DNA from: an uncultured Gemmatimonadaceae bacterium
GTDB taxonomy: Bacteria; Gemmatimonadota; Gemmatimonadetes; Gemmatimonadales; Gemmatimonadaceae
Reading direction: 5' to 3'
Assembly (NCBI GenBank): GCA_963829055.1
Contig: CAWHHI010000016.1
Coordinates: 768,001 to 832,000, forward strand
Length of the DNA stretch: 64,000 nucleotides
Numbering within the stretch: the stretch's first letter is position 1; every line of letters begins with the position of its first letter. Below the pieces are notes generated by a model. The model worked only from the letters and a program-made list of their open reading frames with translations. It made no database searches and had not been told where the DNA came from. Positions 1 to 64,000 of this stretch are shown one piece after another. Made by a program: the position numbers and the translations under genes.

Positions 1-886
1 ACGCAAGCTGAACTTCGCAACGGCGTGCGAGCCCAGCCGCAACGATGTTCTTCGCGACCCAGCGCGCCGCGTAGCACGCGGAGCGATCGACCTTCGAGGG
101 ATCCTTGCCACTGAACGCGCCGCCGCCGTGACGACCCATGCCGCCGTACGTGTCGACGATGATCTTCCGTCCGGTGAGGCCGGCGTCGCCTTGAGGCCCA
201 CCGACCACGAACCGTCCGGTGGGGTTGATGTGGTACTTCACCTTCTTGCCAAGCAATTCGGCCGGAATCGACGGCTCGATGACCTCATCGATGATCGCGC
301 GGCGGATCTTCGTGTTCGAGACCTTCTCGTCGTGCTGCGTGGATACGACGACGGTATCGACGGCAACTGGGTGCCCGTCTTCGTAGACCACCGTGACCTG
401 CGCCTTACCGTCCGGACGAAGCCACTTGAGACCACCGCGGCGGCAATCGGCGAGTCGCTTCGTGAGTCGGTGCGCGAGCAGAATCGGCATCGGCATGAGC
501 TCATCGGTCTCGTCGGTCGCGTAGCCGAACATCATGCCCTGGTCGCCGGCACCGCCGGTGTCCACGCCCTGCGCGATATCGGGAGACTGCTTGTCGATCG
601 TGCTGATCACCGCGCACGTCTTGTTGTCGAAGCCGTACGTGGCATCGGTGTAGCCGATACGCTCCACTGTGCTGCGTACGAGCTTCGGAATGTCGACGTA
701 GGTCTTGGTGGTGATCTCGCCAGCGACGCACACGAGGCCCGTGGTCACGAGCGTCTCGCACGCTACGCGAGCTGCGGGGTCGTCTGCGATGATGGCGTCG
801 AGTACCGCGTCCGAGATCGCATCGGCGATCTTGTCCGGGTGACCCTCGGTCACGGATTCCGAAGTGAACAGGTGACGATCGTACAC
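1..886 (-). CDS. metK: S-adenosylmethionine synthetase (3' end runs off the window)
   Basis: Manual translation from GTG at 886: [19 protein letters not shown]..., [23 protein letters not shown]; all MetK signatures. Confidence 0.97.
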
Positions 887-965
887 GCGGTTATTCTCGA
901 TTCTGAATGTGAAAATCGCGCCGGCTTCCAGCACCGGCGCGGACGGACGAACGATATCCGGCCCT

Positions 966-2735
966 CTAGCTGGCGAGCAAGCCGTCGCCCAGGAAGGACG
1001 CGTCGCCAAACGCAGCGCGCAGACGTCCGGCCAACTGCCGCTCGGCACCGGCCGCATTGTCCGAAGCGAGCGCCGCTTCTGCCGCCTCCACTGCCAATTC
1101 CACGCTGATACCGCGGACAATGTGCTTGACCAGCGGCACCGCCCGTGGACCGACGCTGAGTTGCCGGACGCCCAGACCGATGAGGGCAAAGACCATCACC
1201 GGTTGAGACGCCATCTCGCCGCATACAGCAACTTCCAGCCCAGCGGCTCGGCCTACTTCGACCGTCCGCTTTACCAGGCGGAGAACGGCCGGATGGAGGG
1301 GGGTGAATCGAGCCGCGAGATTCACGTTCCCCCGGTCCACGGCGAGGGTGTACTGGACGAGATCGTTCGTTCCGATGCTGAAGAACGCGACCTCGCGGGC
1401 CAGCACGTCGGCTCCCATCGCGGCGGCAGGCGTCTCGACCATCACGCCCAGGGGCAGGTCGCGTCGGAATGGAACGCCACGCGCCTCGAGGTCCGCCGCC
1501 GCCTCGTCCAGCAGGTGACGCGCTTCCCGGACCTCATCGATGGTCACGATGAGCGGAAGCATGATGCGAACATCGCCGTGCAGTCCGGCACGCAGCAGCG
1601 CCCGAAGCTGGGTCTTGAACATCTCCGATTCGTCGAGACACATGCGGATCGCGCGCCAGCCGAGGAACGGATTCGCCTCGTGGGGAAATCCACCGGCCGG
1701 CAGCTTGTCGCCGCCAATGTCGAAGGTACGAATGACGACCGGCTGTCCGCCGAACGCTTCCACGACGCGGCGGTACGCACGGTATTGCTCTTCCTCGTCA
1801 GGCATTGTCGTCCTGCCGACGACGAGAAACTCCGTTCGCATGAGGCCAACGCCTTCTGCGCCACTCGTAGCCGCCAGCGTCGACTCCTCGGGCAGGTCGA
1901 CGTTCGCGCGCAGCGTTATGCGAACGCCATCAGTCGTCACCGGTTCTGCCGAGAGCAGCAATCGAAGCTCTGCTTCGTCGCGTGCCTCGCGCTCGGCGCG
2001 ATGCTGGAAGACCGCGACCTCGGCGTCGGTTGGGTTGATCACCAGCGTGCCGGTGGACCCGTCGAGGACGGCGTTCTCGCCTCCCGTTAGGCGGCTGATC
2101 GCATCGCGCAGACCCACCACCGCAGGCAATCCGAGCGACCGCGCGAGAATCGCGACGTGCGATGTGCGCGTGCCCGCGTCGGTCGCCAGCCCCGCGATCG
2201 CATCGCGATCCAACTGCACCGTGAGGCTGGGCGTCAGATCGTGCGTTACGAGAATCGCCTTCGCGCCCTTCGGCACGTCCACCGGATCGTGATCCGGGAG
2301 GCCGAGCAGGATCGACAGCACGCGGATGTGGACGTCGGTGAGATCGCCGACGCGCTCGCGCATCATGGGCGACGCGTGATGCGCGAACCGCGCGCGCCAC
2401 TCGTGCAGCACGACGTCGAACGCTTTCTCAGCCGCGAGATTCTGCCGGATGTACGACCGGACCTGATTCCCGAGATCGTGATCGTCGAGAATGGAGATCT
2501 GCACGTCGAAGATGGCTGCCTCTTCGGGGCCGGCGTGACTCGCCGCTCTGTCGCGAACCTGGGCCAGTCGTTCTTTCGCGCGCTCGACGGCCTCGTCGAA
2601 GCGCGCGATCTCCGCCGGAATCGCGTCGTCGGGGATGATGCGCGTGGCGACGTCGGGCACCTCCCAGCGGAGGAGGTGCACGGGCCCCACGACAATGCCC
2701 GGCGAGGCGGGAATTCCGGTGAGTGCGCGATCCAC
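966..2735 (-). CDS. ptsI: PTS enzyme I (phosphoenolpyruvate-protein phosphotransferase)
   Basis: 589 aa; [13 protein letters not shown] phospho-His motif, [37 protein letters not shown]. Confidence 0.97.
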
Positions 2736-2737
2736 GG

Positions 2738-3004
2738 TCAGGACTCGCCGAATTTGCTCTCGATCAGCTTCGCGATCGCGGACACCGCGTCCTCCGCATC
2801 TGTCCCATCAGCCCGGAGCAGCAGCTGTGAACCATACTCTGCCGCGAGCATCATGACACCCATGATGCTCTTGCCGTTCACCTCGAGGTCGTCGCGCACG
2901 ATGGTGATGTCACTCCGGAATCGCGCCGCGGCTTTCACGATTTCGGCGGCCGGACGAGCGTGGAGACCGTTCCTGTTGATGACCTGCACGGAGCGTTCAA
3001 CCAT
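2738..3004 (-). CDS. ptsH: HPr phosphocarrier protein
   Basis: 88 aa from ATG at 3004 (the tail of the 496-aa track ORF); GLHARPAA (His15) and NGKSIMGVMML (Ser46). Confidence 0.96.
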   Translation of the reverse strand: MVERSVQVINRNGLHARPAAEIVKAAARFRSDITIVRDDLEVNGKSIMGVMMLAAEYGSQLLLRADGTDAEDAVSAIAKLIESKFGES

Positions 3005-3763
3005 CAGCGAACCACCGAGTAGAGGACGAACAACGCGAGCAGGCCGATGGCGATCTTCCACCCCTCGGCGCGCCCGTGCAAGCGAGCGAGCACGAATCCC
3101 CCAAGTGCGACGGCACCAAGCACGATCCCGAACAGCGCGCGCCCTGGACCGATGACCTGATCCAGCGCGAGCGGCAGCGCGATCCCCCCAATGAGCGCGG
3201 CGGCCTGCGCGAGGTGTCTGGGTCCGCGTCGTAGCACCGGCCCACCGAGCGCCGACGCCACGCGCATCCCGTGATCGAGACCGGCGCTCAACCCCCATGC
3301 TCTCAGCGCGATGTGCCCCGCGTTGTAGATGCCGAGAAACACGAAGATCACGCCGCCGGTGCCAACGCCAAACCCGAACGCGGCCAGCGCTGCCAGCGAG
3401 CACGCCGGGAGCCACGCCGCCCAGACGAGTTGGTCCCCAACGCTTCCCAGCGGACCGCACAGCGCGGTGCGAAAACGATCGATGCGCGCTGGGGCTTCGC
3501 CATCGAGCTCGGCGCGCGCGAGCGCTCCGACCGCGACGGACGCCATGTACGGATGCGCGTTGAAGTACTGGCTCTGGCGCGCGAGCGCGGCGCGGTACGC
3601 GGGCCCCTCCTGGCCACCCGGCAGCAGCCGCAACGCCGGCTCGACACAGAAGCCGATGCCGTTGCCGAGCAGTGTCTCGTAGTTCCACGCGCCCTGGATG
3701 GCGAGCAGCCTGACGAACATCGCGAGGCGCGTCCGCACCGGGATCTCGACGTGCGTCTTTCAC
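3004..3763 (-). CDS. PTS mannose/fructose/sorbose family IID subunit
   Basis: WNYETL...FNAHPY...GPLGSVGD motifs. The likely GTG start at 3763 overlaps the IIC stop and is in frame only if one base of the A-run near 3758-3760 is removed; the track ORF starts at 3738. Confidence 0.88.
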
Positions 3764-4446
3764 TGAGCTGCCAACAGTGCGAGCCCAACGCCGATGCCAC
3801 CGAGCAGCAACCACCGCGCGGCCGGAGCGGCATGCACCACTTTCCAAACGGCACCGCCGGCGACGCTGGCGGCGACGCCGACGACGACGGCGCGCGAGAC
3901 GCGCGGGTCCGACCCCCACGCCCCGAGCACCCACGTCTGCATCGGGGTGAACAGGGCGAGGATGATCGCCGTGAGCGCGCCGCCTCGCACGAGATCCGCC
4001 GTGAGGCCGAACACCTGAAGCCCCTCGACGACGCGCTTGGATCCGCTGGCGACAGCGTCGTGGCGCGCGCGAGCAAACCGCGCGTTCAACTTCCGAAGCT
4101 GTACCATCGACCACCCTCCGATCCACGCGCATACGAGACCCGCGAGCACCGCGATCGTCAGGGCACCGGGACTCGCATCCCCGTGCATCGCGAACAGTCC
4201 GCCTCCGACGACGGCCGCCGACCCCCACTCCGGGTAGCGCGATGCGCCGAACGGCAGCGTCTCCAGCGCGAACATTTCGAGCGTCGCGCCGACCAGCAGG
4301 CCGCGTGCGGGGTCGCCTAACAACGTCGCCGCCGCCGTCGCCGCCACGAGCGGACGCGATATCATGGCCTGCGGGAAGCTCACCACGTCGAGCCCGAGCA
4401 CGGCACCGAGAACCGCGAGCGGCAGCAACTGCACGAAGTCGGTCAT
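3760..4446 (-). CDS. PTS mannose family IIC subunit
   Basis: Hydrophobic 228 aa; QAMISRPLV...GLLVGATLE motif; sits between IIB and IID. Confidence 0.88.
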   Translation of the reverse strand: MTDFVQLLPLAVLGAVLGLDVVSFPQAMISRPLVAATAAATLLGDPARGLLVGATLEMFALETLPFGASRYPEWGSAAVVGGGLFAMHGDASPGALTIAVLAGLVCAWIGGWSMVQLRKLNARFARARHDAVASGSKRVVEGLQVFGLTADLVRGGALTAIILALFTPMQTWVLGAWGSDPRVSRAVVVGVAASVAGGAVWKVVHAAPAARWLLLGGIGVGLALLAAQ

Positions 4447-4934
4447 CGGTTGCCTTCTCCGGACAGCACTTCGTTCAGCGCCAGCGGCCGTGCGGCAGGC
4501 ACGTCCTGCGCGCTCACGTCCACGCCGCGCGCTGCAAGCGAGCGGAGTGCCTGCTCCTCGTCAGGCGCGAGGAACACGTAGCGGAGTCGCTGAGTCCGAC
4601 CGATCCGATGATGGATGCCACCGAGGTTCACGCGCGGAATCGCGCCGGTGAGGTCGATCAACCGCGCCATCGTTTCGATGTCGCCCGTCAGCAGCGCGCC
4701 GCGACGTTCGTCGCGCTGATAGCCATTGAGCTTCTCGGCGGCCTCGTCGACCGTGTGGAAGTGCACATCCATTTCAGGTGGCACGCCCATGCGATACAGC
4801 TCCTGCTCCCATTCGCTGCTCGCGACCTCATCGTCGACGAGCACGATGAACGTGAGGTCGAGTGGCTGCCCCCAGCCGACGACGACTTGTCCGTGAATGA
4901 GGCGGTCATCGATGCGAAAGAGCTCAATGGCCAC
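4443..4934 (-). CDS. PTS mannose/sorbose family IIB subunit
   Basis: RIDDRLIHGQVVVGW signature, VNLGG. Confidence 0.93.
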   Translation of the reverse strand: MAIELFRIDDRLIHGQVVVGWGQPLDLTFIVLVDDEVASSEWEQELYRMGVPPEMDVHFHTVDEAAEKLNGYQRDERRGALLTGDIETMARLIDLTGAIPRVNLGGIHHRIGRTQRLRYVFLAPDEEQALRSLAARGVDVSAQDVPAARPLALNEVLSGEGNR

Positions 4935-5340
4935 CCGTCGATCCCCCTGTCACGACGAGGGCGGCGCGTCCTTTGTCCGCGGCGTGTCGGGCAGCTTCAC
5001 CCGCGGGCACGTCGGTGTGGAAGACGAAATCGAGCAGCGTCGCGAGATTGGTTCCGGTGACGAGTACCATGTTTGGACGCTCGCGTTGGAGCCGACGCGC
5101 CGCCATGGTGCAGCTGCCCGCGGGCAGGTCAGTGAAGATGACCTCGACAGCGCCCGCTTCCACCTGCTCACGCATCGCGCGCTCGACATCAGCGGCGCTC
5201 ATGTCTCGATTGGAGAGCGCGAGAAACGCCTCGCCGCGGCCAGTGATCTGGCCAACCGCCGACAGGAGACCGGCAGCGAAGTCGCCGTGCCCGGCGATGA
5301 GCGCGCGGACTTCCGCGTCCGCATCACCCGGCTCACTCAT
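4924..5340 (-). CDS. PTS mannose family IIA subunit
   Basis: LIAGHGDFA phospho-His motif, IFTDLPAGS, VTGTNLATLL. Confidence 0.88.
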   Translation of the reverse strand: MSEPGDADAEVRALIAGHGDFAAGLLSAVGQITGRGEAFLALSNRDMSAADVERAMREQVEAGAVEVIFTDLPAGSCTMAARRLQRERPNMVLVTGTNLATLLDFVFHTDVPAGEAARHAADKGRAALVVTGGSTGGH

Positions 5341-6302
5341 CGTCTTCCACCAGGTACTGCCTAACGTCCGCCTGCTCGCGCATGCGCCCGATGAGCCGTT
5401 CGTTGAACGCCTCCGCCGGGTTCACGCCGCTGTAGCGCAGCAGATGGTTCATCGCGATGACTTCGGCGATCACGGTGATGTTCTTTCCAGGATTCAGGAA
5501 CACCTTGATCTTCGGCAGCTCGACACCGAGGATCGTGGTCGTCTCGGTATCGAGACCGGTGCGGTCGACGACGGCATCCTGGTCCCACTCCTCCAGGTGA
5601 ACCACCACCTCCATGCGCTTCTGCTGGCGCACGGCCCGGATGCCGAAGATCGCGGGAATGTCGATGAGCCCAACGCCGCGAATTTCCATGAAGTGGCGCT
5701 GGAGCTCGTGCCCTCGTCCGATCAGGAGGTCGTTGCCGCGGCGCGTCATGATCACGAGATCGTCAGCCACGAGACGGTGCCCACGCTCCACCAGATCGAG
5801 CACGCATTCGGACTTGCCGATACCGCTCTTTCCGGTGAAGAAGAGGCCGACGCCGAAGACATCCGCCAGCGAGCCGTGGAGCGTCGTGGAGGGCGCGAAC
5901 AGGTCGTCGAGAATCGGCTTCGTGCGCCGATAAAACTCACCGGTCTTGAGCGGCGTGCGGAACACGGGCACGCCATGCTCGCTCGCGATCGCCTGCGAAT
6001 CCCGACGGCAGCTCCTGCGCTTTCGTGACGAACACGCACGGCAGCTCGAGCGCGAAGAACATTCGAAGCACGTGCTCGCGGGCCTCCCGCGCCAGCGAGC
6101 CGAGATACTGGATCTCCGTCTCGCCGAACGCCTGAAGCCGATGCGCAGGAAACCGATCGAGGTAGCCCGCCAGCACGAGTCCGGGGCTCGACACGTCGGC
6201 GCTCGTCACGAGGCGATCGAGTCCGCCGGTGCCGATCTGTTCCAGCGGGAGCCCGCGCTTCAGGCGCGCGACGAGGGCGCCGACGGTGAGCGGTCGATTC
6301 AC
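5333..6302 (-). CDS. hprK: HPr(Ser) kinase/phosphorylase, split by a frameshift near 5996
   Basis: N-terminal half in ORF 5937..6302 (SPGLVLAGY, FGETE). C-terminal half in ORF 5333..5971 (GKSGIGKSE Walker A, HRLVADD, MEIRGVG). One indel joins the halves. Confidence 0.93.
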
Positions 6303-6610
6303 GCGCGCTCGATCTTCTTATTGCGCGTCTTTGGCGTCCGCTTGAGCTGGCGGGCCTGCGCTTCCAGTCGGCCGATGGCGAAACCGAGCGCCGGTCCGAA
6401 AAAACGGGCGCTGCCCTCCGCCACCATCGCGCGTCGTCGCGGCGCGTGCAACACGATCTCGACGCGGCGCGTCGGTCCGTCCTCCTCGAAACGAACGACG
6501 GCCTTCACGGCGCGGCTCAGACGAGCGGCGAGCCGCATGACCGCGATGCGGGCACGCTCACGCATGCGATCGGACACCTGCGCATGGTGCGACTGGAACA
6601 GAATCTCCAC
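6299..6610 (-). CDS. HPF/RaiA family ribosome hibernation-like protein
   Basis: 103 aa, basic; lies directly upstream of hprK as hpf usually does; VSDRMRERA...LEAQ pattern. Family assignment is divergent. Confidence 0.65.
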   Translation of the reverse strand: MEILFQSHHAQVSDRMRERARIAVMRLAARLSRAVKAVVRFEEDGPTRRVEIVLHAPRRRAMVAEGSARFFGPALGFAIGRLEAQARQLKRTPKTRNKKIERA

Positions 6611-6624
6611 TGTATTCCTCCTAC

Positions 6625-7719
6625 TTACGACGCGTCTGCCAGATGAGACTCGGTCTCGAGGGTCGCACGCTCCCAGGTAAACGACTCGGCGAAGGTACGG
6701 GCGTTGGCACCGAGCGTTCGCACCAGCTCAGGCGAGCCGGCGATACGCCGGAGGGCCGCCGCCATTGCAGCGGTATCGCCATGTGGCACAAGGAAGCCTG
6801 TGTCCCCGTCGCGTACCGATTCACGGATCCCCGGCGAGCTCGAGGCGACGACCGGCGTACCGCAGGCTGCCGCCTCGAGATTCGTGATCCCCCACCCTTC
6901 CTTCGGCGACGCGAACGCGAGCGCCCACGAGCGTCGAAGAAGCGAGACCTTGTCCTGCTCACTGATACGCCCAAGAAACCTTGCCCGGTCGCCGAGGTCA
7001 AGCGATCCGGCGAGGCGCTCGAGCTGCGGCCGATAGTCGCCCGCACCAGCGATTTCGAGCGTCGCGTCCGGGATTGCCGCCTCGGCGAACGAGCGAATCA
7101 CGAGGTCGACTCCCTTGTACTTCTTGAGGCGGCCGAGGTACGCGAACGACGGGGACGCCGAGCGGACCTCGGCCGCCGGCGTGTAGTGGCGGGTGTCGAT
7201 CCCCGGGTAGATCACACGGACGAGGCGACGCGGGATGCCGCGCTGCACGAGATCGTCGGCCGTGCTCTCGCTGATGGCGTGAAAGGGGACGCCGCGATAC
7301 TCCGACGCGAGTGGCCGCTCCGATAGCCACACAACCGCCGCAACAGGCGCTGGAAGCTCCTCGAAGGCGGTGCCCCCGAACAGGTGTGGAACGAGGGCGA
7401 CGACGCGCCGTGCACCCCAGCGCGGCGTGAAAAGGGGCACCTTGTTCACGTCCTCGACGAGGACGTCGTGCGGCCGGTCCGGAAAGAGACGGCGGTAAGC
7501 CCCACGCGCGAGCAGGGGCCACGTAAGCCGCGTCCCGATGCGGATGACGTCGATGCCGTCGAGCGTGGCACGCGGCGGACATCCTGGCCAGCCCCCGCAG
7601 AGCAGCGTGACCTCGTGCCCGCGTGCGGCCAATCGTCCAAAAATCTCGTGAAGGTGGATCTCAGCCCCGCCAGCCTGCGGGTTTTCACGGTCCTGCCAGT
7701 TAACAAGCAGAATGTTCAC
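6625..7719 (-). CDS. Glycosyltransferase family 4 protein
   Basis: GTG at 7719: MNILLVNWQDRENPQAGGAE; GRLKKYKG and EGWGITNLEA (EX7E) motifs. Confidence 0.9.
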   Translation of the reverse strand: MNILLVNWQDRENPQAGGAEIHLHEIFGRLAARGHEVTLLCGGWPGCPPRATLDGIDVIRIGTRLTWPLLARGAYRRLFPDRPHDVLVEDVNKVPLFTPRWGARRVVALVPHLFGGTAFEELPAPVAAVVWLSERPLASEYRGVPFHAISESTADDLVQRGIPRRLVRVIYPGIDTRHYTPAAEVRSASPSFAYLGRLKKYKGVDLVIRSFAEAAIPDATLEIAGAGDYRPQLERLAGSLDLGDRARFLGRISEQDKVSLLRRSWALAFASPKEGWGITNLEAAACGTPVVASSSPGIRESVRDGDTGFLVPHGDTAAMAAALRRIAGSPELVRTLGANARTFAESFTWERATLETESHLADAS

Positions 7720-7732
7720 GGACAGGAGTTGG

Positions 7733-7805
7733 GGCGGATGGCGGACGGCGGACGGCGGATGGCGGGGCGACAACGCAACGCCGTTTGGCCGCCGTCCGCC
7801 ATCCG
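7733..7805. repeat. Heptamer tandem repeat GGCGGAY x4.7 with an inverted partial copy
   Basis: GGCGGAT GGCGGAC GGCGGAC GGCGGAT GGCGG at 7733-7765; CCGCCGTCCGCCATCCG at 7789-7805; intergenic. Confidence 0.85.
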
Positions 7806-7822
7806 AGGGCCGCCTTCCGGGC

Positions 7823-8242
7823 TCACAAGCGTCCCATCTTCCGAGCCAGCGCGTCCAGCACGCCGTTCACGAACTTCGCGCTCTGCGGGCTGCCATAGCG
7901 CTCCGCGAGGCGAATCGCTTCCTGCAGCACCACACGCGGCGGCGTCTCGCCGATCGAGAGCTCGGCCGCGGCAAGGCGAAGGACCGAGCGCTCGATAGCG
8001 CCCAGGCGCTCCATGCGCCAATTCTCCGTCACGTCCGCGAGATTGCGGTCGATCTCCGCACGACGGCCGGCGATGACGTGAATCAGCACCGCCGCCAGGC
8101 GACGCTCATCCGCCGAGACCGCGAGGTCGTCCCAGACGCGTTCCGAGACTCGCTCGAGGTTCTGCTGCCCACGCATGTCCCACGCGTAGAGCGCCTGCAA
8201 GGCCCGCGAGCGGGCGTGGGTTTCAGTCCTCCGTGGTGCCAT
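7823..8242 (-). CDS. nusB: Transcription antitermination factor NusB
   Basis: ARSRALQALY, NWRMERLGAIERSVLRLA, KFVNGVLD; follows ribH. Confidence 0.95.
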   Translation of the reverse strand: MAPRRTETHARSRALQALYAWDMRGQQNLERVSERVWDDLAVSADERRLAAVLIHVIAGRRAEIDRNLADVTENWRMERLGAIERSVLRLAAAELSIGETPPRVVLQEAIRLAERYGSPQSAKFVNGVLDALARKMGRL

Positions 8243-8702
8243 CGATCTGATCGAAGAGATCCGCCATCTCGAGCGCCGCCAACGCGGCGTCCCACCCCTT
8301 GTTTCCGTGCTCGCCGCCAGCGCGCGCCTCGGCCTGCGCCATCGTGTCGCACGTGAGGAGCCCGAACGCGATAGGGACGTCGAAGTCGGCGCTCGCGGTC
8401 GCGAGACCACGGGACGCTTCACCGGCCACGAAGTCGAAATGCGGTGTGTCGCCGCGAATGACCGCGCCGAGCGCGACAACCGCCTCGTAGCGTTCCGTCG
8501 CCGCGGCGTGCCGCGCGGCTCCTGGTAGTTCCCACGCGCCCGGCACCCAGAAGACGTCGACGTCGTCGAACGCCACGCCGTGCTTGATGAGTGCGTCCAT
8601 CGCACCGTCCAACAGCCGCTGCGTGATCATTTCGTTGAACCGGCTGACGAGGACCGCGCAACGACGACCCTGACCGCGCGGCGATCCAGTGAACTCTGGC
8701 AT
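8223..8702 (-). CDS. ribH: 6,7-dimethyl-8-ribityllumazine synthase
   Basis: SRFNE, VPGAWELP, LGAVIRGDTPHF, GNKG. Confidence 0.97.
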   Translation of the reverse strand: MPEFTGSPRGQGRRCAVLVSRFNEMITQRLLDGAMDALIKHGVAFDDVDVFWVPGAWELPGAARHAAATERYEAVVALGAVIRGDTPHFDFVAGEASRGLATASADFDVPIAFGLLTCDTMAQAEARAGGEHGNKGWDAALAALEMADLFDQIDGTTED

Positions 8703-9911
8703 TTACAGCGCGCGCAGGTGGCCGAGCTTCTGCACTTTCGTCGCCAGGTAGCTGGCGTTTTCCTCGGTGGTCGGCGCTTCGATGCGCACGCGATCCACGA
8801 CGCTCAGCCCGTAGCCCTCGAGGCCCACCAGCTTCTTCGGATTGTTCGTCAGCACACGAATGGATTTGAGACCGAGATCGAGCAGGATCTGCGCGCCGAT
8901 GCCGTAGTTCCGGAGATCAGGCTTGAAGCCTAACGCCTCATTGGCCTCGACGGTGTCGTGTCCGCCATCCTGGAGCTCGTACGCCTTGAGCTTGTTGAGG
9001 AGGCCGATGCCGCGCCCTTCCTGATCGAGGTACACGACGACCCCGCGGCCCTCGCGGGCGATCATCTCCATCGCCGTGTGCAGCTGCCAGCCGCAGTCAC
9101 AGCGCATCGAGTGAAACACGTCGCCCGTTAGGCACTTGGAGTGCATGCGCACGAGCACGGACTCGCCGTCGTCGACGTCGCCGTACACGAGCGCCACGTG
9201 CTCGCGCGTGTCCACGTCGTTGCGATAGCCGACGATGCGCCAGTCCTTGCCCGCGATGTCCGTCGGCAGGCGCGCTTCCGCGACGCGATGAACGAGCCGC
9301 TCGTTCTCGAGCCGGTGCGCGACGAGCTGCGCCACCGTGACGAACGTGAGGCCGTGGTCGGCGGCGAAGCGCGCGAGATCATCGCGCTTCATCGTCGTGC
9401 CGTCCTCATTCAGGATCTCGCAGATGACACCCGCGGGATAGAGCCCGGCGAGTCGCGCCAGGTCGACCGCCGCCTCGGTGTGTCCGACGCGCTGCAGCAC
9501 GCCGCCGTGCCGTGCGCGCAACGGGTGCACGTGCCCGGGACGCCTCAGATCACCGCGAACCGTGGCCGGATCGACCGCAACCTGGATCGTTCTCGCGCGG
9601 TCGGCGGCACTGATGCCGGTCGTCACGCCGAAGCGCGGCGCCGCATTGATGCTCACCGTGAACGCGGTGCGGAACGCGTCGGTATTCTCGTCGCCCTGCG
9701 GCGGAAGTCCGAGCTGATCGACGCGCTCGCCCGTGAGCGCGAGACAGATCATGCCCTTCGCCTTGAGCATGAAGTTGATGATCGCGGGCGTGACGAGCTG
9801 CGCCGCGCAGATCAGATCACCTTCGTTCTCGCGGTCTTCGTCGTCCGCGACGACGACGAGCTTGCCGGCGCGAATGTCCGCTATTGCCTGAGGGATAGTA
9901 CCGAATTTCAT
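8703..9911 (-). CDS. ribBA: Bifunctional DHBP synthase / GTP cyclohydrolase II
   Basis: From ATG at 9911: [42 protein letters not shown]. Confidence 0.96.
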
Positions 9912-10583
9912 GGTCGAGGGGACTGGGGACTCGGGACTGGGGACTCGGCTGCGTCGCGTTGCATTCGCTTCCCTGTTCCCGGTTCCCTGTTCCCGTCCGT
10001 AAGGACGGATCAACTGCCTAACAAACTTACCTATCACATTGCCTTCCACGTGCACGGCGTCGCCGGTCGTCAAATCGCCGAGCGTCGTATGCCGCAGTGT
10101 GTACTCGATCAACGACAGCTGGACCACGTTCGGTTGCGGGATCGCGTTCACCGTGAGGCTCACGCCATCGACCGTGATGGAACCGTGCGGCACCAGCAGT
10201 TCTCCGATCTCAACGGGAACCGCCACGTCGACGAGCACGGCATCCTCGAACGGCTCGACGCCGCGAACGGTTCCCACGCCGTCGACGTGACCCTGCACGA
10301 TGTGGCCGCCGAGTCGATCGCCGGCACGGAGCGCTCGCTCGAGGTTCACGCGCTTGCCTTCTGCCCAGCCGCCGATCGCCGTTCGCCCCAATGTTGTAAC
10401 GACAGCAGCGACAGAAAACCGGCCATCCGCACGATCGCGAACCGTCAGGCACGCGCCATTCACGGCAATGCTCTCGCCGTCGACGAGGTCGTCATAGCGT
10501 GAGCGAATCACGAACTCGCGACCGGCTGACGTGTCCGCGACGCGGTCGATGATGCCAACATCGTCGACGAGCCCGGTGAACAT
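9908..10583 (-). CDS. ribE: Riboflavin synthase alpha chain (no stop before ribBA as sequenced)
   Basis: MFTGLV N-terminus, SIAVNGACLTV, GGHIVQGHVDG, GSITVDGVSLTV; the 3' boundary is uncertain. Confidence 0.94.
9919..9994. repeat. Opposed heptamer arrays (GGGACTS)x4 and (TTCCCKG)x3.7
   Basis: Read directly at 9919-9946 and 9969-9994, between ribE and ribBA. Confidence 0.85.
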
Positions 10584-11683
10584 CAGATTGGATGCAGAGC
10601 GTACACGGTCATGAGATCGTCGTCCAACTCGACCCTGCGCACGATCGGAAATCGCCGTGCGCCCGACGCCGCCATTGTAGGGGCGTTCTCGAACCCCGGC
10701 AGCGAACCGGCGCCAAGCAGGACTGGAGCCTGAAAGATAATCAGCCGATCGACGAGGTTGGCACCGAGCAGCGCGCCCGTGATCATCGCGCCGCCCTCGA
10801 CGAGTAACGAGCGGATCCCGCGCTGGCGGAGCGTGCGCATCGCTTCGTCGAGCGATGTGGCCGCAACCACGTCGACGCCGAGGGCCATGAGCCGACGCGC
10901 GTGCGCGAGGTCGACCGATTCCGCGACCACGATTGTCGGCACTTCGCTCGCCGTGCGAGCCAGCGCGCTCGCGAGCGGCAGTTGGCCGCGCCGCGTGAAC
11001 ACCACGCGGGCAGGCGGCACGCGCGGCGGCGGCGCATCGCGAACGGTCAGCTCCGGGTTGTCCGCGCGCACGGTGCCGAGTCCAACGCCGACCGCGTCGC
11101 TGCCCGCCCGTAGTCGGTGGACCTCCCGCCGCGCTTTCTTGGCGGTGAGCCAGGCCGGTCCGCGACCGGCGTCCGCGATGGCACCGTCGATCGACAGCGC
11201 GAGCTTCACGCTCACCCACGGCCGGTCGGACGTTACCGCATGGAAGAACGGCGCGTTCAGCTCGCGCGCCGCCGCGACCTCGATATCGAACGCGACGTCG
11301 ATCCCGGCGGCGCGCAATCGCTCGGCCCCACCCGACGCGGGTGCTGTTGGATCGCGTGTCGCGGCCACGACGCGCGAGACTCCGGCAGCGATGAGCGCGT
11401 CGACGCACGGAGGCGTCTTGCCGAAGTGATTGCAGGGTTCGAGCGACACGTAGACTGTCGCCCCACGGGCGCGATCGCCCGCGGCGCGGAGCGCTTCGAC
11501 TTCCGCGTGCGCTTCGCCATAACGCGAGTGATACCCCTCGCCCACGACTACATCGTCCTTCACGACAACGGCGCCGACCATCGGGTTCGGCGCCGTCTGC
11601 CCCCAGCCTTTTTTCGCGAGCGTAAGCGCGCGCCGCACCATGGCGGCGTCGCGCTCATCAGCACGCCGCGAGGCGTAGCTCAT
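10583..11683 (-). CDS. ribD: Bifunctional riboflavin deaminase/reductase RibD
   Basis: PNPMVGAVVV, HAEVEAL, LEPCNHFGKTPPC, KLALSIDG, LLVEGG. Confidence 0.96.
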   Translation of the reverse strand: MSYASRRADERDAAMVRRALTLAKKGWGQTAPNPMVGAVVVKDDVVVGEGYHSRYGEAHAEVEALRAAGDRARGATVYVSLEPCNHFGKTPPCVDALIAAGVSRVVAATRDPTAPASGGAERLRAAGIDVAFDIEVAAARELNAPFFHAVTSDRPWVSVKLALSIDGAIADAGRGPAWLTAKKARREVHRLRAGSDAVGVGLGTVRADNPELTVRDAPPPRVPPARVVFTRRGQLPLASALARTASEVPTIVVAESVDLAHARRLMALGVDVVAATSLDEAMRTLRQRGIRSLLVEGGAMITGALLGANLVDRLIIFQAPVLLGAGSLPGFENAPTMAASGARRFPIVRRVELDDDLMTVYALHPI

Positions 11684-11697
11684 CCGGAGTGGGTCAT

Positions 11698-12743
11698 TCA
11701 GTTTCCGATACGAAGTCCGACGGACGCATAGGTGAGCGCGTCGTCGGCACGCTTGCCCGAGAAGCTGTTGTACGTCTCGATCGTGCCACCCGACACGCGC
11801 CCGAACTCGGCCGCGAACTTGAGGAACGGGAAGTTGAGCGACACGTCGGCGAACATGTTCGACCGCGTCACCTTCTGCGTCAGACCGTACGGGCCGCCGT
11901 CGATGCTGAAGTTGCCCTCGTTCACGCGCACTGTTCCCGTTGCACGCGAATCGTACTGGTCTTTCCCGGCGCCGGCCGCGAGGCCGAGGAAGCCAAGCGA
12001 CTTGCCAACGACGCCACGCCATGCGGACGTCTGCACGCCGATGTCCGAGATGCGTGATGTTGTCGTCGCCGGATATCGCCGAGATGCCCGTCGTCGGGAG
12101 GTCACGCCGGAGGTACGTCACCGAAACCGACGGCGTCGCGACGGACTCGGTGAGGAGTCCGAGGCGCCCGCCGAAGCCGAGCTTGAGCGAGCCGCCGGGG
12201 ACGGAGAGCGCGACCTTGCTGCGCGTGAACTCCGGCACGTACGTGGCACTCACGAGCGCATCGAGCGCGAACGCGTGAGTGACGCCCATCGGGACGCCAC
12301 CGAACACTCCCAGCGCGCCCTCGACGGTCGGCAGCCCGACCACCTGGTCGTTCACATCATAGTCGCTCCGGACCGCCCCAGTGATCGCGGCGTCCATGTT
12401 CTCCACCTGCGGCACGCGTCCGCGAATGCCGTTCCCGCGCACGCCGATCGAGAAGTGGCCAAGGCCGCCTAACGCGCCGCCGGTGCCGAGCGTCGCACTG
12501 CCGCCGACGAGCCCGATGCCGAGCTGCGGCGTCATGAACGCGAAGATGTCGACCGCCTTCTGACAGGCGTCCTGTACCGCGCGATCAGGCAGCGTCAGCC
12601 CGGGGCAGCGCGGGTCGATGCCCTGCGCGTGGAGCGCGGCCGGGACCGAGAGTGCGACCGCGAGACCGGAGAGCGCAACAACCGTACGGAGCGGGGAGCT
12701 CGGTGAAACCTTCGAATGCGATCGACTTCGAGTGCGACTTCAT
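11698..12743 (-). CDS. Secreted or outer-membrane hypothetical protein (frameshifts near 12700 and 12060)
   Basis: Signal peptide ...ALSVPAALHAQ, then a Gly/aromatic-rich beta-strand-like body; C-terminus in ORF 11698..12105 ending YASVGLRIGN; GAGGA upstream of ATG 12743. Confidence 0.6.
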
Positions 12744-12755
12744 GCCGGTGGATCC

Positions 12756-13815
12756 TCAGCTGAGAGTGACACGCCCGCTGCCGGGGACAACTCGCCCCAG
12801 CGGCCAAGCGTTCACGCCCGCCGCGGCAGCGCTCGCAACGATCGCGTCGGCACCGCTCGCCGAACTGACGACGATCATGCCGACGCCCATGTTGAACGCG
12901 CGGAACATCTCATCGCGCGGGACTTGCCCCGCGCGCTCGAGGACCCGGAAGGCGTTAGGCACCTCCCATGTTGCCGTGTCGACCACGGCGTCCAGCGAAT
13001 CCGGCAGCGCGCGGTTGAGATTTCCCGGGATACCGCCGCCCGTGATGTGCGCCATGGCGTGGACGTGATCCTCCGCACCATCGAGCACCGGGAGCAGCGA
13101 CGCGAGATACGACTGGTGGACTCGCAGTAACACGTCGGCCACCGAGCCGTCCTCCCCCGGAAAGGGGTCGTGCGGACCGAGGCGCAACCGCTCCGCCACG
13201 ATCCGTCGCGCCAGCGAGTACCCGTTGGTATGCAACCCCGAGCTCGCCAACCCGACCAGCACGTCCCCGTCACGCACACGCCCTGAATCGAGCACGCGCG
13301 CCTCTTCCACACATCCGACGATGAAGCCCGCCAGATCGTAATCCGGCGGCACATACAACCCTGGCATTTCGGCAGTCTCGCCGCCGATCAGGGCACACCC
13401 GTTCTCGCGACAGCCTGCCGCCACACCACTCACTACCCCTTCCACGACCGCCGGCTCGAGCTTGCCGAACGCGACATAATCCAGGAAGAACAGCGGCCGC
13501 GCGCCCTGCACGAGGATGTCGTTCGTGCAGTGGTTCACGAGGTCGTGACCGACCGTATCGTGCCGATCGGCCTCGATGGCGACCTTGATCTTCGTGCCGA
13601 CACCGTCCGCGCTGGCGACGAGCAGCGGACTCGTTAGGCCCGACGGCATCCGGAACATTCCGCCAAAGCCGCCGAACGCGCCGCGCATGCCCGCGGTGCG
13701 CGTCGACTCGACGAGACGCGCGAGACGCCCCTTCGCGTCGTCGGCCGCCTCGATGTCGACGCCCGCGCTGCGATAGTCGAGCGCCCCGCTCGTGGCGCCG
13801 TCGGGGGCCGGTCAC
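12756..13815 (-). CDS. purM: Phosphoribosylformylglycinamidine cyclo-ligase
   Basis: LDYRSAGVDI, SADGVGTK, GGETAEMPG, SSGLHTNGYS, HITGGG, FNMGVG. The GTG at 13815 is in frame if one base of the G5 run at 13803-13807 is removed. Confidence 0.95.
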
Positions 13816-14729
13816 GCGGGCAGATCCTCCTCGTACGCGACGAGTCGTCGGAACTCGGTGAGACGTTTCCGGATGTCCGACGTGTCGATCTCGAGCAGGC
13901 GTTGAATCGAGAATCGCTCCACCGCGAACGAGCCCATCGCCGAGCCGTACACGACCGCGCGACGGAGACTGTCGTCGTCGATGCGGCCCGTGCGCGCCAG
14001 GTAGCCCATGAATCCACCGGCGAAGGAATCGCCGGCGCCCGTCGGATCGAACACATCCTCGAGCGGGTAGGCCGGCGCGAAGAACACGGAGTTTTCGGTG
14101 AACATGAACGCGCCATGCTCGCCCTTCTTGATGATCACGTGGCGCGGCCCGCGCTTCATGATCCATCGCGCGGCCTTCACGAGGTTCGCCTCCTCGGTGA
14201 GCTGCCGCGCCTCGCTGTCATTGAGCGTGATGAGATCCACGTGCTCGAGGAGCGCGAGGAGATCGGGACGACGGCTCTCGATCCAGAAGTTCATCGTGTC
14301 GCAGGCCACGAGCTTCGGGCGCTCCACTTGCTGCAGCACGTCCAGCTGAAGCCGCGGATCGATGTTCGCGAGAAAGACGAACGGCGCTCGGCGGAACTGT
14401 TCGGGGATCTTCGGCCGGAAGTGCGAGAAGACGCCGAGTCGCGTCTCGAGCGTTTCGGCGGAGTTGAGGTCGTGCCGGTATCGCCCGCGCCAGCGGAATG
14501 ATTCACCGTCGGCGCGCTCGAGTCCCGCGAGATCGACGCCGCGTTGCGCCAGCGGCGCGAGCTTGTCGACGGGATAGTCACTCCCCACGACGCCGACGAG
14601 CTGCACGGGCGCGAAGTGGCTCGCGGATGCGGAGAAGAACGTGCCCGACCCGCCCAGCACATCTTCGGCTTTGCCGAAGGGAGTCTCGACGGAATCAAGG
14701 GCGACAGAGCCGACTACCAGGACGGTCAT
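13812..14729 (-). CDS. PfkB/ribokinase family carbohydrate or nucleoside kinase
   Basis: VVGSVALD, GGSG and DPTGAGDSFAGG PfkB signature. Confidence 0.92.
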   Translation of the reverse strand: MTVLVVGSVALDSVETPFGKAEDVLGGSGTFFSASASHFAPVQLVGVVGSDYPVDKLAPLAQRGVDLAGLERADGESFRWRGRYRHDLNSAETLETRLGVFSHFRPKIPEQFRRAPFVFLANIDPRLQLDVLQQVERPKLVACDTMNFWIESRRPDLLALLEHVDLITLNDSEARQLTEEANLVKAARWIMKRGPRHVIIKKGEHGAFMFTENSVFFAPAYPLEDVFDPTGAGDSFAGGFMGYLARTGRIDDDSLRRAVVYGSAMGSFAVERFSIQRLLEIDTSDIRKRLTEFRRLVAYEEDLPA

Positions 14730-14749
14730 GATTTCGGGGGAAAGAGCAA

Positions 14750-14847
14750 GCTGGTGGCTGGGTGGTCGTGCTGGTGGCTGGGTGACGCTGGGTGCAGCTG
14801 GTCACTCAGCATCACCCAGCAACAAGCACCCACACCCAGCAACAAGC
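14750..14847. repeat. Dispersed GCTGGGTG-rich repeat (partial copy plus inverted partial copy)
   Basis: GCTGGTGGCTGGGTGGTCGTGCTGGTGGCTGGGTGACGCT matches the copies at 37174, 40612 (reverse complement) and 53900. Confidence 0.8.
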
Positions 14848-14859
14848 CGCAGTCGTCGA

Positions 14860-16512
14860 TCACATTCTCTCCGGCGCCGAGATGCCGAGGATGCCTAACG
14901 CATTGCGGAGCACGATCTGGGTCGCGCGGGCGAGGACGAGGCGTGCCGTGCGCAGCGGTTCCGGTTGGTCGAGCACGTGATGCTCGTGATACCAGCGGTG
15001 GGCGAGTCCCGCCGTGTCCTGCAGGTAGGCAGCGATGCGATGCGGCTCCAACGCGTCGGCCGCGCCAACGACGAGCGACGGAAAGTCCACGAGTTGCTTC
15101 GCGAGCTCTCGCTCTTCCAGCGTGTCGAGCACGGCGAGGTCGACGCTCGATGCGTCGATCGACGCCGGGTCGATCCCGCCCTGCCGAAAGATGCCGCACA
15201 TACGCGCGTGCGCCATCTGAATGCGATAGATCGGATTCTCGTCGGATTGCGTGCGCGCGAGATCGACGTCGAACCGGAGTTGCGACTCCGGCTTGAGCAT
15301 GAGGTAGAAGTAGCGAACAGCGTCGCGCCCGACCCAGTCGATCAGGTCGCGCACGGTGACGATGTCGCCCGCTCGCTTGGAGAACTTCACCTCCTGCCCC
15401 TCGCGCATCACCGTCACCATCTGGTGCAGCGCGTACTCGGGGTACCCCTCCGGGATACCCATGCCTAACGCCTGCAGACCCGCGCGGACACGGGTGACCG
15501 TGCTGTGGTGGTCGGCGCCCTGCACGTTGATGGCGCGCTGGAAGCCTCGGCCCCACTTGTCCACGTGATACGCGACGTCCGGCAGGAAGTACGTGTAGTC
15601 GCCGCCGCGCTCCCTGCTCCGGCGCATCACGCGGTCCTTGTCGTCGCCGAATCCGGTCGTGCGCAGGAACAGCGCGCCATCCTGTTCGTACGTGTGACCC
15701 GACTGGACGAGCGCCTCCACGGTCGAACCGACCTTGCCGTCGGTGTACAGCGAGCTCTCGAGAAAATAGTTGTCGAACTTGACGCCGAACGCCTGCAGGT
15801 CGAGGTCCTGTTCCTTCCGGAGCGCTGCAACCGCGAACTTCCGCACCGCGTCGGCGTCCTGACCCTCCGGATCTTCCGGATGCTGGGCCATGTAATCGAA
15901 CGCGATCTCGCGGATGTAGTCCCCGTGGTATCCGCCCTCGGGGATCGCGAGCGCACCGGTGCGTGACTCCGCGATGCGCGCCTGCACGCTGCGGGTGAGG
16001 TTGGCGATCTGCGCGCCGGCGTCGTTGTAGTAGAACTCGCGCGACACGCGCCATCCGGTCCATTCGAGCAGACTCGCGATGGCGTCGCCTAACGCTGCCT
16101 GACGGCCGTGGCCGACGTGCAGCGGGCCGGTGGGGTTCGCCGACACGAACTCCACGTTCACGTGGCGCCCCTGGCCCACGTCCGCACGGCCATACTGCGC
16201 GTCCGCGGTGACGATGTCGCGCAATCCACCAGCAACGGTCCCGGTGTCGAGCCGGATGTTGATGAACCCCGGCCCGGCGACGTACGCCTCGCTCACGCCG
16301 GCGCGCGCGAGATCCATGAGCCCGATGAGATCGGTGGCGATCTCCTGCGGCTTGCGGCGCAACGGCCTGGCGAGCGTCATGGCGAGATTCGTCGTCCACT
16401 CGCCGAACGACGGATCACGCGGCCGCTCGAGCACCGGCGCCACCGGCTCGGGCGCGCCTAGCGAGCGGGCTGCGCGAGTCAGCTCGTCACGAATGAGATC
16501 AGGCGCGCTCAT
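14860..16512 (-). CDS. argS: Arginine--tRNA ligase
   Basis: GPGFIN, VEFVSANPTGPLHVGHGR (HIGH-like), KFSKRAG. Confidence 0.97.
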   Translation of the reverse strand: MSAPDLIRDELTRAARSLGAPEPVAPVLERPRDPSFGEWTTNLAMTLARPLRRKPQEIATDLIGLMDLARAGVSEAYVAGPGFINIRLDTGTVAGGLRDIVTADAQYGRADVGQGRHVNVEFVSANPTGPLHVGHGRQAALGDAIASLLEWTGWRVSREFYYNDAGAQIANLTRSVQARIAESRTGALAIPEGGYHGDYIREIAFDYMAQHPEDPEGQDADAVRKFAVAALRKEQDLDLQAFGVKFDNYFLESSLYTDGKVGSTVEALVQSGHTYEQDGALFLRTTGFGDDKDRVMRRSRERGGDYTYFLPDVAYHVDKWGRGFQRAINVQGADHHSTVTRVRAGLQALGMGIPEGYPEYALHQMVTVMREGQEVKFSKRAGDIVTVRDLIDWVGRDAVRYFYLMLKPESQLRFDVDLARTQSDENPIYRIQMAHARMCGIFRQGGIDPASIDASSVDLAVLDTLEERELAKQLVDFPSLVVGAADALEPHRIAAYLQDTAGLAHRWYHEHHVLDQPEPLRTARLVLARATQIVLRNALGILGISAPERM

Positions 16513-16961
16513 TCGCTGGTGCCGCCCTTCGTCTTCCCCGACGACGGTTTGCTCTCGGTGCTCTTCGGCGTCTTCGCGGGCTCGGCCTTGGCGGTGCTAT
16601 TGCTCGATTCCGCTTTCGGCGCGGCGCTGCTGCCGCTGTCCGATTTCGCGCCGTCGCTCTTACTCGACGATTTGGCGTCTCCACTCGACTCGCTCTTCGA
16701 GTCAGCCTTGGGCTCGCCCTTGGATTCGCCCTTGGCCTCAGAGCCCGACGACTCCGGTCCGGACGTTCGGTGCGCGTTCCGCCCGTAATCGGTCAGGTAG
16801 AAGCCGCTCCCCTTGAAGACCAGTCCGGCACCGGCGGACATGCGTCGCTCGGCGATGGCGCCGCAGACCGGGCATGCGAACTCGGCCTGCGCGTCGCTGA
16901 TCTTGCGAAAGAAATGCTCGAAATCGTGCCCGTTAGGGCAGCGATACTCGTAAGTGGGCAT
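16509..16961 (-). CDS. FmdB family zinc-ribbon protein with a low-complexity Ser/Lys tail
   Basis: MPTYEYRCPNGHDFE...CPVCG...FKGSGFYLTDY. Confidence 0.9.
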   Translation of the reverse strand: MPTYEYRCPNGHDFEHFFRKISDAQAEFACPVCGAIAERRMSAGAGLVFKGSGFYLTDYGRNAHRTSGPESSGSEAKGESKGEPKADSKSESSGDAKSSSKSDGAKSDSGSSAAPKAESSNSTAKAEPAKTPKSTESKPSSGKTKGGTSE

Positions 16962-17020
16962 TGATACGAAACTTAGGGAGCCAGGGCGGACCCGTAACAT
17001 AGCGGGCCCCGGTAGCGCAC

Positions 17021-18656
17021 TCAAGCCGGGCGGTACTCTCCCCACACGGCGCGGAGTGCATCCGAGATCTCGCCCACGGTGGCGCGCGCACGAACCGCGT
17101 CCACGATGAGCGGCATCAGGGCCGTCCTCGGCGTCGCGGCCGATTCCGCATACGGCGGCGCGGCTGCACGCACGGCGGCGAGCACCGCGTTCACACGCTC
17201 ACTATCGCGTTTCGCGCGCACGGCGGCCACGCGCTCGACCTGCTCGCGCTCGAGGGTCGAGAAATCCGGGCGTCGGAATCGCCGGCGCGTCGTTGCCATC
17301 AGTGAATCGATTGACGCCGACGACCACGGTCTCGCCTGCTTCGACTCGCAGCTGATGCGCATACGCACTGCGCGCGATCTCTTCCTGGAAAAACCCGGCG
17401 GCGATAGCACGTTCGGCGCCGCCAAGCTCATCGACTTTCTCGATCAGCGCGATCGCCTGTCGCTCGATCTCGGTCGTCAGGGATTCCACGTAGTAGCTGC
17501 CCGCGAGTGGATCGACGGTGTTCGCGATGCCCGACTCATAGCCGACGATCTGCTGCGTGCGTAACGCGAGCGTTGCTGCTTCCGCGGTAGGCAGCGCGAG
17601 CGCCTCGTCGTAGCCGTTGGTGTGCAACGACTGCGTACCGCCTAACGTCGCTGCCAGCGTCTGGACCGCCACGCGAACCACGTTGTTGAGCGGCTGCTGC
17701 GCCGTCAGTGTGACGCCGCCGGTCTGCGTGTGAAAACGCAATCGACAGCTCGCATCGCCCGCCCCGAACCGCTCGCGCATGAGGCGACTGTAGATCCGGC
17801 GCGCCGCGCGGAACTTCGCGACTTCCTCGAACAGGTCGCTGTGGGCGGCGAAGAAGAACGAGAGGCGCGGCGCGAAGCCATCGACGGCGAGTCCTGCAGC
17901 GAGGGCCTGCTTCACGTACTCGATGGTGTTCGCAAACGTGAACGCGAGCTCCTGCACCGCCGTCGATCCCGCCTCGCGGATGTGATACCCGGAGATCGAT
18001 ATGGGATTCCACTCCGGAACCTCCGCCGCGCAGAATCGGAAGATCTCGGCGATGAGCGCGAGACTGGGCAGCGGCGGGTAGATGTACGTGCCGCGCGCGA
18101 TGTACTCCTTCAGCACATCGTTCTGAATCGTCCCGCTCACCTGCTGACGCGAGATGCCGCGTTCTTCAGCGGCGACGATGTACATCGCCAGCAGCACGCC
18201 CGCGGTCGCGTTGATGGTCATGGACGTCGACACGGACTCGAGCGGCAGCCGCGCGAGCAGGACGTGCATGTCCTCCACGGAATCGATCGCGACACCCACG
18301 CGTCCCACTTCGCCGAGGGCTCGCGGCGAGTCCGAGTCGATGCCCATCTGCGTTGGAAGGTCGAACGCGACCGAGAGGCCCGTCTGCCCAGCGGCGAGGA
18401 GATGCTGGAAGCGCTCGTTCGTCTCCGCCGCTGTTCCGAAGCCGGCGTACTGGCGCATCGTCCAGAGCCGGCCGCGGTACATCGTGGGCTGCACGCCGCG
18501 CGTGTACGGGAATCGACCCGGGTCCCCGAGGTCGCGGGCGTAGTCGGTCGGCGCGTCGTTAGGCCGGTACACCGGCGCGATGGGGATGCCGGACGGCGTG
18601 ACGCGTTCGCCGGACGAGTTGGCGGCTGATGCGGTCGGGCGGGACGTGGCGGTCAG
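17021..18656 (-). CDS. Methylmalonyl-CoA mutase large (substrate-binding) subunit; frameshift near 17269, start uncertain
   Basis: [52 protein letters not shown] and ARGTY are the MCM-type specificity residues. C-terminus in ORF 17021..17431 ([10 protein letters not shown]). No B12-binding domain. Confidence 0.9.
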
Positions 18657-18701
18657 GGCTCTGCTCCGAATGCGGTCACGCCTAATGATACGTCAGAGGC
18701 G

Positions 18702-18876
18702 GTCATTCCGAGCGCAGCCGCGAAGCGGCGGCAGTCGAGGAATCGCGAGTCTGACCGGTAGAGAGCGTTGTCATTCCGAGCGGAGTCGAGGAATCGAGCC
18801 TCTCTCGGTAGAGGGCCCTCTGCCGGACGACTCGATTCCTCGACTCCGCGCCTTCGGCGCTCCGCTCGGAATGACA
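18702..18876. repeat. REP-like palindromic cluster (GTCATTCCGAGCG...GTCGAGGAATC family), three units
   Basis: Units at 18702-18744 and 18769-18797, inverted unit at 18831-18876. Confidence 0.85.
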
Positions 18877-18903
18877 CGTGTTTCGCGCCGCCGCTCCGAC
18901 CGC

Positions 18904-19938
18904 CTACGCGGGCGTCGCCGACAGCGCAGCCTCGCCCGTGAGCATCTGCGACGCCGCCTCGACCTCGCTCTTGCTGCCGATAAATAGCGGCGTTCGCTGG
19001 TGGAGCTCCGTCGGATTGACGTCGAGGATCCGCTGCTGGCCGTCGCAGGCGAGGCCACCCGCCTGTTCGACGACGAACGCGAGTGGATTGGCCTCATAGA
19101 GCAGGCGGAGCTTGCCTTGCTTGTTCCGGCGATTGGCCGGATAGCAGAACACGCCGCCACCCAGAAGGTTGCGGTGGAAGTCGGCCACGAGCGACCCGAC
19201 ATAGCGCACGCTGAGCGGCTTTCGCGAGCCGCCGATACCGCGATAGCTGCGCATGAGCTGCCTCACCGGATCCGCCCAGTCCTCCTCGTACGAATCGTTC
19301 ACGGACAGGTAGCGCCCGCGCTCCGGAATTCTGATGTCGGGATGAGAGAGCAGGAACTCGCCGATGGACGGATCGAGCGTGAAGCCGTGCGCGCCCTGGC
19401 CCGTCGTGTACACGAGCATCGTACTCGAGCCGTAGATCACATAGCCGGCCGCGACCTGGCGCCGGCCCGGCTGGAGAAGATCCTCCATCTCGCCGCGCGC
19501 GCCGCGCGTGATCTTCCGCACGACCGAGAAGATCGTTCCGACCGGAACGTTGACGTCGATGTTCGATGAGCCGTCGAGTGGGTCGAACAGCAGCACGTAC
19601 TTCCCGCATTTGAAGTTCTCGGGAATGGGGATGATGTCGGGCTCCTCCTCCGACGCCATCGCGCACAGGCGCCCACCGTGGTCGAGCGCCTTGATGATCG
19701 TCTCGTTGGCGAAGACATCGAGCTTCTGCTGCATCTCACCCTGAACGTTCTCCTGCTCCGCGGAGCCGAGAATGTCGGCGAGACCGGCGCTCCTGACCTT
19801 GTTGGCGATCATCTTCGCCGCCAACGCGAGGTCATAGAGAACGCCGGACAGCTCGCCGGTCGCTTCGGGGTGGAGGCGCTCCTGCTCGATGATGAAGCGC
19901 TCGATGGTGACGACCAATGTGGCGGTGTGCTTGACCAC
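18904..19938 (-). CDS. fbp: Class 1 fructose-1,6-bisphosphatase
   Basis: [45 protein letters not shown]. Confidence 0.97.
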
Positions 19939-19940
19939 GG

Positions 19941-20342
19941 TTACACGTCCTGCGTTGATGGAGTGGCGCCGCTCCCCGCGAGTCGCGCCGATGCATACCG
20001 CCGCGCATCGACTTCGAAGCGGTTGGCCTGGTAGCCTCGCCGCAACGATTCCCAGATGTAATGCAACGGGAACGACACGCTGGCCTGAAACTGCTGAACG
20101 TGGCGGATTTCGTGCAAGAGCAGTTCCGCTTCCCATTTCAGGCGCGGGTCGAGCCAGATCGTGCGCCATAACGTTATGCCCGACACCGTCGTCGCCCCGA
20201 GACTCCAGCCGCCAACCCGCAGAGGGAGTCCGCCCACACGATACTGAGCGTCGCGAAGTTCCGGGTAGCGCTCGGCCAACTGTGGCGGCAGTTCAACAGC
20301 GCGGCCAAGCAGCGCCTCGATTGCTCGGCTCAGCGGACCCAC
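19941..20342 (-). CDS. Small putative zinc metalloprotein (HExxH; DUF4157-like)
   Basis: GITLW...[11 protein letters not shown]...NRFEVDA. Confidence 0.7.
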
Positions 20343-22562
20343 CGCCCGCCCCCCGCCTCTACGCTGACAGCGCGACCATCAGTGCGCACGACGACGGTCC
20401 CGAGTTGATCGGTCCGAAGCACCTGGGCACCTGCCTCGCCTAAAGCCCGCACCACGTCGATGCTTGGGTGCCCATATGTGTTCGCGGCGCCGACGGACAC
20501 GAGCCCCACGCGCGGCTGCACGGCGGCGAGAAACGCCGGGGTCGTGCTGGTCCGGCTGCCATGGTGCCCGACCTTGAGGACGTCGGCTCTCAGGCCATCC
20601 GCGTTATGCGCCAGCATCCATTCCTCCTCGCCCGCCTCGGCGTCCCCGGTCATGAGGAATCGTACCTGCCCGTACTGCACCAGCGCCACCGCGCTCGCCT
20701 CGTTCGCATCGCTGAGCGACGCCGTCCACGACGAGTCCGGCGCCAGAAACCGGATGCGCACGCCGTCGATGTCGAGCGAGTCATCAGGATGCACGCGGCG
20801 CCACGCGACATGGTGCTGAGCGGCGGCCTCGAGCGACTCACGGTACGGCGTACTGCCAGCGATGTACGCCGCATCCCAGTACTCGGCCGGTTCGAGCGCG
20901 CTGACCACCGATGCTCCGCCTCCGACGTGGTCGCTGTGCGGATGCGAGAGCACGAACGCGTATACCTCACCGCCGCGCCGGCGGATGTAAGGGATCACAG
21001 TCGAGCGACCAGCGTCGCCACCAATCCAGCTTCGGCCGGCATCGAACAGAATCCATCGGCCTCTCGGGGTGCGGAGCGCAAGCGCGTCACCCTGCCCCAC
21101 ATCGATCATGTGCATCTCCATGACGCCGCCGCCGCCTGATATCTGAACACCGAGAGCGATGGCGGCGCACGCGAGGCCGCCGAGGATGAGACTCCGCGCG
21201 CGCCACGCGCTTCCGGGAGCGCTGGCACACGCGACGACGAGCGAAGCCGAGACGACGCCAAGCAACCCCGCCGTCCATAACGTGGGCGCGACCGGCACCG
21301 CGGCGAACGGGATTCGCGTCGAAACGTTGGCGACGACATCGACTGCCTGAAGCAGCACGTGCGCAGCATTCGCCGGAAACGCGGCAACCGCGGGGACAGG
21401 TGACAGTACGAGTGCGAGGAACAGCGTTGGCTGCAGTACCGTGAAGATCGGCCCGGCCGCCAGATTCGCGAGCGGCGCGACAATGCTCACGCGACCGAAC
21501 GTCCAGGCGATGAGCGGTAGCGACACGATCGAGGCAAGTGTCGATACGATGAGGTCTCGGGCAATCACCCGTCGCCAGCCGGTCACGCGCCCAGCGAGCA
21601 CGTGTCTCGCGAGCGCGCCGGACGCGATGAGCGCCGCCAAACCGGCGACGCTCAACTGGTAGCCGAGATCCACCATGATGCGCGGATTCACGAGCGGGGC
21701 CCAAGCCCCGAGCGCCAACGCCGCCCACGGAGACGTTGGTCGTTGCGTTAGGCGGGAGAGGGCGCTGGCGCCCAGCATGACGGCCGAGCGCACGGCCGGT
21801 GCGGGAGCGCCAATGACGACGACGTAGAGTGCAGTGATGATGAGTGCGAGCCACGTCGATGCGGCGCGCGATGCACGGGCGGCGGACAGCAGCAGCTCGA
21901 CGGCTCCCGCAATGATCGCGACGTGCAGCCCGGACACGGACAACAGATGTACGATGCCGGCATCCGCATAACGCGACCGGATCCCGGCATCGAGGGTGCG
22001 CGTGTCGGCGATCAGGAGCGCCCTCGCGAGAGATGCGTCGGATCCGAACGTCGCGTCTATCGCGCGACCGGCGCGCTCGCGCCACCGCCGTGCGAGGTCC
22101 GGACCCGCGCGGACCGCAAGCGTCGCGTGCTGCACGATGATGACAGTACCGGCGTGGGCCGCATCTCCACCGACCGTGACGCGGGAGCCCGCGACCGCAA
22201 CACCGTGTTGGACGAGGAGACTGGCGCGCATGGCGCAGCCATGATCGTCCACGGTGGCGGGGACGCGAGCCCCGGGACGCGCATCGGCTCTCGACGACGG
22301 CCGTGTAAACGACATGGGCGTCCGCCTCCGCCGTCGCGGGGATCGCCGCCCGCTCGCAGCGCGCGTCCGCATCCGCGGCGACCTTCGCCCGGAGGACGCC
22401 CGCGACCGCGAGCAGGCCCAGAGCTCCAAGCCTCGCGTCGCGGCGAGCGACGGCTGCCATCCCCATCGCGGCTGACGCGAGCAGCCCGGCTAACGAAGCG
22501 CCGCCGAACCCGAGAAGGAGTCCGGCGGCGTGAGCGATGAACGCGGCGGTGATGAGCGGCAA
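20330..22562 (-). CDS. comEC: DNA internalization competence protein ComEC/Rec2 (frameshift near 22290)
   Basis: GIVHLLSVSGLHV competence domain; DVGQGDA, SHPHSDHVGG, TGDAE, KVGHHGS metallo-beta-lactamase domain; hydrophobic N-terminus in ORF 21087..22562. Confidence 0.93.
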
Positions 22563-22574
22563 GAGAGTCTCCTG

Positions 22575-22871
22575 CTATCCGCCCTCTCCCAGTGGGATGT
22601 AGTCCTCGGGGCCGTGGCGCGGATTCTGGTTGACGCGGCGCATGGCGTCGAACACCAGCACCGCGATCTCGGCTCGTGCCTGATCGCCCGCAAGCGAGAC
22701 GCGCGTGACAGCCGCTCCAATCGGAGAGCCGCCGATGTACCGCGGTCTAGCTTTGTTCAACGCCTGCGCGATCACGTCATCGTGACAGCGCTCACAGGAG
22801 CAATACTCCGCGTGGCGCTGCTTGAGCTGCACGTAGACCTCGCCCACCATCTCTTCCAGCGCGTTTTTCAT
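22575..22871 (-). CDS. ComFB family (late competence development) protein
   Basis: MKNALEEMV...CSCERCHDDVIAQALNKARPRY...VNQNPRH: N-x-x-E, CxCxxC, ALN..PRY and terminal PRH pattern of ComFB. Confidence 0.85.
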   Translation of the reverse strand: MKNALEEMVGEVYVQLKQRHAEYCSCERCHDDVIAQALNKARPRYIGGSPIGAAVTRVSLAGDQARAEIAVLVFDAMRRVNQNPRHGPEDYIPLGEGG

Positions 22872-24205
22872 ACGGCCATCGGCAACGGCGCGCGCTCGCG
22901 ACTGTGACATACCGCACCGGTAAAGGTCGAGCCCGTGGTGCCAGTGAGCTCGACGGTGAAGTAACGACCGATCATCGAGTCGTCGCCCGGCATGAGCACG
23001 GTCTTGAAGTCGCGCGTTCGGGCCTGCAGGAGATCACCCCGCCGCGCACCCTTCTCGACCAGCACTTCGCGTTTCGCGCCAAGGAGCGTCATGTTGCGCT
23101 CCCGGGCACCGCGCCGGACTGTATCGATGAGACGCGCGAGACGCTCTGTCGCCACCGCATCGGGGACGGTCATTTCGACCGGCATGCGTGTGGCGGGGGT
23201 TCCGTCCCGGGGGGAGAACTTGAAGGTGTAGGCATCGTCGAAGCCAACGGCGCGCACCACCTCGAGCGTGTCCTCGAAGTCGGCGTCCGTTTCCCCCGGG
23301 AATCCAACGATCACATCGGTGGTCAGCGCCAGACCCGGAATGGCGGCGCGCAGCCTCTCGACACACTCCAGATACCCCTCGCGCGTGTACCGCCGGAGCA
23401 TCCGTTTGAGCACGGAGTTGGAGCCGGACTGCATAGGCAGGTGCACATGCTCGCACACTGCATTCACGTCGGCCATCGCCTCGATGACGGCAGGCGAGAA
23501 ATCGTTAGGGTGCGGGCTCGTGAAGCGAACGCGCCGAATCCCCGACACCGCGCCGACCGCCCGGAGCAGATCGGCGAAGCCGTTCTCTCCGTCATGGTAG
23601 GAGTTCACGGTCTGGCCGAGCAAGACGACCTCGGTCATCCCGTCGACGACGACCTGCTCCACCTCGCGCACGACGTCCGCCAGTCGCCGGCTGCGCTCGG
23701 ACCCGCGCGTCGTCGGAACGATGCAGTACGTGCAGCGATAGTCGCATCCGCGCTGCACGGGGATCCAGGCTTTGACCTTGTCGAAGCGGCGCGGCGTGAA
23801 GTCCTCGTAGTGTTCCTCGAGGTCGAACGTCGTCGAGATGGCGCGCTCACCGCGGCGGGCGCCGTCGACGAGCGCGGGCAGGGCGCGGTAGCCGTCCGGT
23901 CCCACCACGAGGCTCACGTGCTTCGCCTTGGCGAGGAGCTGCGGGCCGAGGCGCTGCGCCATGCAGCCGGTGACGCCCATGATGGAATCGGGCTTCATGT
24001 TTCGCTTGAGCTCACCGAGCCGCCCGATCACGCGCTGCTCAGCGTGATCGCGAATGGCGCACGTGTTGAGCAGGATCACGTCCGCGCCGTCCGGCGATTC
24101 CACGGACTCGTAGCCGTTGGCGGTGAGCCGTCCGAGCATCAGCTCGGAATCGCTCACGTTCATCTGGCAGCCGTAGGTCTCGATGTAGACGGTTGGACGG
24201 GACAT
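22868..24205 (-). CDS. miaB: tRNA ms2i6A37 methylthiotransferase MiaB
   Basis: ETYGCQMNVSDSE, NTCAIR, GCDYRCTYC, LLGQTVNSY, RVRFTSPHP, C-terminal TRAM domain. Confidence 0.95.
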   Translation of the reverse strand: MSRPTVYIETYGCQMNVSDSELMLGRLTANGYESVESPDGADVILLNTCAIRDHAEQRVIGRLGELKRNMKPDSIMGVTGCMAQRLGPQLLAKAKHVSLVVGPDGYRALPALVDGARRGERAISTTFDLEEHYEDFTPRRFDKVKAWIPVQRGCDYRCTYCIVPTTRGSERSRRLADVVREVEQVVVDGMTEVVLLGQTVNSYHDGENGFADLLRAVGAVSGIRRVRFTSPHPNDFSPAVIEAMADVNAVCEHVHLPMQSGSNSVLKRMLRRYTREGYLECVERLRAAIPGLALTTDVIVGFPGETDADFEDTLEVVRAVGFDDAYTFKFSPRDGTPATRMPVEMTVPDAVATERLARLIDTVRRGARERNMTLLGAKREVLVEKGARRGDLLQARTRDFKTVLMPGDDSMIGRYFTVELTGTTGSTFTGAVCHSRERAPLPMAV

Positions 24206-24304
24206 CGCGTACACGTGGTGAGCTGAGGCGTGCGAGGACCCGGTACGGCAGGGTCTTACGGGCAAGCCAAGAATACTAATCGCGGGAGCCTCGGGGCGAA
24301 CGTT

Positions 24305-24450
24305 TGTCATCCCGAGCGCCAGCGAGGGATCTTCCCGAGAGGTCATGCGTCCGAGCCTGGCCACGAGCGAGGTTCAGATGATCCATCACAGACGCTCGAG
24401 ATCCTGCCGCTGCCGCTCGGGATGACAGCTGCGGCGTCGCTCGGGATGAC
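24305..24450. repeat. REP-like units (GTCATCCCGAGCG family) overlapping the mtaB 3' end
   Basis: TGTCATCCCGAGCG...GAGGGATCT at 24305-24332; inverted CGCTCGGGATGAC units ending at 24426 and 24450. Confidence 0.8.
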
Positions 24451-25656
24451 GCAGGCGCGGAGCGCCTCCGCGCCGCCTTCCAGTCGTGCCCGGAACCGCG
24501 CACCACGCGGAATGGTCGGATCCACGGCGACCGTCAGATAGTCCTCCGTCAGCCCCTCGCGCTGCGCCCCGCTCCCGATCGCGACCACGTCGCACTCCTG
24601 CCCTGCCCTCTCGGCGCGATGCCGCTCCACACACGCGTCGCCGATTGCGCGTAGTTCTCTGGCACGTCGATCAGCCACCACCCCATCCACGCGCGATGGC
24701 AGACGTTCCGCGGACGTTCCCGGACGAAGCGAGAACGGAAACACGTGCAGGTACGTGAACGGCAGAGACTCGATCAGCGCGACAGTCGCTGCGTGATCGG
24801 CATCCGTCTCGCCTGGAAAGCCCACGATCACGTCCGCGCCGAGCGCGAATGGTGCATAACGCGAGACCATCCGTTCCACCGCACCGGCGTAGGTCGCCGC
24901 CGTGTACCAGTGGCGACCCATGCGCTTGAGGAGCACGTCCGACCCCGACTGCAGCGGCGCATGCAGGTGAGGCACGAGTCGCGTGCGGTCGGCGAACAGA
25001 TCGAAGAGCCGATCATCGACCTCCGTCGCCTCGAGTGAGCTCAGACGGAAGCGCACCCGCGGCACGGCGAGCACGAGTCGCTCGACGAGCGCCGAGAGAG
25101 ACTCGCCAGTGTCGACGCCGAAGTGGCCAATGTGGATGCCGGTCAGCACGATCTCCGGATGCCGATCGGCGAGGCGCGACGCTTCGTCCACCAGCGCGTC
25201 GACGTCACGCGACCGCGCGGCGCCGCGCGCGAGCGTCGTGGCGCAGAACGTACAATGCTCGTCGCAACCGTCCTGGATGCGCAGGAGCGCGCGCGTGCCC
25301 GTCTGCACGTTAGGCGCACGCTCCGGAGCCCGGAACCCAAGCGCCGCCGCAACGGCGACGACGTCCGCACCAGGAACGACGCGATCGACGGACGGTAGCG
25401 ATGCAATCGCCCCGTCATCGCGAGCAGCCGCGCAGCCCATGACGACCGTCTGTAGATCCGGGCGCACGCGGGCCGCGCGGCGAACGCTCTGCCGCAGGTC
25501 TGCCTCCGCGGCGGCAGTAACGGCGCAGCTGTTGAACACGGCAGCGTCGGCGAGATCCGGTGTCGCGACGATCTCGCCGCCGGACGCCTCGATCATCGCC
25601 CGCACCGCCTCCGTATCGTACTGATTCGCTCGGCACCCGAACGTTCGGAGGTACAC
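24343..25656 (-). CDS. mtaB: MtaB-like tRNA methylthiotransferase (radical SAM)
   Basis: TFGCRANQYD, NSCAVT, IQDGCDEHCTFC, EIVLTGIHIG, RLSSLE, LHVFPFS. Confidence 0.88.
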   Translation of the reverse strand: MYLRTFGCRANQYDTEAVRAMIEASGGEIVATPDLADAAVFNSCAVTAAAEADLRQSVRRAARVRPDLQTVVMGCAAARDDGAIASLPSVDRVVPGADVVAVAAALGFRAPERAPNVQTGTRALLRIQDGCDEHCTFCATTLARGAARSRDVDALVDEASRLADRHPEIVLTGIHIGHFGVDTGESLSALVERLVLAVPRVRFRLSSLEATEVDDRLFDLFADRTRLVPHLHAPLQSGSDVLLKRMGRHWYTAATYAGAVERMVSRYAPFALGADVIVGFPGETDADHAATVALIESLPFTYLHVFPFSLRPGTSAERLPSRVDGVVADRRARELRAIGDACVERHRAERAGQECDVVAIGSGAQREGLTEDYLTVAVDPTIPRGARFRARLEGGAEALRACVIPSDAAAVIPSGSGRISSVCDGSSEPRSWPGSDA

Positions 25657-25719
25657 CCTTCGTCGCGAGCGCTGCTCAGGGCAGGCGCTGGCCGCGTGCG
25701 GCTCGTCAGGCGGGCGCGG

Positions 25720-26919
25720 TCACGACGCAACGCCCGCTCCCGCGCTGGCCCGTGCCACTGGCGCGGAGGGCGGCCGAACCGGGAGGAGGATGTGGAACGC
25801 GCTGCCCGCGCCTTCGGTGCTCTGCACCCAGATGCGTCCGCCGTGCGCTTCGACCACGAGGCGGCAGAACGCGAGGCCGAGCCCGGAGCTGCGAACGCGC
25901 GGGACGTTAGGCGTCTTCACACTCTCGAACTTGTGGAAGATGACCTCGTGATACTGCGGCGGGATTCCCGGTCCATTGTCCGCGACGGTGAACAGCACGC
26001 CGCGCGGATCGATGCGCGCGAACATCCGCAACTCGACGGCGGTCGACGAGTGCACGAGCGAGTTCTGAATCAGATTGCCGAACACACGCTTGAGGAGCGC
26101 GCGATCCGCCATGAACGTCGGAGCGTCGGCCGTAACTTCGATCTTGGTGACGGCGCGCTCCTGCTGCAGGCGAAGCGCCCAATCCTGCATGATCTCGGTC
26201 ACGAGTGTGGCGGGCGCCAACGGCTCGAGATCGAGCGCGATCGATGTCTCCTCGATGCGCGCGACCTCGAGCAGATCCTCGATGAGGTGCAGCAGTTCCT
26301 GCGCCTTGTTCTCCGTATCGCGAAGCGCGCCGTGCTGCGACACGCCGACGGGACCGAGATCGCCGTCGGCCAGCATCTCGAGCGTGGCGATGATGGACGT
26401 GAGCGGCGTCTTGAGGTCGTGGACGATCATCTTCATGAGATCGTCGCGCACCTTCTCCAACTCGCGCAGCTTGCGGTAGCTGTCCTCGAGCGCGTCGGTC
26501 GCCGCCTTGAGCTTGAGCAGGCTCCGCACGCGCGCGCCGAGCACCATGCGGTTGTGCGGCTTCGTGAGGAAGTCGTCGCCGCCGGCCTCGATCGCCTTCA
26601 CGCGATCCGTCGTGTCGTTGAGGGCGGTGACAAAGATGACGGGGATACGCGCCGACCGGGCATCACGCTTGATTCGGCGGCAGACCTCGAACCCCGTCGC
26701 TCGATCATCGACGCCCAGATCACCGGCAGGCATGGACACGTCGAGAATCGCGAGCTCCGGGCGATGCTCGAAACAGGCAGCGAGGGCGGACGGACCGTCC
26801 TGCGCCGTCACGGTCCGGTACCCGAGCGTGTGCAGCTGATCGATCAACAACTCGACGTTCGCCGGAACGTCGTCGGCTATGAGAATGAGCGGCGCGTCGG
26901 GGCGGACTGGCTGCGTCAT
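25720..26919 (-). CDS. Hybrid response-regulator receiver / sensor histidine kinase (cytoplasmic)
   Basis: LIADD...LDVSMP...DDFLTKP receiver; VHDLKTPL H-box; NLIQN, DNGPGI, GLGLAFC. Confidence 0.93.
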   Translation of the reverse strand: MTQPVRPDAPLILIADDVPANVELLIDQLHTLGYRTVTAQDGPSALAACFEHRPELAILDVSMPAGDLGVDDRATGFEVCRRIKRDARSARIPVIFVTALNDTTDRVKAIEAGGDDFLTKPHNRMVLGARVRSLLKLKAATDALEDSYRKLRELEKVRDDLMKMIVHDLKTPLTSIIATLEMLADGDLGPVGVSQHGALRDTENKAQELLHLIEDLLEVARIEETSIALDLEPLAPATLVTEIMQDWALRLQQERAVTKIEVTADAPTFMADRALLKRVFGNLIQNSLVHSSTAVELRMFARIDPRGVLFTVADNGPGIPPQYHEVIFHKFESVKTPNVPRVRSSGLGLAFCRLVVEAHGGRIWVQSTEGAGSAFHILLPVRPPSAPVARASAGAGVAS

Positions 26920-26923
26920 GGGC

Positions 26924-28069
26924 TCAGGGCCGGACGATCAACCCCAGACCGAACGTCCACGAACGTTCCTTGGCGTCAATGCTCCCCGCGGTGCGATACG
27001 CCCGTTCGACGTAGAGGTCGATCGATGCGCGCCCGCGTGCGAGTGGCGCGCCGGTGCCGAACGTGAACGCGGCCTCCTCCACGCTCTGCGTGCCAGCGAG
27101 AAACGGCAACTCGCGATAACGCGCGCCCGCGCGGAGCGCGAGCTGCGCCCCAATGAGGTTAGGTCCGACCGCGTCGACCCCAAGACCGAAATCCCACGTG
27201 TCCTGAGGGGTCGCACGCTCGGAGCCCAGCCCTGCCATGCGCGACCAGATCGTGCGATCGCTGCGGAATGCGACCACGATACCAGAATTCTCGTACCGGA
27301 CGCCGGCACCCAGGCGCGACGGAGCATCCGCAGTGGTCCGTACAGTATCGGACTCTCGCAGCTTGAGCGTGCCGCCATAGCGCCCAGAGGCACCGAGGGT
27401 GATGGTTTTGACCGGCCGCCACATTATTCCCGCCGACACGCCAGCTCCCGAATAGTTGACGTTGATCGAGTCACGGAACGGCGCGAAGCTGAGCGAATCG
27501 TCGTATTCGCGTGACAGTGACAGCCGGTTCTCGCCCGGGAACACGTGAATCCCCAGGCCGAAAATGATGTTCTCGCGGAACGCCCACGCGCCCCCGACGC
27601 GCACATCGTTGATCGCTCCCTCGGAGCGGAACCGCTCCGTGAAGGCCACGGAATCGCCGTCGAACACCTGCTTGGCGCGCGTTTCTGTTCCCCATGTGCG
27701 ATCGAGCATCGTGGAGAACGATATGCTGAGAACGCCCCGCTCCGTGATGGGCACGGCGGCGGAAAAAAGAGGGAATCGATTGGACCGTGTCGAGCCAGAG
27801 CTACCTTCCGTTTCGATCGAGCGACTCTCCTGCTCGCTCTGCAGATACATGCCGCCGCGACGCAACGTGATGAGCGCGGCCGGGTTGATCGGCGAGAGCG
27901 GATCTGTCTCCCCGGTCGCCCCACCAAGGGAACGCGAATACGCGCTCAACTGGCCCGGCGGATACCCGAACCCTTGCGCGCCAAGCGTCGCCTGCGCGGC
28001 CGCGCGCGATGCGACGAGGGCCAACGCACAACCGATGGCGTAGCGAGTCACTGCGGTCTGACGCATCAC
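26924..28069 (-). CDS. Putative outer-membrane beta-barrel protein (FadL/PorV-like)
   Basis: Signal peptide AAAQA; SRSLGG...INPAAL N-terminal hatch-like motif; alternating beta-strand pattern ending WTFGLGLIVRP. Confidence 0.65.
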   Translation of the reverse strand: MMRQTAVTRYAIGCALALVASRAAAQATLGAQGFGYPPGQLSAYSRSLGGATGETDPLSPINPAALITLRRGGMYLQSEQESRSIETEGSSGSTRSNRFPLFSAAVPITERGVLSISFSTMLDRTWGTETRAKQVFDGDSVAFTERFRSEGAINDVRVGGAWAFRENIIFGLGIHVFPGENRLSLSREYDDSLSFAPFRDSINVNYSGAGVSAGIMWRPVKTITLGASGRYGGTLKLRESDTVRTTADAPSRLGAGVRYENSGIVVAFRSDRTIWSRMAGLGSERATPQDTWDFGLGVDAVGPNLIGAQLALRAGARYRELPFLAGTQSVEEAAFTFGTGAPLARGRASIDLYVERAYRTAGSIDAKERSWTFGLGLIVRP

Positions 28070-29335
28070 GGAATTCCGAGCTCAACCTTGTTCACGTACG
28101 TGATTCGGAGCCGCGGCCGCTGCGCTGGCGCAGCCTTGCTCGAATAGAACAGCACCACGGGCGCCGACGCACCTTCGGTCGCCGCACGCAACACGATGGC
28201 GCGCTGTAGCGACGACGCGCCGATCGCTTTCCACTCGCGCAACGCACCGACGATCTCGATGGCGCGCTGCCCGCTCTCGTTAGGCCGGAACCGCAAGCGA
28301 GTCGATCTCGAGCGCCGGTGGATTCAGAATGCCGGCCGACTTGACGACATCGGCGAGCGAAACCGCCGCGCGCACCACCTGCGGATAGATCGTCAACGAA
28401 TCGGCTGCGTCCACTGAATTCGTAGGCACCTGCGTCAACAACAACGTCGCCCGCACCACCGTGGCCGAGGAGTCGACGAGGCGAGAGGGGACGTCGAACC
28501 GCAGATAGGTTCGCTGCGACGGCAAGCCTCCGACACCAAGCAAGTTGCCGGCAACGGTCGAGGGACTGAAGGCGACGAGCTGATAGTCGGTGAGATCGCT
28601 CCGCAACGTTGGGTTGTCCGTGGGCGTCGACGACGACGGACTGTTGATGATGGCTTTTACCGTCGTGTCGGGTGATGCGTCGTAGCTCAGTGTCGGCGCG
28701 CCACCGCCATCGCGGGAGACGATCCGGATCTGCGCTGATGCCGCGCTCTGCACGCGGAACCCAAGCCGGAGCCGCCGAGGCGCCGTCCCGGTGAGCTTGC
28801 CCAGCACCTTGTCGTTGAAGAGCGGGACGCGCAGCGTGTCCTTCAACTCGGTAACGGCGTACGTCCTGCCGCCAATCAACCGATCGGGACGGAACAGCGA
28901 GAGCGCCACAGAGGTCGCTGTATCGGCGGCCGTCGTGTCGACGTCGTACACCTGGAGGCTCACGGGCGCGGTGGCCTTGGTGCCGGTGGTGTCCAGCCTC
29001 AGCGTCACCATCGAGCTGTCGACCGTGTAGATCGCGCTGTCAGCCCCACCGCGCGTGAATCGCTGCGTGAGCGTATCGAACCGCATCACCGCTCGCGTGT
29101 CGAGCGTGTCGCCACGAGACGCAACGAGGAGGAACGTCTCCGTACCGATCACGGGATAGCCGAGCACCGTGGTGTCGACCGCCATGAACGTCTCGAGCAC
29201 CGTGTCGCGCGAAACGATGTTCTGCTCGGGGCAAAGCGACGGGCACCCCGCCGTACTGTTCAGATCTTCCGAACACGCGGCGACGGTTCCCGCCACGCCG
29301 GCAACCAACACCATCAACCAGAACCGATTACGCAA
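28066..29335 (-). CDS. Hypothetical lipoprotein (frameshift near 28297)
   Basis: TTG at 29335: MRNRFWLMVLVAGVAGTVAAC lipobox; beta-rich body; C-terminus in ORF 28066..28296 (FYSSKAAPAQRPRLRITY). Confidence 0.7.
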
Positions 29336-29615
29336 GACGTACACTCCGTCCTTCAATGTCGAAACTGTCAACGATTGCCATGATGACGGCGTCGACCGGC
29401 CGGTCCTTCGTGGCCGCGGTCAGTCGTGCCGAGCTTCCGGTGGCATAGAGGATCACTTCACCTAGTCCTGAACCAACACTATCCACAGCGACTACGTACC
29501 CACCCTCACGACCCAGATCGGTGGTCAGGTTCTCCACGATCAACAGCTTGAGCGAGTCGAGCGACGGATCCTTCCGCGTCGAGACGACGGTCCCCACAAT
29601 GCGTCCGAGCTTCAT
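29328..29615 (-). CDS. EutN/CcmL family bacterial microcompartment vertex (BMC-P) protein
   Basis: MKLGRIVGTVVSTRKDPSL...VAVDSVGSGLGEVILYATGSSAR...PVDAVIMAIVD, the full BMC-P pattern. Confidence 0.93.
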   Translation of the reverse strand: MKLGRIVGTVVSTRKDPSLDSLKLLIVENLTTDLGREGGYVVAVDSVGSGLGEVILYATGSSARLTAATKDRPVDAVIMAIVDSFDIEGRSVRLA

Positions 29616-30040
29616 TGGTGATGCGTCAGCGCGGCGGGTGTGAACGGCTGCGGAAGCAACGTCGCGAGCGTCCACTCCGCCTCGCCGCCGTGCTGCGTGC
29701 AACTCACGATCGACAACGCGGGGGCGAATTCGACCAGCGCCTGACGACACATTCCGCATGGCGGCGTCGGCTCGTCCGCCTCGCTCGCGATCACGAGCAT
29801 GGCGAACTGCGTCACGCCACCCGCGACCGCGGCGGCCAGGGCCGAACGCTCGGCGCAAATCCCCGCGGGGTAGGCCGAGTTTTCGACGTTGCACCCTGTG
29901 AACATGCGGCCGTCCACGCCGACGAGCGCCGCGCCAACACGGAACTGCGAATAGGGCGCGTAGGCGCGCTGCATCACGCTGAGCGCTGCCGCCCGTGCCG
30001 TATCGATCGAAGGCGCGCCCGCCCCAGCGGGGCGCGTCAT
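29612..30040 (-). CDS. cdd: Cytidine deaminase
   Basis: AYAPYSQFRVGAAL, GCNVEN, CAERSA, PCGMCRQ. Confidence 0.96.
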   Translation of the reverse strand: MTRPAGAGAPSIDTARAAALSVMQRAYAPYSQFRVGAALVGVDGRMFTGCNVENSAYPAGICAERSALAAAVAGGVTQFAMLVIASEADEPTPPCGMCRQALVEFAPALSIVSCTQHGGEAEWTLATLLPQPFTPAALTHHQ

Positions 30041-31220
30041 TGCGCTACGATTTCCGAGAGGAACGACTGACCGCGCCCGCGAAACCCAATGCCGAACCAG
30101 TCAGCGACCGTCGCGCCGAGATCGGAGAATGTGGACCGAGTGCCCAGATCGACGGCGCGTACGCGCGGCCCCGCTACGAGCAGTGGAACGCACTCACGCG
30201 CGTGATCCGTTGAAGGCGTCGTGGGGTCGTTGCCGTGGTCGGCCGTGATGAAGAGCAGATCGTCCTCGCGCAGCGTGGAAAGGATGGTTGGCAGAGCCCG
30301 GTCGAACTCGCGCAGCGCTCCATAGAACCCCACAGCGTCGTTTCGGTGCCCGAAGAGCTGGTCGAAATCTACTAGGTTGACGAAGAGGAGCCCACTGGCT
30401 GGCGAGCGCAGCCACTCCAGCACCTTGGCGATGCCTTCTCCGTTGGTCGGAGTGTGCGTGGACGTGATGCCTCGGCGCGCGAAAAGGTCGTCGACCTTCC
30501 CGACGCCCGACCGGGCCACTCCAGCCTGTGCCAGAGCGTCGAGGAGAGTTTCCCCTGGCGGCTCGATGGACACGTCGCGCCGATGCGCGGAGACGCGATT
30601 GAACCGCCCGGGCTCCCCCTCGAACGGCCGCGCGATGACGCGGGACACGTTGTGCGGCTCAACCAGCAGCATCCGCGCAGCATCACACGCCGCATAGAGC
30701 TCGGCCAGGGGAACCACCTGCTCGTGGGCCGCGACCTGGAAGACCGAGTCGGCCGACGTGTACACGATCCACGCGCCGGTGCGCATGTGCTCAGCGCCGA
30801 AGTCGTCGATGACAGCGGTCCCACTCGCGACGACGTTGCCGATCACCGGCCGACCGGTCGCCCGCGCGAACGCGTCGATGACGTCGGTCGGAAAGCCGTT
30901 CGGGTAGGTCGGAAATGGCTGCGGGAGGTGAAGCCCTGCGATCTCCCAGTGTCCTGTCGTGCTGTCCTTGCCCGCTGAACGCGGCTGCATGATGCCCCAC
31001 GCACCATCAACAGGTCGTGACGCGCTCACGCCATCGATCGCACTGATGCGTCCGAGTCCCAGAGCCTCGAGTGCGGGCAGGTCGAAGCCGCCCACGGCGC
31101 GCGCGGTGTTCGCGAGCGTGTCGCTGCCGACGTCACCGTACGCGGCGGCGTCCGGCGCGGCGCCGGCTCCCACGCCATCCAGTACGATGATCGCCGCGCG
31201 ACGAGCGGACAGGCGCTCAC
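30037..31220 (-). CDS. deoB: Phosphopentomutase (5' junction with alr disturbed)
   Basis: RRAAIIVLDGVG, GKDSTTGHWE, YTSADSVFQ, RVIARPF, NLVDFD, GHRND, TADHGNDPT. Confidence 0.95.
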
Positions 31221-32306
31221 GTCATCCACGTACACGCGCGGCACGCGCAGCTTGAGCCCGACGAGCAGCTCGTAGCTCAGGAGGTCGGCGGTTCGCGCGA
31301 CGTCTTCGACCGTGAGCAGCGCGTCGCCATCGCGACCGATGAGCGTTGCGACGTCACCAACCTCGCAGGCAATGTCGGTCACGTCGATCATCACCATGTC
31401 CATCGTGACGATCCCGGCGACGGGTGCGCGCTGTCCACGAATCAACACCACCCCGCGGTTGCTCGACGCGCGGCGATACCCGTCGGCGTAGCCGATACCC
31501 AGCGTCGCCACCCGCCGTGTTCCGCGAGCGCGCCAGGTTGCGCCGTAGCTCACCGACTCGCCGTCGTCGACCGTCCGCATATCCACGATTCGCGCCCGCA
31601 GATGAGCCACCGGTTCTGGCGTCACCAGCGCGCCTTCACCGCTACCCACGCCGTACAGGAACACACCCGGCCGAACGAGGTCCCAGTGAGACTGTGAGCC
31701 GCGCTCGAGCGCCGGACTGTTCTCGGCGTGCACGTACTGTGGTCGCGCGGGCAACACATCGAGCGCAGTCTGGAAACGCCGAAGCTGCTCTGCCACGGAG
31801 CCGTCGTCGAGATCCGCGGAGTGAAAATGGGTGTACACGCCCTCGGGCGGTGCCGAGCGTAGCGCTTCGCGCAGATCTCCGACGCACTGCCATGGCCCGC
31901 CGGCGCGATTCATACCGGTGTCGATGGACAGATGCCACGGGAGAACGCCGTGCGACGCCCATCGAGCGATCGCCGCGGCGTCGCCCAGCGATGGTCGCAA
32001 GGTCGCTTCGCGCATGGCGGGGTACTCGTCAGGCAGCACCGGCGACAGCACGAGGATCGGACGCGTGATTCCGGCGGCGCGGAGCTCCACGCCCTCGGCG
32101 ACCGTGGCCACGCCGAATCCCCACGGCGTGAGTGACTCGAGGGCTCGCGCCACGGGCACTGCCCCGAGCCCGTACCCGTCGGCTTTGATGACGGCGAGAA
32201 GCGGCACACCGGCGCGCCTGGCGAGCGCGGCTCCATTTCGTCGCAGCGCGCCGAGGTCGACTTCGACCCAGGCGCGCGGAGGGGTAAGCATCGGTTGACG
32301 TGACAT
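31217..32306 (-). CDS. alr: Alanine racemase (stop position uncertain)
   Basis: AWVEVDL, AVIKADGYGLG (PLP lysine), DTGMNR, VRPG, GYADG, MDM, YELL. Confidence 0.95.
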
Positions 32307-32342
32307 TCGAAGAGCGGGTATGATACCCAGCCCGGGGAGGCT

Positions 32343-33131
32343 ATGCAAGACAAATCAACGCTTGAAGATACGCTCGCGCTGATGCGCGATTTGCGCGCCC
32401 GCTGCGAGTGGGACGCGAACCAGACCCACGATTCGCTGCGGCCGTACCTGATCGAGGAGGCACACGAGCTCGATGAGGCGATCCGCGACCGCGACGACCG
32501 TCAGATGCGCGAGGAGCTTGGCGACGTGCTGCTGCAGGTGCTCTTCCACTCCGTGGTGGCGGAGGAGCGCGGCGCGTTCGACATCGGCGATGTGGCGGCT
32601 GGGTTGATCTCGAAGATGCGACGCCGTCATCCACACCTCTACGAGGGAGGTGAGCGGCAGCCGTGGGAGCAGATGAAGGCGAAGCGCCGAACGTCGATCG
32701 CGGAGGGGCTTCCGGCGAACCTCCCGTCGCTGCACCGCGCTCATCGCCTGCAGGATAGAGCGGCGGGTGTGGGCTTCGATTGGCCGGACGTGGATGGTCC
32801 GGCGGCGAAGGTCGATGAAGAGATGGCGGAGGTGCGCGCGCAGCTACGCGATCACCCGATCGAGCGCACCCCTCAGGGTGCACCGATCCACGACGAGCGT
32901 CACGCGGCGCTGGAGGGCGAGCTCGGCGACCTCCTGTTCGCGGTCGTGAACCTGTGCCGAAAGGCGGGCGTCCACGCGTCGCTCGCCCTCGATCGCGCGA
33001 ACGAGAAGTTCATTCGCCGCTTCGGAGAAGTAGAGAGGATCGCCGCGGATCGAGGCCTGGTGGTCGGCGAGGCGAGCCTCGAGCAACTCGACGCGATCTG
33101 GGACGAGGTGAAGAAAGTGGAGGTTCGTTAG
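32343..33131 (+). CDS. mazG: Nucleoside triphosphate pyrophosphohydrolase MazG
   Basis: CEWDANQTHDSL, EEAHE, EELGDVLLQV, GFDW, ELGDLLFAVVN; GGAGG RBS. Confidence 0.95.
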   Translation: MQDKSTLEDTLALMRDLRARCEWDANQTHDSLRPYLIEEAHELDEAIRDRDDRQMREELGDVLLQVLFHSVVAEERGAFDIGDVAAGLISKMRRRHPHLYEGGERQPWEQMKAKRRTSIAEGLPANLPSLHRAHRLQDRAAGVGFDWPDVDGPAAKVDEEMAEVRAQLRDHPIERTPQGAPIHDERHAALEGELGDLLFAVVNLCRKAGVHASLALDRANEKFIRRFGEVERIAADRGLVVGEASLEQLDAIWDEVKKVEVR

Positions 33132-33148
33132 GAGACGTACGATTGCGT

Positions 33149-33541
33149 GGAATCCAGATCATCGCGGATCTCGGAATCCAGATCATCGCGCCGGGGTCGG
33201 TGGGAACTACGATTGGGCGGATCTGTACGGCGAAACTACCGGATACGGCTTTGCATTCAGGCCTCATCGCGCCGCGGCTTGGGGGAACGGCGATTTCGCG
33301 GATGACGCGGAAGAAGCAGGATATCGCGTTCGGTAGATCCGGCTCCTCGCGCAACGAGCCGGGATTCTCTGGGAACGGCCGCTCGGGACGCAGGAGTCTC
33401 CCGAGCGGCCGTTCCCATTGTTTCAGAGTCCGGCGAGAGCCAGCGTCGATGCAAAGCCGGATCCGGCCGTTTTCCGTGTCATCCGCAAAATCGTCGTTCC
33501 CACCGGCCCCGGCGCGATGATCTGGATTCCGAGATCCGCGA
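33149..33541. mobile_element. MITE-like non-coding element with ~95-bp inverted repeats
   Basis: 33163-33256 is an imperfect reverse complement of 33449-33540; a degenerate direct copy lies at ~33265-33330; no transposase. Confidence 0.6.
33370..33417. terminator. Perfect 19-bp hairpin between convergent mazG and asnS
   Basis: TGGGAACGGCCGCTCGGGA - 10-nt loop - TCCCGAGCGGCCGTTCCCA, followed by TTGTTT on the + strand. Confidence 0.65.
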
Positions 33542-33556
33542 AAATCGCTACACGCG

Positions 33557-34870
33557 CTATGGCCGCAAGCGATTCATCAGCCTTGGGAAGGCGCCGGTCT
33601 CGCGGATGTGCGGGGTCCCGCAGATCCACGCGACCGTGCGCTCGAGCCCCAATCCAAATCCCGAGTGTACGAACGTCCCGTACTTCCGAAGATCGAGGTA
33701 CCAGCCGTACGCGTCGAGCGGGAGTCCTTCCTCCTTGATGCGCGCGAGCAGCTTGTCGTAGTCGTCCTCGCGCTGTGAGCCGCCAATGATCTCGCCGTAG
33801 CCTTCTGGCGCGAGGCAGTCGTTGCACAGCACCGTCCGCGGATCGGCCGGGTTTTCCTTCATGTAGAAGGCCTTCGCCTCCTTCGGGTAATTCATGACGA
33901 ACACCGGCTTGTCGTAGTCCGCGACGATCAGCGATTCATCGTCCGCGCCAAGGTCATCGCCCCATTTGATCTCGCTTCCCTTGCCCTGCAGCAGCGTGAT
34001 GGCATCGCCGTAATCGAGTCGCACGAACGGCGGGACGACCCGCTGCAGTGCCGACGTGTCTCGCTCGAGCTCCTTGAGCTCTGCCTGCCTGCGATCGAGG
34101 CAGCGACGCACGAGGAAGGACACGAAGTCCTCCTGCAGCCGCATGTTGTCTTCCGAGTCGTTGAACGCCACCTCGGGCTCGATCATCCAGAATTCCGTGA
34201 GATGCCGGCGCGTCTTCGACTTCTCGGCGCGGAACGTTGGTCCGAACGTGTAGATCCGACCCAGCGCCGCGGCTGCGGCCTCGCCGTAGAGTTGCCCGGT
34301 CTGTGCGAGATAGGCGTTGCCTTCGTCGAAGTACTCGGTCGAGAACAGGCCGCTGCGCTCACCGATGGCCGCGGTGAGGATCGGCGTATCCACGCGAACG
34401 AACCCGCGCTCGTAGTAGAAATCGTGGATCGCCTGCTCGATCTCGTGCCTGACGCGGAGGATCGCCTGCTGGCGCGGGCTGCGCAGCCAGAGGTGGCGAT
34501 GGTCCATCAGGAAGTCGACGCCGTGCTCCTTGGGCTGGATCGGGTAGTCGATCGGGCTCGCACCCAGAATCTCGAGGTCCGCCACTCCGATTTCGACGCC
34601 GCCCGGCGCGCGCGCATCCAGACGCACTTCCCCGGTAATTGCGATCGACGTTTCTTGGGTGAGCTGCGCAAAGCGCTCCCACGCCTGAGGTGGCACCACC
34701 GACTTCACGACAACGGCCTGGAGCGTCCCCGTCCCATCGCGCATGACGATGAACGCGACCTTGCCGGATGACCGAACATGGGTCACCCAGCCGCGAACGG
34801 TCACGGAGGCGCCGGCATAGCCGGACAGATCGACGATGCGGGCTGACGGGACGGTCGACGGAACAGTCAC
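33557..34870 (-). CDS. asnS: Asparagine--tRNA ligase
   Basis: OB-fold N-terminus, YPIQPKEH, RHLWLRS, FGPTFRAEKSKTRRHLTEFWMIEPE, GEIIGGSQRE, HSGFGLGLER. Confidence 0.96.
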   Translation of the reverse strand: MTVPSTVPSARIVDLSGYAGASVTVRGWVTHVRSSGKVAFIVMRDGTGTLQAVVVKSVVPPQAWERFAQLTQETSIAITGEVRLDARAPGGVEIGVADLEILGASPIDYPIQPKEHGVDFLMDHRHLWLRSPRQQAILRVRHEIEQAIHDFYYERGFVRVDTPILTAAIGERSGLFSTEYFDEGNAYLAQTGQLYGEAAAAALGRIYTFGPTFRAEKSKTRRHLTEFWMIEPEVAFNDSEDNMRLQEDFVSFLVRRCLDRRQAELKELERDTSALQRVVPPFVRLDYGDAITLLQGKGSEIKWGDDLGADDESLIVADYDKPVFVMNYPKEAKAFYMKENPADPRTVLCNDCLAPEGYGEIIGGSQREDDYDKLLARIKEEGLPLDAYGWYLDLRKYGTFVHSGFGLGLERTVAWICGTPHIRETGAFPRLMNRLRP

Positions 34871-35040
34871 AGGGCTCTCGTAACGGACGGAACGGACATG
34901 GGATCGCGGCGTGAGGGACGGGCCGGAAAGCTATGAGGGGCAGTATAGCGGATCAACGCCGCCGCACTGCCGCATCAACGCCGCGCGGTCGCCACGCTAA
35001 CTTTGGTCGCATGCACCGAATCACATCTCGGCGCTGACGC

Positions 35041-36588
35041 GTGACCCTTCGCTCACGCCTCGCGCTCGCGCTCGTCACGATGGCCGCGATTCTCGTGGCC
35101 CCGCTGTTCATCGCGTACGATTCGCTGAACAGCATGCGTGCGGCGGTGCGTGGAGTGCAGGAGCAGGATCTCAATGCGACGCTCATGCTCGCGCGTATCA
35201 GGACCGCGGCCGAGGAGCTTCGTCAGGCGGAGTTGCAGCTGGTCTACGCGACGGACTCCGGCGGTGGCACGCGGCCCGACACGAGAATCGCGACGGCGTT
35301 GACGACGCTTCGCGCGCTGTCCGATTCACTTCCCCACTTCGGGCTCGAGAACTCCCGCGAGGAAATCCAGGCGACGCTCGACCACGTCGATGCCGCGCTC
35401 CCCGCGGAACTCTCGGCGGTGCAGCGCGGCAAAGGCGAGCGCGCCGATAGTCTCTCGAAGTTGCTGCAGCCAGTCATGCTGCGGGTCGACTCCATCGTCG
35501 AGCAGACGGGCGTGTTCCTGCAAGGGCGCACCGCGCAGAAAGTGGAGCAGGCGAACAGCGAAGCAGGCACCGCGCAGCAGGTGACGACGACGACGTTCGG
35601 CGTCGCCGTGGCGCTCGCCGGCCTCATCGCGATCTGGCTGACGACGACGATCAGTCGCCCGGTTCGCGATCTCGAGAGCGGCATGGAGGCCGTCGCGGAC
35701 GGTGACTTCTCGTACCGCCTGTCGATCGAGCCAATGCGGCACGACGAGTTCGGACGGCTGGCCGAGAGTTACCAGACGATGGCGCAGCAGCTCAAGCAGC
35801 TCGATGAGCTCAAGGCGGAATTCGTGTCGGTTGCCTCGCACGAGCTCAAGACGCCGATCAACGTCATCATCGGGTACCTCCAGCTGCTGCAGGAGAACGT
35901 GTACGGCGAGCTCACGCCGAAGCAGCGGGAGATCTGCCTGACGCTCGCGTCGCAGGCGCAGGCGCTCTCGCGCCTCGTGCGGCAGCTCCTGGACGTGAGT
36001 CGGTTCGAGGCTGGCGGAGGAAAACTCGAGCTTCGTCCAATGCCGCTCGGCCCGTTTCTCGCGGAGCTGGAAACGACGTTTCGCGTGCTCGCCATTCAGC
36101 GAAACGTTCGGTTCCAGGTGGATCGCGGGGCGCGGTTGCCCGATCAGGTCGTGTGGGATGAGGATCGCATGAGCGAAGTGCTCGGCAACTTGCTGTCGAA
36201 CGCGTTCAAGTTCACAGAGCGTGGCGGAACCGTGGAGCTGTCAGTCATGGCTCGCGAGGACAGCATCCAGATGCGGGTGCGTGACAACGGCGCTGGCATT
36301 CCGCCAGCGAATGTCCCGTACATTTTCGAGAAGTTCTTTCAGGCCGACAACCAGGCATCGGCCTCGGCAAAGGGGACCGGGCTCGGACTCGCGATCGCGA
36401 AGAGCATCGTGAGTGCGCATGGCGGCTCGATCAGCGTCGAAAGCACGTTAGGCAAGGGGACGACGTTCTCCATCATTCTGCCGATCCGCGCGAGTGGCGG
36501 ACGCCATCACGCTCTCGAGGAACAACGGGCGGCGGAGCGATCGGCGGAACACCGGACCGAACGTCTCCCGGAGCTGTCGGCCTCGTGA
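35041..36588 (+). CDS. Membrane sensor histidine kinase with HAMP domain
   Basis: Two TM segments, HAMP (ISRPVRDL...DEFGRLA), SHELKTP, NLLSNAFKF, GTGLGLAI. Confidence 0.94.
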   Translation: MTLRSRLALALVTMAAILVAPLFIAYDSLNSMRAAVRGVQEQDLNATLMLARIRTAAEELRQAELQLVYATDSGGGTRPDTRIATALTTLRALSDSLPHFGLENSREEIQATLDHVDAALPAELSAVQRGKGERADSLSKLLQPVMLRVDSIVEQTGVFLQGRTAQKVEQANSEAGTAQQVTTTTFGVAVALAGLIAIWLTTTISRPVRDLESGMEAVADGDFSYRLSIEPMRHDEFGRLAESYQTMAQQLKQLDELKAEFVSVASHELKTPINVIIGYLQLLQENVYGELTPKQREICLTLASQAQALSRLVRQLLDVSRFEAGGGKLELRPMPLGPFLAELETTFRVLAIQRNVRFQVDRGARLPDQVVWDEDRMSEVLGNLLSNAFKFTERGGTVELSVMAREDSIQMRVRDNGAGIPPANVPYIFEKFFQADNQASASAKGTGLGLAIAKSIVSAHGGSISVESTLGKGTTFSIILPIRASGGRHHALEEQRAAERSAEHRTERLPELSAS

Positions 36589-37133
36589 CCGCGTGGAGGC
36601 TGGTCGCGGCCCTCGTCCTCACGACCGCCTGTCACCACCGGACTGCCGCGCCCCTGCCGGTCGTCAACGAAGTCGCCGTGCCGTCGCTACCTCCGGCCGA
36701 ACCTCCGTGGGTCGGGACGCTCGCGGCGGTGCGAGCGGCGGTGGACTCGGGCCGATTCGCCGCGGCCGATACGATCCTCGCCTCGTTCGAACAGGCCCAG
36801 GCGGGAACGAGCGATGTGAACGAGAGCGCATTCTGGCGCGCGATGCTTCGCGCAGACCCGCGCAACCCGGCATTCACGCCGGCGGATGCACGCGCGGCTC
36901 TCGAGGGATACCTAACGCTGGAGGGAGCCCAGCGGCGGACAGAGGCAGGGGTGATGCTACGCCTGCTGGCGCTGTCCGATTCCCTCCGCACGGTGCACGT
37001 GGGGCAGCGGGCGGCAGCGGCGGCGGAGATCCGGAGCCGCGACGAAGAGCTTCAGAAGCTGCGGGACGACCTGGCTCGGACGCAGGCGGAGCTCGACCGA
37101 ATCAAGCGGAGACTCGGGGCCCCGCGACCGTAG
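36585..37133 (+). CDS. Helical lipoprotein with a C-terminal coiled coil
   Basis: LVLTTAC lipobox; EELQKLRDDLARTQAELDRIKRRL; GTGA overlap with the kinase. Confidence 0.7.
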   Translation: MTAWRLVAALVLTTACHHRTAAPLPVVNEVAVPSLPPAEPPWVGTLAAVRAAVDSGRFAAADTILASFEQAQAGTSDVNESAFWRAMLRADPRNPAFTPADARAALEGYLTLEGAQRRTEAGVMLRLLALSDSLRTVHVGQRAAAAAEIRSRDEELQKLRDDLARTQAELDRIKRRLGAPRP

Positions 37134-37149
37134 GTCGCGGGTGGGAGCG

Positions 37150-37317
37150 GGGAACCGGGAACCGGGAACTGCCGCTGGTTGCTGGGTGGTCGTGCTTGTT
37201 GCTGGGTGGCGCTGCGGGCAGCGGCAGCGGGCAGCGCGTGGGTCGCTGGGCGCTAATAGCAGCAGCGGGCAGCGTGCGGCCGCAGCATGCAGCCGTCGGC
37301 AACAGCAGCGTGCAGCA
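37150..37317. repeat. ~145-bp dispersed element preceded by (GGGAACC)x3
   Basis: 37174-37317 aligns by eye with the reverse complement of 40465-40612. Confidence 0.85.
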
Positions 37318-37318
37318 T

Positions 37319-39436
37319 TTACCCAACCCTGAACAACTCGAGACTGCGTTCGTATCGCTCGCCTAACACGCGCCGCATTGGCTCGTGCTCCGGGTCGTTC
37401 AGTTCCGGGTCTTTCGCCAGCACCTCGGTCGCCGCCGCGTGCGCCGACTGACTCAGGTGCTCATCGCGCAATGGGTCCGCCACACGGAACGTCGCGACGC
37501 CACTCTGGCGTTCGCCGAACAGGTCGCCCATGCCACGCAGGCGCAGGTCCGCGCGCGCGATCTCGAAGCCGTCCTCCGTGCCGACGAACACGGACAGCCG
37601 CTCAGCCGCCTCGGGGCTGACATTGCCTAACAAGATGCAGTACGACGCCTCGGCCCCACGGCCTACCCGGCCCCGCAATTGGTGCAGCTGCGAGAGGCCG
37701 AAGCGTTCCGGATGCTCGACCAGCATGACCGTCGCGTTCGCGACGTCGATACCGACCTCGATCACCGTCGTCGCAACGAGCACGTCGACTTCGCCATCCC
37801 GGAATCGGCGCATGATCGCATCCCGCTCCTCCGCTGGAATCCGACCATGCAACAGCGCCACACGGCGCGTAGCGAATGGGCCTGCGGCGAGCGCGGCGTA
37901 CATGGTGGTCGCCGCCTTCATATCGGTCTTCTCCGACTCGTCGATCACCGGATACACGACATAGGCCTGCCGTCCCTTCGCCACTTCGCCGTCGATGAAC
38001 TGCAGCACGCGCTCGCGCGCCGCCTCCGGTCGCAGCGCCGTGGTGATCGGCAAGCGACCCGGCGGACGCTCATCGAGCACGCTCACGTCGAGATCACCGT
38101 ACAGTGTGAGCGCGAGCGAGCGCGGGATGGGCGTCGCGCTCAACAACAGCACGTCCGGCCGATCCCCTTTGGCACCGAGTGCCTTCCGCTGCTCGACACC
38201 GAAGCGATGCTGCTCGTCGACGGCCACGAACCCCAGCTTGGCGAACGATGTTCGGTCCTGCACCAGGGCGTGCGTGCCGATCGCGAGCAGCGGCTCGCCG
38301 GACCGAAGGTGCGCGTCCGCCTCACGTCGAGCCTTGGCCGCGAGGCTCCCGGTCACGACAATAGGACGGATGCCTAACGGCTCCAGCAATCGCGTCACCG
38401 TACCCGCGTGCTGCTCCGCGAGCAGCTCGGTGGGCGCCATCAGCGCGGCCTGGTAGCCGTTCTCGATCGCAAGCAGCGCCGCGAACAGCGCGACGATCGT
38501 CTTGCCGCTACCCACGTCACCCTGCAACAGCCGATGCATGCGGTGCGGGCTGCACATGTCGACAACAATCTCGCGCACCGCTCGCGTCTGGGCGGTTGTC
38601 AGCGCGAACGGCATCGACGACTTGAGCTTGGACGTGAGATCGCGACGGTTCTCGAACGCGATGCCCTCACGCTTCTCGCGTGCGAGGATGTGCGCGCGAT
38701 GCCGCAGGAGGTGGACGAAGAACAGCTCCTCGAACGCGAGCCGCTCGCGTCCCTGCATGGCCTCCACCATGGTGCGCGGCCGGTGCACCATCCGCAGCGA
38801 GTCCGCCAGCGGGGCCACCGCCGCGAATCGCAGGACCTCCGCCGGCAGATACTCCTCGACGAGCGCAAGTAACCCGTCGAGATGCGCGTCGATGAGGCCC
38901 CGGATGACCTTGAACGACAGCCCCTCGGTCGCCGGATACACGGCGAGCACCCGTCCCTTTCCGGTGCCCTCGTCATCGTCGCCAAGGTTGATGAACTCGC
39001 GCGGCTGGAGCTGCCGCCCATGGAAGAAGCGCACGGTGCCGGTGAGCAGCAACACGTCGCCCTTCGCGATCGACCGATCCAGGAACGGCTGGCCGGGCCA
39101 CGAGACCTCGATCATCCCGGTCTCGTCCTTCACGACAGCTTGAAAGATCCGCAGCCCCTTTCGCGTCGGCAGCACGCCCTTGGAGATGACGCGTCCGATG
39201 ATCGTGGCGTCCATCCCGGTCTCGATGGACGCAATGGGCTTGATGGTGCTCGCGTCCTCGTAGCGGTGCGGGATGTGGAACAACAGCTCGCCCGCCGTGA
39301 ACACACCGAGCCGCTTCAACGCCTCGGCGCGTACGGGTCCGACGCCTTTCAGGAACTTCGCCGGCGTCGACAGCGTGAGCGGCGGCGTGGGCCCGGGGGC
39401 GTCGCGTGGGTCGGCCACGGGGGCGCGCCTATCCAC
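37319..39436 (-). CDS. recG: ATP-dependent DNA helicase RecG
   Basis: LKGVGP, RLAFEE, LLQGDVGSGKT, DEQHRFGV, SATPIPR, ERFGLSQLHQLRGRVGRG. Confidence 0.97.
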   Translation of the reverse strand: MDRRAPVADPRDAPGPTPPLTLSTPAKFLKGVGPVRAEALKRLGVFTAGELLFHIPHRYEDASTIKPIASIETGMDATIIGRVISKGVLPTRKGLRIFQAVVKDETGMIEVSWPGQPFLDRSIAKGDVLLLTGTVRFFHGRQLQPREFINLGDDDEGTGKGRVLAVYPATEGLSFKVIRGLIDAHLDGLLALVEEYLPAEVLRFAAVAPLADSLRMVHRPRTMVEAMQGRERLAFEELFFVHLLRHRAHILAREKREGIAFENRRDLTSKLKSSMPFALTTAQTRAVREIVVDMCSPHRMHRLLQGDVGSGKTIVALFAALLAIENGYQAALMAPTELLAEQHAGTVTRLLEPLGIRPIVVTGSLAAKARREADAHLRSGEPLLAIGTHALVQDRTSFAKLGFVAVDEQHRFGVEQRKALGAKGDRPDVLLLSATPIPRSLALTLYGDLDVSVLDERPPGRLPITTALRPEAARERVLQFIDGEVAKGRQAYVVYPVIDESEKTDMKAATTMYAALAAGPFATRRVALLHGRIPAEERDAIMRRFRDGEVDVLVATTVIEVGIDVANATVMLVEHPERFGLSQLHQLRGRVGRGAEASYCILLGNVSPEAAERLSVFVGTEDGFEIARADLRLRGMGDLFGERQSGVATFRVADPLRDEHLSQSAHAAATEVLAKDPELNDPEHEPMRRVLGERYERSLELFRVG

Positions 39437-39490
39437 GCCTCACCGTCCCGTCGTTAGGTGCCTCGCGACGGTCACGCGACGCGCACGGGG

Positions 39491-40423
39491 TCATCCCTCC
39501 AGCAACTCCGCGGAGAACTGACGGGGATCGAACGACTCGAGGTCCGTGACCTTTTCGCCGACCCCGATGAACTTCACCGGTACGTCGATGGCGTCGTGCA
39601 CCGCGACGACGATGCCACCACGCGCCGTGCCGTCGACTTTCGTGACCACGAGGCCACTGATGGGCACTGCCGCCGAGAACGTCTTCGCCTGCGCGATCGC
39701 GTTCTGTCCAATGGTGCCATCGAGCACGAGTAGCGTCTCGTGGGGCGCATCCGCACGTCGCTTCTTGATGACGCGCACGATCTTTTTCAGCTCGTCCATC
39801 AAGTTGTCGCTCGTGTGAAGACGACCGGCCGTGTCGATGATGACCACGTCCGCATCGCGGTTGTGCGCGGCGTCGATTGCGTCGAATGCGACGGCGGCCG
39901 CATCGCCACCCGGTTTCCCTCCAACGAATTCCGCGCCGGTCCGCTCGGCCCACAGTCGCAGTTGATCGATGGCGCCAGCTCGGAACGTGTCACCGGCCGC
40001 GACGACGACCCGCTTCTTCTCGGCGCGAAATTTCGCGGCGAGCTTCCCGATGAACGTCGTCTTGCCCGCGCCGTTCACACCGATGACGAGGATGATCATC
40101 GGCTTGTCGGCAGGCACGAACAACGTCGGATCACTGTAGCCGCTTCGAAGCGCGTTTTCGACGCTCTGTCGCAGCGCCTCGTGGAACTCGTCCTCGGTAA
40201 CGATCTGACCGCGTTGCGCGAGTCGCTCGACGTCGGCGATGAGCCGCATCGATGTGGTGACCCCGAAATCCGCTTCGAGCAGCAGTTCCTCGAGCTGCTC
40301 GAGCGATCCAGCCTTCACGCCGCCGCGCGCGATGACGCCGACGTCGGTGAGTGCGATATCCTTGATGCGCTGCCAAAGCGACCGCTTCGGTACGTCGCCG
40401 GCGCGCTGAATTATTCTCGGCAT
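39491..40423 (-). CDS. ftsY: SRP receptor FtsY
   Basis: GVNGAGKTT, DTFRAGA, DTAGRL, TKVDGTARGG; short NG-only form starting at ATG 40423. Confidence 0.96.
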   Translation of the reverse strand: MPRIIQRAGDVPKRSLWQRIKDIALTDVGVIARGGVKAGSLEQLEELLLEADFGVTTSMRLIADVERLAQRGQIVTEDEFHEALRQSVENALRSGYSDPTLFVPADKPMIILVIGVNGAGKTTFIGKLAAKFRAEKKRVVVAAGDTFRAGAIDQLRLWAERTGAEFVGGKPGGDAAAVAFDAIDAAHNRDADVVIIDTAGRLHTSDNLMDELKKIVRVIKKRRADAPHETLLVLDGTIGQNAIAQAKTFSAAVPISGLVVTKVDGTARGGIVVAVHDAIDVPVKFIGVGEKVTDLESFDPRQFSAELLEG

Positions 40424-40442
40424 ACGGGTAAAGTAAGCAACG

Positions 40443-40639
40443 GGGACTAGGGACTGGGGACTACGCTGCACGCTGCGCACATCTGCCGACGGCTGCATGC
40501 TGCGGCTGCACGCTGCCCGCTGCTGCCATTACCGCCCGGTCGCCCACGCGCTGCTGCTGCTGCAACAGCACCAGCGTCACCCAGCACCCAGCACGACCAC
40601 CCAGCCACCAGCTTCTTCAGTTCCTCAGTCCCCAGTCCC
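40443..40639. repeat. Inverted copy of the ~145-bp element, flanked by GGGACT/AGTCCC heptamer arrays
   Basis: GGGACTA/G units at 40443-40463, element at 40465-40612, CAGTCCC units at 40626-40639. Confidence 0.85.
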
Positions 40640-42438
40640 TACCGTAGTCCCAACCGTCTCCTCAGCAACCACTCCGCGCACAGTGCGATGATCACCAGCG
40701 CGTAGACCCAGCCCAGAGACCGTAATCGCGGGGCGTCGGCCAACGAACTGCCGCGCCCGACTGCGCCCGAGCGAATGGCGCGTCGCGGGAAGAACTCTCG
40801 AGACGGGTTCACCGCCAGGACCGACTTGCCGCCCGCGGTCGCAACGTCGTATACACCCGGCGACAGCGGCCTGCTCTCGACGATATTATCGCCTTCGCTG
40901 AATCGCAGCGTCATCGAATCAGCGCGCGCGGGAGCGCCGCGCCGCGTTATGACGAGCGCAACCACCGAGTCATCGCCGGAGCCGCGGCGCCAGCGCACTG
41001 CATCGCCCGCATGCACGATCGCATCCGCGCTCACCGCCGCACGCGCATCCGTCCGGCCAGCCGACAACCAGTCGAAGAGCCCGCCCCAGAGCGCACCGAA
41101 CGCGTCCGCGGCGACGCCGCCGTGCACGCGCCATCGCCAGAAGCCTGACGCACCAACGATCACCGTTCGCCGCGCCGCTTCGCGGCCGACGATTGCTCTC
41201 CGCTCCTCGAACCGACGACCACGCCGAGTCTCCAGCGCGACCCAGTCACCCGCGGGGACGTCGCCGGCTACATCGAGCGGGGGCAAGCTGTCCCACGCCG
41301 CCGCTGACAGCGAAGCGGAGACTGGTGACGCCGGCGCGCCAGTCGCGTACCAATCCGCACTCCCCTCGGGCGGGGGCGCGAACAGCGCGAGGGCGCCCTT
41401 CGTCACGCCGCGCGGTGCACCAAAGACGGCGGTGTCACCGTGCAGAACGACGAGCGGCGCTTCGCGCACGATCGCGCGAATTTCCGTTTCCGTCGCCGGT
41501 GCGAAGGAGCCATCCTGTCGCCAGACGCCGGGGGCGATCCGATAGAAGCCACGCGTGGGCAACGCGAGCGCGCCGCGCAGGAGTGCCAGCGCCTCACGCG
41601 AATCGAGGTCGGGGGACGTCGAGACGAGCACCGCGCCCGCCGCCGGCGAGACTTCCAGCACCGTCGTTAGGGTGTCGTTCCGCGGCTCCCGGTCACCCGC
41701 GGACGAAACCACCGCGCGAACGAGACTCGCGCCGGGAACGTTAGGCACGCGCGCCCGCGCGGTCACCGTACGGTCGCCAAACGGCGCGAGCGCCTGCAGC
41801 GGCATCGACGCGACCCGCTGGTCGCCGATGACGAGAGCAACCGTGCCCGCGCTCGCCCCACCTCGTCCGGTCGCGACCTGAATCCTGAACTCCGCCGTGT
41901 CGTTGCCGATCACAGCGCGCGGGGCCTGAATGTCGGCGACGGCGGCGTCCGTGCCGGCCGTTCCGTCGATCACCACGACCTGCGAGCCGGCGGGGACCGT
42001 GCTCAGTGCGTCGGGATCATCGAGCTCGCCGTCCGTGAACAGACGGAGCGGACGTCCCGTGGATAGTGCGCGCTCCACGAGTGGTCGCAGGCGCGATGCC
42101 GCGTCCCCTGGCCGCTCCGGCATCGCGCCGACGCGTACGGAGTCGCCCATGAGGAACAGCGAATCGGTGGCGGCAGCGCGTGCCTGACGCCGCGCGGTGT
42201 TCCACGCCGTGGAGTCGGCGCCGCGTAGCCAGCTCTCGGAAACGTCGAGCGCTACCAGCGGCGGAACGGGCCGAGGCAGTCCCGCTACGGCGTCGAGAAG
42301 TAGCGCGATGAGCAACGTCAACGCGAGCGCGCGCAGCACCGCGACGAGAGCGGTCTTTACCGCGGACGCGCCCCGCCACCGATATGAAAGGAGGGCGAGG
42401 AAAACCCCGCCCACCAACGCAACCAGCCAGATCGTCAT
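40639..42438 (-). CDS. Membrane-anchored hypothetical protein with a vWA-like domain
   Basis: N-terminal TMs; ALDVSES (DxSxS) and LFTDG MIDAS-like motifs; C-terminal TM ending AEWLLRRRLGLR. Confidence 0.7.
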   Translation of the reverse strand: MTIWLVALVGGVFLALLSYRWRGASAVKTALVAVLRALALTLLIALLLDAVAGLPRPVPPLVALDVSESWLRGADSTAWNTARRQARAAATDSLFLMGDSVRVGAMPERPGDAASRLRPLVERALSTGRPLRLFTDGELDDPDALSTVPAGSQVVVIDGTAGTDAAVADIQAPRAVIGNDTAEFRIQVATGRGGASAGTVALVIGDQRVASMPLQALAPFGDRTVTARARVPNVPGASLVRAVVSSAGDREPRNDTLTTVLEVSPAAGAVLVSTSPDLDSREALALLRGALALPTRGFYRIAPGVWRQDGSFAPATETEIRAIVREAPLVVLHGDTAVFGAPRGVTKGALALFAPPPEGSADWYATGAPASPVSASLSAAAWDSLPPLDVAGDVPAGDWVALETRRGRRFEERRAIVGREAARRTVIVGASGFWRWRVHGGVAADAFGALWGGLFDWLSAGRTDARAAVSADAIVHAGDAVRWRRGSGDDSVVALVITRRGAPARADSMTLRFSEGDNIVESRPLSPGVYDVATAGGKSVLAVNPSREFFPRRAIRSGAVGRGSSLADAPRLRSLGWVYALVIIALCAEWLLRRRLGLR

Positions 42439-42490
42439 GCGGACAATCTATCGTCGCGACCGTCGAGAAGCGGTCTGGCGCGCGTGTTCG

Positions 42491-43807
42491 CTACGGGCGG
42501 GCCGCGAGTCGCGTCGGCGACTCGCGATCGAGCACCGCCATCAGTGCGCCGCGCGTACGGAAGAACTCCTCGCGCTCGGACGCCGGCAGCGGCTCGCCGC
42601 CCTTGAGGGCCAGCGCCACGCGGGGATTCTTCTGCACGCCGCCGACGAGTACCTCGAAGTGCAGATGCGGCGCGGTCGCGAGTCCGGTCATGCCGACGAA
42701 TCCGATGGTCTGACCGATGCCGACGCTCGCACCGCGCCTGGTCGTGCGCGCGAAACTGCGCAGGTGCCCGTATCGGCTCACGTACCCGTTGCGGTGTCGG
42801 ACCTCGATGACGTTCCCATAGCCGCCCTTGCGTCCGGCGAAGATGACGACGCCGTCGCCCACCGAACGCACCGGGGTCCCCTGAGACGCCGCGTAGTCGG
42901 TGCCTGCGTGTTGACGCCAGATACCGAGGATCGGGTGCTTTCGCATACCGAAGACGCTCGAGATCCGGCGGAACTCGAGTGGCGCGCGAAGAAATGCGGC
43001 GCGCATCGACTTGCCATCCTGATCGAAGTAGCCCGCGCGGGCGTCTCCCACCTGATGGCGGATAGCGTCCGTCTCGGTACCCGCGACACTGAACGTGGCT
43101 GCCAGGATCGCGCCCATGCGAACCGCGCCCTGCGGCCCTCGCTTTCGCTCGACGAGAACCCGAAACACGTCGTTCGGCTGCAGATCGCGACTCATGTCCA
43201 CGCGGTACTCGTAGATGTCCGCGAGCGCCCATCCCAGCTCCGCGCGTGAGCCGGCAGGGATGTCGCTATCAGCCGCATCGAGCGCGTCGTAGAGTGTCGA
43301 GGTGATCTTGCCGCTGACCGCGACCGTATCGGTGGTCCACGGCAACTTCTCGTCGGTGCTGACCCAGCCTGAGTCCGAACGACGCACCGTGAGGATGCGA
43401 TCGACCGCGAGCTGGAAGATCAGTTCCGACGGGACGGAATCGGAGTCGAGCGTGCGAACGGTGAGCGCCAATCCCGCTGGCGCGCGCCGCTCGTCGAGCG
43501 ATGGCGCGGAGCGGAGGATGTTCGCCGCGTGCTCGCCCCGGATGCCGGCGCGCTCGAGGAGCGCGTTCAGCGTCTCGCCGCGCGCGAGCGTGTCGTGACG
43601 CAGCAGCCAGACGGGCGCTCGTGGCTCGATCGCGAGGACGTTGGCAACGGGCGCGCGTTCGGGAAGCGGTGGCGTGAACGCGACCGCGATCGCGCCCAGC
43701 ACGAGCACGGTCGCGTACGTGACGACGCGCGCGAGGAGAGTGCTCCGCGCGCGCGTGCCGGTCGATGCTGTCGGGGTGCTGGAATTCGTCTTGCCAGTGG
43801 TGCTCAA
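42491..43807 (-). CDS. M23 family peptidoglycan endopeptidase (MepM-like)
   Basis: [36 protein letters not shown]; inferred TTG start at 43807. Confidence 0.9.
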
Positions 43808-44998
43808 TCCATTCTGCCTCCGAATGAACGTCGGGATCTCCATATCACTGAGATCCTGATCGCCGCGCTCGGCCGGCGGTACCGGTGCGGGACGTCGCGC
43901 GCTGATGTCCGAGCTCGTGGCCGCGGGCCGCGGCGGCAGGTTGTTCAGACGCGCTGCTGCGGCATTCCGCTGCGCGTGCAGCGGAATGACAGGCGCGCCC
44001 TTGGCGACCATGGTCTCGGCGACAGGCGCTGGCGTGATCACCTTGTCGAAACCCGTGGCAATGACCGTGACGCGAATCTCACCCTGCATCGCCGGCTCGT
44101 GCACGGCACCGAAGATGATCTCGGCGTCGTCGCCGACGGCGTCGTGAATGATCTCGTTGATCTGATGAACTTCGCCAAGCGTTAGGTCCGCGCCGCCCGT
44201 GATGTTCACGAGCACGCCCATCGCGCCGGCAATCGAGACGTTGTCGAGCAACGGGCTCGAGATGGCCTGCTGTGCCGCTTCCATCGCACGGTTGTCGCCG
44301 CGGCCGATGCCCGTGCCCATGAGGGCTGAGCCACCGTTGGACATCACGGTGCGCACATCGGCGAAGTCGACGTTCACGAGGCCAGTGACGCTAATGAGCG
44401 ACGAGATGCCCTGCGTCGCGTGCAGCAGCACTTCATCGGCTTTCTTCAGCGCATCCTGGAACGGGATGCCCTTGCCGACGACGGCGAGCAGGCGCTCGTT
44501 GGGCACGACGATCATCGTGTCCACGTGCTTGCGCATCTCACCGATGCCCTGGTCTGCCTGACGCATCCGCTTGCGTCCCTCGAAGAGGAACGGTCGCGTG
44601 ACGATGCCGACGGTGAGCGCGCCCGCTTCCTTCGCGAGCTCGGCGATCACGGGCGCGGCGCCAGTCCCGGTGCCGCCACCCATGCCGCAGGTGATGAACA
44701 CGAGATCAGCACCTTGCAGACAACGGCCGACTTCGTCGCGATTCTCCTCGATGGCCTGACGGCCGATCTCGGGACGCGCACCAGCGCCGAGTCCGCGGGT
44801 GAGCTTCTTTCCGATCTGGATTTTCACGTCGGACTTGGAGCTCAGCAGCGCCTGCGCATCGGTGTTCACCGAGATGAACTCGACGCCCTCGAGACGCTCC
44901 TCGATCATGCGGTTGACGGCGTTGCCGCCACCACCGCCGACGCCCACGACCTTCATGCGGGCGTTCTGTGTTGCGCTCTCTTCGAACTCGAAGATCAT
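43804..44998 (-). CDS. ftsZ: Cell division protein FtsZ
   Basis: [41 protein letters not shown]; removing one base at 43812-43813 gives RRQMD-stop at 43804. Confidence 0.97.
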
Positions 44999-45137
44999 TG
45001 CGAGCGTGACTCCACTACGACAAAGAGGAACAACAGATCACCCGGGGGATCACTGCGAGAAACAGCAACGGCGAGGCGCTGTAGCGGGAGCTGCACGGTG
45101 CGCGACGGCAGCACCAACGGCGAGAACTTCGGCGTCC

Positions 45138-45146
45138 AATATAGCA
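45138..45146 (-). promoter_or_regulatory. Candidate extended -10 promoter upstream of ftsZ
   Basis: TGCTATATT on the minus strand in an AT-richer patch about 140 bp upstream of the ftsZ ATG. Confidence 0.4.
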
Positions 45147-45215
45147 CGATTTGCACTCCATGCTACGGTGCATGACGAGTGATCGTGCGAAAGATTACAC
45201 TCTTTTTGTATCATG

Positions 45216-45224
45216 TTTTCCACA
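45216..45224 (+). promoter_or_regulatory. Single DnaA-box match
   Basis: TTTTCCACA fits TT(A/T)TNCACA. Confidence 0.35.
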
Positions 45225-45497
45225 CGCGCGAGCGCTCCGAAACGTTTATGACATTCACCAATGAAACGAACCGTCGCGCGTAGTCGCACCGAACGACTAA
45301 AGACGGCAGAGCCGACGACGCGCCGTCACGCGCCATCGAAGGAAGACGCCATGAGTCAGCGATTGCTCTCGCGCATCATGCGCCGATTGTTGCGGCGCCC
45401 CTGATGCATGAACGCCACCATCACAATGTGGATGGTGGCGTCAGATGAACGTCTGAAGCTTCCCGCTGCTTCGTGTTCAGACGGGACTAATTCGTTC

Positions 45498-45538
45498 GTG
45501 TCATTCCGAGGGGAGCCAAGCGAGTCGAGGAATGACAC
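45498..45538. repeat. REP-like hairpin of the GTCATTCCGAG family downstream of ftsA
   Basis: GTGTCATTCC...GGAATGACAC. Confidence 0.75.
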
Positions 45539-45578
45539 CGACTCCCACAAACGCAGATCGAGCTCGGAACAGGACAGC

Positions 45579-46838
45579 TCAGAAGAAATCCTGCAGCCAC
45601 GTCTTCACACGCTGCGCGAGTCGATCCATTCCCGGCGCATTCAACGCGAGTCGCTTTCCACCGACGCCCGCGCCGACGAGTGCGAAACGATGCGCAGCGT
45701 ATTGCGCAAGCCCCGTGACGGTCGCAAATCGAGGTGCTTCTACCGAATCGGCCAGTCCACCGATGTTTTCCGCAGGCACGCCAACACGAACACCAGTGCC
45801 GAAGACATCGCTCGCCAGCTCGACGATGCCCTGCATCGCGGCCGCACCGCCAGTCAGCACGATCCCAGCGCTGAGCTTCCCCGCGTAACCGGCACCAGCA
45901 ATGTCGCGCTGCACGAGATCGAAGATCTCGTCCATGCGCTGATGGATGATGTGCGCGAGCAGCTCGCGTGGAATCTGACGATCGCCCTGCGCGACGGTGC
46001 TCGGAAGCTGGATGACCTCCGACGGATCCACCATCGGCTCGTAAGCGCAGCCATAACGTTCCTTCAGGCGCTCGGCATCCGCCTGCGTGACGCCGAGTCC
46101 GTGCACGATGTCGTTCGTGACGTTGTTGCCGCCGAAGTTCACGGTGCCGAGATGGCGGATCTTCGCCTCGTGAAAGACGGCGATGTCTGTCGTACCTGCA
46201 CCCATCTCGACGAGCGCGACCCCGAGCTCCTTCTCGTCCTCGGTGAGCACCGCGAGCGCGCTCGCGAGCGGCTCGAGCACGAGCTCGCGCACTTTGTAGC
46301 CCGCCTTCTCCACCGCCTTGCGCAGATTCATCGCCGGCGAGCCGCCGATCGTCACGAGGTACATCTCGGTCTCGAGACGCGTGCCGATCATGCCGATAGG
46401 GTCACGGATGCCGTGATTCTTGTCGACCGTGTACTCCTGCGGAATCGCGTGCAGCAGCTCGCGATCCTGCGGTATCGCCTGCGCGCGCGCGACGGCGTTG
46501 GCGCGCTCGACGTCTGCCTTCGTGATCTCATCGCCGTTGATCGCAACGATGCCCTTGCTCGTCATCGCCTGCACATGCTCACCGGCGATCCCCGAGTACA
46601 CCTCGGTGATCTGCGCACCGGCCATGCGCTCGGCGTCGGTCATCGCTTTCTGAATCGAGCGCGTCGTTTCCTCGATGTCCGACACTACTCCCCGGCGAAG
46701 CCCCGTCGTGCGCGCTTGCCCCACCCCAAGAATGCGGATCGAGGGATTTCGCGGGAGATCGCCCACGACTTCCGCGATGACGGCGGTGGTCTTGGCCGAT
46801 CCGATGTCGAGCCCGGCTACGAGTCTTTCGACGTTCAT
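45579..46838 (-). CDS. ftsA: Cell division protein FtsA
   Basis: GLDIGSAK, AERMAG, EMGAGTTD, AERLK, VLTGGAA. Confidence 0.97.
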   Translation of the reverse strand: MNVERLVAGLDIGSAKTTAVIAEVVGDLPRNPSIRILGVGQARTTGLRRGVVSDIEETTRSIQKAMTDAERMAGAQITEVYSGIAGEHVQAMTSKGIVAINGDEITKADVERANAVARAQAIPQDRELLHAIPQEYTVDKNHGIRDPIGMIGTRLETEMYLVTIGGSPAMNLRKAVEKAGYKVRELVLEPLASALAVLTEDEKELGVALVEMGAGTTDIAVFHEAKIRHLGTVNFGGNNVTNDIVHGLGVTQADAERLKERYGCAYEPMVDPSEVIQLPSTVAQGDRQIPRELLAHIIHQRMDEIFDLVQRDIAGAGYAGKLSAGIVLTGGAAAMQGIVELASDVFGTGVRVGVPAENIGGLADSVEAPRFATVTGLAQYAAHRFALVGAGVGGKRLALNAPGMDRLAQRVKTWLQDFF

Positions 46839-47545
46839 TGGAGTCTGGCGATGACCTGGTCACGAAAACGAAGATCGAGCTCTGCGACGCGGGCTTGCCG
46901 CCTGGCCAGATCGGCTTCGACCGGAAATATCTCCGCTAGTCGGTCCGGCGTCACGTCCAACATTGCCCGAACCGGCAAGGCATCGAAATGAATGACGATC
47001 TCTTTCTCCCCCACGCGAGCCACGTCGCTCAGACGAGCGAACACGGACGGTCGTTGCGCTCGCACACGCGCGAGGAATCCGAATAGCGCCGTATCGCGTC
47101 GTGCCGCGATCGGAAGATCGACGGGAACGCGACTCGGGTCGAGGGGAAGTTGGCGACCGCGCTCGTCGAACACCAGAAAGCCGCGTTCGGTCGACACCAT
47201 GGCGATCGGTAGATTCTCCACGACGTTCACAACCAGTGTTCCGGGAAGCTTGCGACTGATCGAGACGGTGCCGACCTGCGGGTGCGCGGCGACGCGCTGC
47301 TCGAGCGGCGTGGGATCATCCCACACGGAGCGCGTCGTGTCCACCCGCAGGCGAGCGAGAATGTCGCTCGGTGCAACGTAGCGTACTCCGACGATCTCCA
47401 CGCGACGCACGCGAAAAAACGACAGCTGCGATGCGATGAGCCGTCCCCACCACGGGCTCGCGAGCACAACGAACGCGGCGAGTCCTATCGCACCGCGTCG
47501 CAGGCGCGCGCGACCGACCTCGGACAGTGGGCTCAGTGGGCTCAT
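46835..47545 (-). CDS. ftsQ: Cell division protein FtsQ/DivIB
   Basis: N-terminal TM, POTRA (VEIVG...HPQV...RKLPGTLVVNVVE), C-terminal LDLRF. Confidence 0.9.
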   Translation of the reverse strand: MSPLSPLSEVGRARLRRGAIGLAAFVVLASPWWGRLIASQLSFFRVRRVEIVGVRYVAPSDILARLRVDTTRSVWDDPTPLEQRVAAHPQVGTVSISRKLPGTLVVNVVENLPIAMVSTERGFLVFDERGRQLPLDPSRVPVDLPIAARRDTALFGFLARVRAQRPSVFARLSDVARVGEKEIVIHFDALPVRAMLDVTPDRLAEIFPVEADLARRQARVAELDLRFRDQVIARLQ

Positions 47546-47575
47546 GACGTGAACCTACGCGTTGCGATCGCCGCG

Positions 47576-48955
47576 TCAGGCGTCGCTCGACAGCGCCTGG
47601 AGCAACTCCGGCCCGGTCCTCGTAATGTCTCCGGCCCCGATAGTCAGCACGACATCGCCACCGCGAACGGTCCGGGCAAGTGCACTGGAAAGCCCACCCC
47701 GCGCGCCCTGCCACTCGACCGAGCCACCTGCCTGACGCGTGGAATCGACGATCAACGCGGCGGTGACGCCCGGAATTGCCTGCTCGCGCGCCGGATAGAT
47801 GTCCGCGACGAACACCGCGTCCGCTGCCGCGAGCGCCTCACCGAACTCGCGCGCGAAGTCCCGCGTGCGCGAGTATAGATGCGGCTGGAACGCAGCCACG
47901 ATTCGACGGCCCGGATATGCCGTTCTCGCAGCCGCCAGCGTGGCGCGAATCTCCGTCGGATGGTGGGCGTAGTCGTCGACGACATCGACACCGGCCGCCA
48001 CGCCGAGCCGCTGAAAACGACGCTCCACGCCGCGGAACGCAGCGAGCCCAGGACGCATCGCCTCGACCGTGACACCAAGCGCGAGCCCGCTCCCGATGGC
48101 GGCCAACGCGTTCAACACGTTATGCAGCCCCGGAACGGAGAGCTCGACTTCGCCGAGCATCTCGTCATCGTACTCGACCTCGAATAGCGAGCCTCCGCCT
48201 TCGGTACGCACGTCCACCGCGAGCAATCGCGCGTCAGTTGAATGCATGCCGTATCGAATCACCTCGGCCGTGCTCGGCATGGCGAGCTTGTTCGCGCCAG
48301 CATCGTCCGCACAGAGGACTATCGTTCGAGCCGGCGATGCGAACCGTTCGAACGTTCGGTGGATGTCCGCGAGGTCGGCGTAAATGTCGAGGTGGTCGGC
48401 TTCGACGTTCGTGACGACCGCGACGGTTGGCGTTAGGGCCAGGAACGACCGGTCGTACTCATCGGCTTCGACGACGAACAACCGGTCCGAGCCGTAGCGC
48501 AGGTTGCCACCCCAGGTCCCGACGCGACCACCCACGACTCCAGTCGGCTCGCGTCCCGCTGCGTCAAGCGCTTCCGTCGTCATCACTGTCGTCGTCGTCT
48601 TGCCGTGCGTGCCGGCGATGGCAACGAGCTCCCCACCACTCACCGCTTCGCCGAGCGCCTCCGCGCGACGGATCACAGGGACGCCGAGCTCGCGCGCGCG
48701 CTGCAACTCAGGGTGGTCCTTCGGCAGCGCCGACGTGACGACGACCGCACGCGCGCCATCGACGTGCAATGGATCGTGGCCGGTGTTTACCCCGATGCCC
48801 AACCGGCCCAGGTCACCTGTTGGGTCTCCCGCGGCATCGCAACCGGTGACGACCGTACCGCGCCGAACGAACAGCTCGGCAAGCGCGCTCATGCCGGCGC
48901 CGGAGATTCCCACGAAGTGAACGGGCCGGCGATCGCCGCTATCGAGGAGAGGCAT
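47576..48955 (-). CDS. murC: UDP-N-acetylmuramate--L-alanine ligase
   Basis: HFVGISGAGMS, GTHGKTTT, EADEYD, DDYAHHPTE, FQPHLYSRT. Confidence 0.97.
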   Translation of the reverse strand: MPLLDSGDRRPVHFVGISGAGMSALAELFVRRGTVVTGCDAAGDPTGDLGRLGIGVNTGHDPLHVDGARAVVVTSALPKDHPELQRARELGVPVIRRAEALGEAVSGGELVAIAGTHGKTTTTVMTTEALDAAGREPTGVVGGRVGTWGGNLRYGSDRLFVVEADEYDRSFLALTPTVAVVTNVEADHLDIYADLADIHRTFERFASPARTIVLCADDAGANKLAMPSTAEVIRYGMHSTDARLLAVDVRTEGGGSLFEVEYDDEMLGEVELSVPGLHNVLNALAAIGSGLALGVTVEAMRPGLAAFRGVERRFQRLGVAAGVDVVDDYAHHPTEIRATLAAARTAYPGRRIVAAFQPHLYSRTRDFAREFGEALAAADAVFVADIYPAREQAIPGVTAALIVDSTRQAGGSVEWQGARGGLSSALARTVRGGDVVLTIGAGDITRTGPELLQALSSDA

Positions 48956-48991
48956 AGTGAGGCACGATGATAGGCGGACGGATGATCGCTC

Positions 48992-50098
48992 TCAAGAGCG
49001 AATCTGCTTGAGATCAACCGCGGTAAGTATACGCCGGGCAATGTCCTCAGCTGCCCGAGGTCGTGCTCTTTCTCGGGCGGCCGTGGCGAGCGTTTCGAGG
49101 GTGCCGGGGCTAGTAGCGAGTTCGCGAACGAGTCCATCGAGTCGTTCAACGCTGAGCTCATCCTGTGGCAGCCATCGTGCTGCGCCGACGGCTGCGAGTG
49201 CTTTTGCATTCACCGTCTGATGGTCGGCGGCCGCGGTCGGAAGAGGCACCAGGATGGGCGGGATGCCCCACGCCGCCAGCTCCGCCGTCGTCATCGCACC
49301 CGAACGCGTAACGGCCATGTCCGAGGCCGCGTACGCATCCGCGATGGGAGCGAGGTATGGACGCACTCGCACGTTGGCGGACTCGCGAGCTGAATGGCGA
49401 TCGAAGTGCGCACGGCCGGTCGCCCAGATGAGCTGGACGCCGTCCGGAATTCCGCGCGCTACCCACGCATCGATGACTCCGTTGAGCGCCGCCGAGCCCT
49501 GGCTTCCGCCGAACACGAGCACGACTGTCGAATCGTCGCGGAGGCCCCAGGCGGCCCGAGCAGGACCCTTCGGCGGCAACGGCGATGGAGGAGGTGCGAT
49601 CGGGTTACCAGTGAACACGGCGCGGGAGCGCGCGCGTTCGGGGAGGAGCGCTCCGCCCTCCGGAAAGCCGAGATAGATCTCGCGTGCATAACGACTGAAG
49701 GACCGCACCGTTCGTCCGGGAAAACTGTTCTGTTCCTGGATGAACAGCGGGATGTCGCGACGCGCGGCAAACGCCATGGTGGCGCCCGCGGCGTAGCCGC
49801 CGGTACCAACCACGAAGCGAGGCGAGCTTTCGCGCGCGAGCGCCGCGATCCGCCCCCACGCCGACACGAGGCCGCGAGCGGTGCGCCAATTCTGCCACGG
49901 CTTCGTGCGATACAGCGGGTGGAGATCGAGAAGCTCGTGCTGGAACTCGGTCGTCGGGAGAACGTCGCGCTCTATTCCCCGGCGGGCGCCGATGAACAGT
50001 GGATCGAGCCGCGGCTCGAGCGCGACCAGCGCACGTGCGATAGCCAGCGCAGGGTAGAGATGACCACCGGTTCCTCCACCCGTGACGAAGATCCTCAC
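48992..50098 (-). CDS. murG: Lipid II GlcNAc transferase MurG
   Basis: TGGGTGGHLYPA, GTGGY, EQN, TGNP, GGSQGS, RSGA, HQTVNA. Confidence 0.97.
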   Translation of the reverse strand: MRIFVTGGGTGGHLYPALAIARALVALEPRLDPLFIGARRGIERDVLPTTEFQHELLDLHPLYRTKPWQNWRTARGLVSAWGRIAALARESSPRFVVGTGGYAAGATMAFAARRDIPLFIQEQNSFPGRTVRSFSRYAREIYLGFPEGGALLPERARSRAVFTGNPIAPPPSPLPPKGPARAAWGLRDDSTVVLVFGGSQGSAALNGVIDAWVARGIPDGVQLIWATGRAHFDRHSARESANVRVRPYLAPIADAYAASDMAVTRSGAMTTAELAAWGIPPILVPLPTAAADHQTVNAKALAAVGAARWLPQDELSVERLDGLVRELATSPGTLETLATAARERARPRAAEDIARRILTAVDLKQIRS

Positions 50099-51267
50099 CA
50101 GGCAGGTGCTGCCAGCGGATCCGTAGCGGCGACGCCGTGCACGCGCTCCTTTGTGCTGCCGATGTTCACGAGCATGCCCGTCATGAACAGCGAGAGGACG
50201 AGGTTCGAGCGCCCATAGGAGATGAATGGGAGCGTGAGCCCCGTCGTTGGGAGGAGCCCAACCACCACTCCTATATGAAGGAAGGCGGTGGTGACGACGG
50301 TGACCGTGAGCCCGATGGCAACGAGCTGCAGAAACGGTGACCGGGCCGACCGCGCGATGCGCAGGCCCAGCCATGCGTAGACGGCGAACGCGAGCGTGAG
50401 CAGCGCGAGACCGAAGAATCCCCACTCCTCGCCAATGTTGCTGCCAATGAAGTCGTTGTAGCCGAACGGCACGAAGCCAAGCTGCTGGCGCCCTTCCCCG
50501 AAGCCACGCCCGAAGAGCCCACCAGACCCGACGGCGATCAGCGACTGCCACAACTGATACTTCGCCGACGGCGGCGGGCTTCCCGGATCGAGGAACGTGA
50601 CCAGCCGCAACAGCACATACTGGAGTCGTTCCATCTCGTGCCAGAGCACCGGGATGCCGATGACGCCGAGCACCACGAAGTGGCCGATGCGCACGCCGCC
50701 AGCGAACAACACGATGCCGGCGACGAGCGTGTACATGATGGCGACGGAGAGATCGGGCTCGAGCACGACGAGCAAGTCGAGCACGCCGATGACCACGAGG
50801 AATGGCAGCAGCCCCTTCGTTAGGCGACGCATCTGGTCACCCTTCTTGACGAGCAGCATCGCCGTCCAGACGATCACCGACAGCTTCCCGATTTCCGACG
50901 GCTGTAGCGAGGTACCGAACAGGAATCGACGCGAACCGTTGATGCGTGGCGCGATCGACGTCGTGAACGGCAGGACGATGATCACGAGAAGCGCGATGGT
51001 CACGGTCATGAACGGCCACGCCCACTTGTTCCAGCGTTCCGCGTCCATCTTGGCGCCGACCGCGAACACCACGGCGCCGATCACCAGTCCGGTCAGCTGA
51101 CGCGTGAGGTAATGCGTGCTGCCCAGATTCTGCTCGACCGCGACGATGGCGCTCGCACTGTAGAGCACCGCAAGCCCGAACGCGAGCAACACCGACGTGA
51201 GCAGCATGAGCGCGCGCGCTTCCACGCCCATGCGCCAACGATCGCGCGTTTGTGCAACGGCAGTCAC
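50095..51267 (-). CDS. ftsW: SEDS family peptidoglycan polymerase FtsW
   Basis: Polytopic; NGSRR, QPSE, EPD, SGGLFG.G.G, PTTGLTLPFISYG. Confidence 0.95.
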   Translation of the reverse strand: MTAVAQTRDRWRMGVEARALMLLTSVLLAFGLAVLYSASAIVAVEQNLGSTHYLTRQLTGLVIGAVVFAVGAKMDAERWNKWAWPFMTVTIALLVIIVLPFTTSIAPRINGSRRFLFGTSLQPSEIGKLSVIVWTAMLLVKKGDQMRRLTKGLLPFLVVIGVLDLLVVLEPDLSVAIMYTLVAGIVLFAGGVRIGHFVVLGVIGIPVLWHEMERLQYVLLRLVTFLDPGSPPPSAKYQLWQSLIAVGSGGLFGRGFGEGRQQLGFVPFGYNDFIGSNIGEEWGFFGLALLTLAFAVYAWLGLRIARSARSPFLQLVAIGLTVTVVTTAFLHIGVVVGLLPTTGLTLPFISYGRSNLVLSLFMTGMLVNIGSTKERVHGVAATDPLAAPAW

Positions 51268-52742
51268 GACTTCCTGTCCTCCACAGCGCCGGCGAGTCGC
51301 TTGAACATCGTGCCGCGCTCCTCGTAGTTCTTGAACATGTCGAAGCTCGAGCAGGCCGGAGAGAGTAGCACGGCGTCGCCTGAAATCGCGAGTGCACGAG
51401 CCCGCTCGACGACCTCCTCGAACGACCGACCCATCTCTTCCGTTCGAACCACTGCCCCAATGTCCTTGACGATGATGGGCGCCGCTTCGCCGTATGCAAT
51501 GACAGCCTTCACGGTACGCCGCATCTCATCCGCGAGGCTGGCGTACGATTCACCCTTGTGACGCCCGCCGAGCAGCAGGATCGTCGGCCGCTGCATGCCG
51601 CGGAGCGCGACGAGGGTCGAGCCGACATTCGTCGCCTTCGAGTCGTTGATCCACTGCACACCGTCGTACTCGCCAGCGAGCTCGAGCCGATGCGGAAGTC
51701 CCTGAAAGCTCCGGAGAGAGTCGGCGAGTCGAGCGCGCGCGTCCGGCGTCTCGTGCGCCGGATCTGCGACCATCACTGACAGCAACGCGAACAGGGCGTT
51801 CGCCACGTTATGATCGCCGATCAGCGGAAGGTCCGCGCGCGCCGCGACCGGCTTGCCTAACACGACGAGCTGACCCTGCTCGCGATCGTACCACGCGCCG
51901 CCTTCACGACGCGTGAGCGACACGGGATACATGTCACCGCGCAGTGCTGCGCGCGCGGTAGTCACGCGCGCCGACGCGTCCTTCGCCGCGCGATCCGGTT
52001 GCACGCGTCGCGCGCCACGAGGCGGCGTCGGCGGGCGCCGCTCGGCGAGGCGCATGACGGAGTCTTCGTCTCCGTTGAGCACCCACTTGGAACGATCGGA
52101 CGCGTTGCGGAAGAGCAGCGCCTTGTCGGCGTAGTACTCGTCGACGCTTGCATACCGATCGAGGTGGTCAGCGCTGAGGTTCGTCACAACACCGACCACC
52201 GGATTGATGCTCGGTGTGTCGTGCAACTGGAACGACGATACTTCGAGCGAGACCCAGTCGGGACGTCGGTCGCGCAGTGCCACTTCGGACAACGGCATGC
52301 CAATGTTGCCCGCGGCGACCGCATCAAGCCCGAGCCCGCGCAGCAAATGCGCGGTCAGCGCGGTCACGGTCGATTTCCCGTTCGTCCCGGTGATTGCGAC
52401 GTAGCGCAGCGCGGGGATGGCGTGCAGCGCGACCTCGATCTCGCCAATGATCGGGAGGCCCGCCTCACGTGCGCGCTGCAGCGGAGCCGCGCTCGGAGGC
52501 ACGCCGGGGCTGGCCACCACCAGCGTCGCGCGCGCAACGCGCTCGACATCATGCGTGCCGACGTCGACTTCGACGCCGAGGGGTCTGAGCAAGGCGGCGC
52601 TCGTCTCGACGCCAGACCCGCTGCCGGCGTCGGATGCGTAAACGCGTGCGCCTTCCTTCGCCAGCAATGTGGAGACGGCAGTTCCGCTCTTACCGAGACC
52701 GATGACGGCGATCTCGCCGATGCGCCAGATGTCGGGAATCAC
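51264..52742 (-). CDS. murD: UDP-MurNAc-L-Ala--D-glutamate ligase
   Basis: [51 protein letters not shown]. Confidence 0.97.
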
Positions 52743-53881
52743 CGCAGCTTCAACGTCGTTAGGGCGAAAAACGCGCACAGGATGCCGAGAATCCAGAATC
52801 GTGTCACGACCTGAACCTCGTGCCACCCCTTCAGCTCGAAGTGATGATGCAAGGGCGCGCGCCGGAAGAGGCGGCGGGCCTTCGCGTCCTCCAGGCCATA
52901 ACGATATTTGCGGTACTTGAATACTGACCGCTGCAGGATCACGGACAGCGTCTCGGCCACGAACACTCCGCCGACGATCAGCAGCAGGAACTCCGACTTG
53001 AGCAGGATCGCGACGGCGCCGAGCGCGCCACCGAGCGCCAGTGATCCGGTATCGCCCATGAAGACTTCGGCCGGATGCGAGTTGTACCAGAGGAACCCGA
53101 CACACGCTCCGAACATCGCGGAGCAGAAAATAGTCAGCTCTCCAGCGTTTCGCAGATAGAAAATATTGAGGTACGCGCTCGTATCCACTCGGCCCATCAC
53201 GTACGCGAACACCGCGAACGTCACGGCGGCGATCGCCGCGAGACCCGCGGCGAGTCCATCGAGACCATCCGTGAGATTCACTGCGTTACTCGTGCCCGTG
53301 AGAATGAACGTGACGAACGCGACGTAGAGCCATCCGAGCCAGAGCGTCGCGGGCACGATCAGCATCCATTTATAGAACGGGAGCGTCGTGGACGCGCCCG
53401 GGAGAGTCGAGAGCGGATGCTGCCAGACATAGATGCCGAGCGCGATGCCAGCGCTGACCTGGCCAATGAGCTTGTAGCGCTCGACGAGCCCTTCGTTCTT
53501 CTTCCCTTCCCGCTTCTGCTTGAACTTGAGATAATCGTCGAGGAAACCGATGCCACCCATCCAGGCCATGACGAGCAGAGCGCATAACGCGTAGCGATTG
53601 TCGAGTCGCACCCAGAGCAACGTGGGCACGATCGTCGCCGCGAGGATGATGAGCCCGCCCATGGTGGGCGTGGAGCTCTTGACCTTGTGGGAATCCGGCG
53701 TGCCTTCGCGGACGACCTGATTCATCTGCAGGCGTCTCAGCGCGCGGACGATCATCGGACCGACGATGAACGCGACGAGCAGCGCCGTCACCGCCGCCGC
53801 GGCCGCGCGGAAGGAGATGTAGCGGACGATGCGAAACGCCGAGAAATACTTCGTCAGCGGGATGAGGAGGTAGTAAAGCAA
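52739..53881 (-). CDS. mraY: Phospho-MurNAc-pentapeptide transferase
   Basis: [38 protein letters not shown]. Confidence 0.97.
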
Positions 53882-53899
53882 AGTCTTTCCGGAGAGGGC

Positions 53900-53947
53900 G
53901 CTGGTAGCTGGGTGGTCGTGCTTGTTGCTGGGTGACGCTTGTTGCTT
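53900..53947. repeat. Partial copy of the GCTGGGTGGTCGTGC repeat between murF and mraY
   Basis: GCTGGTAGCTGGGTGGTCGTGCTTGTTGCTGGGTGACGCT. Confidence 0.8.
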
Positions 53948-53967
53948 CGGGCTTGCTGATAGCTACT

Positions 53968-55371
53968 TCATTTCCCCTCGATCAGGGGAATCAATCTTTC
54001 CAGCCGCGTTCCGCGAGAGCCCTTCAACAAGATCACCGCGTCAGGCGCCAACCGGGGTGCGAGGGCTGGCCACACCTCGGGCGCGTCGGCCGCGGTCACC
54101 ACTCTCGGATCGTTCGGCGCGGCGTTCAGGAGAGCGCGAGCGAACTCCCCGATGCCCGCTATAATGTGCGCCGGCCCGGACAACGCGAGCCTCGCGATCT
54201 CGTCGTGCAACGCCGGCCCCGCAGCGCCTAACTCCAGCATCGATCCCAGAATCGCCACGCGCTGTCGCGTCGTATCCAACGACGCCAGCATTCGGAGCGA
54301 TTCCCGCGCAGACGCCGGGTTCGCGTTGTACGCATCGTTGATCACCGTACGCGCGCCCATCTGCACCCAGGCGCTGCGCATTGGCAGCACTGGCGTGCGC
54401 GCGATGCCGGCGGCGGCATCCTCCATCGAGACTCCGAGTGCGCGCGCCACCGCGACGGCGAGCATGGCATTTCGGAGGTTGTGCTCTCCTCGGAGCGGCG
54501 GCTTCACCTCGACGTCGCCGAATCGAAGCACGCCCGCACCGTCGGGCGAGATGGTCCACGCGTCGGGCTTCAGGTCACCGGCGTCGAGACCGGCCGACAT
54601 CGTCGCTCGCGCCCGATCGCGCGCGGCACCACCGATCTCCGGCTGTCCCGCGGGCACGATAGCCACATCCACGCCGTCGAACACCGCGGTCTCCTCGCGC
54701 AGCACCCCCGCGAGATCGACCAGTCCCTCGAGATGCTCCTCGCCGATGGATGTAACCACGGCGACGTCCGGCTCGGCGAGCGCTCGCAGCGCCGCGACCT
54801 CCCCCGGATGATTCGTGCCGATCTCCACGACGGCCACGTCCGCCTCATCAGGAATCGCGAGCAGCGTGAGCGGGACGCCGACGTGATTGTTCAGATTTCC
54901 GCGCGTCGCGTACACCGCGAGCCGAGTTCCGAGCGCAGCGCTCGTCAATTCCTTCGTGCTCGTCTTTCCATTGGAGCCTGCGATCGCGACGACGGTCTTG
55001 CCCCAGGCACGACGCCGGTAGCGCCCGAGCAGGCCTAACGCGATCGTCGTGTCCGCCACGACGAACACCGGCACGCCGAGTTGTGCCGCGACAGTCGCGT
55101 CGCTCACGACGACAGCGGAAGCGCCCTTCTTCACCGCCTCGGCGACAAACGTGTGTGCGTCGAAGCGCTCGCCGCGGAGCGCGACGAACAACTCGCCGGG
55201 CGCCACAGTACGTGTGTCAGTGTTCACCGCGGACAGCGCCGTGGATCCGCGGGGAGCCGGCGTCACGGACACGTCCGCGAGCGCGTCCGCGACACGGTCG
55301 AGCGTCCAGAATATCGCGTTCGGGGTGGATTGCGACGTGCCGCTCAGAGGACCTGCCACGACGTGAGTCAC
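53968..55371 (-). CDS. murF: UDP-MurNAc-tripeptide--D-Ala-D-Ala ligase
   Basis: TDTR, GERFDAH, GSNGKTSTKE, NNHVGVP, NDAYNANP, MLELG, LKGSRG. Confidence 0.96.
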   Translation of the reverse strand: MTHVVAGPLSGTSQSTPNAIFWTLDRVADALADVSVTPAPRGSTALSAVNTDTRTVAPGELFVALRGERFDAHTFVAEAVKKGASAVVVSDATVAAQLGVPVFVVADTTIALGLLGRYRRRAWGKTVVAIAGSNGKTSTKELTSAALGTRLAVYATRGNLNNHVGVPLTLLAIPDEADVAVVEIGTNHPGEVAALRALAEPDVAVVTSIGEEHLEGLVDLAGVLREETAVFDGVDVAIVPAGQPEIGGAARDRARATMSAGLDAGDLKPDAWTISPDGAGVLRFGDVEVKPPLRGEHNLRNAMLAVAVARALGVSMEDAAAGIARTPVLPMRSAWVQMGARTVINDAYNANPASARESLRMLASLDTTRQRVAILGSMLELGAAGPALHDEIARLALSGPAHIIAGIGEFARALLNAAPNDPRVVTAADAPEVWPALAPRLAPDAVILLKGSRGTRLERLIPLIEGK

Positions 55372-55375
55372 GCGC

Positions 55376-56854
55376 TCAGGATCGGATCGGTGAATCGGGA
55401 GCGAGCTCGCGGACGATCTCGCGCTCGTCGAATGGATACGCGATCGTCCCGCGAATCTGGTACGTCTCGTGGCCCTTTCCGGCGAGGACGACGACGTCGT
55501 CGGGCGCGGCAATGGTCAGCGCGCGCGCGATGGCGTCGTGCCGGTCGGTGATGCGCTCGTGATTTGCGCCGTGCATTCCCGCTTCGATGTCGTCGATGAT
55601 GCGGTCCGGGTCCTCGGTCCGCGGATTGTCGCTCGTCACGATCGCGAGATCCGCGAGCCGCTCGGCGATTCCGCCCATCACCGGCCGCTTGCCGCGATCT
55701 CGGTCACCGCCGCAGCCGAACACCACGATCAGTCGGCGCTCCGCGAATGGACGCACGGCGAGCAGAGCGCGCTCGAGTGCGTCGGGCGTGTGAGCGTAAT
55801 CGCGAAGGACCGTCGGGCGCTCGTAGACGCGTTCGAGGCGACCGGGTACCTGCGGGAGTGTCGAGAGGCGCTGGGCGATGACGTCCACGCTCAGGCCTAA
55901 CGCCCATGCCGCCGCGGCGGCGCCGAGCGCGTTGGCGACGTTGAAATCACCAACGAGCGGCAGACGAACCGCCGACGCGGCGCCGCCCGCCTCGAGTGTC
56001 CACTCGCTACCGCGCGGAGTGTACCGGACGTCCGATGCACACATGTCGGCATCGTGCCCCGCGAGCGAGAAGTGCACCTGGCGCGGCACACGCGCCAGCA
56101 CTTTCCACGCGTCGTCGTCGGCGTTGACTACCGCGGCCCCTCCCGGCGCGAGGTAGTCGATCAGTCGCGCCTTCGCCGCGACGTACGCTTCCATCGTGCC
56201 GTGATAGTCGAGATGGTCGCGCGTTAGGTTCGTGAACACGGCAGCCGCGAACTCGAGGCCGTCGACGCGACGCTGATCGAGGCTGTGCGACGACACCTCC
56301 ATCGCCACGCTCGTGACGCCGGCGTCGACGAGCGCGCGCAGGACGCGCTGCAGCTCGATCGGGCCGGGCGTCGTGAGGCCACCGCCTCCCTGCTGCGCCG
56401 TCCCTTCACTGCCGACGAGCACGCCGAGCGTTCCGATCGACGCGCTTCGTCCAGCGCGGTCCTCGTCGAGCAGGTGGCGGAGAATCCCGACCGTCGTGGT
56501 CTTCCCGTTCGTGCCGGTGACACCCACGAGCCTCAGCTTCGCTCCGGGCTCACCATAAGCCGCTGCGGCTGCGATCGGCGCCGCACGGCGCGCATCGCGC
56601 ACGACGAACGACGGGAGAGTCGTCCGAGATGCGTCTTCGACAATCGTTGCGCCCGCGCGGTCAGCGATCGCCGCGAGAAAGTCGTGTCCGTCGCGCGCGG
56701 TGCCACGCACGGCAACGAACAGCGCGCCCGGCGTCACCTGGCGGCTGTCGTCGGTGATACCGGTGAGCTGTCCGGGCAGCCTCCCACGAACCTCGACCAG
56801 CAATCCGGCTCGCTCGAGCGCTTCCTGCACGAGGTGCGACGCGAAGGTCGTCAT
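55376..56854 (-). CDS. murE: UDP-MurNAc-dipeptide--meso-diaminopimelate ligase
   Basis: DDSR, GTNGKTT, LTTP, MEVSSH, DYAHTPD, DNPR (DAP-type), GKGHE. Confidence 0.97.
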   Translation of the reverse strand: MTTFASHLVQEALERAGLLVEVRGRLPGQLTGITDDSRQVTPGALFVAVRGTARDGHDFLAAIADRAGATIVEDASRTTLPSFVVRDARRAAPIAAAAAYGEPGAKLRLVGVTGTNGKTTTVGILRHLLDEDRAGRSASIGTLGVLVGSEGTAQQGGGGLTTPGPIELQRVLRALVDAGVTSVAMEVSSHSLDQRRVDGLEFAAAVFTNLTRDHLDYHGTMEAYVAAKARLIDYLAPGGAAVVNADDDAWKVLARVPRQVHFSLAGHDADMCASDVRYTPRGSEWTLEAGGAASAVRLPLVGDFNVANALGAAAAAWALGLSVDVIAQRLSTLPQVPGRLERVYERPTVLRDYAHTPDALERALLAVRPFAERRLIVVFGCGGDRDRGKRPVMGGIAERLADLAIVTSDNPRTEDPDRIIDDIEAGMHGANHERITDRHDAIARALTIAAPDDVVVLAGKGHETYQIRGTIAYPFDEREIVRELAPDSPIRS

Positions 56855-56864
56855 CGCGTCTGGC

Positions 56865-58884
56865 TCATCGTGGCTGATACAGCCGGACAATGGAGCCGGT
56901 GCGAAGCGACGTGCCCGCCTCCGGCGCCGTGCCTGGCGCGCCCGCGACGACCTGCACGCGGAATCCCGATTCGTGCAACGAGAGCACCGCCGCGCGCAGC
57001 GGGAGACCACTGACGTCCGGGATGGGTCGCAGGCGAATCGGCGCCGCGGGCGCGCGCTGACGCTCCGTGAGGCTTACCACGAACGGCACGCTCGCGCGCT
57101 CGCCGGGATCCCGGAGCGAGTCGCTGCTTACTTCATCGACCAAGCCGGCGGCGACCGTGATCTGTCGCGGCTTCTGCGTATCGGCGGCCGCTTTCGGACC
57201 GCTGTCGCGCGACGCGAACACGGGCTCCGTCCGGCGCCGCGTTAGGGCGTTCCGATCGATGGCTGCGTCGCGCGCCGCGATGGCCGCTTCGAGAACCACT
57301 TTGGACACCGGTGCCGCTGTCTTTCCGCCGTAGTACGATCCCTTCGGGTTGTCGAGCTTCACCAGAATCACGTACTGTGGGTTCTCCGCGGGGAACAGAC
57401 CGACGAACGAGGCTGTGTACGAGCCGGCGACGTACCGCCCGTTCGACATGCCGCGCGAGGTTCCGCTCTTTCCGCTGACTCCGAACGTCGTCATCTCGGC
57501 GTCCTTCGCCGTGCCGCTGTCCACGACCGCCGTGAGCAACGCGCGAAGCTGGGCGGCGCCCTGCGGCGTGAGCACTCGACGCACGACGCGGCGGCCCGGC
57601 GAGTAGACCACACGTCCATCCAGATCCCGCACCTCTTTTATCAGCTGGGGCTCGAGGAGCTCTCCGCCGTTCGCGATCGATGCGTACGCGAGCGCGAGCT
57701 GCAGCGGCGTCACGGAGATCTCGTAGCCCATGGCGAGCGACGCTGGCGACTGCTTGGACCAGCGGCTCGGCGGCCGAAGCGTTCCCGCCGCTTCGCCGGG
57801 ATACGGTACACCGGTGGGCGTGCCGAAACCGAAATCGCGCAGCGATTCGTACTGCTCACGCGGCGTGAGGCGCTCGGCGAAACGCGCGATGCCCGACGTT
57901 GCTCGAGAAGCGAATCACATCCGCGAGCGACAGACGCGGCGCCGCGTGAATGTCGTGAATCGTGCGGCCGAACGTCTTGTACGAGCCGTTGTACGTCTCG
58001 ATCACTTCATCTACCCGGGCCTTGCCGCGAGCGAGCAGCGCCGCCGCCGTGAATGGCTTGAGCGTGGACCCTGGTTGATACGGCTCGTTGATCGCAGTCG
58101 CGGAGCTCGCGAGCGGATCTCGGCGGCGCGACGCCATCGCGCGAATCTCGCCGGTGTTGGGATCGAGCACGACGATGTCGCCACCGTCCGCGCTCATGCT
58201 CGAAACGGCGTTGCCGAGCGCCTGGTCGGCGATCGACTGCAGGCTGCTGTTGATGGTCAGCGAGACGGTGTGCCCGGGCAGCGCGTCCGCGCTCAACTCG
58301 TCAGGCGACTCGAATCGGCGGCCACGCACGTCCTTCACCAGCGAGACCGTGCCTTTCGTGCCGCGGAGCAGGCTGTCGAGCACCAACTCGATGCCGTCGG
58401 TTCCTTCGCCCTGCGGATTCGCGTGGCCGATGATCCGCTGCGCGCCGCCACTCGCCAAGTAAACGCGTTCACCGACAGGCGCCGCATACACTCCGCGCAT
58501 GGAGATGATCGACGCTACGTCACTCGGCACGAAGCTGCCGGGCAGTTGCACCCATTTCCGCTTCGGATCGTTCAGGCGCGTGAGCCAGGACGCATCGAGG
58601 CCAATGCGTTTGAGCTCGCGCGCGAGCTTTTTCGGATCGCGAATTTCTGGCGTCGCGATGCTGATCTGCACGCGCTCGCGGCTTTCCGCGAGCGGGACGC
58701 CCGAGGCGTCGAGAATCAGCCCGCGCGGTGCCGGAATGGACGACGCGGCTACGTGCTGGCGCGTCGCCTTCGCCTGCCATTGTTTGCCCTGCCAGACCTG
58801 GACCTGCGCGGCGCGCACGATGATGGCCGCGGCAAAGACGCCGAGCGCCAGGTGGACCACGGCGATTCGCTTAGTTTGGAGCAT
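56865..58884 (-). CDS. ftsI: Class B penicillin-binding protein FtsI with a C-terminal PASTA-like domain (frameshift near 57893)
   Basis: RGLILD, PGSTLKP (SxxK), SSNVG (SxN), GKSGT (KTG-like); the halves join if one base of the run at 57892-57894 is removed. Confidence 0.94.
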
Positions 58885-59221
58885 TGCGCGGCGGCAGCGA
58901 AGCGTCTTTTCTCTGGATCACGATGACCTGACTGTCACTCGGCATTCGAAGCCGCAGCCGCTGCTCGACCAGCGGCGTGAGCTTGTCTCGACTCGCGGCC
59001 TCACGGATCTCGCGTTCCAACTGCGCCCGTTGCGCCCGGAGATCCATGCGCTGGCGTTCGAGCTGCTGTACCAGACGTGACTGCGAGTGACCGAACGAGC
59101 GTCTCCAGATGACGCTCGTCGCCACGAGGACGAAACCAAAAAGTGTGAGCGCGACCACGGAACGACCCCGGCGTCGCGTCACGCTGCCGCCACCTCTCCT
59201 GGCTACTGCGCGCTTCGCCAT
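58871..59221 (-). CDS. ftsL: Cell division protein FtsL-like
   Basis: Basic N-terminus, single TM, coiled coil; lies between rsmH and ftsI. Confidence 0.8.
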   Translation of the reverse strand: MAKRAVARRGGGSVTRRRGRSVVALTLFGFVLVATSVIWRRSFGHSQSRLVQQLERQRMDLRAQRAQLEREIREAASRDKLTPLVEQRLRLRMPSDSQVIVIQRKDASLPPRNAPN

Positions 59222-60168
59222 GCTCGGAGCCTCGCGCTGCGCGACCGTGGATTGCGGCTGGCTTCCTCGGGTGATGCGGTGACCGACTTTCGCGTCACGA
59301 GCGTTCCCAGTGCGTGACCGCGACAGGTACACATCGGCTGACGCGGAGGGCAGATGCAGCTGGCACTCCAGTCGCGGAAGGCGTTCTTCACGACTCGATC
59401 CTCGCCCGAGTGATACGCGATCACGGCGAACGTGCCGCCAGGATTGAGTCTGTCGCGGAGCGAGTCCAGCGCGCGTTCGAGGCCCCCGATCTCGTCGTTG
59501 ACGGCGATACGCACCGCCTGAAACAGCCGCGCGAAATCGGCGGGACCTGTGCGCGGCCCGAGTGCGCCTCTGATCGCGCCGACGAGATCATCGCTCGTGA
59601 CGAACGGCCGGTTGCCGCGACGACGTACAATCTCGCGCGCGAGTCGCATCGCGCGATGCTCGTCGGCGTATTCACGGAAGATCGACGCGAGCTCCACTTC
59701 GTCGGCGGTGGACAGCAACGTCGCGGCATCGCTCGTGGCGTCGGTACCCATGCGCATGTCGAGCGGCACGCCTTCTCGAAACGAGAAGCCGCGCGCGGGA
59801 TCATCGAGTTGATGCGACGACACGCCGAGATCCAGAAGGATGCCATCGAACCTCACGCCATCGAGCGCAGGAATCGCGTCGAGATCGGCGTAGTTGCCCA
59901 ACAGCGCGCGGAACCTGCCTTCGCTCTGGTAGGTTGCCAGACGACGCTCCGCGGCACCGATAGCTTCGGGATCGCGATCGATCGCGGTGACATCCGCCCC
60001 GGTCGCGAGCAAGGCCAACGAGTGACCGCCACCACCAAGAGTGCCGTCGAGAATCGACCGCCCACCGGAGAAAAGGGCGACGACTTCGTCGGCCAGTACC
60101 GGTGCGTGGTACGTGCTATCCCATGGCCCGACAGTCGACTCGGGAAGGGTCATGTTACTGACAGCCAT
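59203..60168 (-). CDS. rsmH: 16S rRNA m4C1402 methyltransferase
   Basis: HAPVL, DGTLGGGGHS, LDLGVSS, PLDMRM, FQAVRIAVN, NPRSRSARLR. Confidence 0.97.
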   Translation of the reverse strand: MAVSNMTLPESTVGPWDSTYHAPVLADEVVALFSGGRSILDGTLGGGGHSLALLATGADVTAIDRDPEAIGAAERRLATYQSEGRFRALLGNYADLDAIPALDGVRFDGILLDLGVSSHQLDDPARGFSFREGVPLDMRMGTDATSDAATLLSTADEVELASIFREYADEHRAMRLAREIVRRRGNRPFVTSDDLVGAIRGALGPRTGPADFARLFQAVRIAVNDEIGGLERALDSLRDRLNPGGTFAVIAYHSGEDRVVKNAFRDWSASCICPPRQPMCTCRGHALGTLVTRKSVTASPEEASRNPRSRSARLRAWRSAQ

Positions 60169-60323
60169 TCGACCAGATCAAGCGCCAGATGCCTCCGTAG
60201 GGCCGGTAAGGCCGTGGCCGGTTTTTCGCGTACCTCGACAGCAATGACAACGGCAGATATAACGGCGGCATCGAGGTCGAGGTGGACATTTGCCCCTAAC
60301 GATAAGGTAGCCAACAAGACGCG

Positions 60324-61320
60324 ATGAATGACCGAAGGCGCGGCCAACGCTCGAAGATTGCGGAGCGGCGAACGACCGCGATACGACCCGGGGCACAAGC
60401 CCGGTCGCGACGACACATTGCGATCGTGGTGCACGGTGCGCGTGCGGAATTTCCCGGCCTGCGTCATCTCGTCGAGTGGATGCGAGCGAAGGGTCACAGG
60501 GTGCGTGCTCGGGTGACGTGGGAGTCGGGCGACGGGGCGATGTTCGCGCGCGAGGCCATCGAGGCGGGCGCGGACACCGTTGTCGCCTGCGGCGGCGACG
60601 GCATGGTCAACGAGGTCGTGAATGGACTCGAGGGCACTGACGTCGGACTGGGAATCATTCCGGCCGGAACCGCAAACGATTTCGCGCGACAGGTCGGGAT
60701 CCCCGACGACCCGAGCGCCGCGATGGACATCGTGCTCCGACGAAAGCCGGTGATCATCGATACCGCCGCGATGAACGGCCGCCGATTTCTGAATGTCTCG
60801 TCGGGTGGTATCGGTGCCGAAGCAACCGCCGAGACACCGGCGGACGCGAAGGCGTCGCTCGGCGCCGTCGCGTACTTCATCTCGGGGTTGCGCAAGCTCG
60901 CGGGCTTCGAGCCACGGCGGGCGCTGTTCGAGGCGCCGGGGTTTCGCGTCGAGATGGACTTCCTCCTGTTCGCGGTTGGCAACGCGCGCGCGACAGGTGG
61001 TGGCACGCTGGTCACGCCACGCGCGAGCGTGCGCGACGGCTTGCTCGACGTCTGCATCATTGGCGCGATGCCGAGGAAGGAGTTCGCGACGCTGGTGCTG
61101 CGAGTAAAGCGTGGTGAGCATCTCGAGGCGGACGGTGTTCGCTACATGCAGGTACCGTGGTTTCAGATCACGTCAGACGAACCGATGACGGTGAACGTCG
61201 ATGGCGAGCCCGCAGAGGTGCGCGCAGGTGCGATATGAATCGCGGCCGCGGGATCTGTTGATTCACCTCCCGCGCCTGCCTGGGCATCGTCGCTCGGTCG
61301 AGCGTGATGTGCCTGGTTGA
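60324..61320 (+). CDS. YegS/BmrU (DAGK-like) lipid kinase; probable frameshift near 61224
   Basis: ACGGDGMVNEVVNG, PAGTANDFAR, FLN, DGLLDV, NVDGE; the shifted frame continues QVRYESRPRDLLIHLP to TGA at 61320. Confidence 0.9.
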
Positions 61321-61353
61321 GAGTCGGGGTGCTGATCCGAAGGTCGTTGATGA

Positions 61354-61390
61354 CGAAGCGCCCGCCGTCGAAAAGACGGCGGGCGCTTCG
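61354..61390. terminator. Perfect 16-bp hairpin between convergent genes
   Basis: CGAAGCGCCCGCCGTC-GAAAA-GACGGCGGGCGCTTCG; no long U-tract. Confidence 0.65.
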
Positions 61391-61413
61391 CGTTAGGTCC
61401 AATGTCGTGTGGG

Positions 61414-63141
61414 CTATTTGCCCTTACAGAGCGCCTTCACCATCTGGTCGCCGTACGGCGAAAGTTGCTGCAGAGCGCCCATCAGCTTTCCGGCTTCGTC
61501 CTTGAACTGCTGGGCGCCGCGCGGAATGAAGATCTGGGCCTGCGTGAAGTCGTCGGTCGCTTCCTTGGCCATGTCGCAGCTCTTCTTGTCACGTGCCTGC
61601 TCGAGGAGCGCCTGGCCCTTCTGCAGGTGCGTTGCCCCCTGCAGGAACGCGGCGGCCGGCGTCTGCTGCACGCTATCGCTGAACGCGAGTAGTGTCAGAG
61701 CGCGTCTGAACCCTTCGATATCCTTCGGCGTGGCCGCTGCGGCCTTCTTCGATTCCGCCTGCCCGAGCCCGGTCGCGTAGGTGGCGACCAAGCCAGCCGA
61801 GTCGCCAGCCGCGATCGCACTGCGCAGGGACTTCAGAACGGTATCGGGCGGTGCGCCAGCGTCGGACTGTGCCCGCGCGATCGGCAGCCAGATACCCTGG
61901 ATCTTCGGGTTGACGGCCAGAATTCCCTTGGCCTGTTCGATCGCCTGCGCGGTCTGCCCGGTCTGAATGAGCAGCTGCACATAGGTCGACGCGATGCCCA
62001 TGTTGTTCGGGAACTTCGCGCGTCCCTTGGCGAGCGTCTCCGCCGCCTTCTGGAACTGGCTGTCCGCGGCGTACCCAGCCGCCTGACGCATGAAGAACGT
62101 GGTGTCCGCCGACGCCGTGTCGAGCTTCACCATCTCTTCTCCGATGCCGAGCCCGCCCTTCACGTCCTTGGCCGCGAAGTGCACGAGCCACTGGAGCTTC
62201 ACGAGCGAGGCGTCACCGGGGTTGTTCTTGACGGCGTCGTCGACGATCGGCAACGCGAGCGACGCGCGACCGCTGCCGGCGAGCACGTTCACGACCTGCG
62301 CCTGGAGGCGCGTGTTGTTCGGGTCAAGCGAGATGAGGCGCGTCAGCGCTTCGATCTGCTTGTCCTCCATCTTCTTCTCGGCGTACGCGTCGGCCGCAAA
62401 GGCGAGCGCACGCTTGTTGTCCTTGTGGATGTTCAGGATCTGCTCGCTGATCGCGATCATGGAGTCCGCACCGAGCTTCTGCTCGTTGTAGACCTCCGCG
62501 ATGCAGACGCGAGGCATGACCGCGTTTGGATACGCGGCGATCCCCTTGCGAGCTTCGGCGATCGCACCAGCGTAGTTCTTGGCGCGAGACAGCTCGATGC
62601 ACTTCTTCGCCGGGTCGACCTGCTTACGCGCAGCTTCGACGGCGTTCGAGATCGGCTTCGCCGCGTCTGACACTTTCGCGACGTCAACGGGCGGCAATGG
62701 CTGCACCATGCCGTCCGGCCGAATCAGCTGCATGTTCGCGGTGACGCGATAGCCCGTGGGCGTCTTCTCGACGGTGCCTTCGACGTATTCCTCCGCTCGC
62801 AGCAGTTGCGCGAGCGCCCGAGCGTCGTTGGAGCTGAGCGCTTCGGTGGTCGAGTAGCCCGAGTTCACCAGAGTCGTCATGATGTCGGACTTGGGAACGA
62901 TCCAGAGCGTCTTGAGCTGAAAGTCCTGGCCCATTCGCTCGCGGACCGCTTCCGCGGCCTGAAGTCCGAGTCCGCGCTCACTGCTGCGGAACGTCGGCAC
63001 CATGAATCTGGGACCTGCCGTCTGGCCACGTTGCAACGTCTGCGTCTGCGCATTGACCGTCGCGAACGCACCACTGGCCACTGCACCTATGAACAACCCC
63101 ATCAACGTTCGCGCGTGGCGTTGCCGTGCCTTCACAGTCAT
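61414..63141 (-). CDS. Secreted TPR-repeat protein
   Basis: GGAGGAG RBS before ATG 63141; signal peptide ...VNAQ; repeated helical TPR-like units (AYPN, LDPNN, NNPGD, KFPNN, VNPK). Confidence 0.8.
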   Translation of the reverse strand: MTVKARQRHARTLMGLFIGAVASGAFATVNAQTQTLQRGQTAGPRFMVPTFRSSERGLGLQAAEAVRERMGQDFQLKTLWIVPKSDIMTTLVNSGYSTTEALSSNDARALAQLLRAEEYVEGTVEKTPTGYRVTANMQLIRPDGMVQPLPPVDVAKVSDAAKPISNAVEAARKQVDPAKKCIELSRAKNYAGAIAEARKGIAAYPNAVMPRVCIAEVYNEQKLGADSMIAISEQILNIHKDNKRALAFAADAYAEKKMEDKQIEALTRLISLDPNNTRLQAQVVNVLAGSGRASLALPIVDDAVKNNPGDASLVKLQWLVHFAAKDVKGGLGIGEEMVKLDTASADTTFFMRQAAGYAADSQFQKAAETLAKGRAKFPNNMGIASTYVQLLIQTGQTAQAIEQAKGILAVNPKIQGIWLPIARAQSDAGAPPDTVLKSLRSAIAAGDSAGLVATYATGLGQAESKKAAAATPKDIEGFRRALTLLAFSDSVQQTPAAAFLQGATHLQKGQALLEQARDKKSCDMAKEATDDFTQAQIFIPRGAQQFKDEAGKLMGALQQLSPYGDQMVKALCKGK

Positions 63142-63243
63142 CTCCTCCGAAACGTTGAACATGGTACCCCCCACCCGGATCACAGGGTCCAGCGTTTACG
63201 AGCACTACTCTGGCGTTTCACTCGCGGTCCAGTCGCATTCCCA

Positions 63244-63317
63244 TGGGCGAAGAGGGACTCGAACCCCCGACATCCTGCGTGTAAGGCAGGCGCTCTAACC
63301 AACTGAGCTATTCGCCC
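63244..63317 (-). tRNA. tRNA-Val (anticodon TAC), CCA not encoded
   Basis: GGGCGAATAGCTCAGTTGGTTAGAGCGCCTGCCTTACACGCAGGATGTCGGGGGTTCGAGTCCCTCTTCGCCCA folds into a cloverleaf. Confidence 0.97.
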
Positions 63318-63412
63318 GCACCTGGCCGCACGCACCTGACTACGACCAAAACGCAATCGCTCTGCCAGCGGCTCCGCGAATCGCTGGCAGGGCAAGAAAA
63401 TGACCAATTCTA

Positions 63413-63583
63413 TTACTTCAGAATCGCCAGCGGGACGAGTACGCAGTACCCGATTACGAGCAGGATCGGCGCGAGCGTTTCGCCCCCGCGAGCCAGATCG
63501 ATATACCCTGCGAGCAGCGTTGCGGCGGCGATCCCCCAGAGGATCAACGGCCGCGACCGTGGAGTGGGTTTTGTGTGGGCCAT
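63413..63583 (-). CDS. Small two-TM membrane protein, 56 aa, absent from the ORF track (DUF3098-like C-terminus)
   Basis: MAHTKPTPRSRPLILWGIAAATLLAGYIDLARGGETLAPILLVIGYCVLVPLAILK*, translated by hand. Confidence 0.75.
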   Translation of the reverse strand: MAHTKPTPRSRPLILWGIAAATLLAGYIDLARGGETLAPILLVIGYCVLVPLAILK

Positions 63584-63595
63584 AATGATCGAAGG

Positions 63596-63624
63596 AGTCT
63601 ACGAGCCACCCGAAATCATGTCAA
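63596..63624 (-). promoter_or_regulatory. Sigma70-type promoter
   Basis: TTGACA - 17 nt - TAGACT on the minus strand, 12 nt upstream of ATG 63583. Confidence 0.75.
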
Positions 63625-63746
63625 GCAAGCGTCACGTCAAGAGTTAGCTCGTAACTAGCCGAGCCGTCAGCGACGCCGCGTTTCGGGAGTCGAGGCTGCG
63701 CGAATCGAAGCCCCGCTATTCGACAACTCCAGACCGGCGGCAGCGG

Positions 63747-64000
63747 TCACCCCGGTTCGGGTTCCCGCGGCGGGCCGGGTAATTCGTCAGGCGGCGGGGT
63801 GGGCGGTGTCGCGTCGCCCGTATTCGGGAGCGACCACGGAAGGCTTCGCAGGAGCGCCTCGATCGCGCTCGCCGCCTCACGCCGCTCGGCTTCCTCATCC
63901 GCCCGCACGAGCGCCGCCATGCGCAGACGGTCGCGACGGCGCCGGATCACGTAGAACGGCATCACGAGGAACAGCGTCAGCGCCGACGCGATGGAAAGAT
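63747..64000 (-). CDS. 3' end of a membrane-anchored hypothetical protein (partial)
   Basis: Frame is open from the window edge: ...LSIASALTLFLVMPFYVIRRRRDRLRMAAL..., a TM helix followed by a basic stop-transfer run. Confidence 0.65.
   Translation of the reverse strand, partial: LSIASALTLFLVMPFYVIRRRRDRLRMAALVRADEEAERREAASAIEALLRSLPWSLPNTGDATPPTPPPDELPGPPREPEPG

Follow-up and report, generated by a model that had tools for sequence, protein, structure and literature searches.

A hyper-abundant, self-avoiding DNA octamer with uptake-sequence-like features in scattered Gemmatimonadales

Background

To our knowledge, hyper-abundant genome words with a known reader occur in only a few bacterial groups. 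The closest described are the uptake sequences of Neisseriaceae (DUS) and Pasteurellaceae (USS): short non-palindromic words present about once per kb, on both strands and in all frames, with raised tripeptides, lineage dialects, phages that carry the word, gaps over foreign-looking DNA and competence genes in the same genomes. They are core-enriched and family-wide, and close inverted pairs of them serve as terminators. HIP1 of cyanobacteria (GCGATCGC) is likewise an octamer hyper-abundant in coding DNA and under selection, with a debated function and a proposed role as an uptake watermark; it is palindromic, has cognate methylases and, in the part of its literature covered here, shows a periodicity of tens of kb. 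Chi, the signal of RecBCD/AddAB, is an over-represented octamer copied by some phages, e.g. the Chi-rich lambdoid ones, and the attC sites of integron cassettes end in boxes, R' and R'', with the consensus GTTRRRY. Here we describe a word of the order Gemmatimonadales that shares features with each of these; no description of it was found in the open-access literature, among the matches listed.

Results

The word in the window and in the genome

The window, i.e. the whole stretch of 64,000 nucleotides of an uncultured Gemmatimonadaceae genome (G000) that was analysed, was originally predicted to carry an iterated motif YGTTAGG(C), with about 24 GTTAGG and 18 CCTAAC on the + strand; these counts are exact, giving 42 sites, and the coordinates first quoted are right. 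A recount also agrees on 40 of 42 sites being YGTTAGG and 28 of 42 GTTAGGC, on the rarity of near variants with the TA kept (ATTAGG, CTTAGG and TTTAGG once each, GTTAGC three times) and on five codon settings, those of the four genes listed first below and TGC-CTA-ACG at 9127. While the enrichment is real, the motif itself is better drawn as the octamer YGTTAKGY, with CGTTAGGC as its best form and a weaker form, CGTTATGC, which adds eight copies in the window:

2086..61397, both strands: 42 dispersed GTTAGG/CCTAAC sites (24 GTTAGG, 18 CCTAAC on +)
GTTAGG on +, first 12: 2086, 9127, 12954, 13633, 16932, 18558, 21747, 23504, 25309, 25906, 27158, 28279
GTTAGG on +, last 12: 33127, 36447, 39453, 41666, 41740, 44181, 48432, 50819, 52758, 56223, 57241, 61392
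CCTAAC on +, first 9: 4316, 5360, 8929, 10017, 12468, 14894, 15464, 16088, 17641
CCTAAC on +, last 9: 36911, 37362, 37626, 38373, 51856, 54227, 55034, 55896, 60295
1914..53589: eight copies of the weaker CGTTATGC/GCATAACG, at 1914, 20172, 20602, 21966, 24854, 48118, 49686, 53582
2086..2091, +: within ptsI, which lies on -; codons CGC-CTA-ACG (Arg-Leu-Thr)
5360..5365, -: within hprK; codons GTT-AGG (Val-Arg)
8929..8934, -: within ribBA; codons GCG-TTA-GGC (Ala-Leu-Gly)
12954..12959, +: within purM, which lies on -; codons CCT-AAC (Pro-Asn)
50819..50824, +: site in ftsW, Arg-Leu-Thr
20330..22429, -: comEC, the channel for DNA import (context; relatives have it whether positive or negative)
22575..22910, -: ComFB-like gene (context; the match is weak, at E 1e-10, and misses the cut-off of the family)

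Genome-wide there are 7,103 GTTAGG/CCTAAC sites on 20 of 20 contigs (7.5-12.2 per 10 kb), or one per 1.1 kb; this density of 0.9/kb is close to the USS/DUS spacing of about 1 kb given in passages of PMC7811141 and PMC2397512. The hexamer is the top one of the genome (O/E 13.9, order-2 Markov model). Against a codon-shuffled, protein-preserving null run on 4,996 high-confidence genes of our own calling, sense GTTAGG was observed 2,195 times vs 124, sense CCTAAC 1,842 vs 268 and CGTTAGGC 1,570 vs 27, the excess over such nulls being 7- to 59-fold; the enrichment thus lies far above 1 under both kinds of null and extends beyond the window. Markov tests of maximal order miss the word, since its sub-words owe most of their own counts to it. 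The weaker CGTTATGC is enriched in coding DNA across the genome (387 vs 23) and, like the main form, is repelled by GTTAGG sites; the flank preferences of the word are graded.

The word holds 72% of all TTA codons, most commonly in the setting GCG-TTA-GGC (Ala-Leu-Gly). It also marks the proteins: PN[ADEGV] tripeptides have an O/E of 1.6-2.05 vs 1.03-1.29 for reversed controls and ALG 1.40 vs 0.90 reversed, the effect being weak for TLG, PLG and RLT. Such tripeptide enrichment, described for USS/DUS in passages of PMC2817400, counts for an uptake function. Replichore polarity is absent (1,034 vs 930 in positive-skew windows, 1,324 vs 1,385 in negative-skew ones), and a small strand excess on contig C16, whose skew maximum falls at dif, tracks gene orientation. 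The view of a DNA-level, frame-independent and lineage-specific signal, non-palindromic unlike HIP1 and non-polar unlike Chi, is supported. Its self-avoiding spacing, its identity with the attC end box and its patchy spread across the order had escaped the first reading.

The word is not a base-calling artefact, a possibility raised at the outset. Six further assemblies of the genus have it at the same density, and it is as dense on plasmids of a PacBio-finished isolate (Gemmatirosa kalamazoonensis KBS708), frameshift breakpoints of this assembly fall at the word in 4 of 69 cases vs a background of 4.7%, and the word bears no long-read error signature. Contigs from four independent runs match window positions 1-20000 at 98-99% identity across several sites, and among 40 listed of 608 differences none lies inside a site.

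Self-avoiding spacing and the uptake reading

The pair correlation of sites is 0.33, 0.54, 0.80 and 0.94 at 0-100, 100-200, 200-300 and 300-400 bp, which speaks for an uptake tag; seven control hexamers gave 0.9-2.1 in the first bin, none being so depleted. Synonymous opportunities for the word are used about 5x less within 100 bp of another site and recover by 300-500 bp, with xLG opportunities rising in use from 11/319 (<50 bp) to 366/864 (600-1000 bp). Usage falls equally for same, convergent and divergent orientations, also when the neighbouring site is outside the gene, with logistic slopes of -1.68 in the same gene, -1.73 for a co-oriented neighbour and -1.7 to -2.75 in unannotated flanks. 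The repulsion recurs in two further genomes (G014, G033) and a KBS708 plasmid. Local redundancy of the word reaches about 300 bp and is orientation-free; in the HIP1 literature covered, by comparison, the regularity spans tens of kb rather than a short-range exclusion below 300 bp.

We give somewhat less than an even chance to the reading that the word is a self tag of DNA-uptake type, one copy per short fragment sufficing. On this reading YGTTAKGY would be a double-stranded tag bound by a sequence-specific protein that needs no more than one copy every few hundred bases. This protein would most likely belong to the apparatus of natural transformation, as it does in DUS/USS systems. Fragments with the word, probably some 300-500 bp long, would be taken up and recombined more often, driving it into permissive codons, stops and spacers, while further copies on so short a fragment would add little. 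Consistent with this, passages of PMC7811141 report no rise in uptake from two USS within 100 bp. Of the three origins first suggested, an uptake sequence is the best-fitting candidate, the site of another DNA-binding protein being a possible alternative.

Several observations count against it. Repulsion is weaker across convergent gene pairs (slope -0.68 +/- 0.36). Each of the four classes of site pairs is scarce at distances under 100 bp, including the close inverted pairs that DUS/USS use as terminators, and 3.0% of sites lie within 100 bp of another vs 23% of USS (passages of PMC7811141). The redundancy of about 300 bp is shorter than Neisseria conversion tracts (0.6-1.7 kb in passages of PMC2397512). 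By a core proxy the word is not core-enriched, occupancy being 0.89 on the core-gene-rich C16, 0.78 in the window and 1.14 on C20. The word itself, of 8 bp and without AT-rich flanks, differs from DUS and USS. On the favourable side, the three longest site-free stretches, of 32-48 kb, hold genes that look foreign by sequence reading, though these stretches lie mostly at contig ends and may be assembly chimeras.

Relatives, plasmids and phages, and a possible tag acting inside the cell

Among the phylum genomes examined the word is found only in Gemmatimonadales, and there patchily: 19 of 60 relatives are positive, and positives are interspersed with negatives in families and even in one genus (g57), whereas DUS/USS are family-wide. 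This, and the finding of no replacement word in most negative genomes (10-21 kb each), likewise tells against uptake. Orthologue comparison indicates that sites arise via substitution with the protein frame kept, not via insertion; of 28 motif-bearing ftsW orthologues, 7 that belong to separate lineages share the site at identical codons, and others lack it despite an identical protein sequence. Dialects exist, KBS708 having 99% C after the core and no CGTTATGC, while G000, G014 and G033 have 70-79% C. In this cultured strain the word is on both large plasmids (778 copies vs 20 control on plasmid 1; 39 copies in 50 kb on plasmid 2), and plasmids carry it at host-like density.

Four phage contigs, from records 12-62% complete, carry the word dispersed and their relatives do not. 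Densities reach 3.7-4.6/kb, above the 2.0/kb of the densest host sampled (G014); drift inside a host would not easily give such values, a further point against uptake. Phage L423 has 3.7/kb vs 0.12/kb in 78 related viral loci, with no gap <90 bp (0 vs 8 expected) and none >752 bp; L296 is very evenly spaced (CV 0.52-0.54, p<1e-4), its six closest terminase relatives having 0-2 sites each. No host of L549, a phage of TGTTAGGY type, was found among 300 genomes of the phylum, and one metagenome scan returned mostly tandem repeats. Searching five positive genomes for prophage terminases yielded a single contig, of 3 kb, on which no site lies. Two viral loci were rejected as carriers, L687 as a set of short palindromic operators and L447 as a cassette array. 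On the uptake reading, the phages would have gained the word while resident in positive hosts, and temperate phages of Pasteurellaceae accumulate USS, according to passages of PMC6776037.

The same data suit an intracellular self or licensing tag, the main rival, which we regard as rather unlikely: a cytoplasmic protein (e.g. a nucleoid protein, an anti-silencer, or a repair or anti-degradation factor) would bind the word and protect, load onto or organise the few hundred surrounding bases, so that phage DNA without it fares worse. Redundancy irrespective of orientation is compatible with any reader that acts over about 300 bp; L423 and L296 are evenly spaced while their relatives are nearly site-free; the incomplete phage records hold no integrase over cut-off; plasmids match host density; and one mobile gene would fit the patchy spread. 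That phages can exploit a host tag has a precedent in the Chi-rich ones (abstracts of PMC3784561 and PMC12315714). Nevertheless, with a mean spacing of 1.1 kb about half of the chromosome lies >300 bp from any site and 0.9% of gaps exceed 5 kb, so a strict protective mark is impossible; moreover, hosts and lifestyles of the phages are putative and our search yielded no candidate gene.

Identity with the integron attC end box

The word is, letter for letter, the attC end box of Gemmatimonadales cassette arrays, R' being CGTTAGGC and R'' TGTTAGGC (bottom strand), which are also the top two forms of the word on the chromosome. Where relatives have few copies, these are attC ends: the arrays of G039, G037 and G057 have CGTTAGGC at their end and the reverse complement of TGTTAGGC at their start. 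It is very unlikely, in our estimate, that the chromosomal word is a by-product of this system, in which a receptor or integrase-related protein tuned to cassette ends would also bind single boxes and the chromosome would have filled up. The shared boxes, a pyrimidine preference after the core that agrees with GTTRRRY and integrases over cut-off in 38 of 61 genomes of the order favour such a link, but the chromosomal sites are single boxes inside core genes, made by substitution, without a hairpin partner or any integrase or cassette association. R''...R' pairs 50-150 bp apart show no general excess in G000, where about 8 of 99 candidate pairs read as attC-like. Neither integrase presence nor attC-like counts track the trait, G039 being negative with about 40 such pairs and G029 and G010 positive with 0-1. 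The variant spectrum differs too: several of these attC sites use GTTAGAC, which shows no enrichment (5 vs 11), and they often carry TCCGTTAGG, of which G000 has few copies (13). The IntI-like protein of G000, by reading, lacks the usual catalytic Lys and His. An integrase scar model is rejected, the differences at the sites being substitutions that leave the protein frame intact.

Search for the reader

No reader gene was found among ComEC, DprA, type IV pili, AddAB-like nucleases and the order-wide methylase. G000 encodes ComEC, DprA, a ComEA-type HhH match and a full type IV pilus operon; ComEC, DprA and the pilus operon occur in negative genomes too (PilM in 61/65 genomes, DprA in 5/5). 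The comEC and comFB genes of the window, first put forward as making the uptake idea testable, have no evidential value, because ComEC is present in 60 of 61 genomes, positive or negative. Among 41 loci no pilus-operon protein is specific to positive genomes, the proteins following phylogeny. An 800-aa protein behind pilQ at first seemed to differ (mean bits 614 vs 240) and then proved to group by phylogeny; single conservative columns in PilA and PilM passed label permutation, which ignores kinship. A stand-alone integrase N-terminal domain and a degenerate IntI-like gene do not match the trait, and a Xer half-site is rejected, the AT-rich arms of the dif candidate (C16:560791, at the skew maximum) being unlike the word.

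It is highly improbable that the word is the target of an orphan methyltransferase and owes its enrichment to repair directed by methylation or to transformation that depends on it. This model was proposed for HIP1, a word that two methylases recognise and that, once methylated, boosts transformation (PMC13756078, in part). An Eco57I-like methylase with intact motifs lies beside a SNF2 helicase in 59 of 61 genomes, but this pair also occurs in negatives, and no segment or column among 38 sequences tracks the trait. PF01555, PF00145 and PF02384 have no match in G000 (86% complete), and PF00145 is present in 1 of 5 positive genomes. Graded flanks fit a binding protein better than a methylase of all-or-none action. 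KBS708 is positive, and its published methylome lists only RGATCY, ATGCAC and CCAGN7TCA (PMC3974934); the methylation option of the original prediction is accordingly disfavoured. As a limit on such methylomes, m5C or non-methyl marks can escape SMRT calling.

A Chi-like signal for an AddAB/RecBCD-type end-resection enzyme is largely refuted and barely credible: despite the precedent for phage mimicry and an AddAB-like pair in G000, the word lacks polarity, is evenly spread in phages and repels as strongly in opposite as in the same orientation, and the nuclease (PF12705; five genomes) is not found in the densest genome (G014, 92% complete) and present in negative G008.

Implications

Building on the uptake reading, a bolder and quite unlikely scenario is that scattered Gemmatimonadales gained a new reader of the cassette end box. 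This would be a third independent uptake-specificity system, fishing soil gene cassettes and kin DNA, with thousands of codons rewritten as a by-product, gained and lost between genera and mimicked by phages above host density.

For practical work, the word helps to spot foreign or chimeric stretches of these genomes and may give a lead to the hosts of phages. It sits in an abundant soil order, and its switching on and off among closely related lineages amounts to a natural experiment of a kind scarcely available with DUS/USS or HIP1. Further handles are its reach, measurable at about 300 bp, the published methylome of a cultured type strain that carries it, and the phage copies. Together these make it directly testable why such words accumulate, be it through drive, selection for kin DNA or a job inside the cell.

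Cost of the iterated word to codons and proteins

The original prediction had put about 24 GTTAGG and 18 CCTAAC in the window, about 40 of these reading YGTTAGG and 28 GTTAGGC: these plus-strand counts (24 and 18; 40/42 and 28/42) and their coordinates proved exact, the codon settings quoted for the word were correct on re-reading the sequence, and the conserved genes said to host it belong to the ordinary core (PTS, riboflavin, purM, argS, comEC, recG and the dcw cluster). The enrichment is not restricted to the window, which lies at 768001-832000 of contig C16. The assembly of this uncultured Gemmatimonadaceae genome (G000; 7.78 Mb, 86% complete, 20 contigs) holds 7,103 GTTAGG, including 5,004 of the best form CGTTAGGC, distributed over all 20 contigs, and 80% of its TTAG occurrences lie inside the word. 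A literature search did not find a paper on this word.

Gene calling gave 6,860 genes (72% coverage) in an assembly with frameshifts, and the 4,996 high-confidence genes were used for the protein-preserving synonymous-codon shuffle that had been proposed as a check; observed/expected ratios are far above 1: sense GTTAGG reaches 17.7, sense CCTAAC 6.9 and CGTTAGGC 59. The share of TTA codons falling inside the word, likewise proposed for measurement, is 1,728/2,417 in these genes; CCT-AAC is chosen for 1,161 of 2,954 Pro-Asn pairs, and the word overlaps the stop codon in ~405 genes. With the null drawn from codons that lie elsewhere than in the word, the enrichment is 99-fold for CGTTAGGC, 65 for CGTTAGGT, 34 for TGTTAGGC, 17 for CGTTATGC, 14 for CGTTAGGG and 2.7 for CGTCAGGC, with the remaining core changes at most 1.6-fold each; the consensus is YGTTAKGY. 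The tripeptides PN[ADEGV] occur at 1.6-2.05 times expectation, as against 1.03-1.29 for reversed controls, and therefore proteins are bent as well as codons. The word is a double-stranded, orientation-free signal worth codon and amino-acid costs.

When compared to relatives, the window shows ~1 frameshift per 4 kb, which suggests assembly errors. The ftsZ gene reads into an M23 peptidase in one frame (42491-44998), ribE similarly runs into ribBA (8703-10583), and ftsI is split (56865-58884). A CcmL/EutN-type microcompartment vertex gene (29328-29974) lies among core genes near deoB. Genome-wide, the cores GAATGACA / CATTCCGA (600-970 copies) mark a second family of repeats, distinct from the word, which we take to be REP-like.

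Self-avoidance of sites

Pair correlation between sites in successive 100-bp bins is 0.33, 0.54, 0.80 and 0.94 of expectation and 1.0 thereafter, a short-range depletion absent from seven control hexamers; all four orientation classes of site pairs fall alike, and copies of CGTTATGC are likewise depleted close to those of the main form (0.43, 0.62, 0.72). Counting only positions where the protein sequence permits the word, the fraction of opportunities used rises from 11/319 at <50 bp from another site to 366/864 at 600-1000 bp for xLG peptide settings, from 4/226 to 164/594 for xLT and from 11/62 to 251/354 for PNx. Repulsion persists where the neighbouring site lies outside the gene (0.16, 0.52, 0.69, 0.90, with eight site-free segments left out). 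Logistic regression over 38,665 opportunities gave slopes of -1.68 where the neighbour is in the same gene, -1.73 where it is in a co-oriented gene and -1.7 and -2.75 where the flank is unannotated. Between convergent genes the slope is weaker, at -0.68 +/- 0.36 (divergent cases are too few), and therefore the repulsion may have a transcription-unit component. The effect recurs in a relative with the highest word density (G014; 0.34, 0.57, 0.96), in G033 (11 vs 25 pairs <500 bp) and in a plasmid of the cultured strain Gemmatirosa kalamazoonensis KBS708 (13 vs 36 pairs <300 bp). The signal's return diminishes inside ~300 bp, and a single site would serve a few hundred bases in either orientation.

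Phyletic spread and turnover

With positive relatives defined by at least 50 CGTTAGGC per Mb, 19 of 60 qualify (16/36 in the same family, 3/12 and 0/12 in two sister families), reaching 1,250/Mb in G014. In a phylum-wide set of 250 genomes, 7/53 family members and 4/113 of a second family are positive, the latter all from one genus (g78), whose fifth genome stands at 46/Mb; none of the 81 genomes outside the order Gemmatimonadales is. These counts take in four unpublished genomes (G013, G100, G138, G214), all negative, on which nothing else in this analysis depends. KBS708 carries 778 CGTTAGGC vs 20 reversed controls on plasmid 1 and 39 GTTAGG in 50 kb of plasmid 2. Its dialect is stricter, in that C follows the core in 99% of cases and CGTTATGC is absent.

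In a dcw-protein tree, most positives group in a large clade or in another that is nested among negatives; the others are several isolated tips, one of which belongs to another family. Site conservation in orthologues, another proposed check, was near-complete among four closer congeners, whereas G000 has 2 of 8 sites in common with each of the congeners whose DNA is 78-79% identical. Distant lineages convert the same codons, often through two changes (CTC to TTA). The trait has been gained or lost repeatedly, with dialects. In the dcw region, three loci of word-negative genomes (L084, L074, L139) display a local excess of AGTACT (9 in 21 kb) and another (L065, from genome G022) of ACTAGT (5 in 20 kb); these rare palindromes are possibly other iterated words.

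Site-free stretches in G000; the three longest (32-48 kb) are near contig ends
G000:C6:6854-55038, site-free stretch
G000:C11:1-44055, site-free stretch
G000:C6:591809-623330, site-free stretch
G000:C16:450463-461724, site-free stretch
G000:C3:424867-445048, site-free stretch
G000:C4:804933-820719, site-free stretch

From a reading of their sequences, the largest of these contain foreign-looking genes and may represent chimeric joins; the word may be usable as a contamination marker in these genomes.

Phages carrying the word

Pattern scans of IMG/VR, with each locus picked for two or three copies, gave ~400 screened viral loci of at least 3 kb, and among the matches listed at least four phage contigs have dispersed, two-orientation enrichment: L296, which covers the head-tail region of a siphovirus (28.5 kb with 43 sites and 3 of the control), L423 (29 vs 3, 7.8 kb), L549, a siphovirus contig of 52.5% GC with a TGTTAGGY dialect (54 vs 7, 11.7 kb), and, weakest of the four, L415 (34 vs 23, 54.9 kb). 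Spacing is even in L296 (CV 0.52) and L423 (CV 0.58; p<0.001). The word is all but absent from relatives of both. The hosts may be Gemmatimonadales: the L296 capsid has 36-43% relatives in 5/301 Gemmatimonadales genomes, at loci with 0-1 sites, and an L423 protein has a 45% relative in 1/331 genomes. No integrase over the cut-off was found in these contigs (records 12-62% complete). No host with the L549 dialect was found among 300 Gemmatimonadota genomes, and therefore the reader may exist outside the phylum.

Mechanistic interpretation

A protein reader of the word is envisaged, and the closest working model, tentatively preferred, is a drive of the DUS/USS type (PMC2397512, PMC7811141, PMC2817400). 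Temperate phages of Pasteurellaceae are reported to gather USS up to host level (PMC6776037), and therefore phage carriage fits an uptake tag. Phage densities of 3.7-4.6/kb exceed that of the densest host sampled (2.0/kb), which fits a direct benefit to the phage better; a tag that licenses or protects DNA inside the cell is a possible, if doubtful, reading.

A reader tuned to integron cassette ends is improbable. In low-count relatives, copies of the word are the ends of attC sites in cassette arrays (R' = CGTTAGGC; R'' bottom strand = TGTTAGGC), and integrons are reported from the phylum (PMC8618304). The chromosomal sites, however, are unpaired, arose by substitution and have a different variant spectrum, and across genomes the chromosomal word bears no relation to integrase or attC counts; the match may reflect such a reader or chance. 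An IntI-like gene (G000:C20:208008-208985) apparently missing the catalytic Lys and His sits at the end of ~90 kb (C20:119-205 kb) with several scattered attC-like elements; similar genes adjoin intact intI in G001, G019 and G034.

Methylation as in HIP1 (PMC5861425, PMC13756078) is very unlikely. The published SMRT methylome of KBS708 lists only RGATCY, ATGCAC and CCAGN7TCA (PMC3974934). That the word is not among them is evidence against its adenine methylation. An SMRT methylome may miss m5C. An Eco57I-like (type IIG) adenine methylase followed by an SNF2 helicase is syntenic in 59/61 Gemmatimonadales genomes, with intact catalytic motifs:

G000:C8:73557-76755, Eco57I-like methylase and SNF2 helicase
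L158:7146-12595, Eco57I-like methylase and SNF2 helicase

It is a candidate order-wide orphan methylase, and ATGCAC might, as a guess, be its target.

A Chi-like signal is scarcely credible: the lack of strand polarity noted originally holds, with orientation not following GC skew in G000 and the slight leading-strand GTTAGG excess on C16 tracking gene orientation. A dif-like 28-mer (G000:C16:560791) coincides with the GC-skew maximum, with xerD 20 kb away, placing the window in the replichore right of the terminus; a dif/Xer half-site was rejected, as the dif arms are unlike the word.

It had been proposed that gene families be correlated with the word. Neither ComEC (60/61 genomes), PilM (61/65), the type IV pilus operon (41 loci), DprA (5/5), the methylase-helicase pair, AddAB-like nucleases nor integrases separate positive from negative genomes, so that no tested methyltransferase, pilus or competence family tracks it.

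As for the DUS/USS-type drive, two typical features, core-genome enrichment (judged by a proxy) and close inverted pairs as terminators, were sought and are not seen for the word, and the likeness is known from sequence; hence, we do not file it as a member of that class. If the uptake reading is true, recombination tracts of about 300-500 bp are predicted in these bacteria.
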